Assembly: GCA_016176685.1 (NCBI GenBank)
Contig: JACOWS010000005.1
Coordinates: forward strand, 1 to 34,991
Source: Patescibacteria group bacterium
Lineage (GTDB): Bacteria > Patescibacteriota > Minisyncoccia > Phycocordibacterales > SBAW01
Reading direction: 5' to 3'
DNA: 34,991 nucleotides
Numbering within the stretch: the first letter of the stretch is position 1; every line of letters starts with the position of its first letter. A model generated the notes under the pieces. The model was given only the letters and a program-made list of their open reading frames with translations, was not told where the DNA came from and did not search any database. A program made the position numbers and the translations under genes. This document shows positions 1 to 34,991 of this stretch, piece after piece.

Positions 1-67
1 GAGAATATGCAAGAAAGGAGAGGAGGAGCCCGAGCGCCAACAGGCCGACTCCGATGCGTTTGGTCAT
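1..67 (-). CDS. N-terminus of a putative secreted/membrane protein, runs off the window edge
   Basis: ATG at 67 on the minus strand gives MTKRIGVGLLALGLLLSFLAYS (basic N-region plus hydrophobic stretch). Confidence 0.4.
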   Translation of the reverse strand, partial: MTKRIGVGLLALGLLLSFLAYS

Positions 68-165
68 ATCAAAGATGGTGAAGTAAGCTTATAACACTGT
101 AATGGTCGCATATTTTTAGTCTACACATGCGAGCGGATGTGGATAGCCAGTGGTACAGTTAGTGT

Positions 166-984
166 ATGAGAATAATCTCTTGGAACGTTAACGGGCTCCG
201 TGCTGTGCATAAAAAGGGGCTTTTTGTGCCATTTGTTAAAAAATACCAACCCGACATTATTTGTTTGCAAGAAACAAAAGCAGAACGGGGCCAGGTCGAG
301 CTTGACCTCCCAGACTATGAGGAGTACTGGAACAGCGCCTCCAAAAAGGGCTACAGCGGCACCGCTATATTTGTAAGAACAAATATAAATTCAAAAGATA
401 CGAAACTCAAGCCGATAAGTGTCGCACTGGGCCTGCCGGAGGATATAGTCAAAAAATACCAGCTCGATGGCGACCACTACGGCAATCCCAACCAGGAGGG
501 CCGGGTTATTGCGGCCGAGTTCCCTACCCTATACGTTGTTACTGTATATACCCCCAACGCCAAGCCCGACTTAAGCCGTCTTGCTCTGCGCCACAAGCAC
601 TGGGACCCGGCTTTTTTGGCATATATAAAGCGGCTGGAAGAGCGCAAGCCGGTCGTCTTTTGCGGCGACCTTAATGTCGCCCACACGCCGCAAGACCTAG
701 CCAACCCCAAGGAAAATGAGGGCGAGCACGGCTTTACCAAAGAAGAGCGCGAGGGTGCCGACCGCATCATCGCGGCCGGGTTTATCGATACCTTTCGGCT
801 CTTTACCAAAGAGCCGGGACACTACACCTGGTGGAGCCATTGGCAAAAGGCCCGCGAGCGCAATGTGGGCTGGCGGATAGACTACTTTTTCATATCAAAA
901 GCGCTAAAAAACAGGGTACAAAAGGCGCAAATTTTGCCCCAGGTCATGGGCTCGGACCACTGCCCGATCACCCTAGAGATATAG
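166..984 (+). CDS. xth: Exodeoxyribonuclease III / AP endonuclease
   Basis: SWNVNGLRA, CLQETK, GYSGTA, GDLNVAH, YTWW, GWRIDYF and SDHCP motifs. Confidence 0.96.
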   Translation: MRIISWNVNGLRAVHKKGLFVPFVKKYQPDIICLQETKAERGQVELDLPDYEEYWNSASKKGYSGTAIFVRTNINSKDTKLKPISVALGLPEDIVKKYQLDGDHYGNPNQEGRVIAAEFPTLYVVTVYTPNAKPDLSRLALRHKHWDPAFLAYIKRLEERKPVVFCGDLNVAHTPQDLANPKENEGEHGFTKEEREGADRIIAAGFIDTFRLFTKEPGHYTWWSHWQKARERNVGWRIDYFFISKALKNRVQKAQILPQVMGSDHCPITLEI

Positions 985-1018
985 GGCCACTGCCCTATCG
1001 TGCTCGAACTCGTCAATT

Positions 1019-1048
1019 AAAAACCCCCACAACGGAGGTTGCGGGGGG
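1019..1048. terminator. Hairpin with upstream A-run, probable intrinsic terminator for minus-strand transcription
   Basis: AAAA-CCCCCACAAC-GGAG-GTTGCGGGGG between convergent xth and cca. Confidence 0.45.
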
Positions 1049-1328
1049 TGCGGGTCGGAATCTTCAAACCTAATTTCTTAAATATCATCGGAGTGACGAT
1101 ACTGCTGAGCAAAATGCCGCTTAATCCACATTATTAATTAAGAGTGAGGAATTTGCGCACCGCTCAAAAGAAATATGAGTTAGAAGATAACCTGCGAACA
1201 CGTGTTTCGTCGAGCAACATCAGGGCAAATGTTTTTCGACAAGAACTGTATAAAGAACTCAATCTAGAATGTCCAGTACCCATAGTACTTTTTTAAAGGA
1301 CAGTGTAAAGGACATAAAGGACAAAATC

Positions 1329-1337
1329 TGTGGATAA
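1329..1337 (-). promoter_or_regulatory. DnaA box
   Basis: TGTGGATAA is the reverse complement of TTATCCACA; preceded by three TAAAGGACA copies. Confidence 0.5.
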
Positions 1338-1371
1338 GCTCGACAATTAGTATTGGCAAGTCAAAATAGCT

Positions 1372-2847
1372 TTAATCCACAAAGTACTTTTTGCGTATCT
1401 CTTTTATCTCTTCTTCTTGCGCTTCCTCTTTTTTCTCCTTGCCGCCCTCCCCTTTTGCCTGCAATTCTTTAGGCGGCAGAGCCGCTAGTTCAACTACTTT
1501 TTTCTCCAAATACTCCGCGGTGTTTTTTGCAGGGTCGTCTAAGACTTCCTCCAAAAGTGCATGCAAAATCCACCCAACCCTGGGGCCAGGTTTTTCACGT
1601 GTAACCTCCATCACTCTCTTACCGTCTGTTGCAAGCATCCCGACAGAGATGGGGTCTTGTAATGCTTGGGCTATCATCGACTGGTACTTGCGCAGACGAA
1701 ACGGCTGTTCTTTGGGACGACCGGTTCCTATTCGGTCGCAGATGCGCAGGTTTATAAGCTCGTCTATGTGCTCTCGTCCCACGTTGTTTATAAGCCGCCG
1801 CACTGCAGAGAGCGTAACCTTCTCCGGGTCGGAAAAGAACATATGCCACCGCACCAGCCGCTCGGCCAGGTCGATGGTTTCGCGCGGAAACTTGAGTCCT
1901 TCTAAAATTTTCTTCACCATGCGGGCCCCCACCACCTCGTGCCCGTGGAAGGTCCAATCCTTTTTTTCCTCCGACCATCGGCGGGCTTTTGGTTTGCCCA
2001 CGTCGTGGAAGAGCCCGGCAAGCCGTATTATAAGCGGCCACTCCTTGTCGGCGGCGTGCTGGAGCGTGCGCATATTATGTTCAAAAACGTCATACTTGTG
2101 GGCCTGGTTCTGCAGAACCCCCACCCCCTGCTCTAGCTCTGGCGAAATGTGGGCCAAAACCCCCATAGAGTGGGCCAAAAGCAGAGCCTTCATCGGCTTG
2201 GGAGAGTTTAAAATCCTTATGAACTCGTCCCTCACCCGCTCTTTTGAGATTTTACCTAGTTGAGAAACGGTCTGTTTCATCGCCTCTTTTGTGAGTTCCT
2301 CTATGGAAAAGTTAAGCTCGGCACTAAGGCGCACCGCCCGCAGTATCCGCAGTGCGTCTTCCTCAAACCGCTCTCTTGGCTCCCCCACTGCCCGCAACCT
2401 ATTGTCCTTTATGTCCTTTATACCATCGTAAAGGTCAACCAGCTTGTTCTGTGACGGGTCAAATGCCAGTGCATTTATGGTAAAGTCTCGCCTTTTGAGA
2501 TCTTCTTCCAGTTTATGGCTAAAAACAACAGTATCCGGGCGCCTGGCGTCGCTATACCTCCCTTCCGTGCGGTAAGGGGTGACCTCAACCACCTTTAATG
2601 TGTCATCTTCTATCCCCTCATTGACCACGCCCACTGTCCCAAACTCGTTGGTATAGAAGGTTTTTTCAAACAAACCCTGTATCTCATCCGGGTTAGCATT
2701 GGTGGTAACATCCCAGTCGTTTGGCTTTTTGCCTAGCACCAGGTCGCGCACGCACCCACCCACAACCCAGGCCTCAAACCCCGCCTTTTGGAGCTTTTCT
2801 GTAACACGCAATACTTCTGCGGGGATTTGGCTTAGAGACCGTTGCAT
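1372..2847 (-). CDS. cca: CCA-adding tRNA nucleotidyltransferase (class II) with HD domain
   Basis: VGGCVRD, DWD, intact flexible loop, RRDFTINA, EDALRILR, ERVRDE, HDVGK; divergent from tRNA-Arg. Confidence 0.9.
   Translation of the reverse strand: MQRSLSQIPAEVLRVTEKLQKAGFEAWVVGGCVRDLVLGKKPNDWDVTTNANPDEIQGLFEKTFYTNEFGTVGVVNEGIEDDTLKVVEVTPYRTEGRYSDARRPDTVVFSHKLEEDLKRRDFTINALAFDPSQNKLVDLYDGIKDIKDNRLRAVGEPRERFEEDALRILRAVRLSAELNFSIEELTKEAMKQTVSQLGKISKERVRDEFIRILNSPKPMKALLLAHSMGVLAHISPELEQGVGVLQNQAHKYDVFEHNMRTLQHAADKEWPLIIRLAGLFHDVGKPKARRWSEEKKDWTFHGHEVVGARMVKKILEGLKFPRETIDLAERLVRWHMFFSDPEKVTLSAVRRLINNVGREHIDELINLRICDRIGTGRPKEQPFRLRKYQSMIAQALQDPISVGMLATDGKRVMEVTREKPGPRVGWILHALLEEVLDDPAKNTAEYLEKKVVELAALPPKELQAKGEGGKEKKEEAQEEEIKEIRKKYFVD
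1591..1606. promoter_or_regulatory. parS-like site within cca
   Basis: Reverse complement GGTTACACGTGAAAAA, 2 mismatches to TGTTNCACGTGAAACA. Confidence 0.5.
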
Positions 2848-2870
2848 GGCACAATTCTACACGATAAGTT

Positions 2871-2942
2871 GCGCCCGTGGTGAAATGGATATCATCACTG
2901 CCTTCGAAGCAGTTGTTGCAGGTTCGAGTCCTGCCGGGCGCA
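2871..2942 (+). tRNA. tRNA-Arg(UCG)
   Basis: Acceptor GCGCCCG/CGGGCGC, anticodon arm ACTGC-CTTCGAA-GCAGT, T-arm GCAGG-TTCGAGT-CCTGC; no encoded CCA. Confidence 0.95.
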
Positions 2943-3018
2943 CAAAAGCCAAAATAGTTGACGAGCAAATTCGACTTGTGACCACAGGTACTATATATTT
3001 GTTAGGCAGATCAGGTTA

Positions 3019-3089
3019 GCGGTCATAGTTTAGTGGTAGGACGGCTCCTTGCCAAGGAGCAGGCGCGAGTTCGATTCTCGCTGACCGCA
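3019..3089 (+). tRNA. tRNA-Gly(GCC)
   Basis: GCGGTCA/TGACCGC, GCTCC-TTGCCAA-GGAGC, GCGAG-TTCGATT-CTCGC. Confidence 0.95.
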
Positions 3090-3114
3090 CATTTCTTAGG
3101 TTTTTAGGACATTA

Positions 3115-3143
3115 TGTGGATAACATTGGGGACATGTGCATAA
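3115..3143 (-). promoter_or_regulatory. Two DnaA boxes upstream of yraN
   Basis: TGTGGATAA at 3115-3123 and TGTGCATAA at 3135-3143, both matching TTATNCACA. Confidence 0.5.
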
Positions 3144-3213
3144 AGGACAAGTCTTATAGACCTTTATGTTACTTAAGAAACACTTATAGTTAGTGGTTCA
3201 TGTGAAATCTGTC

Positions 3214-3648
3214 ATGGCAGTATCAAAAAAGAGGAAAATAGGCGATAATGGCGAGGAAGTTGCCTGTAAATACCTTGAAAATAAGGGTTTTTCAGTAATC
3301 GAGCGCAACTATTGGAGGCCGTGGGGAGAGATAGATATAGTGGCTAAAAAGGGCTCTATTCTTAGTTTTGTAGAGGTAAAGTCAGTTTCTGCAGACCTTT
3401 CACGTGTAACTCCTCTCGAAGGCGGTTCACGTGGAACGTCCGCCGGATTGGCCGGGCGCGGTGGCCTTAGGCCGGAGGAAAATGTGCATCCGGCAAAGAT
3501 TAAACGCCTAAGCAGAGCCATTCAGACCTATTTATTGGAGAAAAAAGTCGGAGATGAGGTGGAGTGGCGTATAGACATTGCCTGTGTCTTTTTGGATTTT
3601 GACCTTAAGAGAGCTCGGGTGGAACACTGGGAAAACGTTATTTTTTGA
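3214..3648 (+). CDS. yraN: YraN (UPF0102) PD-(D/E)XK nuclease-family protein with an internal insertion
   Basis: G..GEEVAC.YL...GF..IERNY...WGEIDIVA...FVEVK; ATG at 3214 preferred over GTG at 3193. Confidence 0.88.
   Translation: MAVSKKRKIGDNGEEVACKYLENKGFSVIERNYWRPWGEIDIVAKKGSILSFVEVKSVSADLSRVTPLEGGSRGTSAGLAGRGGLRPEENVHPAKIKRLSRAIQTYLLEKKVGDEVEWRIDIACVFLDFDLKRARVEHWENVIF
3396..3438. promoter_or_regulatory. Two parS-like sites inside yraN
   Basis: Reverse complements AGTTACACGTGAAAGG (3396-3411) and CGTTCCACGTGAACCG (3423-3438). Confidence 0.5.
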
Positions 3649-3696
3649 TTTGTATGGTAAATTTGACAAACTCTCCTTTGCGAGCAGCGGGCTGCG

Positions 3697-3730
3697 CCCG
3701 TCGTAGCTCGCTTCGGCGAGCGAAGACGGG
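3697..3730. repeat. Small palindromic element overlapping the tRNA-Pro 5' end
   Basis: CCCGTCGTAG-CTCGC-TTCG-GCGAG-CGAAGACGGG; same layout as 6147-6180. Confidence 0.65.
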
Positions 3731-3797
3731 CCGTAGTATACCGGTAGTACACCTGCTTTGGGAGCAGGTAGACTGGGTTCGATTCCCAGCGGCCCGA
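3727..3797 (+). tRNA. tRNA-Pro(UGG)
   Basis: CGGGCCG/CGGCCCG, CCTGC-TTTGGGA-GCAGG, CTGGG-TTCGATT-CCCAG. Confidence 0.95.
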
Positions 3798-3888
3798 AAG
3801 CAAGCCGGTTCATGCTGGGTAACCCTCCCAGCGGCCCGAAAGCAAGCCGGTTCATGCTGGGTAACCCTCCCAGCGGCCCGAAAGCAAG
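3785..3888 (+). repeat. 42-bp tandem repeat (about 2.5 copies) starting in the tRNA-Pro 3' end
   Basis: Unit CCCAGCGGCCCGAAAGCAAGCCGGTTCATGCTGGGTAACCCT at 3785 and 3827, partial copy at 3869. Confidence 0.92.
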
Positions 3889-3889
3889 T

Positions 3890-4903
3890 ATGGAACGTAT
3901 AACACTTACAACCAAACCATCAGATGGTTATGCACTGCTTGACTCCGGCGGGGAAGAGAAGCTTGAGCGCTATGGCAATATGGTGCTGGCACGCCCAGAC
4001 CCGCAGGCGCTGTGGCCTAAAAACTTGCCGGAATGGAATCACCGCCAAGAGCGGGACCCCACCCTTGGCGGTGGGTGGGACACAGCAGATGCTCAATACG
4101 TTAGAGAGGGGAATAGCGGCCACTGGGTGGGGAATATACCAAAAGAATGGCCGATAGAATTTGGCGGTCTGCGCTTTTTGATTAGGCCGACTAGTTTTAA
4201 ACACACGGGCCTTTTCCCCGAACAGTTGCCCAACTGGGAGTGGCTTTCAAAGTTGGTTGTATCGGTGCTTGCGCTGAATGCCGGTGAGGAGACTGAGCCA
4301 CCCGCGAAGCGGGTAATAGGCTCCGAGGCGGCGTTCAGCGCAAGCACTTCTGCATCAGATAGGCTTGTTTCTGTGCTCAATCTCTTTGCCTACACAGGGG
4401 GAGCCACGCTTGCCGCGGCCAAGGCAGGGGCCAGTGTGGTACATGTAGACGCCTCAAAAACAGCAGTGGCCTGGGCGCGGGAAAATGCCGCCGCTTCAGG
4501 CCTGGCAAGCAAACCTATCCGCTGGCTCGTCGAGGATGTCTTGGTGTTTGTAAGGCGGGAGATAAAACGCGGTAACCGTTATGACATCATCATTATGGAC
4601 CCGCCGTCCTTTGGCCACGGGCCCAAAGATGAGTTGTGGAAGATAGAGGAACATCTTATCCCACTCGTGAAGGAGTGCGCGGAACTGCTGTCGGAAAAAC
4701 CGCTCGGTTTTTTGATAAACGGGTATGCGGCGGGATATTCACCGCTTGCATTTGCCTACAACCTGGAGCCGTTACTAAAAAAATATGGCGGTACTATCCA
4801 GTATGGCGACCTCACGATAGAAGAGCAGGCCCGTTCGACGCACTCAGGGCAGGGAAGTGAGCGGCTCTTACCTTGTGGCATTTTTGCCCGCTGGCAGGCT
4901 TGA
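3890..4903 (+). CDS. Class I SAM-dependent methyltransferase (RlmI/RlmK-like) with palindromic in-frame insertions
   Basis: LLDSGGEEKLERYG, FKHTGLFPEQ, VLNLFAYTGG, VDAS and MDPPSFG motifs. Confidence 0.88.
   Translation: MERITLTTKPSDGYALLDSGGEEKLERYGNMVLARPDPQALWPKNLPEWNHRQERDPTLGGGWDTADAQYVREGNSGHWVGNIPKEWPIEFGGLRFLIRPTSFKHTGLFPEQLPNWEWLSKLVVSVLALNAGEETEPPAKRVIGSEAAFSASTSASDRLVSVLNLFAYTGGATLAAAKAGASVVHVDASKTAVAWARENAAASGLASKPIRWLVEDVLVFVRREIKRGNRYDIIIMDPPSFGHGPKDELWKIEEHLIPLVKECAELLSEKPLGFLINGYAAGYSPLAFAYNLEPLLKKYGGTIQYGDLTIEEQARSTHSGQGSERLLPCGIFARWQA
4265..4347. repeat. In-frame hairpin element with a 33-bp core shared with recJ
   Basis: 19-bp arms at 4265-4283 and 4329-4347; core GGAGACTGAGCCACCCGCGAAGCGGGTAATAGG at 4288-4320. 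Confidence 0.85.
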
Positions 4904-4920
4904 CCCCTGCATCAAGCACT

Positions 4921-6087
4921 CTAGCGGTGCTCTATAGCATCTTTTAGCTTTCCCAATTCTGCTTTTGCTGTGGAGCTTGCAAATGCCGCCTCCCCGTCGG
5001 AAAGGTTTTGTGATAAAAGTTCCGCGAGTCCTCCTTGGCCCTCTGCCGTCAAGCTGCGGTTTATATGCGCTATGGTAATAGCGCGCAGGTCGCGCTCGGC
5101 CGTTGAGGTGGCGGCGGTAGAGGTGACTATAATGCCGGCAAGCTTGCCGTCCTGTGCGCGCACCACCGCCCCGCCGGACGATCCCCCCTGCGAAACAACG
5201 GTTCCGCCTATGGAAAAAAGGTCTACCTGCTGTGGGTTGTCAAAGGTAAACAGTCCGCGCACGGCCGCATAGGCCGAAGTAATATACAAATTAAGCGTTA
5301 TCGTTTGTCCGTCAAGAAACCCGGCCGGGTATGCCGCCAGTAGCATACTGTCGCCCGGCGTTGGCAAGGAACCTGTCATGGCAATGAACGGGAAAGTGGT
5401 CGGGAAAGGAATACTCGGCCCTGTTGGCCCCGTAATGTGCAAAAAGGCGTAGTCGTGCTCCCCGGTGCCGGTCCCTTGCTCCTGTACTATCTGCGAAGCG
5501 TTGGCATCTACCCACGCGGGCGGCAGATACAATAATTCTGCACGGTACATAGCGCGCGCGGGGCTGCCGGTGCGCAGTACACAGTCGACATTGCCCTCTG
5601 TGGGGTAGTCTCGCAGTAAAAAGTATTGCCCAACGTGCGCGTTGGTAAGCACCACACCGCGGCTGTCGACCAAAACTCCACTGCCGGATATAGGTTTAAA
5701 AGAGCCGCCCGCTTTGGTGGTACATAAAATGTTCACTAACGCCTCGCGGGTTTGTGTGTTGAGGACGGTTGAGTCTATAGCGGGCGCGAGGGGCAGGGCA
5801 GGAGGGGTTGAGGGCGCCACTGGTGTTGCAATGGGCGCGGCGGCGGTTTTGTGCGCAGGGGTGGGCTCCTGTGGCGTTACAGGGGTACTTAGTGTGGGCG
5901 GCACCTCTGCTACAGTAGAGGTCGCTACCTCTACAGATACTTGCCACTCTCCTGCCACTGGAGTTTCTCCAGCCATTGGAGTAACTGATGTGTAAGTAGA
6001 GAGCGAGGTAAAAAACCCGCCAAGAGCTATTAAGACAGCGGTAGCAAACAGCGCAAGCTTCCCCAGTAGCGAATAAAAGAAATCCAT
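4921..6087 (-). CDS. Membrane-anchored trypsin-like (S1) serine protease
   Basis: N-terminal hydrophobic helix, P/T/A-rich linker, triad motifs TNAHV, HDYAFL and GSSGG; ATG at 6087. Confidence 0.82.
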   Translation of the reverse strand: MDFFYSLLGKLALFATAVLIALGGFFTSLSTYTSVTPMAGETPVAGEWQVSVEVATSTVAEVPPTLSTPVTPQEPTPAHKTAAAPIATPVAPSTPPALPLAPAIDSTVLNTQTREALVNILCTTKAGGSFKPISGSGVLVDSRGVVLTNAHVGQYFLLRDYPTEGNVDCVLRTGSPARAMYRAELLYLPPAWVDANASQIVQEQGTGTGEHDYAFLHITGPTGPSIPFPTTFPFIAMTGSLPTPGDSMLLAAYPAGFLDGQTITLNLYITSAYAAVRGLFTFDNPQQVDLFSIGGTVVSQGGSSGGAVVRAQDGKLAGIIVTSTAATSTAERDLRAITIAHINRSLTAEGQGGLAELLSQNLSDGEAAFASSTAKAELGKLKDAIEHR

Positions 6088-6146
6088 AGTAGATATACTA
6101 TACACGTGGTAGAACGAATCCACCGTCGCGAATCTAAGCGGGCCTG

Positions 6147-6180
6147 CCCGCCGAAGTCCGCTGTGGCGGACAAAGGCGGG
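6147..6180. repeat. Small palindromic element overlapping the tRNA-Gly 5' end
   Basis: CCCGCCGAAG-TCCGC-TGTG-GCGGA-CAAAGGCGGG. Confidence 0.65.
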
Positions 6181-6246
6181 ATTAGTTTAGTGGTAAAACG
6201 ACAGTTTTCCAAACTGTAGTTACCGGTTCGATTCCGGTATCCCGCA
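6176..6246 (+). tRNA. tRNA-Gly(UCC)
   Basis: GCGGGAT/ATCCCGC, ACAGT-TTTCCAA-ACTGT, ACCGG-TTCGATT-CCGGT. Confidence 0.95.
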
Positions 6247-6413
6247 CTATCGAGGAATTTGCAAGCCGGAACTCGCCGCCGCGCAGGGCACGGCGGCTCG
6301 CGCGCACTGCCATTTAGGGTTTATTTCGAATCTGCCGTTTCGCATTGGAAAAAGGCATTTTGGGGCATATAATCCTTAATCACTGGAATCTCCTTGTTTT
6401 GGCCACCGCGAGC

Positions 6414-6442
6414 TTGACGCGATTACAGGACTATGCTATAAG
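6414..6442 (+). promoter_or_regulatory. Sigma70-type promoter of the two-gene islet
   Basis: TTGACG-17 nt-TATAAG with extended TG; followed by a perfect hairpin at 6452-6476. Confidence 0.55.
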
Positions 6443-6516
6443 ATTTACAGCCTACAAAGACATCATGTCTTTGTAGAAAAGTCCTTTTACATCAAGCAAA
6501 AAGGAGGTAAGAACCT

Positions 6517-6777
6517 ATGCTCGAAACCATTTTGACCGCTTTGGTGTGGCTCGGAGGTGGCTATCTCTGCGGAGAGTTCATCATCCGCTGGAATCAACGC
6601 CACCTCCTCGGTGATCATGTGAGCACCAAGAAGCTCGCGGTAGCCCTTCGGCTCAATGCCGATTTGAACCTCTACCGAGGCACTAAGGTCCCGCATTGGA
6701 GACTGATTCTCACTCTCATGGGGCCGATCACGATTTCCAAGGCCGCTTTGCTGCGACTGTGCGGCGGGCCGACCTAA
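6517..6777 (+). CDS. Hypothetical small membrane protein (86 aa)
   Basis: AAGGAGGT Shine-Dalgarno, hydrophobic N-terminus. Confidence 0.65.
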   Translation: MLETILTALVWLGGGYLCGEFIIRWNQRHLLGDHVSTKKLAVALRLNADLNLYRGTKVPHWRLILTLMGPITISKAALLRLCGGPT

Positions 6778-6807
6778 ACCCGAAACCCAAAACGAAAGGA
6801 GGATTTC

Positions 6808-7605
6808 ATGTCCTACAAGTACGAGCTCTTTGTTATCGACCGCAAGTCCGAGCTCGACGGAGAGGAGCAGAAGCGCGTGACCTATCTGCGCGACAAGCTC
6901 TCGACCGCCGAGTCCCTCGGCCTGGAAGCGCAGTCCGCCTCCATCAAGGCCGACATCGCCACCGTCGAGCGAGGTCGTCTCATCACGACCTCGCCCATGA
7001 CCGACACCGAGCTGACCATCTGGCGTGCGTGGTTGCCCACGGCGTACACCGACATCGGTGACGACAAGCGGCACCAGCTTGCCAACTACCACTTCGACCG
7101 CATCCCACAGCCTGTGCTCAAGATGTGGCAGAAGCACAAGGAGTCCGGTGCCTTCGAGCGCTTCGAGATCTGGACGCCGGAGAATCCGCGACCCGACCCC
7201 ATTTTGGTCGGCGTCAACGGCACCGCTCGGCATCTGCTGGCCCGCTGGGGCGAGTCCGATGCCAATCTCATCTCCTTCGACGACGTCAAGCGCGAGCTGA
7301 TGCGCCGGTGGGACGAGAACGAGTACGAAACAGGAGAATACTGGGATCTCCCATTCGTACCCATCTTCCCCGCCATCCTTATCGGTTCGGTACCGCTGTT
7401 TGTGTTCGCCTCGTTTGGTATCAAGGGGTTTGTTCCACCCATCTTGGCCCTTTTGATTGCCATCATTGCTTACTTCTCGGTTCGGCACGTGATGACCAGG
7501 ATGACCACCAGGGGGACAAAGGAACGTCGGGATTCGAGCACACTCATGCAGGCCATCGCCAAGGACGATTCGGTGCAGCGCGAGCTGTACCCCGCTTCGG
7601 CCTGA
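6808..7605 (+). CDS. Hypothetical protein (265 aa) with two C-terminal TM helices
   Basis: AAGGAGG Shine-Dalgarno, strongly C/G-ending codons, followed by a terminator. Confidence 0.8.
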   Translation: MSYKYELFVIDRKSELDGEEQKRVTYLRDKLSTAESLGLEAQSASIKADIATVERGRLITTSPMTDTELTIWRAWLPTAYTDIGDDKRHQLANYHFDRIPQPVLKMWQKHKESGAFERFEIWTPENPRPDPILVGVNGTARHLLARWGESDANLISFDDVKRELMRRWDENEYETGEYWDLPFVPIFPAILIGSVPLFVFASFGIKGFVPPILALLIAIIAYFSVRHVMTRMTTRGTKERRDSSTLMQAIAKDDSVQRELYPASA

Positions 7606-7628
7606 CGAACCAGCTCTGCGGCACTTCA

Positions 7629-7674
7629 GACGCTCATCTCAACCTATCGGTTGGCGTGAGCGTCTTTCTTTTTT
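7629..7674 (+). terminator. Intrinsic terminator of the islet
   Basis: AGACGCTCA...TGAGCGTCT followed by a T-rich tail. Confidence 0.65.
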
Positions 7675-7678
7675 AAAA

Positions 7679-7703
7679 ATCATAGAGGCGTCGCCTCTAT
7701 GAT
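7679..7703. repeat. 25-bp REP-like palindrome, copy 1
   Basis: ATCATAGAGGCG-T-CGCCTCTATGAT; exact reverse complement at 32093-32117. Confidence 0.85.
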
Positions 7704-7757
7704 AGATATTGTCAGCCTGTCCAGCCAGTTCGAGCTATTTCAAGTATTCTGCACCAA

Positions 7758-7794
7758 AAAGAAAAATCCCCGATTTGTTCGGGGATTTTTCTTT
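7758..7794. terminator. Bidirectional intrinsic terminator downstream of hup
   Basis: AAAGAAAAATCCCCGA-TTTGT-TCGGGGATTTTTCTTT. Confidence 0.75.
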
Positions 7795-7800
7795 CGAGAG

Positions 7801-7861
7801 GACGCCGTCTAGAGGACTCTGTCCGGAAGACACCGTCTAGAGGACTAGACTCTGTCCGGAG
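7801..7861. repeat. Imperfect direct repeat (28/33 bp) in the hup 3' UTR
   Basis: GACGCCGTCTAGAGGACTCTGTCCGGAA then GACACCGTCTAGAGGACTAGACTCTGTCCGGAG. Confidence 0.75.
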
Positions 7862-7870
7862 GATTAAACG

Positions 7871-8143
7871 CTACCTAACCGCTTCTTTAAGCGCCTTTGC
7901 GGCTTGGAACTTCGGTACCCGCATAGACGGTACCTGCACTGCAGCCCCCGTGCGAGGGTTGCGTGCGGTGCGCGCCGCGCGCATTTTTGTCTTGAAGATG
8001 CCAAGACCGGCAATAGAAACCTCCTCACCCTTCTTGAGAGAACCGACGATGGTATCTATCATCGCCTCAACCGCGCGCTCTGCGTCGGCTTTGGTGGTGC
8101 CGAGCACATTGTGCACCTTTTCTGCGATATCTTGTTTATTCAT
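7871..8143 (-). CDS. hup: DNA-binding protein HU
   Basis: MNKQDI...GLGIF...ARTARNPRTG...PKFQAAKALKEAV. Confidence 0.95.
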   Translation of the reverse strand: MNKQDIAEKVHNVLGTTKADAERAVEAMIDTIVGSLKKGEEVSIAGLGIFKTKMRAARTARNPRTGAAVQVPSMRVPKFQAAKALKEAVR

Positions 8144-8275
8144 AAGCGATTATATTGGTTAATAATACGGCCTGCCCTGCGCCCACCAGTATAAACCCTT
8201 CAAAAAACCTTGCAATAGAGCCACAGGGATAGTGTTTACAATAATTTATCGCGCAAAAGTTGACAACTGTACAAA

Positions 8276-9805
8276 CTATCGTGCAAATTCGATAGCGCGA
8301 GTCTCCCGGATGACGTTTACCTTGACCTCTCCCGGGTATTTAAGCTCATTTTCGATGCGCATCGCGATGTTGCGAGCGAGTTCGCGGGCCGCAAAGTCGG
8401 TCATTTCGTCCGGTTTGACAAACACACGCACCTCGCGCCCGGCGGAAATGGCGTACGACTTTTCCACACCGGCAAACGAGTTGGCTATGGCCTCGATGTC
8501 GCCCAGGCGTTTGAGATAATTTTCGACACTGTCGCGCCTGGCACCCGGCCGGCCGCCTGAAATAGCATCCGCCACCTGCACGATAACCGACTCGGTCGTT
8601 TCGTATGGATACTCCTCGTGGTGAGACTGCATAGCTTTGACCACCTCTTCCGAGACGCCGAACTTCTGCAGTATTCGGCGGCCGATTTCCACATGGGTAC
8701 CCTGCACCTCATGGTCGAGGGCCTTGCCAATGTCGTGGAGCAAAGCACCCGCACGCGCCACGGCCGGGTTTGCACCCACCTCTTCGGCTATCATGCCGGC
8801 TAGGTGCGCCATTTCTATGGAATGCTGCAGAACCGACTGCCCATAGCTGGTGCGGAAGTGCAGCCGCCCCAATATCTGGGTCACCCGCGGGTCGAGGTTA
8901 AGCACCCCGGCTTCAAACGCCGCCGCCTCGCCTTTTTCTTTAATAATTTTATTTATCTCGTTCTTCGACTTTTCTACCGTCTCTTCAATTTTGGCCGGCT
9001 GTATGCGCCCGTCAATAATCAAGTTTTCAAGCGCAACGCGCGCTACGGCGCGGCGCACCGGGTCGTAGGAGGAAAGCACAATAGAGCCCGGCGTGTCATC
9101 GATAATAACCTCCACGCCGGTTGCACGCTCAAACGCTTTTATGTTGCGCCCTTCCTTGCCGATTATTTTTCCCTTAATGTCGTCGTTGGGGATAGTGATG
9201 GCGGTCGCCATCGTATCGGAGGCAACCGAGTTGCCAAGCCGGTGTATAGCGGTGGTGAGTATATCCTTGGCGCGACGCTCCAGCTTTTCCAACCCTTCGC
9301 GCTCGAGCTTTTGCGTGCGGACCATCAAGTCTTCGCTCGACTCACGCTCAAGCTCGGCATAGAGTTGCCCCAACGCGGCCTCTTTGGAAAGTCCCGCAAC
9401 CTTAGCGAGCTCGCCCGCGCGCTCGGCAAGCAATGCATCAGCTCGCTCTTTTACCGCCCTTACCTCCTCGATGCGCGCCTTAATGGCGCCCACCTCGCGG
9501 TCGAGCTCCTGCTGTTTTTTTTCGAGCGTTTCCTCACGCTTAAAAATGCGTTCTTCTTGCCGCGCAACCTTGTTCTCCTCCTCTTTTAGCTCCGCTTCCG
9601 CAGCGACCAACTTTTGCTTGCCCTCCTCTTCTGCGGCTACGGTTATTTTCTTCGCCTCTTCGCGCGCGTTAAAAAGGATCTGCCGTATTTCAACCTCGAT
9701 AGAACCTTTGCGCGACAAAACCAAAAGCCAGCGGAATACATAGCCGATAGCCGCTCCCAAGAGGCCCGAGAGGCCTAGGAGTAAAAATACTATTTTTAAT
9801 GACAT
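8276..9805 (-). CDS. rny: Ribonuclease Y
   Basis: N-terminal TM helix, coiled coil, KH domain (KGKIIGKEGRNI), HD domain (LLHDIGK), RPGARR. Confidence 0.96.
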   Translation of the reverse strand: MSLKIVFLLLGLSGLLGAAIGYVFRWLLVLSRKGSIEVEIRQILFNAREEAKKITVAAEEEGKQKLVAAEAELKEEENKVARQEERIFKREETLEKKQQELDREVGAIKARIEEVRAVKERADALLAERAGELAKVAGLSKEAALGQLYAELERESSEDLMVRTQKLEREGLEKLERRAKDILTTAIHRLGNSVASDTMATAITIPNDDIKGKIIGKEGRNIKAFERATGVEVIIDDTPGSIVLSSYDPVRRAVARVALENLIIDGRIQPAKIEETVEKSKNEINKIIKEKGEAAAFEAGVLNLDPRVTQILGRLHFRTSYGQSVLQHSIEMAHLAGMIAEEVGANPAVARAGALLHDIGKALDHEVQGTHVEIGRRILQKFGVSEEVVKAMQSHHEEYPYETTESVIVQVADAISGGRPGARRDSVENYLKRLGDIEAIANSFAGVEKSYAISAGREVRVFVKPDEMTDFAARELARNIAMRIENELKYPGEVKVNVIRETRAIEFAR

Positions 9806-10014
9806 AGGCGATTATTGCTAACCGCTTATGCCCCGAGCTCTTCCGTTTTTGCCGCGCCACAGGGGCGGGTCGCTGTGATTATTGCACGCAGAATGCTCGT
9901 GTGTTTAGTGCTTTCACAGAAATATTCGTTACGAGTGGAGCAAGAGCGGAAAACATAGATTAAAGTGTTGAATATAAACGATATGCACGCGAACAAACAT
10001 AGCAGAACACCCTT

Positions 10015-10043
10015 ACCATACCAGAAAAGGTGGCTTTCCGCAA
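10015..10043 (-). promoter_or_regulatory. Putative rny promoter, implying a leader of about 200 nt
   Basis: Minus strand TTGCGG-17 nt-TATGGT. Confidence 0.45.
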
Positions 10044-10068
10044 CCTAAGAAAAACGGAAACTATATAC

Positions 10069-10341
10069 CTACTCACCCTGAACCTTAAAGTAGTAGCCTA
10101 TGATGAAGCCGAGTGGCCCCGAGAGAATACCAGAAACGGCAAGTAGCATATCCTTATAGTCTGTTACAGCAAATCCCTTGTAAGCCGCAATAGCCAGCAC
10201 TATGACAATAACCCCCAAATAACCAACAACATAATAAAGGGCTATTTTACTTCTCGTATGTTCTCGGTGTTGAGATAGTTTAAAAGCCCGTTGTGTGGGC
10301 GGCAAATATTGGTCAAGTTCTACATTGCCGTTACTAGCCAT
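10069..10341 (-). CDS. Passenger: two-TM membrane protein (90 aa)
   Basis: Two hydrophobic helices; stop codon lies in the left TIR. Confidence 0.7.
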   Translation of the reverse strand: MASNGNVELDQYLPPTQRAFKLSQHREHTRSKIALYYVVGYLGVIVIVLAIAAYKGFAVTDYKDMLLAVSGILSGPLGFIIGYYFKVQGE

Positions 10342-10342
10342 A

Positions 10343-10558
10343 TTAAAGTTCTTTCACTTCTATAGCGTAACGCTTACCGTCAGCGTCCTCTTTGACGATT
10401 TTGTTGTCTTTGGCAATATCCAAAAGCTTCATTCCTTTTAGAAGTACATCAACAGGAGTGGTATCAAAGTTTATTGCAAGCTCATTCAACTTCTTCAAAG
10501 CCCCGTTGGTAAAATTAACAGTTAGCTTGTCTTCCTTTTTTGTAGTTTCCTCGGCCAT
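10343..10558 (-). CDS. Passenger: 71-aa protein, possible ribbon-helix-helix
   Basis: KLTVNF strand followed by two amphipathic helices; ATG at 10558. Confidence 0.6.
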   Translation of the reverse strand: MAEETTKKEDKLTVNFTNGALKKLNELAINFDTTPVDVLLKGMKLLDIAKDNKIVKEDADGKRYAIEVKEL

Positions 10559-10580
10559 GATTTTAGTATAGCAAATTGCC

Positions 10581-10706
10581 TTATTTCTTGCGCTCCCTAC
10601 GGGTTTTTTTCTTAGACTTACCAATAACACCAAGTGCCTCGTCAAAGCCGAGGTTGATAGGGACGTGGAGTTTGGATTTGCGCCCTCGTGGGTCTTTCTT
10701 TTTCAT
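10581..10706 (-). CDS. Passenger: 41-aa very basic peptide
   Basis: MKKKDPRGRKSKLHVPINLGFDEALGVIGKSKKKTRRERKK; ATGA overlap with the upstream ORF. Confidence 0.5.
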   Translation of the reverse strand: MKKKDPRGRKSKLHVPINLGFDEALGVIGKSKKKTRRERKK

Positions 10707-10861
10707 GAGCACTTCTTGTACTTTAACAAGATGCTACTTAGTTCCGATTCTATCGTACACACTTTCACCAAAAAGCTTCCGGTTGTAAGCCCAAAAAGGA
10801 ACCACGCCAAGACAAGCACTATAGTTAGTTTGAACCAGTTCTCTTTTAGAAAGCTTTTCAT
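10703..10861 (-). CDS. Passenger: 52-aa single-TM protein
   Basis: MKSFLKENWFKLTIVLVLAWFLFGL...; ATGA overlaps at both ends. Confidence 0.55.
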   Translation of the reverse strand: MKSFLKENWFKLTIVLVLAWFLFGLTTGSFLVKVCTIESELSSILLKYKKCS

Positions 10862-11460
10862 GCGGTCAATGCCTTGTAAGATATTTTACCACGCTTGGCG
10901 ATTTTTGCTGTAGCCAAGTCAAACTTTATATCCATGCCGTTCTGTCGGTCAGGAATAGGAAACGCTCTCATGCGACTTCCGCGTTCTGTCATGCCCATTA
11001 CCGCTGTCTTTTTAGAAAAGCCGTACTTGCGGTTATTTTTACCGCCGAGATAGGTTTCGTCTGCCTCCACCACGCCTATCAATTTGCCCCGACCTTGCTT
11101 TAGAGCCTCGCGGATACGCATATCCATAAACCAAGCGGTCTTTTGGATTACGCCGACCTGCTCCGCCAACGAGATAGAGGAGATACCCTTCTTGGAGGTT
11201 GTAAGGAGGTAGATAGCGATAAACCACTTTTGCATAGGTAACTTGCTCTCGCCAAAGAGCGTACCCGTCTTGATAGTAAAATCGCGCTTGCACTTGTCGC
11301 AACGATACCGCTTGTCGTCAGCAAAGCGCATTATCTTAGTGTGCTTACAATGCGGGCAGAAATCCCCCTTAGCAAAGCGGATAGCCTCAAAATGTTTGCG
11401 GCAAGCCGCCTCGTTATTGAAATGCCCCGCAAACTGCGCCAATGTCTTAAACTCTTTCAT
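10858..11460 (-). pseudogene. IS1595-family transposase with an apparent in-frame internal deletion
   Basis: Zn ribbon CPHC...CDKC, GTLF..SKLPMQKWF.AIYL...KKGISS, VEADETYLGG and the terminal ISYKAL are present; the TD/HTN/E catalytic segment is absent; 200 aa. Confidence 0.8.
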
Positions 11461-11633
11461 ACTCCTATCTTATACCCGTTAGTTAGGGTAGTCAAATGCT
11501 GGAAATAGTACAAAAGTAGACAACTACTTTGTCAAATCAATGAACTGTTTATAACTTCTTGCAATATTCACCTGCCTAGTGGTAGTATGTTCGTACGTCA
11601 CCTCGCCCGGCCTTGCGCCGGGTTTTTCCGTCC

Positions 11634-12206
11634 CTACTTTGTACGCGGCTTGCGCTCAACTGCGTCCCTAATTGAGTCAAGAGATACAAACCAAGAACCT
11701 TCTCTTATTTCCCAAGCGCAATTGTTTTTATAAGCAACAAACTTGATACGTTTCTGTTGCTGTAGGATATTGTCTTTGGTACGCATGAAATCACTATCAC
11801 CGCTTGCTATATAGACCATATCTAGATCTGACAAGTCCTTCATTATTTCGTCATGCATCTCGACATCAAAGTTACATTTATTTTTGAAACCTTTTGGGTC
11901 GGACGAGTCGCGTAGTTTTTTGAGAGGTTTACCTGTCACCTCAAAACCCTCGCGCTCCCAATATTTAATCAATGCTTCGCTGATGGTCTTGGCTGGCTCA
12001 TACTTTGGAAGTCCTTTATAAATACGAGCGTGTACCACCTCATTAACTTCTGCAACCCACTTGTGGAGTTTTACATAGTCTGTCAACCACCCTGTGGCCC
12101 TACCGCGTTTGAAAAGGTTTGAGTCATCAATATAAATACCCACCTTCGGTTTAGGTGGAAGTGACGACAAGAACTCATAGGCAAACTCATGTAGAGGCCG
12201 GTACAT
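11634..12206 (-). CDS. Passenger: NYN/LabA-family PIN-like nuclease
   Basis: IYIDDSNL, KCNFDVEM and ASGDSDF motifs. Confidence 0.85.
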   Translation of the reverse strand: MYRPLHEFAYEFLSSLPPKPKVGIYIDDSNLFKRGRATGWLTDYVKLHKWVAEVNEVVHARIYKGLPKYEPAKTISEALIKYWEREGFEVTGKPLKKLRDSSDPKGFKNKCNFDVEMHDEIMKDLSDLDMVYIASGDSDFMRTKDNILQQQKRIKFVAYKNNCAWEIREGSWFVSLDSIRDAVERKPRTK

Positions 12207-12282
12207 AAAAACGCCCTACGGGCGCAAGGATATAATACCACACTTTTTTAACTTTCAACCTATTGTGGTGTACAATCGGGGC

Positions 12283-12462
12283 ATGGAACAAGACACTAAA
12301 CGTAAGTGGCGTTGGGGCGCAATCGTTTTATTCATTTTTGGCCTGGCTATGCTATGGGAGGCAACTCAACAGACCGAGCCAATTAGCATTGCTACGGCGC
12401 TCATTGTCGGCGGTCCGCTCGTCTTTTTCATGGGACGCGAGCTTTTCTGGAAAAAACGCTAG
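12283..12462 (+). CDS. Passenger: 59-aa two-TM protein
   Basis: TACAAT-6 nt-ATG; two hydrophobic segments; stop overlaps the right TIR. Confidence 0.6.
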   Translation: MEQDTKRKWRWGAIVLFIFGLAMLWEATQQTEPISIATALIVGGPLVFFMGRELFWKKR

Positions 12463-12503
12463 GGTGAATAGGTATATAGTTCCCAGAAAAACCTTAGGCG
12501 GCG

Positions 12504-13118
12504 CTACTTTTTACCGCCCTTGTGGGCAAAGATGTCGTCTATCACGCCGTATTTTTTGGCTTCCTCTGCCGACATAAAGTAGTCGCGCTCAACGTCTTTT
12601 TCTATTTTATCAAGCGGCTGGCCGGTTGCTTTGGCAAGCAGTTTGTTGAGCCGCTCTCTGGTGGCAATGATGTGTTTGGCGGTTATCTCGATGTCGGTGG
12701 CCTGGCCCTGGGCACCCCCCCACGGCTGGTGGATCATCACCTCGGCATTGGGCAGTGCAAAGCGCTTGCCATGTGTCCCCCCGGCCAAGAGTATCGCCGC
12801 GCCGGATGCCGCAATGCCCACGCACACGGTGGCCACGTCGGGCTTGATGTAGTTGATGGTATCGAGCATCGCCAAGGTGGCCGTGACCGAGCCGCCGGGG
12901 GAGTTGATGTAGAGTTGAATATCTTTTTTTGCGTCTTCCGATGCCAAAAACAAAAGCTGCGCGATTATAAGGTTCGCGGTGTTGTCCTCAATGGGCCCAC
13001 CCAAAAAGATTATCCTGTCTTTGAGCAGACGCGAGTAGATGTCGAACGCCCGCTCGCCATAGGGGCTTTTCTCCACCACCATCGGCACCAGCTGTGCATA
13101 CGTTTCTTTATGTTCCAT
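12504..13118 (-). CDS. clpP: ATP-dependent Clp protease proteolytic subunit
   Basis: [35 protein letters not shown]. Confidence 0.97.
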
Positions 13119-13130
13119 AGTGTGGCTATA

Positions 13131-14201
13131 TTACGCTTTTTCCTCGGTTCCTTCAAGCAGCTGGAGGGCGCGCTCGTTGCGCATAATTGTTTCGATATGC
13201 ACCTTTAAAAGTTCCGGCCGCGCGTCGGGGAAGTGCTTGAGCGCATGCTCCATTTCCGTTTTTACCGCCTCTTCCTCGGGCTCTATCTTTGCCTCCTCGG
13301 CAATTTTGTTAAGTGCCAACTGCAGGGTGGCGCGCTTATGCGCCTGGTCGCGGAACTCTCCCCGCAACTGCTCCTCCGTTTTTCCCACTTGTTTTAGGTA
13401 GCCGTCAAAAGTTAAGCCGAATCTAGTAACATCTTCTTTGAGTTGGCCCATAATTTTTTGGAGCTCGCTTTCCACAAAAATTATGGGCACCTCTATGGAT
13501 ATCTTTTTCAAAAGCACGTTTATGATCTCGCCGCGGCGTTTGTCCTTCGCCTTCTGCTCTTTTTCTAACTTCACATTTTCTTTTATTTTTATTTTCAAAT
13601 CCTCAAGATTTTTAAAATTGCCGAGCCCTTGTGCAAATGCGTCGTCAAGCGCCGGCAGGGCCTCTTCTTTCACCTCTGCCTTGGGGTCTTGACCCGGGGC
13701 GGCCGCTTTTGCGCGTGCGCGCCTCAGCGAGGTGATGGCATTGTCTACCTCGTCGGTTATGGTGTCCGGCACGGGCTCCAACCGCACCGTTTCTCCCAAT
13801 ATGCGCCAGTTTTTGGGGAGCACTACCTCTGGGTACACCGCCGTGCGCACCAAAAGCCCCACGGGGTTGCCTTCTGCCAACTTGGTTACCTGCACGTTCG
13901 GCTGGCCGACCACGTCGGCTTTGTGCTCGGTTACCAGGGCGGGGTAGAAGTCGCGCATAAAACGCTCGACCGCCTCCTCAAGCACCGCCGACTCTCCGAT
14001 TTTTTTCAGTGCAACATCCGCCGGTACATGTCCTGCGCGAAAGCCCGGCAGCTCCAAATGGCTTGCCAAATGCCCCAGCGCTTCGGTGCGGTAGGGCTCC
14101 ACAGCGGCAAAGGGTACTTCGCCTTGGAGCTCGATTTCCGAGCCGGGGAGCCGCTTGAGCGCAAACGCATGCGCGAGAGTGATAAATTGCTCACTCGACA
14201 T
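13131..14201 (-). CDS. tig: Trigger factor lacking the FKBP PPIase domain
   Basis: LPGFRAGHVP ribosome-binding motif, C-domain LPALDDAFA; 356 aa; upstream of clpP. Confidence 0.88.
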   Translation of the reverse strand: MSSEQFITLAHAFALKRLPGSEIELQGEVPFAAVEPYRTEALGHLASHLELPGFRAGHVPADVALKKIGESAVLEEAVERFMRDFYPALVTEHKADVVGQPNVQVTKLAEGNPVGLLVRTAVYPEVVLPKNWRILGETVRLEPVPDTITDEVDNAITSLRRARAKAAAPGQDPKAEVKEEALPALDDAFAQGLGNFKNLEDLKIKIKENVKLEKEQKAKDKRRGEIINVLLKKISIEVPIIFVESELQKIMGQLKEDVTRFGLTFDGYLKQVGKTEEQLRGEFRDQAHKRATLQLALNKIAEEAKIEPEEEAVKTEMEHALKHFPDARPELLKVHIETIMRNERALQLLEGTEEKA

Positions 14202-14219
14202 TGTGCGATACTAGCACAT

Positions 14220-14417
14220 CTAGGAGGTGGCTGTCTCTTGGCCGGGGAGCGGGGAGTCAGGTGCCGGTGTGGAGTTAAACTTGCTCTTTTGCGTTATAAA
14301 AAAATAGGCGCCGCCCAGGCCAAGCATAATGACCACGATGATTATGGCAGCCAAGGGTCCCACGGGCTCGCGCTGCGGTTTTTTATCGGTGTATTGAGCG
14401 GTATCGCGACTCTCCAT
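14220..14417 (-). CDS. Small single-TM protein (65 aa)
   Basis: TATACT-6 nt-ATG; GPLAAIIIVVIMLGLGGAYFF helix. Confidence 0.7.
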   Translation of the reverse strand: MESRDTAQYTDKKPQREPVGPLAAIIIVVIMLGLGGAYFFITQKSKFNSTPAPDSPLPGQETATS

Positions 14418-14431
14418 GCGCAAAGTATATC

Positions 14432-14971
14432 CTATTTTTTTCCAAACTTCTGGTTGTAGAGCTTGATAGACTTTTGCACCGCGGCCACGGCCTCGGCCTT
14501 ACCCTTGATGCCATGTATTTCGACTAGGGCCGGCTTACCTTTAAGCGCTTTGTAGGTTTCAAAAAAATGTTGAAACTCTTTTAGCAGGTGTGTATTAAGG
14601 TCCGCAAGGTCGTTGACGTCGTCCCAACGCTTGTCGTCAACGGGCACCGCGATAACTTTGTAGTCGGACTCGCCGCTGTCTATCATCTCCATTACCGCTA
14701 CCGGGCGCGCGGCAACCAAAATGCCCGGCAGGAGCGCGTAGGTGGTAAGCAACACCACGTCAAGCGGGTCGTCATCTTCCCACAAAGTTTGCGGCGCAAA
14801 GCCATAGTCAAAAGGGTAAGCGGCCGCCGAGTAGTTGGCGCGGTCGAGTTTTATAAGCCCGGTTTTTTTGTCCACCTCATACTTGTTGTTGGAGCCGCGG
14901 GGGATTTCTATGATGACATTAATTTCTTCAGGAACATGGTCGCCCAGCGGTACGTCGTGCCACAAATTCAT
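14432..14971 (-). CDS. ppa: Family I inorganic pyrophosphatase
   Basis: EIP..S.NKYE, DR, YG..PQTL.EDDDPLDV, DYKVIAV, FFETYK. Confidence 0.96.
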   Translation of the reverse strand: MNLWHDVPLGDHVPEEINVIIEIPRGSNNKYEVDKKTGLIKLDRANYSAAAYPFDYGFAPQTLWEDDDPLDVVLLTTYALLPGILVAARPVAVMEMIDSGESDYKVIAVPVDDKRWDDVNDLADLNTHLLKEFQHFFETYKALKGKPALVEIHGIKGKAEAVAAVQKSIKLYNQKFGKK

Positions 14972-14995
14972 ACTAAATAGTATAACAAATAATTT

Positions 14996-16189
14996 TTACT
15001 CCGGTTTTTCCGCGGCCTTACCTTCCGCCTTTTCTTCGGTTTGCTCTTCGGCCTTGGCAAGCTGCTCGCCCTTGGCAGATTGTATATCGATGCGCCAGCC
15101 GGTCAGCTTTGCCGCCAGGCGCACATTTTGCCCGCCGCGGCCTATGGCAAGCGACTGTTGGTCCTCGGCTACCATAATGCTCGCTTTATGCTCTTCTTCT
15201 TCTAGCGTTACCGACAGTACTCGCGCGGGGGAGAGCGCTTCCTCTATAAACGCCTTCGGGTCTTCCGACCATTCTATGATGTCGATTTTTTCGCCGCCTA
15301 GCTCCGAGGTTACGGTTGAGACGCGCACGCCCCGCTGGCCCACCAAGGAACCCACCGGGTCTACATGTGCATCGCTCGAGGCGACAGCCACTTTGGAGCG
15401 GCTGCCCGCTTCGCGCGCGATGGCTTTAAACACCACCGTGCCGTGTGCCGCTTCTGGTACCTCCATTTCAAACAGCTTGGCCAAAAATTGCGGGTTCGCG
15501 CGGGAAAGGCGCAGGTATATCCCGCGCGGCGACTCTTCCACCTGATAGAGCAATGCGCGCAGGCGCTCGCCCTGGCGGTAGCGCTCGCCGGGTATCTGCT
15601 CTTCGTAGGGGAGTATCCCGGTGGCGCGGCCGAGGTCGACATAAATGTTGCCGCGCTCCATGCGCTGCACCGTGCCGGAGACGATTTCTCCCGCCCGCTT
15701 GCCAAACTCGGCCACGACGGAAACCTTTTCCGCCTCGCGGATTTTTTGGATAATCACCTGCTTGGCGGTTTGTGCGGCGATGCGGCCGTAGTCCTCTCTG
15801 ACCTCAAGCGGGAAGATTAGTTCGTCGCCCAGCTCGGCGTCGCGCTTAATCAGTTTTGCATCCTCGAGCACAATGTGCTGTTCGGGGTTAAAGCGGGACA
15901 AAAGCTCCTCGTCGGTCATCTCCTGCGGCGGCTTCTGCGTCGCTTCTTCATCGCCCTCTTTTACAAAACGTACGGTCGACTTGTCCACCACCACTTTTAC
16001 CTGGCTGAACTCCGTGGTGCCAAGGTCGAGGTTGATGTGCGCGCGGATAATCTGCCCCTTTTTTGCATATTCTTTTTTGTAGGCGGTAGCAAGCGCGGCC
16101 TCTATCGCCTCGATCACTTTTTGTTTCGGTATCCCGCGCTCTTCTTCAAGCTCGCTCAAGATAGATTGTATTACTTTGATGTCAAACAT
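14996..16189 (-). CDS. nusA: Transcription termination factor NusA
   Basis: GRIAAQTAKQVIIQKIREAE, S1 and KH domains (AREAGSRSK, AIGRGGQNVRLA); ATG at 16189 preferred. Confidence 0.95.
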   Translation of the reverse strand: MFDIKVIQSILSELEEERGIPKQKVIEAIEAALATAYKKEYAKKGQIIRAHINLDLGTTEFSQVKVVVDKSTVRFVKEGDEEATQKPPQEMTDEELLSRFNPEQHIVLEDAKLIKRDAELGDELIFPLEVREDYGRIAAQTAKQVIIQKIREAEKVSVVAEFGKRAGEIVSGTVQRMERGNIYVDLGRATGILPYEEQIPGERYRQGERLRALLYQVEESPRGIYLRLSRANPQFLAKLFEMEVPEAAHGTVVFKAIAREAGSRSKVAVASSDAHVDPVGSLVGQRGVRVSTVTSELGGEKIDIIEWSEDPKAFIEEALSPARVLSVTLEEEEHKASIMVAEDQQSLAIGRGGQNVRLAAKLTGWRIDIQSAKGEQLAKAEEQTEEKAEGKAAEKPE

Positions 16190-16299
16190 AATTTTTTGTG
16201 TGTTTTTAAAAACTGAACCGCCCTCGTGGGCGGCTATCAGATGCACATAATCGTATATCAACAGCCCTTTTTAGTCAAGACCGATATATACTAGTAGTA

Positions 16300-17952
16300 A
16301 TGCATGTGGAAGAGCGGATGCTCGGCGACTTTCTGGTAGACCGCGGACTCTTGTCGCGCCGCAGTATAGACGATGCGCTTAAGAGGGCGGGAGGCACGCC
16401 GCTCTACGAGGCACTGCAAGGGCTGGGGTTAGTAGACGAAGATGAGCTGCGCCGCGCCGCGGCACACGCCATGGGCGTCACGTTTGTGGAGTTTGCGCGG
16501 CACGAGATAGAGCAAGAGGCGCTGTTTCTCATCCCCGAGCCGCTTGCTCGCGCACGCAACATGCTGGCCTACCGGCTTGGCGAGCAGGGGCTCGAGGTCG
16601 CACTGCTCGACCTTGCCGACCTTGCGGCGCTCGAGCCACTGCACCTCTCCCACAGGGTACTGCCGCGGCTTACCTCGCGGCACTCGCTCACGCACGGGCT
16701 CTTGCATTATCAAAAATTATTGAAGGAAAAATTTGCCGCAGTCTTGGTACATAGCGGCGATGCGGTCGAGGCGCTTTTGCACCACGCGCTCCTTTCCCGC
16801 GCGCACGGGGTCCACATCGACCTTAAAACTACCGGCGCTCTGGTGCGCTACCGCATTGGCCACGCGCTCGAAGACGCGATGGAGTTGCCCGCGCACATCG
16901 GCCAAGCCCTTGCCGACAAACTTAAACTGCTCGCAAAGCTCTTGCCCGCATCGCGCGCAATGCAAGAAGGCCGATTTAAGATTGAAAAAAATGGTGAGCG
17001 ATACGCGGTGCACGTCTTTGCCGGCCCGCGGGTAGATGGCCTGCCTGTGGGCAATGCAGGCGAGCGCATTACCTTGCGCTTGGCGCGCGAGTCCGCGGGG
17101 CACGGGGGCTTTACGCTTGAATCACTTGGTTTACGCGGCAAGGCACTCGAGGATGTGTACGCCGCGCTGTTTGGCAGGCCCGGCTTGGTGGTGGTCGCGG
17201 GCCCTAAAAAATCAGGTGTGAGTACGCTGCTCTACACGCTGCTCGACCTGCTTAACGCACCTGCACGCACCGTAGCCACCGTGGAAGAAACAATCGAGCA
17301 TCGCCTGCCGCATGTGATGCAGGTAGAGATAGATTCGGCCGGCGGTGTGGACACCGCCGCCTCTCTGCGCGCGGTACTCAAGCAAGACCCCAGCGTAGTG
17401 ATGGTCGCCAACCTTCGCGATAGCAGGGTAGCCGCACTCGCGGCTTCGGCCGCATCGTGCGGCGTCATGGTTGTTGCAGGGCTTGAGGCCAACTCTGCAT
17501 CGGAGGCAGTGGAGAGGCTGCTTGGGTTGGGGGTGCCGCCGCTTACGCTTGCATCCACACTGCGCGCGGTGGTGTCTACCCGCCTGGTGGAGAAGTTGCC
17601 AGAAGGTGCCGCGCGCACACCGCTTGCCCGCGCCGACCTTGCCGTGTTTGAACCGTATGCCGACTTCGGCCGAGTGCTCGCGGCCCTTAAAGAAGAGGGG
17701 CTGGTGGAGAAGGGGTCGCAATGGAAGGATCTGGTCTTTGGTGTGGGGGCGGGGGATGGCGTAGTGGGGCTCCAGGAGGTCATGCCCATAACCGAGCCCA
17801 TAAAAGAGCTTATATTGCGGGGCGCCGGGGCAGAGGAGATTGAGCAAGTGGCAAAGACAGAGGGGATGCTTTCTATACTAGAAGACGGGCTATGTAAGGC
17901 CGCAGAAGGAATAACCAGTATCGAGGAGGTATCTCGGCTCTTTACCGAGTAA
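16300..17952 (+). CDS. PilB/GspE-like assembly ATPase homologue with degenerate catalytic motifs
   Basis: MshEN-like N-terminus, VRYRI, QEGRF, Walker A GPKKSGVST, ATVEETIEH, LRAVLKQDP, C-terminal GITSIEEV. Confidence 0.82.
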   Translation: MHVEERMLGDFLVDRGLLSRRSIDDALKRAGGTPLYEALQGLGLVDEDELRRAAAHAMGVTFVEFARHEIEQEALFLIPEPLARARNMLAYRLGEQGLEVALLDLADLAALEPLHLSHRVLPRLTSRHSLTHGLLHYQKLLKEKFAAVLVHSGDAVEALLHHALLSRAHGVHIDLKTTGALVRYRIGHALEDAMELPAHIGQALADKLKLLAKLLPASRAMQEGRFKIEKNGERYAVHVFAGPRVDGLPVGNAGERITLRLARESAGHGGFTLESLGLRGKALEDVYAALFGRPGLVVVAGPKKSGVSTLLYTLLDLLNAPARTVATVEETIEHRLPHVMQVEIDSAGGVDTAASLRAVLKQDPSVVMVANLRDSRVAALAASAASCGVMVVAGLEANSASEAVERLLGLGVPPLTLASTLRAVVSTRLVEKLPEGAARTPLARADLAVFEPYADFGRVLAALKEEGLVEKGSQWKDLVFGVGAGDGVVGLQEVMPITEPIKELILRGAGAEEIEQVAKTEGMLSILEDGLCKAAEGITSIEEVSRLFTE

Positions 17953-18018
17953 AAATAGCAAAAATAGGCGAAATATCCTTATTTTAAGGTGTTTTTTGTA
18001 TATTTTGTGCCTATTTGC

Positions 18019-18047
18019 TTGACAAATGTCAAGATTGGGTGTATACT
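18019..18047 (+). promoter_or_regulatory. Sigma70 promoter P1 with a palindrome over the -35 box
   Basis: TTGACA-17 nt-TATACT; CTTGACA-AA-TGTCAAG at 18018-18033. Confidence 0.7.
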
Positions 18048-18104
18048 AGTAACAGATACTTCAGCATAGGGTAGGTCGCAGCTCGGGGTCCCAAAGAGAG
18101 GGGC

Positions 18105-18133
18105 TTGACAAGAAAGACCGACTATGCTATACT
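18105..18133 (+). promoter_or_regulatory. Sigma70 promoter P2
   Basis: TTGACA-17 nt-TATACT with extended TG. Confidence 0.75.
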
Positions 18134-18139
18134 AAAAAA

Positions 18140-18620
18140 AGTTAACGTCGAGGCACCCTAAAATAGTTTGAACGGAAACAGTCTTTTAGAGGAAGGTTGT
18201 GACCTAGAGCAAGCTCTATATATAGATATAGAAAAGCGGCCGGGAAACACTCTTAACCTTAAAGAGCAGTTTCTCGGCCGCTTTTCTTGTTAAGAGAAGT
18301 GCGGGAGCGAAAACAAATTAAACAATGTCGCTCTCCCGCTTCTCTCCGCAAGAGAGAACAAATAGTTAGTACATTCGTTGGAAGCAAGCATAACCACCTT
18401 GTTTCCAAAAATGTCCTCGCTACGACAGTATGTGCAGTCGGTGAGTGGGACGGAACTTTGACAGATGAATAGCAGCAAGGAGCAAAGTGAAAAAACTGCT
18501 CGCAAGAGCGATCACAATGTTGTTCCTCGTTGCCGGACTGACTTCACCTAGGTCGGTACGGTACGAGGGATCGCATCCCGCGCGTGTCGATGTTCTTCGC
18601 CCCGATTGGCGGGGCACTCA
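18140..18620 (+). ncRNA. Candidate long structured leader or ncRNA
   Basis: No credible ORF; long hairpins at 18230-18287 and about 18293-18346; boxA-like GAACTTTGACA at 18453. Confidence 0.4.
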
Positions 18621-18632
18621 ATGGAGGAAAAA

Positions 18633-18749
18633 ATGTCGAAAAAAGTTGTAAGAGAAAATTCTTGGGCCGAGGCATTTATTGCCTTGGCCGTCGGCATCGC
18701 CATCGCCATCGCCATCGCGGCGACGTTTTACCTCTCCTTCCCCCACTAA
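18633..18749 (+). CDS. 38-aa single-TM peptide
   Basis: GGAGG-5 nt-ATG; MSKKVVRENSWAEAFIALAVGIAIAIAIAATFYLSFPH. Confidence 0.65.
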   Translation: MSKKVVRENSWAEAFIALAVGIAIAIAIAATFYLSFPH

Positions 18750-18796
18750 TAAATGTGGGGGAAGCCGGCGAGCGTGACTTGGTTGTCGCGCTCGCC

Positions 18797-18835
18797 AAAA
18801 GGTTTTTGAGCGAAACCTTTTCAAAAAATTCGCTC
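18797..18835 (+). other. Predicted H-type pseudoknot 1
   Basis: Stem 1 AAAAGGT/ACCTTTT, stem 2 GAGCGAA/TTCGCTC, linker CAAAAAA. Confidence 0.6.
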
Positions 18836-18991
18836 CTTTATACCCCCAACGAGCACAGTGCTGGGAAGGGGTTTGAGTAAAAAGTTAACCCGCCCGCGCC
18901 TGGGGCAGAAAATACAGGCCAAGGCAGGTAGTAGCGCACCTGCCGAAAGGAGACTCTCACTGAAGCCAAGCGGCTGAGAGAGTTTAAAGAG

Positions 18992-19246
18992 ATGTATACA
19001 CCCAAGACAATTTTGCGCGCTGCCCTCCTGTTCGAGGGCGAGCAGGCCATGGGCCTGCTCGCGGCCGAGCACGGCTGCCAGGCCCTTGCCGCGGAGATTC
19101 TCCGCGGCGAGCGGCCGGCGCAATCGCGCCGGCCGCTCATGGCGGCCGAGCAGGCCGCCCGCGTGGCGGCCCTGCGTGCCGCCCGCGCCGCCGAGAAGGC
19201 GGCGTTCGCCGCCAATTTGGTGGCGCTCAAGGCCAAGTACAATTAG
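18992..19246 (+). CDS. Ala-rich hypothetical protein (84 aa)
   Basis: Strong GC3 codon bias; AAGGAG separated from the ATG by a hairpin. Confidence 0.65.
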   Translation: MYTPKTILRAALLFEGEQAMGLLAAEHGCQALAAEILRGERPAQSRRPLMAAEQAARVAALRAARAAEKAAFAANLVALKAKYN

Positions 19247-19258
19247 GCCCCTTGAGCG

Positions 19259-19291
19259 AAGAGGTTGAAAGGTCCTCTTAAAAAACTTTCA
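19259..19291 (+). other. Predicted H-type pseudoknot 2
   Basis: Stem 1 AAGAGG/CCTCTT, stem 2 TGAAAG/CTTTCA, linker A6. Confidence 0.65.
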
Positions 19292-19337
19292 CGCTACGCA
19301 CTCCGGCGGGGGAGGAGTGCAAATAAGGAGAGACGCC

Positions 19338-19427
19338 ATGTACATGGTTCTCCCAAATGGCTTGGTGGTTCCTGTGACCACCAAGCACGAGGCGGCCAAG
19401 GTCGCCTCGACCGAACGCGCTCGTTGA
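19338..19427 (+). CDS. 29-aa peptide
   Basis: TAAGGAG-7 nt-ATG; MYMVLPNGLVVPVTTKHEAAKVASTERAR. Confidence 0.5.
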   Translation: MYMVLPNGLVVPVTTKHEAAKVASTERAR

Positions 19428-19437
19428 GCGTGTTCGG

Positions 19438-19468
19438 GCACCCAAGCTCTCTGTGCAAAACGGCTTGG
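19438..19468 (+). other. Predicted H-type pseudoknot 3
   Basis: Stem 1 GCAC/GTGC, stem 2 CCAAGCT/GGCTTGG, linker AAAAC. Confidence 0.5.
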
Positions 19469-19822
19469 TAGTTTGTAGGTTCTTCGGGAAGGAAGAGATA
19501 CCGAAGTATGGAGGCGACAAGTGGTTACTGTCGTCGCCTCTCTTGAGCTCATCATTAAAATTAATGACGGTTTCAAGAGGGGTTGTGTAAAAAAGCAATC
19601 CCTAAAGTTCCGATTTGCTGGCCCTAACACAAGTCGCCACCCACTGTATTCGTGGGAGGTTGCGGCAACTCCGGCAAATCGATGCTTCTGTTAGTAGTGT
19701 GTGCGTAATCTCCATGACCACTCCTGGAAAGGAGCGGCTCTTGCCTGTCGATACGGAGGCAAGTCCTACGGGAGACCCACTAGCCGTGGCATTCCCGCTG
19801 CGGCAAATTCATGGAGAGCGAG

Positions 19823-20257
19823 ATGACCACCAAGCATTTCTTTTATTCGGTGGGGGCTAACACCCCGAAGTCTGGTTTGAATTACCTCACCCACTCCGGA
19901 AGAGTGTGGTGGGACGGCAGCCGTGAGGCTACCGTCAATGCGGCGCAGGCCGCACTTGCGGCCTATGATGTGGCAGGAAACTGCCACGCACGGGCTATTG
20001 AAGTTGAGGTCTCGGAAGAGATCGGGTTGATCTCACGGATCAACGTATGTGATCTCCGCTCGATGTCTCGCGACATCGAGTCGGAAGACCGCCGCGACTG
20101 GTGGGTCGGCGGCCACGAGGTCGCCGACCCGAAATGGGCCCAGGTCGACTCAGTAAGAGTCGACCACCCACAACAGGGCTACCCGTACGAGTGGGAGCTC
20201 AGAGTGGGAGGCAGGCTCGAGCCTGAACCTCCCACCCTTATTGACGGCGAGGACTAA
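19823..20257 (+). CDS. Hypothetical protein (144 aa)
   Basis: GGAG-6 nt-ATG at 19823; no family recognised. Confidence 0.65.
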   Translation: MTTKHFFYSVGANTPKSGLNYLTHSGRVWWDGSREATVNAAQAALAAYDVAGNCHARAIEVEVSEEIGLISRINVCDLRSMSRDIESEDRRDWWVGGHEVADPKWAQVDSVRVDHPQQGYPYEWELRVGGRLEPEPPTLIDGED

Positions 20258-20274
20258 ACCAACCCTCGCCGTTT

Positions 20275-20303
20275 CGGTGATTGGAGCACCGTAAAAACTC
20301 CAA
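20275..20303 (+). other. Predicted H-type pseudoknot 4
   Basis: Stem 1 CGGTG/CACCG, stem 2 TTGGAG/CTCCAA, linker TAAAAA. Confidence 0.65.
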
Positions 20304-20329
20304 AAGAAGTTCTTCGTTCGAATTCACTT

Positions 20330-20660
20330 CGGCGGGTGCACGAGGTCCAAACCTTCCGCACCCGCCCCCTTTCAAGCGCTTTAGGCCCTAGGCCTAGAGT
20401 ATTTGAAAGGGGAACTTATTCTCCTCTTGCATGACACTTGCACACCCAGGTGTCGTGCGGGCGCGGCGGCTGTCTAGTAACTAATACGGTAATGCGTATA
20501 GCGAACGGCAGCCGCCGATGCCCTCTTTATGTTTGCTGCTGATGTAGCCCCCAGGGAGCTGTGAGTGGAATCCTCTACACTTCTATACGCTTAATGTAAA
20601 TCGCCTCGCGCGTTTTTACGCTGAGCTTGTTGAAGCGCCATTCGCAGCTCCGTGGCGACT
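20330..20660 (+). ncRNA. Candidate structured RNA of back-to-back hairpins
   Basis: GGCGGGTGC/GCACCCGCC, CCCTTTCAA/TTGAAAGGG, TGCATGACAC/GTGTCGTGCG, GGCGGCTGTC/GGCAGCCGCC, GGAGCTGTGAGTGG/CCATTCGCAGCTCC; several G-U pairs on the plus strand. Confidence 0.45.
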
Positions 20661-20668
20661 ACCCGCCC

Positions 20669-20699
20669 AAAAACCGCCTCCATTTCGGGGGCGGTTTTT
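20669..20699. terminator. Bidirectional intrinsic terminator
   Basis: AAAAACCGCCTCC-ATTTC-GGGGGCGGTTTTT. Confidence 0.75.
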
Positions 20700-20710
20700 A
20701 CGTTGGGAGA

Positions 20711-20977
20711 TTAGCGGTAGACCTCATGGTCGCCCACGGCAAGCAATATCACTTCGCCTTTGCTTTTGTCAGTATAGGAAAACACAATGCGGTAACGATA
20801 GTTGACCGAAAAACCACGCCGACCCGCGAGAGGCCCTTTAAGTTTGTGCACATGAAGCCACTCATGATTCATTGTGTTTTTGAAGTCCTCTATTCTTTCA
20901 AATGCTTCGTGTTGAAGCGCGAGCGGAAGTTTCTTGAATTGTCGCCTAAACTGCGGGGACAAATGGACAAGCAACAT
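20711..20977 (-). CDS. RelE/ParE-superfamily toxin (YafQ-like mRNA interferase)
   Basis: F.RQFKKL, HKLKG.L.G...FSV..RYRIVF, LL.VGDH..Y; directly downstream of the antitoxin. Confidence 0.82.
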   Translation of the reverse strand: MLLVHLSPQFRRQFKKLPLALQHEAFERIEDFKNTMNHEWLHVHKLKGPLAGRRGFSVNYRYRIVFSYTDKSKGEVILLAVGDHEVYR

Positions 20978-20980
20978 GAA

Positions 20981-21196
20981 TTAAAGGTCAAGTAGTTTCC
21001 GAAGGTCTCCCTTAAGAATTTTCCCTTCGGAAACTTCGCGTTCTGCACGCAGTACTGCCTCGACTGCTTCATCTTCGGCAAGTTTGTCGAGCGCTTTGCG
21101 CATGACCGCAGCGCGTGAGGAGCCGACCCCCTGTTTTACCAATGTATCGAGGCGGTCTTCATGGTCTTTGGACAACGGGACGGATATGGTGCTCAT
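20981..21196 (-). CDS. Ribbon-helix-helix antitoxin (71 aa)
   Basis: MSTISVPL...SSRAAVMRKAL with acidic tail; 3 nt from the toxin start. Confidence 0.78.
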   Translation of the reverse strand: MSTISVPLSKDHEDRLDTLVKQGVGSSRAAVMRKALDKLAEDEAVEAVLRAEREVSEGKILKGDLRKLLDL

Positions 21197-21298
21197 AAGA
21201 GTAAAAGTATGAATAATTAATATGAATTTATAGTACTCTTGCCGGTAGTGTGCGTCAAGCGGCTTTTTCGTTTCTGCGAGGATGCTATAGTAACGAGC

Positions 21299-22054
21299 AT
21301 GGCACGCAAGCGCCTCGTGGTTGGTAATTGGAAGTCCTATATAGAGTCGCCAAGCGAGGCACACGCGCTTGCTTTGGCTCTGCGCCGCAAGGCGAGAGCA
21401 CTCCCGGGGGTTGAGGTGTGGCTCGCGCCACCCTACCCGCTTTTGCCCGCGGTTGCCGAGGTGCTAGAGAGTTCTCCCATAAAAGTGGGTGCGCAAGCGC
21501 TCTCTGCAAGCCCCGGCGGCAAGCACACCGGCGAGGTCTCTGCGAACATGCTCAAACAAGTGGGCGCACAATTTGCCTTGGTGGGCCACTCGGAACGCAG
21601 GGCACAGGGCGAGGGCGACGAGCAGGTGCGCGCGCAACTTTTGCAGGCACTCCAAGCAAAACTTACGGCGGTGTTGTGTGTGGGCGAGCACGAGCGCCTG
21701 CAGGACGGCTCGCACTTTTCTTTTATTGAGCGGCAGCTTGTTGTCGCGCTTGACGCGCTCCCTCCTAAAGCAAAAGTAATTGTTGCCTACGAGCCCGTGT
21801 GGGCAATAGGGAAGAGTGCGGAAGAGGCGATGCAGCCGCAAGACCTTGAACAGATGGCGATTTTTATACGCAAAACTTTGGTCGAAACTTTGGACCGCAG
21901 CGCGGGGCTCAAGATACCTATACTCTACGGCGGCTCGGTCGAGTCCGCCAACACACACGCGCTTTTGATTGGGGGCGGCGTCAACGGTTTTTTGGTCGGG
22001 CACGCCAGCGTGGAAGCCGAACCATTTTTGGAAATTATAAAAGCATGCAAATAG
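21299..22054 (+). CDS. tpiA: Triosephosphate isomerase
   Basis: GNWK, TGEVS, GHSERR, AYEPVWAIG, YGGSV; ATG at 21299. Confidence 0.96.
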   Translation: MARKRLVVGNWKSYIESPSEAHALALALRRKARALPGVEVWLAPPYPLLPAVAEVLESSPIKVGAQALSASPGGKHTGEVSANMLKQVGAQFALVGHSERRAQGEGDEQVRAQLLQALQAKLTAVLCVGEHERLQDGSHFSFIERQLVVALDALPPKAKVIVAYEPVWAIGKSAEEAMQPQDLEQMAIFIRKTLVETLDRSAGLKIPILYGGSVESANTHALLIGGGVNGFLVGHASVEAEPFLEIIKACK

Positions 22055-22105
22055 CGTTTCAGAAAAAACCAACCCTGCAGGAAAGAAAAAACAAGCTGGG
22101 CTTTT

Positions 22106-23185
22106 ATGAACCTGCGAAGTATTAAAGAAGCCGATATCGGCGGCAAGCGCGTGTTGATGCGCGCCGACTTTGATGTGCCCCTGGAGGGCGGGCGAGTGGT
22201 AGACGACACGCGCATCCGCGCGGTACTGCCCACGCTCGAGCTTTTGCACGCGCGTGGTGCTGCTAAGATAATTTTATTGGCCCACCTGGGCCGCCCCGGG
22301 GGCAAGGCGATAGAAGGTCTGCGTGTCGCTCCCGTGGCCATGCGCCTGCACGAACTTACCCGCGTCCCGTTTGAGTTGCGGGAGAATCTGCGCTTCGACC
22401 CGCGCGAGGAGGCAAACAATGCAGGATTTGCAAAAGAATTAGCGGGCCTGGGCGACGTGTTTGTAAACGAAGCATTCGCCGACTCGCATCGTGCACACGC
22501 CTCTATTGTTGGAATACCAACATTTTTACCAAGCTACGCGGGCCTGCGTTTACAAGAGGAGGTTACACAACTCTCTCGCGCACTTACCCCGCCCAAAGGC
22601 GCGGTGGCCATCATTGGCGGTGCCAAGTTCGAAACAAAGGTGCCCCTCCTAACGGTACTTATAGAGCATTACACCCACATACTTTTGGGGGGTGCTTTGG
22701 GTAACGACATAATCAGGGCGCGCGGGTTCCCCGTGGGCGTGTCGACCGTTTCAGCTACGCCCGCTCCTGAAGTGCTAGCCAGAAGTGACCGCTTGCAGGT
22801 GTCTGAGGACGCAGTAGTCGCAGAAGCGGGTGCCAATGCCGAGCGCACTTGTTTGGTAAACGACATACGCGCAAACGAGCGCATCATAGACATCGGGCCG
22901 CGCACTCGCGCGGTGTGGGGCGAAGTGGTCTCGCACGCACCTTTTGTATTGTGGAATGGTCCGTTGGGTGTGTATGAAGAAGGATACAGAGATGGCACCG
23001 ACGCGGTTGCCGCCGCATTGGCAGATGCAAAGGTGCGCGCCGTGGTGGGCGGTGGCGACACCATTGCCGCACTTTCTAAACACTCGTTTGACCCGGCCAA
23101 AGTCTTCCTTTCAACTGGTGGTGGAGCGATGCTCGAGTTTTTGGCACGCGGCACTTTACCAGGCCTCGAGCCGCTGAAAGTGTAG
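22106..23185 (+). CDS. pgk: Phosphoglycerate kinase
   Basis: RADFDVP, DDTRI, HLGRP, ENLRF, HRAHAS, WNGPLG, GGGDT, STGGGA. Confidence 0.95.
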   Translation: MNLRSIKEADIGGKRVLMRADFDVPLEGGRVVDDTRIRAVLPTLELLHARGAAKIILLAHLGRPGGKAIEGLRVAPVAMRLHELTRVPFELRENLRFDPREEANNAGFAKELAGLGDVFVNEAFADSHRAHASIVGIPTFLPSYAGLRLQEEVTQLSRALTPPKGAVAIIGGAKFETKVPLLTVLIEHYTHILLGGALGNDIIRARGFPVGVSTVSATPAPEVLARSDRLQVSEDAVVAEAGANAERTCLVNDIRANERIIDIGPRTRAVWGEVVSHAPFVLWNGPLGVYEEGYRDGTDAVAAALADAKVRAVVGGGDTIAALSKHSFDPAKVFLSTGGGAMLEFLARGTLPGLEPLKV

Positions 23186-23189
23186 AGGA

Positions 23190-23264
23190 GCGGACAAACC
23201 CCTGCAAAGAGAGTAGGACTTGGCCTAGCGGCCCGGAGCGCTCTCTTTGCAGGGGTTTGTTCGT
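23190..23264. repeat. Long hairpin with conserved 27-nt loop between convergent pgk and the HIT gene (probable terminator)
   Basis: 20-24 bp arms; loop TAGGACTTGGCCTAGCGGCCCGGAGCG is 26/27 identical to the reverse complement of the loop at 30165-30191. Confidence 0.85.
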
Positions 23265-23272
23265 GTAACAGA

Positions 23273-23632
23273 CTAGAGAGCCGCTCGCAGTTTTGCCGCG
23301 TTGCCCATGAGGTCATTCTTGTCGCCCACGACTCCACTTTCGGGGAAGACCCAAATATGCGCGTGGGCGACCTCGTCGCCCACAATTTTTGAAAGTATCC
23401 ACTGCGTATTAAATGCTTTGCGCTGTGCGAGCGCGATTTTCTTTACCACTTCGAAGTACGCGCCGACATCGGGGACATCCCACACCCATTGGATGTGTTT
23501 TTTTGGGACCACTTGGGCGTGGCCTGGCGCGTGCGGGCGGTTGTCGAGGAACGCCAAAAAATTTTCGTCCTCGTACACCTTGGAGGCGGGCACCTCCCCG
23601 GAAACGATTTTGCAAAAAATACAGTTATTCAT
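23273..23632 (-). CDS. HIT (histidine triad) family protein
   Basis: CIFCKIV.GEVP..KVYEDE.FLAFLD..P...GH..VVPKKH; HAHIW. Confidence 0.9.
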   Translation of the reverse strand: MNNCIFCKIVSGEVPASKVYEDENFLAFLDNRPHAPGHAQVVPKKHIQWVWDVPDVGAYFEVVKKIALAQRKAFNTQWILSKIVGDEVAHAHIWVFPESGVVGDKNDLMGNAAKLRAAL

Positions 23633-23637
23633 GTCTT

Positions 23638-23711
23638 GGCTAAGCAAAAACCCTTCGTGCAGGAGTAGGGCTCCCGTTCATCTCTCCGGAGCGAAGGGTT
23701 TTTGCTTAGCC
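23638..23711. repeat. Perfect 20-bp-arm hairpin between the HIT gene -10 box and its start codon
   Basis: GGCTAAGCAAAAACCCTTCG / CGAAGGGTTTTTGCTTAGCC. Confidence 0.8.
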
Positions 23712-23725
23712 TAGTATATACTAGG
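23710..23725. promoter_or_regulatory. Palindromic bidirectional -10 element for the HIT gene and recJ
   Basis: CCTAGTATATACTAGG gives TATACT on both strands. Confidence 0.6.
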
Positions 23726-23729
23726 CGGG

Positions 23730-25490
23730 ATGAAATCCTACCGCCTGCGCGAGCGGCTGCACGACGAACTGATTTTTGACCTCTTGTATTCGCGGGGTAT
23801 CGAGGGAGAGCAGGATATTAAAAATTTTCTCGAGCCGGACTTTGTCCGCGACTCCGGCGACCCGTTTTTGTTGCCCGACATGGGCGTGGCGGTGGAGCGT
23901 CTGCTGTCTGCGAAGAAAAATGGCGAGCAGGTAGCCGTGTGGAGCGACTACGACTGCGACGGCATCCCCGGCGGGGTGATGCTCACCGAGTTTTTGCGCG
24001 CGGTGGGTTTTACAGCCCGGCACTACATCCCGCATCGCCACACGGAAGGATACGGGCTTAACGAAGACGGCCTTGCTGAACTCGCACAGACCGGTGTCAA
24101 AGTTATTATCACCATAGACCTTGGCACCACCGAGCACGAGTCTATATCCTATGCAAACAAAAAAGGAATTGATGTGATAGTTACCGACCACCACCAGGTG
24201 TCCCCCACATCATATGCTACTCCGGAGACTGAGCCACCCGCGAAGCGGGTAATAGGATCCGGGGCGGCATATGATGTGGGAAATTTGCCTCCGGCGCTCG
24301 CGGTCATCAACCCCAAGCGCGCCGATTCGGCATACCCATTCAACGGCCTGTGCGGCGCCGGCGTGGCGTGGAAGCTGGTGCAGGCGATTTTGTCAAAAAT
24401 GAGAGAGGGCGGGCAACCCTTCGACTACGCAGAGGGTAAAGAAAAGTGGCTCCTAGACCTTGTGGGATTGGCAACCCTGTCCGATATGGTTCCCTTGGTG
24501 GGAGAAAATAGGATGCTCGCGCACTTTGGGCTCACGGTGATGCGTCGCAACCGCCGCCCGGGGTTTGCCGCACTCCTAAAGCTTTTGCGTATAAAATCGC
24601 ACACGCTTACCGAGGACGATATCGGGTTTATGGTGGCGCCGCGCATCAACGCCGCCTCACGCATGGACAGTCCGGAAGCGGCCGCCCGGCTTTTAGCAAC
24701 AGAAGACCCGGCAGAAGCGCGCGAGCTTGGCGAGGCGCTCGAAGCGCTCAACAACCAGCGCAAGGGCTTGGTTGCCGCGACGGTCAAAGAGGCAAATCAT
24801 CGCCTCGCGCAAACATCAGTCGAGAGTCCGGTCATTGTGATGGGCAGCCCTTCGTGGCGGCCGGGGATATTGGGGCTTGTGGCAAACTCGCTTATGGGCG
24901 CACATGGCAAGCCGGTTTTTTTGTGGGGTAGGGAAGGAGGTGAAACTCTCAAAGGGTCATGCCGCTCCGATGGCGCGCTAAACGTGGTTGACCTTATGGG
25001 CACCGCCCAAAGAGCTCTGCCCGACGGGGTGTTTGAAGATTTTGGCGGGCACCATGCGGCAGGCGGATTCTCACTCACGCAAGAGCGAGTACACGAGCTG
25101 CCAACGCGGCTCGCCGGTGCGTACGAAACTTTGCGCAAGATCTCTTCAGTAGTTGAGCCGGTTGTGCTGGAGCGCGAGGTAGACCTTGCGGAAGTAGGCC
25201 ACGCCCACACAGCGTTGGCGCGACTGGCCCCCTTTGGCGAAGGCAATCGCAAGCCGCTTTTTATCTTCCCGCGTGTTTCTCTCGAGGGAGTGCGGATGTT
25301 TGGTAAGGCGCAGGACCACTTGGAAATAAAGTTGAGCAAGAACGGAGTGCGAGTACCGGGTGTTTCATTTTTCTCTAGTCAGGATTCTTTTTCAAAAAAA
25401 GTAGAAGCAGGATTGACCGCCGACATAGTAGGGCATATAGAAAACGATTGGCGCGGCGGTCCACGCGTCCGTGTTACGGATGTTATCTAA
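23730..25490 (+). CDS. recJ: Single-stranded DNA exonuclease RecJ
   Basis: DYDCDG, EGYGL, TDHH, GAGVA, SDMVPL.GENR, PRINAASR, GSCRS, GGHHAAGG, PFGEGN. Confidence 0.93.
   Translation: MKSYRLRERLHDELIFDLLYSRGIEGEQDIKNFLEPDFVRDSGDPFLLPDMGVAVERLLSAKKNGEQVAVWSDYDCDGIPGGVMLTEFLRAVGFTARHYIPHRHTEGYGLNEDGLAELAQTGVKVIITIDLGTTEHESISYANKKGIDVIVTDHHQVSPTSYATPETEPPAKRVIGSGAAYDVGNLPPALAVINPKRADSAYPFNGLCGAGVAWKLVQAILSKMREGGQPFDYAEGKEKWLLDLVGLATLSDMVPLVGENRMLAHFGLTVMRRNRRPGFAALLKLLRIKSHTLTEDDIGFMVAPRINAASRMDSPEAAARLLATEDPAEARELGEALEALNNQRKGLVAATVKEANHRLAQTSVESPVIVMGSPSWRPGILGLVANSLMGAHGKPVFLWGREGGETLKGSCRSDGALNVVDLMGTAQRALPDGVFEDFGGHHAAGGFSLTQERVHELPTRLAGAYETLRKISSVVEPVVLEREVDLAEVGHAHTALARLAPFGEGNRKPLFIFPRVSLEGVRMFGKAQDHLEIKLSKNGVRVPGVSFFSSQDSFSKKVEAGLTADIVGHIENDWRGGPRVRVTDVI
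24204..24280. repeat. In-frame hairpin element in recJ with the same 33-bp core as 4288-4320
   Basis: 23-nt arms at 24204-24226 and 24258-24280; core at 24224-24256. Confidence 0.85.
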
Positions 25491-25601
25491 CTCGTTATTT
25501 TAAAGGCTGCTCCTTTTCGGAAATTTCTCTGCATTGGTGTTACACAACATCTCCGACATTCACCCCGCTATTTACAATGCTCTCCCCCTACTGCAACACA
25601 C

Positions 25602-25618
25602 TAACTCATAGCTATAGC
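25602..25618 (+). repeat. 17-bp direct repeat, left copy
   Basis: TAACTCATAGCTATAGC within stem CACACTAA/TTAGTGTG; abuts TATACT. Confidence 0.85.
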
Positions 25619-25631
25619 GTATACTTAGTGT

Positions 25632-26207
25632 GTGGGGAAATTAGAGGTAGAACATACCAGAAGGCAAAGACGAACCGACCTTCAAAAGGTGGTGCTTGGC
25701 ACTGTTGCAGCCGCCGGCGTATTGAGTATTGCGCTGGTGGCGCCAAATGTACTCGGGGCTCTTAGTAAGTTGGGAATGATCCCCACGAAAAGACAACCCG
25801 ACTCTATCCGTGCCGCACGCAACCGGTTGGTACATCATGGCTTTTTACAGTACGAAGGGAAGATGTTGCGCTTGACGGCAGAGGGAGAGAAAAAACTTCG
25901 TTCGCTCGAACTACACAACTATCAGATCCCTAAACAAAAACGGTGGGACAAAAAATGGCGCGTCCTTATTTTTGATATCCCTGAAAAAAGAAAATCATTG
26001 CGAGAAAAAATACGCCGTACCCTTGCGGTCATCGGTTTTGTGCGGCTGCAAGACAGTGTGTGGATCTACCCGTACCCGTGCGAAGATCTTATTACGCTGC
26101 TCAAGGCAGATTTTAAAATAGGGAAGGATGTGCTGTATATGATAGTCGACACGCTCGAATATGACGCGCCAATTAGAGAGCGGTTTGATTTAAGTGTTTT
26201 GTCCTAA
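25632..26207 (+). CDS. PaaX-like regulator (winged helix plus Cas2-like ferredoxin-fold domain)
   Basis: RL...G...LTAEG winged helix, WDKKWRVLIFDIPE.RK.LR..IR..L..IGF..LQDSVWI.PY; GTG start 6 nt after TATACT. Confidence 0.8.
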   Translation: MGKLEVEHTRRQRRTDLQKVVLGTVAAAGVLSIALVAPNVLGALSKLGMIPTKRQPDSIRAARNRLVHHGFLQYEGKMLRLTAEGEKKLRSLELHNYQIPKQKRWDKKWRVLIFDIPEKRKSLREKIRRTLAVIGFVRLQDSVWIYPYPCEDLITLLKADFKIGKDVLYMIVDTLEYDAPIRERFDLSVLS

Positions 26208-26221
26208 AATAACAAACGCAT

Positions 26222-26238
26222 TAACTCATAGCTATAGC
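26222..26238 (+). repeat. 17-bp direct repeat, right copy
   Basis: TAACTCATAGCTATAGC within stem ACGCATTA/TAATGCGT. Confidence 0.85.
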
Positions 26239-26344
26239 AACAAGCTAATGCGTGGTGTTTTTATCCTGTTGAAAAAGGTTTAAAAAACGATGTCAAAAAT
26301 AAAAAAAGAGTCGATTTTACTCTTTGTGCGCTATACTGCAACCC

Positions 26345-26782
26345 ATGGAGCGGATTGTCATACACACAGACGGCGGGGCACGAGGGAACCCCGGCCCCGC
26401 AGGTATTGGCGCGATAATCGCTGATGAAAACGGAAAAGTTCTGAAGGAAATTTCCGCATACATCGGCGAGCAGACCAACAACTACGCCGAATACGAAGCA
26501 CTCATCCGCGCACTGGGAGAAGCAAAACTGCTGTTTGGCGCCGCACTGCGCGACATGCGGGTAGAGGTGATGATGGACTCGGAGTTGGTGGTGCGCCAAC
26601 TCGCCGGCATTTATAAAGTAAAAGATGTGGGACTAAAAGAACAGTTTGCCCGCGTGGCGGCGCTACGCGCGAGCGACCTGCCCAATCTTATCTTTTCGCA
26701 TGTGCGGCGCGAGGCAAATATCCGCGCCGACGAGTTGGTAAACGCGGCACTTGATGGGCATTTGAGTAAGGCTAGGGTATAG
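26345..26782 (+). CDS. rnhA: Ribonuclease HI
   Basis: TDGGARGNPGPAG, TNNYAEY, DSELVVRQ, HVRREAN..AD. Confidence 0.92.
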   Translation: MERIVIHTDGGARGNPGPAGIGAIIADENGKVLKEISAYIGEQTNNYAEYEALIRALGEAKLLFGAALRDMRVEVMMDSELVVRQLAGIYKVKDVGLKEQFARVAALRASDLPNLIFSHVRREANIRADELVNAALDGHLSKARV

Positions 26783-26814
26783 TCTCTGCCGCAACCCGGG
26801 GCCGGGTTGCGGCT

Positions 26815-28296
26815 ATGACTTCCGGCGGATTTTTATATGCAACAGCTGCAGGCGCGTGTGCGGGAGTCGCCGCCGGCCTCTTTGGCGCGGCGGGGAGTTT
26901 TGCGGCCGCGGCGCTTGTACTATCTGCCGTATTGTTGTTAGTTGGCCGCACGCGGCCTCTCGTGCTTTTTGCCGCCGCGGCCGCCGCGGCCGCGGCACTG
27001 GGGCTTGTCCGCACAGACTTGTTTTTGCAAGCGCGACAGCAAGACACCATAGCCGAGTTTGCGGGAAATACCTCGGTAGTTAAAGGTACGGTGGCCGCAG
27101 ACCCGGACAAGCGCGCGACCTCTTTGCGCCTTACCGTGTCGGTGGTCTCGGCTGGCGGGGAAGTGGCGCAGGGAACCCTCCTTGCAGTGGTGCCTAGAGA
27201 AACGGCCGTTTCCTACGGCGACCATGTTACTCTTTCGGGGAAGGTTACGCTACCGGAAGTATTTGAAACAGATACCGGCCGCACGTTTAACTACCCGGCG
27301 TACCTTAGCGTGCAAGGCGTTTCTGCCATGATGCAGTACGCGCAGGTTATAGATAGTGCGCGAGGGGCGCCTTCGCCGCGACGTTTTTTATTTTCAATAA
27401 AGCAGGAGTTTGAGCGCTCGCTTGAGCGCACGTTCCCCGAGCCGGATGTGTCGCTTATGGAGGGGTTGTTGCTGGGCGAGCGGCGCGGGTTGCCGCAAGA
27501 GGTAACGCAAGCGTTTGTGGCATCGGGCCTCATACACATAGTGGTACTTTCCGGCTATAACATCTCTATCGTGTCCGAGGCAATACTGCGCTCGCTTTCT
27601 TTTTTACCGCGCACCGTCGGCTACTCGTTGGGCGGGGTGGGGATGGTGCTCTTTGCACTGCTCACCGGCGGCGGCGCCACCACGGTGCGTGCGTGCATCA
27701 TGGGGCTCATTGCAATACTCGCCCGCTACCTCCATCGAGAGTCCGCCGCACTGCGCGCGCTGGCTCTCGCTGCGGCCGGCATGGCGCTGTGGAACCCGCT
27801 GGTGCTATTACACGATCCTTCTTTTATCCTTTCGGTTCTTGCGACGTTTGGGCTTGTCACGCTTTCTCCCGCAATCGAGCGGCGCGTGCCGAAATTTTTA
27901 AAAAAGATGCCACAGGTTGCCTCTATTGCCGCCTCAACCATCGCCGTGCAGCTTTATATACTTCCGGCATTGCTCTACCAAACCGGCATACTTTCTTTTT
28001 TGGCGCTGCCGGCAAACATGCTGGTGTTGCCTATGGTGCCCGCGGCGATGCTTGCGGGTTTTGCCGCGGGGATAGCAGGGTTACTGCACCCCGCCCTCGC
28101 GTTTTTTGCGGCTCTCCCCGCAGACCTTTTGCTCAAATGGATGCTGGTGGTCGCAAAAACGACTACCGCTATACCGCTTTCCGCAACTACCCTGCCCGCG
28201 CTCCCTACATGGGTTGTCGTCGCGGTGTATATACCGCTCACTTGGCTGGCTATTTTTGTGTATCGGCGAAACGCCGCTCACACACGCTCCAGTTGA
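26815..28296 (+). CDS. comEC: ComEC/Rec2 DNA-uptake channel (OB and competence domains, no MBL domain)
   Basis: FNYPAYL, GLLLGER, GLIHIVVLSGYN, VRACIM, NP..L.DPSFILS. Confidence 0.88.
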   Translation: MTSGGFLYATAAGACAGVAAGLFGAAGSFAAAALVLSAVLLLVGRTRPLVLFAAAAAAAAALGLVRTDLFLQARQQDTIAEFAGNTSVVKGTVAADPDKRATSLRLTVSVVSAGGEVAQGTLLAVVPRETAVSYGDHVTLSGKVTLPEVFETDTGRTFNYPAYLSVQGVSAMMQYAQVIDSARGAPSPRRFLFSIKQEFERSLERTFPEPDVSLMEGLLLGERRGLPQEVTQAFVASGLIHIVVLSGYNISIVSEAILRSLSFLPRTVGYSLGGVGMVLFALLTGGGATTVRACIMGLIAILARYLHRESAALRALALAAAGMALWNPLVLLHDPSFILSVLATFGLVTLSPAIERRVPKFLKKMPQVASIAASTIAVQLYILPALLYQTGILSFLALPANMLVLPMVPAAMLAGFAAGIAGLLHPALAFFAALPADLLLKWMLVVAKTTTAIPLSATTLPALPTWVVVAVYIPLTWLAIFVYRRNAAHTRSS

Positions 28297-28843
28297 GGTT
28301 TTCAAAAAACGCGTCTATATATTTTCCTTTGCCCGCGGCGCCGTAGTCGAGTACAAACGCGTGCTCCCACACATCGAGCGCCACAATAATGGGCAGTGTT
28401 GCAAAGTGCCCTATGTGCTGTTCACTGCTCCAACCGACCAAAAATTGTTTTGCTTCCTGGTCGAAGTACAACAGCGCCCAGCCTGGGCCGCGCATGCCGG
28501 CCACATGCCGCATTTCCTCTAAGCAATAGTCAGAGTCGTTGTATTGCTGTTTTAGAACTTGACCGAGCATTGAATCTCGGCTCAATGCTTTAGGTCCACC
28601 CTCAAACTGGGGGAAGTACAGCTCGTGCAAACGCATTCCGCCAAACTCAAAACTGCGGCGGCGCATCAGCTCGGCTATAGCCGGCGCATTTTTTTCACTA
28701 TCTTTCATCAACTCGCCTGCGAGCGCGGTCATCGCGTTAAAATTTTTAACGTAACCGGCATACAGCCCCAGGTGCTGCTTAATAGACTCGGCGGAAATGC
28801 CCTTAAGCTTGGGGATAGTAAACTTTTTTTCTTGGTATTGCAT
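28250..28843 (-). CDS. Fe/Mn superoxide dismutase family protein
   Basis: Metal ligands in QHLGLY, LHELYF and DVWEHAF; ATG at 28843; 47-nt 3' overlap with comEC. Confidence 0.88.
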   Translation of the reverse strand: MQYQEKKFTIPKLKGISAESIKQHLGLYAGYVKNFNAMTALAGELMKDSEKNAPAIAELMRRRSFEFGGMRLHELYFPQFEGGPKALSRDSMLGQVLKQQYNDSDYCLEEMRHVAGMRGPGWALLYFDQEAKQFLVGWSSEQHIGHFATLPIIVALDVWEHAFVLDYGAAGKGKYIDAFFENLNWSVCERRFADTQK

Positions 28844-28961
28844 ATATAAGCAGTATAACGCAGTCCACAGGCACTTCTGTAGGGGGGGGGTTGCAAAAAA
28901 ACACAGTTGTGCTATTGTTGTGTCGGACGATTTTGGGACGGAAGCGCAAAGGGAGGAAACC

Positions 28962-29207
28962 ATGCGCACTTTTATTCTCGCAGCAATGCTTTTTTTCTGT
29001 GCCAGCGCTTTGCAGGCACAGGAGGTCAATGGCGGTAAGGGGGACCAGGCCCCTCTCTACCAGCCGGCGGTGAATGCCGCCGGCAAGGCAGACCGAGCCA
29101 GCTCGGTCTTCCGCAAGAACAGCTCGGCCCCGGCCAAGGAGCTGATGCGGCCGGGGGAACGCAAATACGCTCCCATTGGGGAACACCCCAGCTTCATGCA
29201 GGCCTGA
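28962..29207 (+). CDS. Small secreted protein (81 aa)
   Basis: GGAGG Shine-Dalgarno, signal peptide MRTFILAAMLFFCASALQA, own TTGCAA/TATTGT promoter and terminator. Confidence 0.7.
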   Translation: MRTFILAAMLFFCASALQAQEVNGGKGDQAPLYQPAVNAAGKADRASSVFRKNSSAPAKELMRPGERKYAPIGEHPSFMQA

Positions 29208-29216
29208 CAAGTTTTT

Positions 29217-29251
29217 GGGCGGCGCGAGCAATCGCGCCGCCTCTCTTTTTT
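29217..29251 (+). terminator. Intrinsic terminator
   Basis: GGGCGGCGCGA-GCAA-TCGCGCCGCCT plus T-run. Confidence 0.7.
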
Positions 29252-29267
29252 ATGTATAGTGCGCGGT

Positions 29268-30125
29268 ATGCAAAAGTTTTGGCGCTACCGCTCGTACTTT
29301 TTTGTCGGGTTCCTTGCACTTTTTACTTCAGCGCTATGGGTTGCGGTGTTTGCCGCAACCCCAAGCGGTGTACTCACCGTCGCGGTGCTCGACGTCGGGC
29401 AGGGCGACTCTATATATATAGAGTCGCCGACCGGGCAACAGCTCGTGATAGACGGTGGGCCGGGGAGCGCACTTTTGCAGGCACTCCCCGCCGTGATGCC
29501 TATGGGCGACCGTTCGCTTGACGCCATTGTCGAGACGCACCCCGATGCCGACCACATTAGCGGGTTTGTCGACCTCCTTGCCCGCTACACCGTAGATATA
29601 TTTATTAAGCCGGGGATAGCAAAAGATACTGCAACCGCCCGCGCGCTTGAGCGGGAAGTGGCGGATAAAAAAATCTCGACCTACCTTGCGCGCCGCGGCA
29701 TGTGGCTGGAGCTCGGCGGGGGAGCCGAGCTCCACATCCTTTCCCCGGAGCGCGATGTTTCGCGCATTACAAAAACAAACGACGGCGCGGTGGTCGCGCA
29801 CTTGGTCTATGGCAAGACCACTATGCTGTTTATGGCGGATGTGTCCAGTGCGGTGGAAAACCGCCTGGTGTTGCTTGATGGCACGGGGCTCAAGAGCGAC
29901 ATACTAAAAGTAGCCCATCACGGCTCAAAATATTCCAGCGCCAGCGCCTTTCTTTCCGCCGTTTCGCCTGCCGCCGCGGTTATTTCTGTCGGCAAAAACT
30001 CATACGGCCACCCCACAGACCAGGCGCTTTCTCGGCTTGCGGCGTATAGCGGCGAGATACTGCGTACCGACCAGGCCGGTACTATCGTATTTGTCTCGGA
30101 TGGGGAAAACTTTGTCCGAAAATAG
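29268..30125 (+). CDS. Stand-alone ComEC-type metallo-beta-lactamase domain protein
   Basis: LDVGQGDS, IDGG, THPDADHISG, LKVAHHGS, NSYGHP, RTDQAG. Confidence 0.9.
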   Translation: MQKFWRYRSYFFVGFLALFTSALWVAVFAATPSGVLTVAVLDVGQGDSIYIESPTGQQLVIDGGPGSALLQALPAVMPMGDRSLDAIVETHPDADHISGFVDLLARYTVDIFIKPGIAKDTATARALEREVADKKISTYLARRGMWLELGGGAELHILSPERDVSRITKTNDGAVVAHLVYGKTTMLFMADVSSAVENRLVLLDGTGLKSDILKVAHHGSKYSSASAFLSAVSPAAAVISVGKNSYGHPTDQALSRLAAYSGEILRTDQAGTIVFVSDGENFVRK

Positions 30126-30139
30126 TGACAGGCCAACTA

Positions 30140-30216
30140 CCCAAAAAGCAAACAAAAAAGAGAGCGCTCCGGGCCGCTAGGCCAAGTCTTACTCTCTTTT
30201 TTGTTTGCTTTTTGGG
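30140..30216. repeat. Long hairpin with conserved 27-nt loop between the convergent MBL gene and rpmB
   Basis: Perfect 25-bp arms at 30140-30164 and 30192-30216; loop matches 23214-23240 in inverted orientation. Confidence 0.85.
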
Positions 30217-30222
30217 GTGGTC

Positions 30223-30465
30223 CTAAATAACCCCCGCTGTTTTAAGTGTTTTGTAGGCGCCGCGTTTGGTAAGCGTTTTAAACCCTTTGGTAGAGAGGGT
30301 AACCACCACCGTGCGGTTGAGCTCCGGCACAAAAACACGCTTTTTTTGCATGTTGGGTTGTTTGCGGACAGAGCCGGTGGGGTTGTACTTGGTGGCGCGT
30401 ACGCGGTTGCTGTACCCGCCGCCTACCCGGGAGCCCTTTTTGGTGACTGGACAAATTTTCGCCAT
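30223..30465 (-). CDS. rpmB: 50S ribosomal protein L28
   Basis: MAKICPVTKK...RKQPNMQKKRVFVPELN......STKG.KT. Confidence 0.88.
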   Translation of the reverse strand: MAKICPVTKKGSRVGGGYSNRVRATKYNPTGSVRKQPNMQKKRVFVPELNRTVVVTLSTKGFKTLTKRGAYKTLKTAGVI

Positions 30466-30497
30466 AGAGATACGCATGGTACCATACGAAAACACCT

Positions 30498-31133
30498 ATG
30501 CAAATAGACGTTATCTTTGGCGTTTTGGTCCTGCTGTTTTCCGTAATACTCCACGAGGTGGCGCACGGCTACATGGCCGACTACCTGGGCGACCCGACCG
30601 CGCGCCACTCGGGGCGGCTCACGCTCAACCCTATTTCGCACATAGACCCGTTTGGTTCGGTTATTCTGCCGGCGTTGTTGGCACTCACGCATTCGCCGTT
30701 TCTCATCGGCTATGCCAAGCCGGTGCCCTACAACCCCTACAACCTGCGCGGTTTTTATGGCGAGGCCCTGGTGGCTTTTGCCGGCCCGGCAACCAACATT
30801 GCTCTGGCACTGTTGTTTGGCCTCACCATACGTTTTTTTGGCGCACTCCTTAGCCCAGCATTGGTGAGCGCATTTGCGGTGGTGGTGTACATCAACATAC
30901 TCCTGGCGCTTTTTAACCTTGTCCCTCTGCCGCCCCTGGACGGCTCCAAGGTACTCTCCGCGATTTTGCCGACGCGCCTCGCGCTTGGCTACCACAACTT
31001 CCGCGCCTCCTTTGAGCGGCTCGGGATGTTTTCCGGTCTACTGCTTATTTTGGTTTTTTTGTACCTCTTTTCTCCATTCTTCTTCGCGCTCTTACGCAGT
31101 ACCTTCACGCTTTTGACAGGCGTGGGTATATAA
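30498..31133 (+). CDS. Site-2 protease (M50 family)
   Basis: HEVAH, GDPTA..GRLTLNP..HIDP, AGP..N, FNLVPLPPLDG. Confidence 0.92.
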   Translation: MQIDVIFGVLVLLFSVILHEVAHGYMADYLGDPTARHSGRLTLNPISHIDPFGSVILPALLALTHSPFLIGYAKPVPYNPYNLRGFYGEALVAFAGPATNIALALLFGLTIRFFGALLSPALVSAFAVVVYINILLALFNLVPLPPLDGSKVLSAILPTRLALGYHNFRASFERLGMFSGLLLILVFLYLFSPFFFALLRSTFTLLTGVGI

Positions 31134-31163
31134 AGTAGAGTACGGGCACTCCCGCTTGGGCGG

Positions 31164-31183
31164 CCTGCCTGCCGTCAGGCAGG
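31164..31183. repeat. Short palindrome in the rpsL leader
   Basis: CCTGCCTG-CCGT-CAGGCAGG. Confidence 0.6.
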
Positions 31184-31197
31184 GTTTTTAATTCCAC

Positions 31198-31608
31198 ATG
31201 GCACGCATCAACCAACTCATACGCAAAGGGCGCAAGGTCCGCCCCACCAAGTCTAAGTCGCCCGCTTTGGCGCGTGGCTTCAACGTGCTTGAAAACCGCC
31301 CGGTCTTTTACCCTTCGCCCTTTAAACGCGGCGTATGCACCAAGGTAACCACCACCACCCCGCGCAAGCCAAACTCCGCTATCAGGAAAATTGCGAGAGT
31401 TCGGCTCACCAACGGACAGGAAATAACCGCCTACATCCCCGGCGAAGGGCACAACCTCCAGGAGCATTCGGTGGTGTTGGTGCGCGCCGGCCGCGTAAAA
31501 GACATCAATGTGCGCTACCAGGTGGTGCGCGGCAAGCTCGACGCCGCCGGGGTAGAGAAGCGCGGCGTTTCCCGCAGCCGCTACGGGGTTAAGCGCGCTA
31601 AGAAATAA
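31198..31608 (+). CDS. rpsL: 30S ribosomal protein S12
   Basis: [40 protein letters not shown]. Confidence 0.97.
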
Positions 31609-31617
31609 AAGAAATTT

Positions 31618-32088
31618 ATGCGCAGACCGGTAAAAAACAGAAACATCGTCGGCCCGGACCTTACCTACCACTCGGTCAAGGTTGAGAAATTTATAAACTC
31701 CGTGATGTGGGACGGCAAAAAGTCGACCGCGCGCAAGGTAGTGTACGGCGCACTCGAGAGCATCAAAAAGCTCGCCAAGACAGAGACCCCCTTGGAGGTT
31801 TTTGAAACAGCGATACGCAACGTGGGCCCCACGATGGAGATACGCTCGCGCCGCGTGGGCGGTGCCAACTACCAGGTACCGCGCGAGGTGACCCCGGCGC
31901 GCCGCCAAGCACTGGCTTTTAAGTGGATTTTGCTCGCCGCCCGCTCGGGCAAAGGCAAGCCCATGGCGGAGAAGTTGGCGACCGAGTTAATGGCCGCCGC
32001 CAACAACGAGGGCAGCGCCATAAAAAAGAGAGACGACACGCACCGCATGGCCGAGGCCAACAAAGCATTTGCCCATTTTGCCTGGTAA
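31618..32088 (+). CDS. rpsG: 30S ribosomal protein S7
   Basis: DGKKSTA, SRRVGGANYQVP, HRMAEANKAFAH. Confidence 0.97.
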   Translation: MRRPVKNRNIVGPDLTYHSVKVEKFINSVMWDGKKSTARKVVYGALESIKKLAKTETPLEVFETAIRNVGPTMEIRSRRVGGANYQVPREVTPARRQALAFKWILLAARSGKGKPMAEKLATELMAAANNEGSAIKKRDDTHRMAEANKAFAHFAW

Positions 32089-32092
32089 TGTA

Positions 32093-32117
32093 ATCATAGA
32101 GGCGACGCCTCTATGAT
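32093..32117. repeat. 25-bp REP-like palindrome, copy 2
   Basis: ATCATAGAGGCG-A-CGCCTCTATGAT. Confidence 0.85.
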
Positions 32118-32212
32118 GCGGTGGGATGGCAAATGACAATTTGACAGTAGACGCTGCGGTCGCTAAGGTGGCCGCAGCGTTCTTGTTAAGTGTTAGGTAA
32201 TGGAGATCGGCG

Positions 32213-32524
32213 ATGAAACATCTCACGCTCCGGTGTGCAGGACGGAATTGTTGCACATTGGAGAAGTTATTTTGCCCCAAACCTGGGGAAGTGGTGGACA
32301 CCCAGTGCGGACCGCTGGAAATCTACCGCCAAACGAAAGCGCATTATCTGCGCTTACAATATGGCAATCAGCCGCGCAAGGTGGAATGGTATCTTGCGGG
32401 GGAACTCGGCGGCGAGACAGTCGAGATTACTCTGGTGTGTGCCAGGGTCGTCCGCGCCAAGCCACCCACCCATGCAAGAATGGGCGAGGCGGGTTTCCAC
32501 CCTATCAGTACTGAAGACGACTAA
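32213..32524 (+). CDS. Hypothetical protein (103 aa) between rpsG and fusA
   Basis: GGAG-6 nt-ATG; stop immediately followed by a terminator. Confidence 0.55.
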   Translation: MKHLTLRCAGRNCCTLEKLFCPKPGEVVDTQCGPLEIYRQTKAHYLRLQYGNQPRKVEWYLAGELGGETVEITLVCARVVRAKPPTHARMGEAGFHPISTEDD

Positions 32525-32564
32525 CCCGCCGCGCCGTAGTACGCGCGGCGGGCTTTGCTTTTTT
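32525..32564 (+). terminator. Intrinsic terminator before fusA
   Basis: CCCGCCGCGC...GCGCGGCGGG followed by CTTTGCTTTTTT. Confidence 0.7.
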
Positions 32565-32611
32565 CCTGTTTTCCGCTAGTATAGGGGGACGCCGTAGGGC
32601 GTCTATTTTTT

Positions 32612-34765
32612 ATGGCAGAGACACGAGACTACCCGCTGGAGAAGATACGTAACTTCGGCATTATCGCGCACATTGATGCGGGAAAAACCACCACGTCCGA
32701 GCGCGTGCTCTTCTACACCGGCAGCCAACACAAGATAGGCGAGGTACACGAGGGTGAGACCACCACCGACTGGATGGAGCAGGAGCGCGAGCGCGGCATC
32801 ACCATCACCGCCGCGGCCATCACCTGTTTTTGGACCAAAACGGACGAACCCGACAAAATAGACAAGAGCAAAAAGTACCGCTTTAACATCATCGACACGC
32901 CGGGGCACATCGACTTTACCGCCGAGGTAAAACGTTCGATGCGGGTATTGGACGGCGCCATTGTCGTGTTTGACGGTGTGGCCGGGGTAGAGCCGCAGAG
33001 CGAGACCAACTGGCGCTACGCCGACGAGGCGCAGGTGCCGCGCATTTGCTTTATCAACAAGCTCGACCGCATGGGCGCCTCTTTTGAAAAGTCGTTTCAA
33101 TCAATCATCGACCGTTTGAGCAAAAGCGCCGTGCGCATGCAGCTCCCTATTGGCGCTGAAGAGCACTTTGAAGGTGTTATAGACCTACTAACCATGAAGG
33201 CCTACAAGTTTGAAGGAAACATGGGCGAGCAAGTGGTTGCAATGGAGATACCGGCAGAGTATGCAAGCGATGCCGCCAAATACCGCGCACAGCTGATAGA
33301 GAAAATAGTCGAGCACGATGATGCACTCATGACCGCATACCTCGACGGCAAAGAGCCCTCGGTAGAAGACCTCAAAAAGACCCTGCGCCATACGGTCATC
33401 AACAACAAAATCTTCCCCGTCTACACGGGCTCGGCGCTCAAAAACAAGGGCGTACAGCTGGTATTGGACGCCGTGGTGGACTACCTGCCCTCGCCGCTTG
33501 ATTTAGTAGCGGTCAAAGGTATCAACCCCAAAACGGGCGAGGAGGTAGAGCGCCATGCCTCCGACGAAGAGCCTTTTTGCGCGCTCGCCTTCAAACTCCA
33601 GTCCGACCCGTTTGTGGGGCAGCTTACCTTCTTCCGCGTGTACTCCGGCACCATAGAGGCGGGCTCATATTTATATAACTCAACCACCGGCTCCCGCGAG
33701 CGCCTGGGGCGCATTGTGCGGCTCCAGGCCGACAAACGCGAGGAGGTAAAGAAAGTTTTTGCCGGCGAAATTGCCGCGGCCGTGGGGCTCAAAGACACCC
33801 GCACCTCGCATACCCTATGCGACGAGGCAAACCCAATAATACTCGAGCAAATCAAGTTCCCCGAGCCGGTTATTTCCATGCGCATCGAGCCAAAGACCAA
33901 GCAAGACCAGGAAAAGATGGGTATAGCGCTTAAAAAACTCTCCGACGAGGACCCGACCTTTAAGGTAACCACCGACCCGGAGACCATGGAAACCTTGATT
34001 GCCGGCATGGGCGAGCTCCACCTGGAAATTCTTGTCGACCGGATGAAGCGCGAGTTTAGCGTCGAGGCAAATGTGGGGCGGCCGCAGGTTGCCTACCGCG
34101 AAACTATCCAAAAGCAGTCCGAGGCGGAAGGGAAGTATATTAAGCAAACGGGCGGCCGCGGCCAGTACGGCCATGTGCGCTTGCGCCTGAAGCCCTTGGA
34201 GCCGGTAGTTGAGGGCAAAAAAATCTCCAAAAACACCACGCGCGAGGAGCACTTCGAGTTTATCAACAACATCAAGGGCGGGGTGGTGCCGCAGGAGTTT
34301 ATCCCCGCGGTGGAAAAAGGCGTGCGCGAGGCGATGGAGCGCGGCATTGTCGCGGGCTACAAAATGGTAGACATCTCTTGCGAGCTCTACGACGGCTCTT
34401 ATCACGATGTGGACTCCTCCGAAATCGCCTTCAAAATCGCGGCGTCTATGGGCTTTCAAGACGCGGCCAAGGCGGCCGGCCCGGTGTTGCTCGAACCTAT
34501 TATGAAGGTAGAGGTGGTGGTGCCGGAGAAGTTTATGGGCGACATCACGGGCTCTTTAAACGGCAAACGCGGCGCTATAGAAGGTATAGACGAGCGCGGG
34601 CTTGCACGGGCTATACGCGCCACCGTGCCGCTTTCGGAAATGTTTGGCTACACCACCCAACTGCGCTCGATGACCGAGGGTCGCGCCTCTTTTACTATGG
34701 AGTTTGACCACTACCAGGTAGTGCCGCCGCAGGTGGCGCAAACTATCATCGCCGCGAGAAAATAA
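32612..34765 (+). CDS. fusA: Elongation factor G
   Basis: [47 protein letters not shown]. Confidence 0.98.
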
Positions 34766-34814
34766 TTTTGTTGATAACGCGCCGCCTGCCGCTTTTTTGC
34801 TATATACTGGAGCC

Positions 34815-34991
34815 ATGGAGTTTGATGCTACCAAGTACGCGGCGCTTGCCTTCGCGGGGGTGCTGTTTGTGGCGGTCGGTTTTTTTGGATTTATCTTTTT
34901 ATACAACGCCCCAGCACCGGAAGAAAAACAGTCTGCTCCAACCCAAAAGGAATTTACTCCTGAAGAAAAGCAGGCGATACTCGAGGACTTA
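34815..34991 (+). CDS. Hypothetical membrane-anchored protein, runs off the window edge
   Basis: TATACT-6 nt-ATG; MEFDATKYAALAFAGVLFVAVGFFGFIFLY... Confidence 0.6.
   Translation, partial: MEFDATKYAALAFAGVLFVAVGFFGFIFLYNAPAPEEKQSAPTQKEFTPEEKQAILEDL

Follow-up and report, generated by a model that had tools for sequence, protein, structure and literature searches.

A hairpin element with a conserved centre and variable arms lies in frame in housekeeping genes of a CPR groundwater bacterium

How do two unrelated, essential enzymes of one bacterium come to contain the same short peptide, encoded by the same DNA at the end of a long hairpin? The question was raised by a window of 34,991 nucleotides (the whole stretch of DNA analysed, GCA_016176685.1 JACOWS010000005.1:1-34991) from an Adlerbacteria-like CPR groundwater bacterium with a genome of 0.55 Mb, 98% complete. 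A sequence-only reading of the window had claimed an identical 33-bp core, inserted in frame in two unrelated enzymes, and this was confirmed. The exact 33-mer occurs at both sites on the same strand (+) and in the same frame, with no match in 100 shuffles, and both copies are translated as ETEPPAKRVIGS.

The first copy, copy A, lies in an ORF at 3890..4903 (+) whose translation is SAM-dependent methyltransferase-like (class I), named from the motif VLNLFAYTGG downstream of the insert. The whole hairpin insertion spans 4265..4347 (+), 83 nt of paired stem and centre, and scores 88 bits with the CM; its outer stem is an exact 14 bp in an inverted-repeat scan. Within it are a 57-nt common unit at 4278..4334 (+), made of the inner arms ATGCCGGTGAG / CGAGGCGGCGT and the centre, and the 33-nt core at 4288..4320 (+), which contains GAGACTGAGCC, a tip hairpin at 4300-4314 and AATAGG. 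Copy B lies in an ORF at 23730..25490 (+) that encodes RecJ, with DHH, DHHA1 and RecJ OB domains (precomputed Pfam matches PF01368, PF17768 and PF02272; P0001). This insertion stands 3 residues past the DHH motif and spans 24204..24280 (+), 77 nt, with 89.5 bits; alignments and segment difference counts place the common unit at 24214..24270 (+), and the core is at 24224..24256 (+) with its tip hairpin at 24236-24250. In both copies the tip reads ACCCGC-GAA-GCGGGT and the core caps a long stem, as had been described. As ssDNA the stems fold with -36.0 kcal/mol (A) and -25.6 kcal/mol (B), which corresponds to z = -8.2 and -5.9, and none of 200 shuffles was as stable.

Two further copies, C and D, lie inside DnaE on contig C6 of the same genome, adjacent to each other and in opposite orientation. 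This gives four copies per genome of the family, here called F1 (methyltransferase, RecJ and two in DnaE, on contigs C5 and C6), all strongly folded palindromes with z from -5.9 to -10.0. With relatives and metagenome contigs added, a CM scan of the window, L001 (the DnaE locus) and another 22 loci raised the count to 15 distinct motif-strand copies, so the two copies first seen are not the only ones. The 15 copies occupy six sites in five genes (methyltransferase, RecJ, DnaE at two sites, Dus-like and TsaD-like), and every one of them sits inside a long housekeeping ORF.

F1 copies are 73-85 bp long and share one plan: a long stem carries an internal loop, of which about 20 bases hardly vary, and above it a 6-bp tip stem that covaries. 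Each site has its own outer palindrome, with 10-14 bp on either side, and exactly at its dyad stands the common module of 57 nt, or 19 codons. The inner arms of the module read (A)TGCCG....G / C....CGGCA(T), and they enclose an asymmetric internal loop, GAGACTGAGCC / WATAGGMTC, which leads to the 6-bp tip stem and a triloop. In 2 of the 15 copies the first loop strand carries a single variant base, and the WATAGGMTC consensus is broken in one copy (CATAGG). The sequence of the tip stem is free provided that pairing is kept, with 9 different stems among the 15 copies.

Both helices of F1 covary. Across the 15 copies, Watson-Crick or G.T pairs fill 320 of 357 lettered arm cells and 81 of 90 tip cells. 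In alignment A2, which was fitted to the model and includes 5 distinct antisense rows, 89.8% of cells pair, compared with 66.3% in shuffles and 34-42% with slid partners. Copy D of this genome (G000) differs from copy D in locus L051 by paired double changes, and L050 has three changes in one arm, each of which restores pairing with the opposite arm. The claim that arm imperfections are mostly G-T stood only in part: G.T accounts for 4 of the 9 non-Watson-Crick arm cells of the window copies, and the 15 copies have 18 G.T, 7 A.C and 30 other cells. On the motif strand G.T thus exceeds A.C by 18 to 7, and in copies antisense to the mRNA by 11 to 3.

The arms were also said to be unrelated between copies, which is true of the outer segments (A and B differ at 20 of 25 positions) and untrue of the inner 11 nt on each side (7 of 22). 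These inner 11-nt segments are part of the common 57-nt unit, and only the outer 10-14 bp are site-specific. The central 35 nt of A and B differ at a single position. Copy A and the TsaD-site copy in L047 show the same division, with 2 of 22 differences in the inner arms and 22 of 25 in the outer segments. Neither of the two origins proposed for the arms was upheld. Local generation finds no support, as both arms are extra sequence against the empty orthologous sites; nor does carriage from earlier sites, as a genome search that allowed up to 3 mismatches gave no second copy of any arm and the 3 arms tested had no exact match in viral contigs.

All 15 copies are in frame, comprise whole codons and are free of stops. 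Stop codons (TGA, TAA and TAG) leave the forward core a single open frame, and this is the frame used in 7 of 7 forward copies. Although all three frames of the reverse core are open, one reading, ..EPITR..G(G)SVS, is found in 8 of 8 reverse copies (the reading of the reverse copy in relative G001 was made by hand from the sequence). Flipping A, B and D in silico gives exactly this reverse peptide, in frame. Relatives carry the element in different orientations at the RecJ site and at each of the two DnaE sites. In 8 of the 15 copies the motif lies on the antisense strand, and orientation sets which of two peptides results. Both orientations therefore occur at the same sites, in the frame that an in-place flip predicts.

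The inserts seem to be tolerated as protein loops, one of two fates that had been proposed for them. In the AlphaFold model of RecJ (mean pLDDT 88.8), residues 160-183, which are the insert, form the only segment below 50, and the insert is accordingly modelled as a disordered loop. The position also looks compatible with the fold given the variable length of this loop, 20-69 aa among 113 homologs. Comparison with empty orthologous sites, which had been suggested as a check, showed that the sites are empty in most relatives and that both arms are absent there. From DHH to INP the RecJ of this genome has 46 aa, whereas 17 of 27 genus loci have 20-23 aa. Methyltransferase orthologs are found in 35 of 40 other genomes of the genus; the host loop has 63 aa in this genome, and 17 of 29 orthologs in the genus have a loop of 28-33 aa. 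In G001 the RecJ copy is present and the methyltransferase site is empty, at 33 aa. In relatives the five F1 host sites also hold other hairpin families, at a rate above that suggested by random landing, and because these families occupy the same loops the host loops are hotspots. Core-less perfect palindromes also occur inside four long ORFs of this genome.

Within sites, the centre changes less than the arms. Four orthologous copy pairs show 2 differences in 128 positions of the loops and tip stems and 28 in 188 of the arms, with flanks 80-90% identical, although part of this contrast is ascertainment because the scan pattern fixed 20 of those bases. Two copies located by synteny and not by pattern have 2 and 4 changes in the 35 nt of the centre, and the 15-nt tip, a part not constrained by the pattern, does not change between A and L058 or between B and L050. 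The G000 copies C and D have 5 and 7 mismatches to A, none within the 16 loop bases. Variants of the tip stem follow the site across genomes, as in vertical descent.

F1 is probably mobile, and the explanation that we favour, at slightly better than even confidence, is that it is a small non-autonomous hairpin element, lodged in frame in surface loops that tolerate extra length and translated as a disordered loop. The enzyme that moves or flips the element would recognise the conserved loop bases on a single folded strand, the one that carries the motif. The arms would need only to pair, and their pairing could be held by compensatory change or by arm-to-arm copying. As to the outer arms, the unit may have landed at the centre of symmetry of a palindrome inserted earlier, or insertion itself may produce them. 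Among the observations that go against this reading are the sharing of the host sites with other hairpin families and the stability of the centre: a dead copy of a purely selfish element is expected to decay, yet tip-stem variants follow their site and the centre hardly changes in place.

F1 was compared by description with known systems, and it is best read as resembling Rickettsia palindromic elements (RPEs, 'protein-coding palindromes') while being conserved in the opposite way. As far as PMC10969869 and PMC1166351 describe them, RPEs are short palindromic repeats that lie in frame in unrelated housekeeping genes of a small reduced genome, are read through, and are thought to be compatible with the fold. 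F1 is likewise palindromic, in frame and stop-free in unrelated genes at fold-tolerant sites. RPEs, in those accounts, are about 150 bp long, number tens to hundreds per genome and conserve their peptide along its length, whereas F1 is 73-85 bp, has four copies and conserves the centre only. An RPE family keeps the whole element and its peptide; in F1 the outer arms differ and orientation yields two peptides. The proposal that F1 reverses ordinary MITEs, with a conserved centre and variable helices, held as a pattern of the repeat family. MITEs have conserved terminal inverted repeats and a target-site duplication, and F1 was ruled against as a MITE by its variable ends and by the absence of direct repeats flanking copies A-D (by eye), with no evident target-site duplication.

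Parvovirus terminal hairpins exist as flip and flop isomers, are run by an HUH nuclease, and are inverted by hairpin transfer in replication. The asymmetric tip of F1 is likewise found in both orientations on a constant stem, but parvovirus hairpins end linear genomes and F1 is internal to chromosomal genes, where recombination between arms would suffice. Sponge and fungal mitochondria have small mobile hairpin elements that can insert into coding genes and into rRNA genes, as described in PMC2800124. In what that paper states, sponge elements have conserved stems and varying loops, which its authors contrast with structured RNAs; F1 has the structured-RNA pattern. Stem-loop tigRNAs, in the descriptions given by PMC12045711 and bioRxiv 10.64898/2026.09.09.750476, have variable palindromic stems around short conserved motifs and occur as in-frame units in disordered CPR regions. 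F1 also has a variable palindromic stem enclosing a unit. The tigRNA units so described stand in arrays at or in a tas gene and their interior spacers vary, whereas F1 copies are solitary in housekeeping genes and constant in their interior, and the 98% complete genome gave no hit to a Nop-domain protein.

Which enzyme could act on such a hairpin? F1 shares with REP/RAYT systems, and with the sub-terminal hairpins of IS200/IS605, an imperfect hairpin of the kind that acts in one folded strand, and this genome has RAYT-like genes. PMC3733652 describes REPs as extragenic repeats of 20-40 bp with GTAG or CGTC at one end. F1 has no such tag at its unit ends (consensus), all its copies are intragenic, and it does not flank a RAYT gene. 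Three Y1_Tnp ORFs of the genome have NHFHL motifs, which are HUH-like, and match RAYT weakly (32-37 bits against an NCBIfam cut-off of 80). RAYT-like ORFs on contigs C2 and C4 are each flanked by their own, different palindromes, and no F1 copy stands beside a RAYT-like gene (copies are on C5 and C6). Together the missing tag, the intragenic position and the different flanking palindromes ruled against F1 as a REP/RAYT repeat. The REP-like palindrome of one RAYT-like gene is also found in frame inside ORFs. The RAYT-like family occurs in 26 of 41 genus genomes. Its co-occurrence with F1, which had been suggested as a check, gave a mixed answer: genomes whose RecJ site is filled all have it (9 of 9), and so do 12 of 18 unfilled ones (one-sided Fisher p = 0.06, with relatives non-independent). 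The link of HUH/RAYT proteins to F1 is only a lead, and the three RAYT/IS200-like HUH proteins stand as candidates, the only transposase-like ones found in the genome. RVT_1, TnpB, IS110 and DDE_Tnp_1 had no hits in the genome. No transposition event was seen among these data and no enzyme was tied to F1.

It is possible, if rather unlikely, that the hairpin is instead a functional nucleic-acid module selected in place, either a protein-bound folded site in ssDNA or RNA or an orphan tigRNA-like stem-loop. Invariant loops with covarying helices are the pattern of a structured functional RNA; orthologous copies hold the centre while the arms diverge like the flanks; the mismatches of C and D to A spare every loop base; and the motif strand favours G.T over A.C whichever way the gene runs. 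The TIGR papers, in what they report, also have variable palindromic stems and in-frame intragenic CPR units. Tandem G.A/A.G pairs in the inner arms of a subset of copies, and a sub-threshold Rfam match to a C/D-box sRNA (15.3 bits against 40), point the same way, but the tandem pairs are lost in several copies. An RNA role would require antisense transcription for the reverse copies. The element has four copies per genome and a clear copy in just one other genome among 60 relatives searched, and it is dispensable because most orthologous sites lack it. Against a tigRNA in particular stand the constant interior, the lack of an array, the viral contigs, which none of the 3 arms tested matched, and the Pfam profile search of the 98% complete genome, in which the Nop domain (PF01798, PF21572) gave no hit at E <= 1 and IS110 DEDD gave none either.

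The remaining alternatives are far less probable. A very stable stem draws its flanks together, and translational bypass of hairpin inserts occurs in other systems, so an insert might be removed from the transcript (like an intron, or by RNase cleavage and religation) or skipped by the ribosome. We consider this very improbable, and the frame rule and the reverse copies tell against the RNA-level removal that the sequence-only reading had offered as the second fate. Removal is unlikely because forward copies always take the only open frame, which would be needless in a removed insert; all 15 copies are also whole codons free of stops. Copy C of G000 would gain a TGA if flipped and is found only the open way; a forward copy at that site (L067) is without the TGA. 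The motif is antisense in 8 of 15 copies, and Rfam showed no intron or ribozyme in F1; in the window no family but four tRNAs reached the gathering threshold, the best others scoring 15-16 bits against thresholds of 40. Similarly remote is the growth of palindromes in place by replication template switching, with no mobile element. It would suit the length-variable loops, the arm self-correction of L050 and the core-less palindromes, but it cannot yield an identical 33-mer and a 57-nt unit (20 of 22 inner-arm bases the same) across unrelated genes and genomes. De Bruijn graphs break at repeats, and Logan contigs from runs that hold the element do break within the repeated core, which leaves an assembly artefact, a chimeric join at the repeat, as a thought to which we give almost no credence. 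Contigs of other samples have these insertions in the identical places, with their own substitutions and open ORFs (L050, L055, L058, L051, L056, L057), which makes misassembly unlikely; the RecJ insertion is in L050 and L055 and the methyltransferase one in L058.

A broader conjecture, which we hold only tentatively and think unlikely, is that CPR bacteria have several families of loop-conserved hairpins that home to palindrome dyads and flip to switch the peptide, their loop bases being kept by purifying selection for a resident protein (an HUH nuclease or an undetected guide-RNA effector). If it were true, F1 would be a working single-strand nucleic-acid device in essential genes and not decaying junk.

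To our knowledge, in-frame palindromic invaders of essential genes are textbook matter for Rickettsia only. The same phenomenon is now seen in a CPR bacterium with a 0.55-Mb genome, and in several families. At least five loops (in RecJ, DnaE, the methyltransferase, the Dus-like and the TsaD-like protein) have been hit repeatedly in the genus, which makes them a natural experiment on peptide gain in conserved enzymes. The reversed conservation, the 57-nt unit on site-specific palindromes and the frame-ruled flips offer a testable handle on hairpin-directed insertion and inversion. There is also a practical side for CPR genomes, where such inserts swell and confuse both the alignment of proteins and the calling of genes.

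The 33-mer GGAGACTGAGCCACCCGCGAAGCGGGTAATAGG, which the sequence-only reading had reported as two identical copies in two unrelated genes, has just two exact matches in the window, at 4288-4320 and 24224-24256, each on the plus strand; none would be expected as a repeat by chance (0 in 100 shuffles). The claim of a common reading frame held as well, as the peptide ETEPPAKRVIGS is found in both host proteins. Copy A lies in a SAM-methyltransferase-like ORF (3890-4903, plus strand), and copy B lies in the RecJ ORF (23730-25490, plus strand), three residues past the DHH motif. The source genome spans 549,984 bp over 7 contigs, is 98% complete and includes the window as contig C5. A mismatch-tolerant search of it found two more copies, C and D, which are neighbours in opposite orientation on contig C6, both within DnaE; copy C is at C6:146044-146120 and is reverse, meaning that the motif strand, the one carrying the conserved loop bases, is antisense to the mRNA. 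A covariance model derived from these four copies found no fifth copy in the whole genome. Each of the four caps a long stem, and as single-stranded DNA copies A to D fold with z-scores of -8.2, -5.9, -10.0 and -8.3, with 0 of 200 shuffles as stable. Searching Rfam with copy A at the E-value level and with the whole window at the gathering level returned tRNAs only.

The family, called F1 here, is not private to this genome. Over 60 relatives, the covariance model gave one strong match, in a genome of the same genus (G001), at the same RecJ site and with the motif antisense; three weak matches (E 0.003-0.72) in the relatives G056 and G006 were excluded from the copy count. A strict family pattern matched three times in 185,579 species genomes: one match forms a hairpin, a RecJ copy of the G001 type in a Candidatus Adlerbacteria MAG, and the other two form none and were put down to chance, as was a single match in viral contigs. 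Metagenome contigs yielded 21 pattern loci, 13 with real hairpin copies and 8 by chance. Running the model on the window, locus L001 and 22 more loci gave 15 distinct motif-strand copies, so that the possibility raised earlier, that only two copies exist anywhere, gave way to four in the source genome and 15 over all loci scanned. All 15 lie within long ORFs, at six sites: the methyltransferase (source genome, L058), RecJ (source genome, L050/L055, the G001 type, L049), DnaE site C and DnaE site D (each in the source genome, L051 and L067), a Dus-like protein (L053, L063) and a TsaD-like protein (L047), where L numbers are loci from relatives or metagenome contigs. The literature searched on CPR, Parcubacteria, Patescibacteria and Adlerbacteria contained no description of such elements.

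The 5' side of F1 is GAGACTGAGCC, with a single variant base in 2 of 15 copies, and the 3' side is WATAGGMTC in 14 copies and CATAGG in one. Between them sits a 6-bp stem with a triloop (GAA, AAA, GGA, GTA, GCC, AAG or ATA). The tip stem comes in 9 variants among the 15 copies, and 81 of its 90 cells are paired. Among the 357 arm cells with letters, 302 are Watson-Crick, 18 G.T, 7 A.C and 30 other. In a further alignment, A2, pairing reaches 89.8% of cells, against 66.3% in column shuffles and 34-42% with slid partners, a comparison that leans towards structure because A2 had been fitted to the covariance model and has 5 distinct antisense rows besides. Within the source genome, copies C and D differ from A by 5 and 7 mismatches, none of them in the 16 unpaired bases. 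Judged from these alignments, the conservation of F1 is the pattern of a structured nucleic acid.

The arms had been described as unrelated between copies, and this is true of their outer segments, where A and B differ at 20 of 25 positions, but not of the inner 11 nt on each side, where they differ at 7 of 22; the central 35 nt differ at one. Copy A compared with the TsaD-site copy of L047 gives 2/22 for the inner arms and 22/25 for the outer segments. Because similarity drops so sharply at this boundary, the shared unit was taken to be 57 nt, or 19 codons (4278-4334 in copy A, 24214-24270 in copy B). The outer palindrome is site-specific, and its helix continues that of the unit with no bulge.

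Two origins had been suggested for the arms, and neither fared well. Against local generation from host sequence, the whole hairpin is extra relative to empty orthologous sites. From the RecJ DHH motif to INP, 17 of 27 genus loci have 20-23 aa where the source genome has 46; in the methyltransferase loop 17 of 29 have 28-33 aa where it has 63, and in the DnaE loop 9 of 22 have 28-34 aa where it has 82. Had the arms been carried from earlier sites, a second copy might be found, and the source genome holds none at up to 3 mismatches. Three arms tested against viral contigs gave no exact match, and the idea of the arms as carried or guide sequence was rejected. Also rejected were a pre-existing hairpin acting as a lure, as folds of 17 empty RecJ alleles shared no common stem-loop, and pairing of the F1 loop with the conserved 5' end of 16S rRNA, where an 8-nt complementarity was judged to be at chance level.

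The reading frame bears on whether the insert is translated or, as the alternative had it, removed from the RNA. The forward core has a single open frame, TGA closing the first and TAA and TAG the third, and all 7 forward copies use it, reading E/D-TEP..K/P/E-R.IGS. No stop closes any of the three frames of the reverse core; nevertheless each of the 8 reverse copies encodes ..EPITR..G(G)SVS (the frame of the G001 copy was read by hand). Reverse-complementing hairpins A to D in place, in silico, keeps the host frame, and flipped A, B and D give exactly this second peptide. Flipped copy C of the source genome acquires an in-frame TGA stop, as its tip stem contains ATGAGC; it is found only in the open, reverse orientation, in which it is locked because of that stop. 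The forward copy at the same DnaE site in L067 has ACGAGC instead. An AlphaFold model of RecJ (60-sequence alignment, mean pLDDT 88.8) places the insert in residues 160-183, the sole segment with pLDDT below 50, with no secondary structure. Together these data fit F1 being read through as a predicted disordered loop, and they oppose splicing or bypass.

Orientation also differs between orthologous sites. At RecJ, the source genome and L050 are forward and the G001 type and L049 reverse; at DnaE site C, the source genome and L051 are reverse and L067 forward; and at DnaE site D, the source genome and L051 are forward and L067 reverse. The single reverse frame in use agrees with the prediction for inversion about the arm axis; independent reverse insertions could have taken any of three open frames. 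Whether the core alone flips or the whole hairpin inverts is inseparable by the arms (24/32 versus 21/32 identities between the source genome and G001 at RecJ, counted by hand). Logan contigs break inside the repeated cores and show neither a flipped nor an empty form, an absence that carries no weight either way. Tip stems track the site: ACCCGC at the methyltransferase and RecJ, AT[G/T]AGC at DnaE site C and GTCCGC at DnaE site D. As these variants follow site and not genome, the copies were inherited vertically without homogenisation within a genome, and concerted evolution among the copies of one genome is ruled out.

Four orthologous pairs, with flanks 80-90% identical, have between them 2 changes in 128 positions of loops and tip stems, compared with 28 in 188 positions of the arms; the contrast is partly ascertainment, since the search pattern fixed 20 bases. 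Copies found by synteny show 2/35 (L051, site C) and 4/35 (L067, site D) changes, and the 15-nt tip, on which the pattern set no constraint, is identical between copy A and L058 and between copy B and L050. The arms of copy D in the source genome and L051 differ by paired double substitutions, and L050 carries 3 changes in one arm, all restoring pairing with the other, which looks as if one arm had been copied from the other. On the motif strand, G.T to A.C mismatches number 18:7, and 11:3 in copies antisense to mRNA, related copies included; this hints weakly that the folding strand is the motif strand and not the mRNA.

F1 is one of several such families. An inverted-repeat scan for exact stems of 11 bp or longer gave 181 hairpins in the source genome and 13-15 in shuffled ones; the 181 include several more families in which the centre is conserved and the arms vary. 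In family Z, AAAAGTCCTCGG...CCAGACTTTT enclose an inner variable hairpin, and 5/5 copies listed are within long ORFs. The family, also written as AAAAGTCCTCGGGTC, a variable inner hairpin and CCAGACTTTT, is in frame there, in both orientations. Family Z copies in the source genome are at C3:61835-61931, C4:99569-99655, C4:136759-136845, C6:70358-70456, C7:20440-20532 and C7:7624-7803. Z is found widely across the genus, in the very RecJ, DnaE, methyltransferase, Dus-like and TsaD-like loops that take F1. These host loops are insertion hotspots. The DnaE and methyltransferase loops of relatives hold Z, a family W and others, and the TsaD-like and Dus-like sites of the source genome hold Z where relatives have F1. 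In RecJ, 9 of the 27 genus loci have an insert, as do 47 of the 113 homologs, and at least 5 peptide types recur. Among those homologs the post-DHH loop (window ~24195-24290; loci L014-L043, homologs P0003-P0121) has 20-23 aa in 66 cases and 24-69 aa in the other 47. Some pairs appear to differ by the presence of one insert (P0054 versus P0042), and P0048 has half the F1 peptide followed by a Z-type peptide, a nested or replaced case. At the DnaE loop, a 45-aa form (..RTAKAAALA..) with a weak DNA hairpin, seen in 8 species (L076, L081, L083, L085-L087, L090, L091), may be an old, decayed insert.

Most copies of families X and Y are intergenic, with arms like A-tract/T-tract bidirectional terminators, as if their core had been swapped in for the terminator loop, to go by sequence. 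Family X (window 23194-23260 and 30140-30216) has a 27-nt core, taggacttggcctagcggcccggagcg, between 20-25-bp site-specific arms, and an exact search of viral contigs with this core found no match. The two window copies lie 9-15 nt past the stop codons of upstream ORFs; the source genome has about 13, in both orientations, with one arm rich in A and its partner in T. Family Y (window 23638-23711, directly upstream of recJ) has a core of about 34 nt, gcaggagtagggctcccgttcatctctccggag, on a stem GGCTAAGCAAAAACCCTTCG/CGAAGGGTTTTTGCTTAGCC; its arms, in six genomic copies, resemble ordinary terminators with the loop replaced. A conventional repeat with conserved arms, AAGGTTCGACCTT-N15/16-AAGGTCGAACCTT, has 7 copies (C2:4874, C3:61334, C4:104704, C4:105542, C4:134733, C6:5662, C6:138928). 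Upstream of the methyltransferase start, window 3758-3889 holds a tandem repeat (GNPPSGPKASRFML, 2-3 units) overlapping a tRNA (3727-3797), and probably consists of repeated tRNA-flanking DNA, not coding sequence.

Three ORFs of 224-240 aa in this 0.55-Mb genome match Y1_Tnp above cut-off (C2:41267-41941, C4:28876-29559, C2:73166-73888). They carry a YHxYNRG motif, an HUH-like NHFHL and a Y..HLNP motif, and score weakly against the RAYT (REP-associated Y1 HUH transposase) model, at 32-37 bits with a cut-off of 80. RVT_1, the TnpB zinc ribbon, IS110 DEDD and DDE_Tnp_1 had no matches in the genome. Each RAYT-like gene is flanked by its own palindromes; ATCATAGAGGC-gNc-GCCTCTATGAT palindromes are at window 7679-7703 and 32093-32117. 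A CCAAGGG..CCCTTGG palindrome lies beside one of the genes, and perfect 41-46-bp palindromes of this type are in frame in two long ORFs (C7:17674-17719, C2:70890-70930); core-less perfect palindromes within long ORFs number 4 in the genome. The RAYT-like family is present in 26 of 41 genus genomes. As to the suggested co-occurrence, all 9 genomes with a filled RecJ site have the family, but so do 12 of the 18 lacking one (Fisher test, one-sided, p = 0.06; relatives are not independent). The RAYT-like genes are a lead as movers of F1, not a link.

Among known systems, the Rickettsia palindromic elements (RPEs) are the nearest analogue in behaviour. According to a review, RPEs are about 150 bp and often enter unrelated genes in frame, where they encode a conserved peptide (PMC10969869), and the R. 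felis genome paper counts 85 of 728 RPEs inside ORFs (PMC1166351). F1 differs from them in size, copy number, conservation pattern and orientation switching. Hairpin elements of sponge mitochondria have conserved stems and variable loops (PMC2800124), the opposite of F1, which keeps its loop bases and varies its helices. The stem-loop tigRNAs of TIGR-Tas resemble F1 in their variable palindromic stems and in that they can be in frame in CPR coding sequences, but have variable interiors and lie in arrays at tas genes; a profile search found no Nop-domain protein in the source genome.

The observation is real and reaches well past two copies. Three points make F1 more than routine: the origin of its outer arms, the conservation in place of its unpaired centre, and the sharing of the same host loops by different families. 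Taken as a whole, the evidence inclines us, slightly beyond an even chance, to regard F1 as a non-autonomous hairpin insertion of the RPE kind that is translated in frame.

What the first reader, a model, noticed from the sequence alone, without database searches (positions are those of the whole stretch)
18018..20699. Array of four small ORFs, each followed by an H-type pseudoknot, in one long structured transcript
Seen: tandem TTGACA-17-TATACT promoters, then orphan ORFs of 38, 84, 29 and 144 aa. Each is followed within 10-50 nt by a compact pseudoknot with an A-rich linker (18797-18835, 19259-19291, 19438-19468, 20275-20303), and the unit ends at a terminator. The four knots share topology but not sequence, and more than half the locus is non-coding and hairpin-dense. 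Known: such knots occur in preQ1-I riboswitches, type III antitoxin RNAs and exonuclease-blocking elements. Inference: an undescribed ORF-plus-pseudoknot cassette system, with the knots acting as processing, stability or antitoxin signals.
Basis: partly seen in the sequence, partly recalled or inferred. Interest (0 to 1): 0.85.

Follow-up and report, generated by a model that had tools for sequence, protein, structure and literature searches.

The report
Structured-RNA-punctuated small-gene array in Adlerbacteria
The four pseudoknot-shaped motifs are real and far from chance, and they sit in a previously undescribed, fast-changing array of small genes whose units are separated by conserved RNA structures.

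Summary
Observation confirmed. The two 11/12 sigma-70 promoters, the four ORFs (38, 84, 29 and 144 aa, all with gene-like codon usage) and the four H-type knot motifs are at the stated places. A strict knot descriptor finds 4 on the locus + strand, 0.004 on average in 500 shuffles, and 6 in the other 1.1 Mb of both genome strands.

The locus is one member of a conserved single-locus array in a Candidatus Adlerbacteria genus, lying between pilB and tpiA. Its order is: conserved promoter, terminator-like hairpin, a covarying ~136-nt leader RNA (33 of 80 genomes), then variable small-ORF units. In relatives each ORF is followed by a GC-rich hairpin and a conserved 15-bp hairpin (31 of 80 genomes, always beside the leader). 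Hammerhead ribozymes lie beside the leader in six genomes.

In the window the knots fill the slot just after the stop codon. Knot 1 recurs in five copies. No RNA data were found.

Best reading (about 0.45): the knots are 3' protective or processing modules of a processed polycistronic RNA. The antitoxin and preQ1 comparisons are not. I found no published description.

The parts
18019..18047 (+). Promoter P1, TTGACA-17-TATACT. Its sequence is conserved in relatives.
18105..18133 (+). Promoter P2, TTGACA-17-TATACT with TG before the -10. Also present in metagenome relative L096.
18233..18295 (+). Terminator-like long hairpin followed by TTTTCTT, lying between the promoters and the leader. Candidate attenuator or end of a small RNA.
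   Evidence: A hairpin of -15 kcal/mol or better ending at a T run was reported in 18 of 22 loci; by my reading about 13 of these lie between promoter and leader.
18454..18590 (+). Conserved leader RNA (model R1). It is a long irregular hairpin, 18515-18577, with a variable apex, preceded by conserved blocks and a small GNRA-capped hairpin.
   Evidence: 120.4 bits in the window.
18633..18749 (+). ORF1, 38 aa, a small hydrophobic protein with GGAGG 5 nt upstream. Codon score 0.208.
18740..18761 (+). Hairpin with the ORF1 stop codons (TAATAA) in its loop.
   Evidence: Read; folded
18767..18796 (+). GC-rich hairpin directly before PK1.
18797..18835 (+). PK1. Member of a five-copy family: window, G047, G095 and two copies in metagenome contig L096.
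18992..19246 (+). ORF2, 84 aa. One 70%-identical homologue. Codon score 0.238.
19224..19258 (+). Hairpin with the ORF2 stop codon (TAG) in its loop.
19259..19291 (+). PK2. Its 3' end is exactly the right edge of the ORF2 unit (18881-19290) that is missing in L096.
19338..19427 (+). ORF3, 29 aa, with AAGGAG 7 nt upstream. Codon score 0.216.
19411..19437 (+). 12-bp hairpin with the ORF3 stop codon (TGA) at its apex.
19438..19468 (+). PK3. Retained in L096 after a different ORF.
19532..19588 (+). Weak variant of the conserved inter-ORF hairpin (R2 8.4 bits, E 0.16), preceded by a GC hairpin.
19823..20257 (+). ORF4, 144 aa, with no relatives found. Codon score 0.184.
20244..20272 (+). Hairpin with the ORF4 stop codon (TAA) in its loop.
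20275..20303 (+). PK4.
20361..20418 (+). Canonical conserved inter-ORF hairpin (model R2), 54.3 bits, preceded by GC hairpin 20331-20366.
20429..20650 (+). Three further long hairpins. 20544-20657 is conserved in L094 and L096.
20663..20699 (+). Hairpin flanked by an A run and a U run. Likely a two-way terminator shared with the convergent ParE-like gene.
   Evidence: read; not listed

Best explanation
**What it is.** The locus is one instance of a conserved, single-copy array found in a genus of Candidatus Adlerbacteria (Patescibacteria/CPR), between the pilus ATPase gene pilB and tpiA.

**Layout.**
- A conserved strong promoter comes first.
- A terminator-like hairpin follows.
- A ~136-nt structured leader RNA follows that.
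- After it come a variable number of units. Each unit is a short 5' UTR, a small ORF (often a tiny membrane protein), a stable RNA structure at or just after the stop codon, and usually a conserved 15-bp hairpin.

**Role of the knots.** The four knots are the window's version of the 'stable structure at the stop codon'.

**Most likely mechanism (inferred).**
- The array is transcribed as a polycistronic RNA.
- That RNA is cut between units. The cut would be at the conserved hairpin by a host endonuclease, or by a hammerhead ribozyme where one holds that slot.
- The knot or GC hairpin left at the new 3' end blocks 3'-to-5' exonucleases, so each small ORF survives as its own mRNA.
- The leader and the terminator-like hairpin before it probably gate or license read-through.

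**Shown versus inferred.** Shown: the anatomy, the non-random occurrence, the conservation and covariation of the leader, hairpin and knot 1 stem 1, and the link with hammerheads. Inferred: transcription, cleavage, protection, and folding of stem 2.
For: **Knots are not chance.** 4 observed against 0.004 in shuffles. 5 against 0.54 expected, and 2 in the locus of 23 genome-wide, with less fitted descriptors.

**Knot 1 is a conserved element.** There are five copies in four sequence sets.
- Both strands of stem 2 are invariant.
- The linker varies from 6 to 12 nt.
- Stem 1 shows one two-sided change (A-U to G-C).
- It follows three unrelated ORFs.

A further knot-shaped family is shared by G043 and L096. 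PK3 is kept after a different ORF in L096.

**Array context.**
- pilB, leader, a variable 0.7-5.6 kb stretch, then tpiA in 17 of 20 relatives' loci.
- Leader model R1 hits 33 of 80 genus genomes, and 3 genomes of other genera among 149 sampled in the order.
- Leader covariation: 96.1% of cells paired against 85.1 in shuffles, 61 against 14.5 double-change cells, 0 of 500 shuffles as high.
- The conserved hairpin has 31 instances. 94.8% are paired against 84.4, with 49 against 16 double-change cells and 0 of 500 shuffles as high. G-U pairs are kept at two positions, so it is strand-specific.
- R2 hits 31 of 80 genomes. Nearly all listed matches (one weak one excepted) lie on one contig per genome. 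Where the leader was also found they lie beside and downstream of it. The array strand scores about 25-30 bits above the opposite strand.
- Clean units are 250-460 nt. The ORF starts about 40-60 nt after one hairpin and ends 30-74 nt before the next.

**Same slot, different module.**
- In L096, PK1 lies between an ORF and a canonical conserved hairpin. That is where relatives have a GC hairpin.
- In G011 a complete hammerhead lies between a GC hairpin and the next 5' UTR. That is where the conserved hairpin usually lies.

**Hammerheads.** There are 13 Hammerhead_3 hits in 12 of 80 genomes, one above Rfam's gathering score. Seven of them, in 6 genomes, are on the leader's contig and strand, 0.4-3.8 kb away.

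**Published parallel.** Passages of PMC3088659 report hammerheads flanking single genes in prophage polycistronic RNAs, cleaving in vitro at all sites. Passages of the review PMC6765202 suggest the same processing role.

**Enzymes are encoded.** RNase Y is in the window. RNase III, an RNB-family exonuclease and PNPase are elsewhere in the genome.

**Single promoter region.** Only the two 5' promoters are found on the + strand, and there is a terminator-like hairpin at the 3' end.
Against: - There are no RNA data. No listed sequencing run is RNA, so transcription, cleavage sites and 3' ends are all unobserved.
- No covariation supports stem 2 of any knot. Its support is invariance plus the improbability of four independent complementary pairs.
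- Each stem is weak alone (-3.6 to -8.1 kcal/mol). Nested folds in wider context use some of the same bases.
- Knots are not general. A relaxed scan of 17 relatives' variable regions gave 11 on the + strand in 33 kb. The flanks gave 14 in 86 kb, so the excess is only about twofold. PK2 and PK4 have no homologue in the 80 genomes.
- After PK2 there is no conserved hairpin, so a cut site is not evident there.
- The strong terminator-like hairpin at 18233-18295 could stop most transcripts before the array.
- A plain 15-bp hairpin is not by itself a known specific RNase signal.
Confidence: 0.45

Rival explanations
1. Translation-linked role. The stop-loop hairpin plus knot acts on the terminating ribosome. 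It could pause it, tune termination or recycling, couple it to the next ORF, or promote recoding, as frameshift and read-through knots do.
For: - All four window ORFs have their stop codon in the loop or apex of a hairpin, with a knot 10-17 nt (47 nt for ORF1) after the stop.
- The same holds for three units of L096. In one of these the stop codon lies inside the stem 1 loop of PK1. It also holds for the PK1 units of G047 and G095.
- The H-type geometry with an A-rich third loop is that of known recoding stimulators (recalled).
Against: - Nothing codes beyond the stops. Read-through frames hit stops after 3 and 16 codons for ORF2 and ORF3 (read). The stretches after ORF3 and ORF4 score negative in all six frames.
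- Spacers of 10-17 nt are longer than the 5-9 nt usual for recoding (recalled).
- In more distant arrays the structure is a plain GC hairpin that starts after the stop codon.
- The next start codon lies 45-350 nt further on.
Confidence: 0.15
2. DNA-level role. The structured elements are recombination substrates that mark unit boundaries. The array would be an integron-like or phage-hyperplastic-region-like cassette store, and the RNA structure is secondary.
For: - Content is highly variable. Of 96 candidate ORFs in 18 arrays, only 15 fall into 6 shared families, and these sit at different ordinal positions.
- The comparison with L096 is a mosaic. The ORF2 unit is absent with its right junction exactly at the 3' end of PK2. 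ORF bodies are swapped between conserved UTRs. PK1 and the ORF1 5' UTR are duplicated.
- Units are one-directional and lack their own promoters, behind a common promoter.
- A ParE/RHH pair lies at the array end, as is often seen in integron arrays (recalled).
Against: - There is no recombinase at the locus. The only Phage_integrase-family hit in the genome is on another contig.
- The hairpin bases do not fit the attC R''/R' cores, judged by eye because no attC model was on hand.
- Conserved G-U pairs and a 25-30 bit strand asymmetry point to the transcribed strand.
- Hammerheads act on RNA.
- Shuffling could follow from ordinary homologous recombination between repeated RNA elements.
Confidence: 0.12
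3. Ligand- or protein-binding regulators. The knots would be small riboswitches (preQ1-I-like) or type III antitoxin-like RNAs that neutralise a protein encoded nearby.
For: The compact H-type fold with an A-rich linker resembles preQ1-I aptamers and ToxI repeats (recalled). ORF4 has no known function.
Against: - No Rfam hit was found at E up to 10.
- The four knots share no sequence, so they share no ligand pocket.
- They lie 3' of ORFs, not 5' of them.
- They are not tandem repeats of one unit.
- No ToxN-like or any other Pfam family matches ORF4.
Confidence: 0.05
4. Chance or neutral by-product. The locus is simply dense in hairpins and A runs, and overlapping hairpins happen to look like knots.
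For: - The locus is extremely hairpin-rich (z down to -13.4).
- The descriptor was written after seeing the four motifs.
- PK3 has only a 4-bp stem 1 and a 5-nt second loop.
- One relative's 'knot' (L041) is better read as a plain hairpin.
Against: - Dinucleotide shuffles of the same locus give 0.004.
- Enrichment persists with generic descriptors.
- PK1 is conserved in five copies with a compensatory change.
- All four knots occupy the same place relative to a stop codon.
Confidence: 0.08

Closest known systems
Hammerhead-flanked gene blocks in prophage polycistronic transcripts (Perreault et al. 2011, PMC3088659; passages read)
   Same: - Variable genes, mostly of unknown function, lie in one orientation.
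- They are separated by small structured RNAs thought to cut a long transcript into single-gene mRNAs.
- Hammerhead type III motifs occur in the arrays, or beside the leader, in 6 genus genomes.
   Different: - The window has no hammerhead.
- The usual separator here is a non-catalytic-looking 15-bp hairpin plus a GC hairpin or knot.
- The array is at a fixed chromosomal site between housekeeping genes, with a dedicated leader RNA. It is not in a prophage.
Intercistronic RNase III sites and 3' stabiliser hairpins (phage T7 early region, REP and puf-operon stabilisers; recalled, no paper read)
   Same: - Tandem strong promoters drive a run of small genes.
- There is a structured element after each gene and a terminator at the end.
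- Processing would leave a protective 3' structure.
   Different: - Here the protective module can be an H-type knot.
- The separator is a family-specific conserved hairpin.
- Gene content turns over between species.
Integron gene-cassette arrays with attC sites
   Same: - There is a single locus with a common promoter.
- The ORFs lack their own promoters, run in one direction, and are mostly of unknown function.
- Each ORF is followed by an imperfect hairpin with a conserved base and variable top.
- Content varies strongly between relatives.
- A toxin-antitoxin pair lies at the end.
   Different: - No integrase is adjacent.
- The attC core motifs are not seen.
- Units are smaller (about 300-450 nt).
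- Strand-specific G-U pairs and hammerheads point to RNA.
Pistol self-cleaving ribozyme and preQ1-I aptamer (small H-type knots; topology recalled)
   Same: A 4-8 bp hairpin whose loop pairs with a 6-nt stretch downstream of an A-rich linker.
   Different: - No match to either Rfam model at E up to 10.
- There are no conserved core nucleotides among the four knots.
- The P2/P3 helices of pistol are absent.
- The knots lie 3' of ORFs.
Cis-acting antitermination RNAs (put of phage HK022, EAR; recalled) as an analogue of the leader RNA
   Same: A conserved structured RNA lies just downstream of the promoter and upstream of a long unit full of hairpins. In the window it sits after a terminator-like hairpin.
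   Different: There is no sequence or model similarity. The function is untested. The leader recurs within some arrays (G081, G078, G067).

Membership tests
preQ1-I riboswitch (RF00522) | Match to the family covariance model or its conserved loop and tail nucleotides | tested here: not met
   No such hit at the gathering score in the window or at E up to 10 in 17900-20800.
preQ1-I riboswitch (RF00522) | Lies in the 5' leader of queuosine-related genes, overlapping their ribosome-binding site | tested here: not met
   All four knots lie 10-47 nt after a stop codon. The next start codons are 46 to more than 340 nt away.
Type III toxin-antitoxin (ToxIN-like) | Tandem direct repeats of one ~36-nt antitoxin unit | tested here: not met
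   The four knots share no sequence and lie 150-800 nt apart. A self-search of the locus found only short inverted self-matches.
Type III toxin-antitoxin (ToxIN-like) | Adjacent ToxN/AbiQ-type endoribonuclease gene | tested here: not met
   ORF1-4 have no Pfam family at or above the cut-off, and ORF4 has none at all. ORF4 has no relatives. A distant fold likeness was not tested.
Integron | Integron integrase (tyrosine recombinase) next to the array | tested here: not met
   The neighbours are NusA, PilB, a ParE-like/RHH pair, TpiA and Pgk. The single PF00589 hit in the genome is on contig C4.
Integron | attC sites with R''/R' cores and extrahelical bases | tested here: inconclusive
   By eye the conserved hairpin base (CCCTTTCAAG...TTTGAAAGGG) does not fit RYYYAAC/GTTRRRY. 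No attC model was available.
Integron | One-directional ORF cassettes without own promoters, behind a common promoter, with variable content | tested here: met
Hammerhead-processed gene blocks | Hammerhead core (CUGAUGA, GAAA, three stems, NUH site) between genes | tested here: not met
   Not met in the window: none found. Met in relatives' arrays: G011, G007 and G067 (two copies) have complete cores. Seven of 13 genus hits lie beside the leader.
Pistol ribozyme (RF02679) | Match to the family model, including P2/P3 and the conserved nucleotides | tested here: not met
   No hit at E up to 10.
Recoding (frameshift or read-through) pseudoknot | Coding sequence continues beyond the stop or in a shifted frame | tested here: not met
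   Codon scores for 19470-19808 and 20304-20660 are negative in all six frames. In-frame stops follow after 3 and 16 codons for ORF2 and ORF3.
Intrinsic terminator | GC-rich hairpin directly followed by a U run | tested here: not met
   None of the four knots is followed by a T run. The scan lists no terminator at the knots.
Exonuclease-blocking 3' structure | Stalls 3'-to-5' exonucleases and marks stable 3' ends in vivo | not testable with these tools
   No RNA run is listed. The RNB-family and PNPase genes are present.

The most novel reading that the evidence does not exclude
The pilB-tpiA array is a new kind of genetic element: a gene-cassette store punctuated at the RNA level.

- Interchangeable structured modules define small ORF units. 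These modules are H-type knots, GC hairpins, a conserved 15-bp hairpin and hammerheads.
- The modules both process the units into separate mRNAs and serve as the portable homology along which units are swapped between lineages.
- A dedicated leader RNA licenses read-through of the whole array. It could be a cis-acting antiterminator or an unrecognised ribozyme or riboswitch.
- The knots would then be a new class of compact 3'-end caps in bacteria.
Probability: 0.2. Interest if true: 0.9.

Novelty: new variant of a known kind. Interest (0 to 1): 0.68.

Why it matters
**For Patescibacteria biology.**
- These bacteria have tiny genomes (about 550 kb here). Even so, this genus keeps a 1-6 kb locus that is two-thirds structured non-coding RNA.
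- The locus is driven by near-consensus promoters beside the pilus motor gene. It is filled with fast-changing small, often membrane, proteins.
- That points to an actively maintained, variable function, perhaps at the cell surface or in host or phage interplay. This role is a guess.

**For RNA biology.** The locus offers three untested conserved RNA motifs with covariation, or at least recurrence:
- the leader RNA
- the inter-ORF hairpin
- the knot family

They lie in a setting that also holds hammerheads. That is the kind of neighbourhood in which new ribozyme classes have been found (review passages, PMC6765202). If the knots protect 3' ends, they would be a compact bacterial counterpart of exonuclease-resistant structures.

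Tried and rejected
**Searches that found nothing useful.**
- Rfam: no family at the gathering score other than four tRNAs elsewhere in the window. Only chance-level hits in the locus at E up to 10.
- tRNA/tmRNA scan: nothing in the locus.
- Pfam on ORF1-4: only sub-threshold hits.
- ESM Atlas on ORF4: no usable hit.
- Protein searches: ORF4 matches only itself.
- A 65-nt PK1 query across the 80 genus genomes gave true homologues only in G095 and G047. The rest was noise.
- No RNA holder was listed among the 18 runs found. Expression could not be examined.

**Laid contigs.** Contigs of four DNA runs showed mosaic joints with short sides of 20-42 nt. I used these only as a lead. The metagenome contig L096 later bore it out.

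**Ideas considered and dropped.**
- The leader as SRP RNA, RNase P RNA, tmRNA, 6S RNA, a T-box, GEMM or a guanidine-III riboswitch. This was checked by eye and there is no Rfam hit.
- The leader as a coding sequence. Loop-length changes break the frame.
- TIGR arrays. The paper turned up in the listing; the unit size and ORF content do not fit.
- The six other strict knot hits in the genome. They are scattered and partly inside genes.

**Literature searches.**
- 'Adlerbacteria' with 'noncoding RNA': 0 papers.
- CPR with integron and attC: 4 papers, none relevant by title or abstract.
- Parcubacteria/Patescibacteria with structured RNA terms: none relevant among the 12 listed.
- Hammerhead with CPR terms: none of the 12 listed papers holds 'hammerhead ribozyme'.
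- Supplements are closed. Those of PMC3088659 could list hammerheads from CPR-like metagenomes that I could not see.

Full report
**1. The observation.**

The window is contig C5 of a 549,984-base, 98%-complete genome. Record titles of close relatives name Candidatus Adlerbacteria / Paceibacterota.

Between pilB (16300-17952, T2SSE 1.3e-58) and a convergent ParE-like/RHH pair (20711-21364, sub-threshold Pfam hits) lies the 2.7-kb locus.
- Both promoters are 11 of 12 matches and are the only + strand promoter-like sites in 17000-22000.
- The four ORFs exist. Their codon-usage scores are 0.18-0.24, like true genes (mean 0.21; off-frame -0.51). The spacers score negative in every frame.
- The four knots have exactly the stated complementarity.

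**2. Chance.**
- A strict descriptor, written after seeing the four, finds 4 on the + strand of the locus and 0 on the - strand.
- It finds 6 in the rest of both genome strands. These are scattered and partly inside genes.
- It finds on average 0.004 in 500 dinucleotide shuffles.
- Without the A-rich rule: 227 genome-wide and 5 on the locus + strand against 0.54 expected.
- With a tighter generic form: 23 genome-wide and 2 in the locus.
- The spacers are strongly structured, with z of -4.2, -13.4 and -4.7 against -1.3 for a coding control.

**3. What surrounds the knots.**

A search of relatives with the locus DNA showed that the best-conserved part is none of the knots. It is 18350-18575 together with the promoter. 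This is an RNA, not a gene, because loop-length changes break any frame.
- Its main hairpin has 24 pairs. On 27 sequences, 96.1% of cells pair (85.1 in shuffles), 12 pairs and 61 cells change on both sides (6.1 and 14.5 in shuffles), and 0 of 500 shuffles reach these values. Slid controls fall to 36-49% paired.
- Model R1 finds it in 33 of 80 genomes of the genus, once in most of them. It also finds it in 3 genomes of other genera among 149 sampled from the order.
- In 17 of 20 fetched loci the order is pilB, leader, 0.7-5.6 kb of variable sequence, tpiA.
- No Rfam family matches the leader in the window or in 21 relatives' loci.

**4. A second conserved element.**

The stretch 20362-20411 matched twice in G010. 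Iterated nhmmer, seeded from the window slice, gave 31 + strand instances in 15 relatives' loci and the window. All lie between the leader and tpiA.
- It is a 15-bp hairpin with a conserved base and a covarying top. 94.8% of cells pair against 84.4, with 49 against 16 double-change cells, and 0 of 500 shuffles as high.
- G-U is kept at two positions in 28 and 29 of 31 sequences. This fixes the strand.
- Model R2 hits 31 of 80 genus genomes. Nearly all listed matches (one weak one excepted) lie on one contig per genome. Where the leader was also found they lie downstream of it. The array strand scores about 25-30 bits above the opposite strand, and spacing is about 300-450 nt.
- Each instance is directly preceded by a GC-rich hairpin of no fixed sequence.
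- In clean units a + strand ORF starts about 40-60 nt after one hairpin and ends 30-74 nt before the next.
- The window has one canonical copy (20361-20418, 54 bits) and one weak variant (19532-19588, 8.4 bits, E 0.16).

**5. Variable content.**
- Of 96 candidate ORFs in 18 arrays, 15 fall into 6 families shared between arrays, at different ordinal positions.
- The first ORF after the leader is often a 38-90-aa hydrophobic protein.
- A metagenome contig (L096, about 88% identical in the backbone) has the whole locus as a mosaic of the window's modules:
  - The ORF1 5' UTR and PK1 occur twice, around two other small membrane ORFs.
  - The ORF2 unit (18881-19290) is absent, with the right junction at the last base of PK2.
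  - ORF3 is replaced by another ORF between the same 5' UTR and PK3.
  - The toxin-antitoxin pair is absent.

**6. The knots within this frame.**
- PK1 has five copies (window, G047, G095, two in L096). Both stem 2 strands are invariant. The linker is 6-12 nt. Stem 1 has one two-sided change.
- PK1 follows three unrelated ORFs. In L096 it lies directly before a canonical conserved hairpin, which is the slot that relatives fill with a GC hairpin.
- Another knot-shaped family is shared by G043 and L096.
- In all four window units, three L096 units and the G047/G095 PK1 units, the stop codon lies in the loop of a hairpin. Once it is the stem 1 loop of PK1 itself.
- Knots are not general. A relaxed scan gave 11 on the + strand and 3 on the - strand in 33 kb of 17 relatives' variable regions. 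The flanks gave 14 and 7 in 86 kb.

**7. Hammerheads.**
- E-value Rfam scans of relatives' loci gave four Hammerhead_3 matches with complete cores: G011, G007 and two in G067, at 32.5-41.3 bits, below the gathering score of 48.5.
- Genus-wide there are 13 hits in 12 of 80 genomes, one above the gathering score. Seven hits in 6 genomes lie on the leader's contig and strand, 0.4-3.8 kb away. None is in the window's genome.
- In G011 the ribozyme lies after an ORF and a GC hairpin and before the next 5' UTR. That is the slot of the conserved hairpin.
- Published work reports bacterial hammerheads flanking single genes in prophage polycistronic RNAs, with cleavage in vitro (passages of PMC3088659). 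A review suggests the same role while stating that it is unproven (passages of PMC6765202).

**8. Mechanism.**

The anatomy fits a processed polycistronic RNA:
- a cut module, either the conserved hairpin or a hammerhead
- a stable 3' module upstream of the cut, either a GC hairpin or a knot, sometimes with a stop-loop hairpin
- a small 5' UTR hairpin before each ribosome-binding site

The genome encodes RNase Y (window 8276-9805), RNase III, an RNB-family exonuclease and PNPase. A conserved terminator-like hairpin with a U run lies between promoter and leader in most loci (window 18233-18295). Entry into the array is therefore probably regulated, and the leader may license read-through. None of this is shown, because no RNA run holds the locus.

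The rivals are a translation-linked role, DNA-level unit exchange, ligand or protein binding, and chance. They are weighed in their own sections.

**9. Novelty and verdict.**
- I found no description of this array, its leader, its hairpin or the knots.
- The principle, structured RNAs separating genes of a long transcript, is known. This combination is new: a fixed chromosomal site in a CPR genus, a dedicated leader, interchangeable modules that include H-type knots and hammerheads, and rapid unit turnover.
- I rate it a new variant of a known kind, with interest 0.68.
Its antitoxin and preQ1 analogies are not.

Noticed in passing
Relatives: L053 1292-1346 (-), L057 5186-5239 (-), L054 4239-4323 and 9463-9538 (+): Type III hammerhead motifs with complete cores lie inside or beside the arrays. 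They are below Rfam's gathering score (32.5-41.3 bits). Genus-wide there are 13 hits in 12 of 80 genomes, and 7 lie beside the leader RNA.
   Followed up: partly
window 18233-18295, and the same place in relatives: A conserved long hairpin plus U run lies between the promoter and the leader RNA, preceded by a small TATATA hairpin. It looks like an attenuator or the end of a ~150-240-nt small RNA.
   Followed up: partly
window 18303-18340: A hairpin whose arms carry the same letters as stem 2 of PK1, around a 17-nt A-rich loop. It is also present in L096.
   Followed up: no
window 20711-21364 (-): A ParE/RelE-like ORF (88 aa) and an RHH ORF (127 aa), both below the Pfam cut-offs, lie between the array's end and tpiA. 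The pair is absent from the close metagenome relative L096.
   Followed up: partly
L054 (G067 contig C12): Two stretches 5 kb apart are 87% alike (308-662 with 5292-5687, and 3635-4321 with 8842-9536). Together each copy carries a leader RNA and a hammerhead. The locus has no pilB-tpiA synteny, so it may be a duplicated or mobile form of the array.
   Followed up: no
L045 (G078), L056 (G081): The leader core recurs within one array. There are two fuzzy anchor matches in each locus. In L056 a recurring short frame suggests a third copy, each before a different ORF.
   Followed up: no
window 10001-12300: A low-GC stretch (0.42-0.45) holds an IS1595-type transposase fragment (10858-11460) and a NYN-domain gene (11634-12206).
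   Followed up: no
L077, L080: Exact 22-nt matches to the leader core occur in two haloarchaeal genomes (Haloprofundus, Natrialba). I took these for chance or coding coincidence and did not examine them.
   Followed up: no
window 8276-9805 (-), 1372-2847 (-): Genes for RNase Y and a poly(A) polymerase/CCA-adding family enzyme lie in the same window. These are RNA-metabolism genes that could act on the array's transcript.
   Followed up: no
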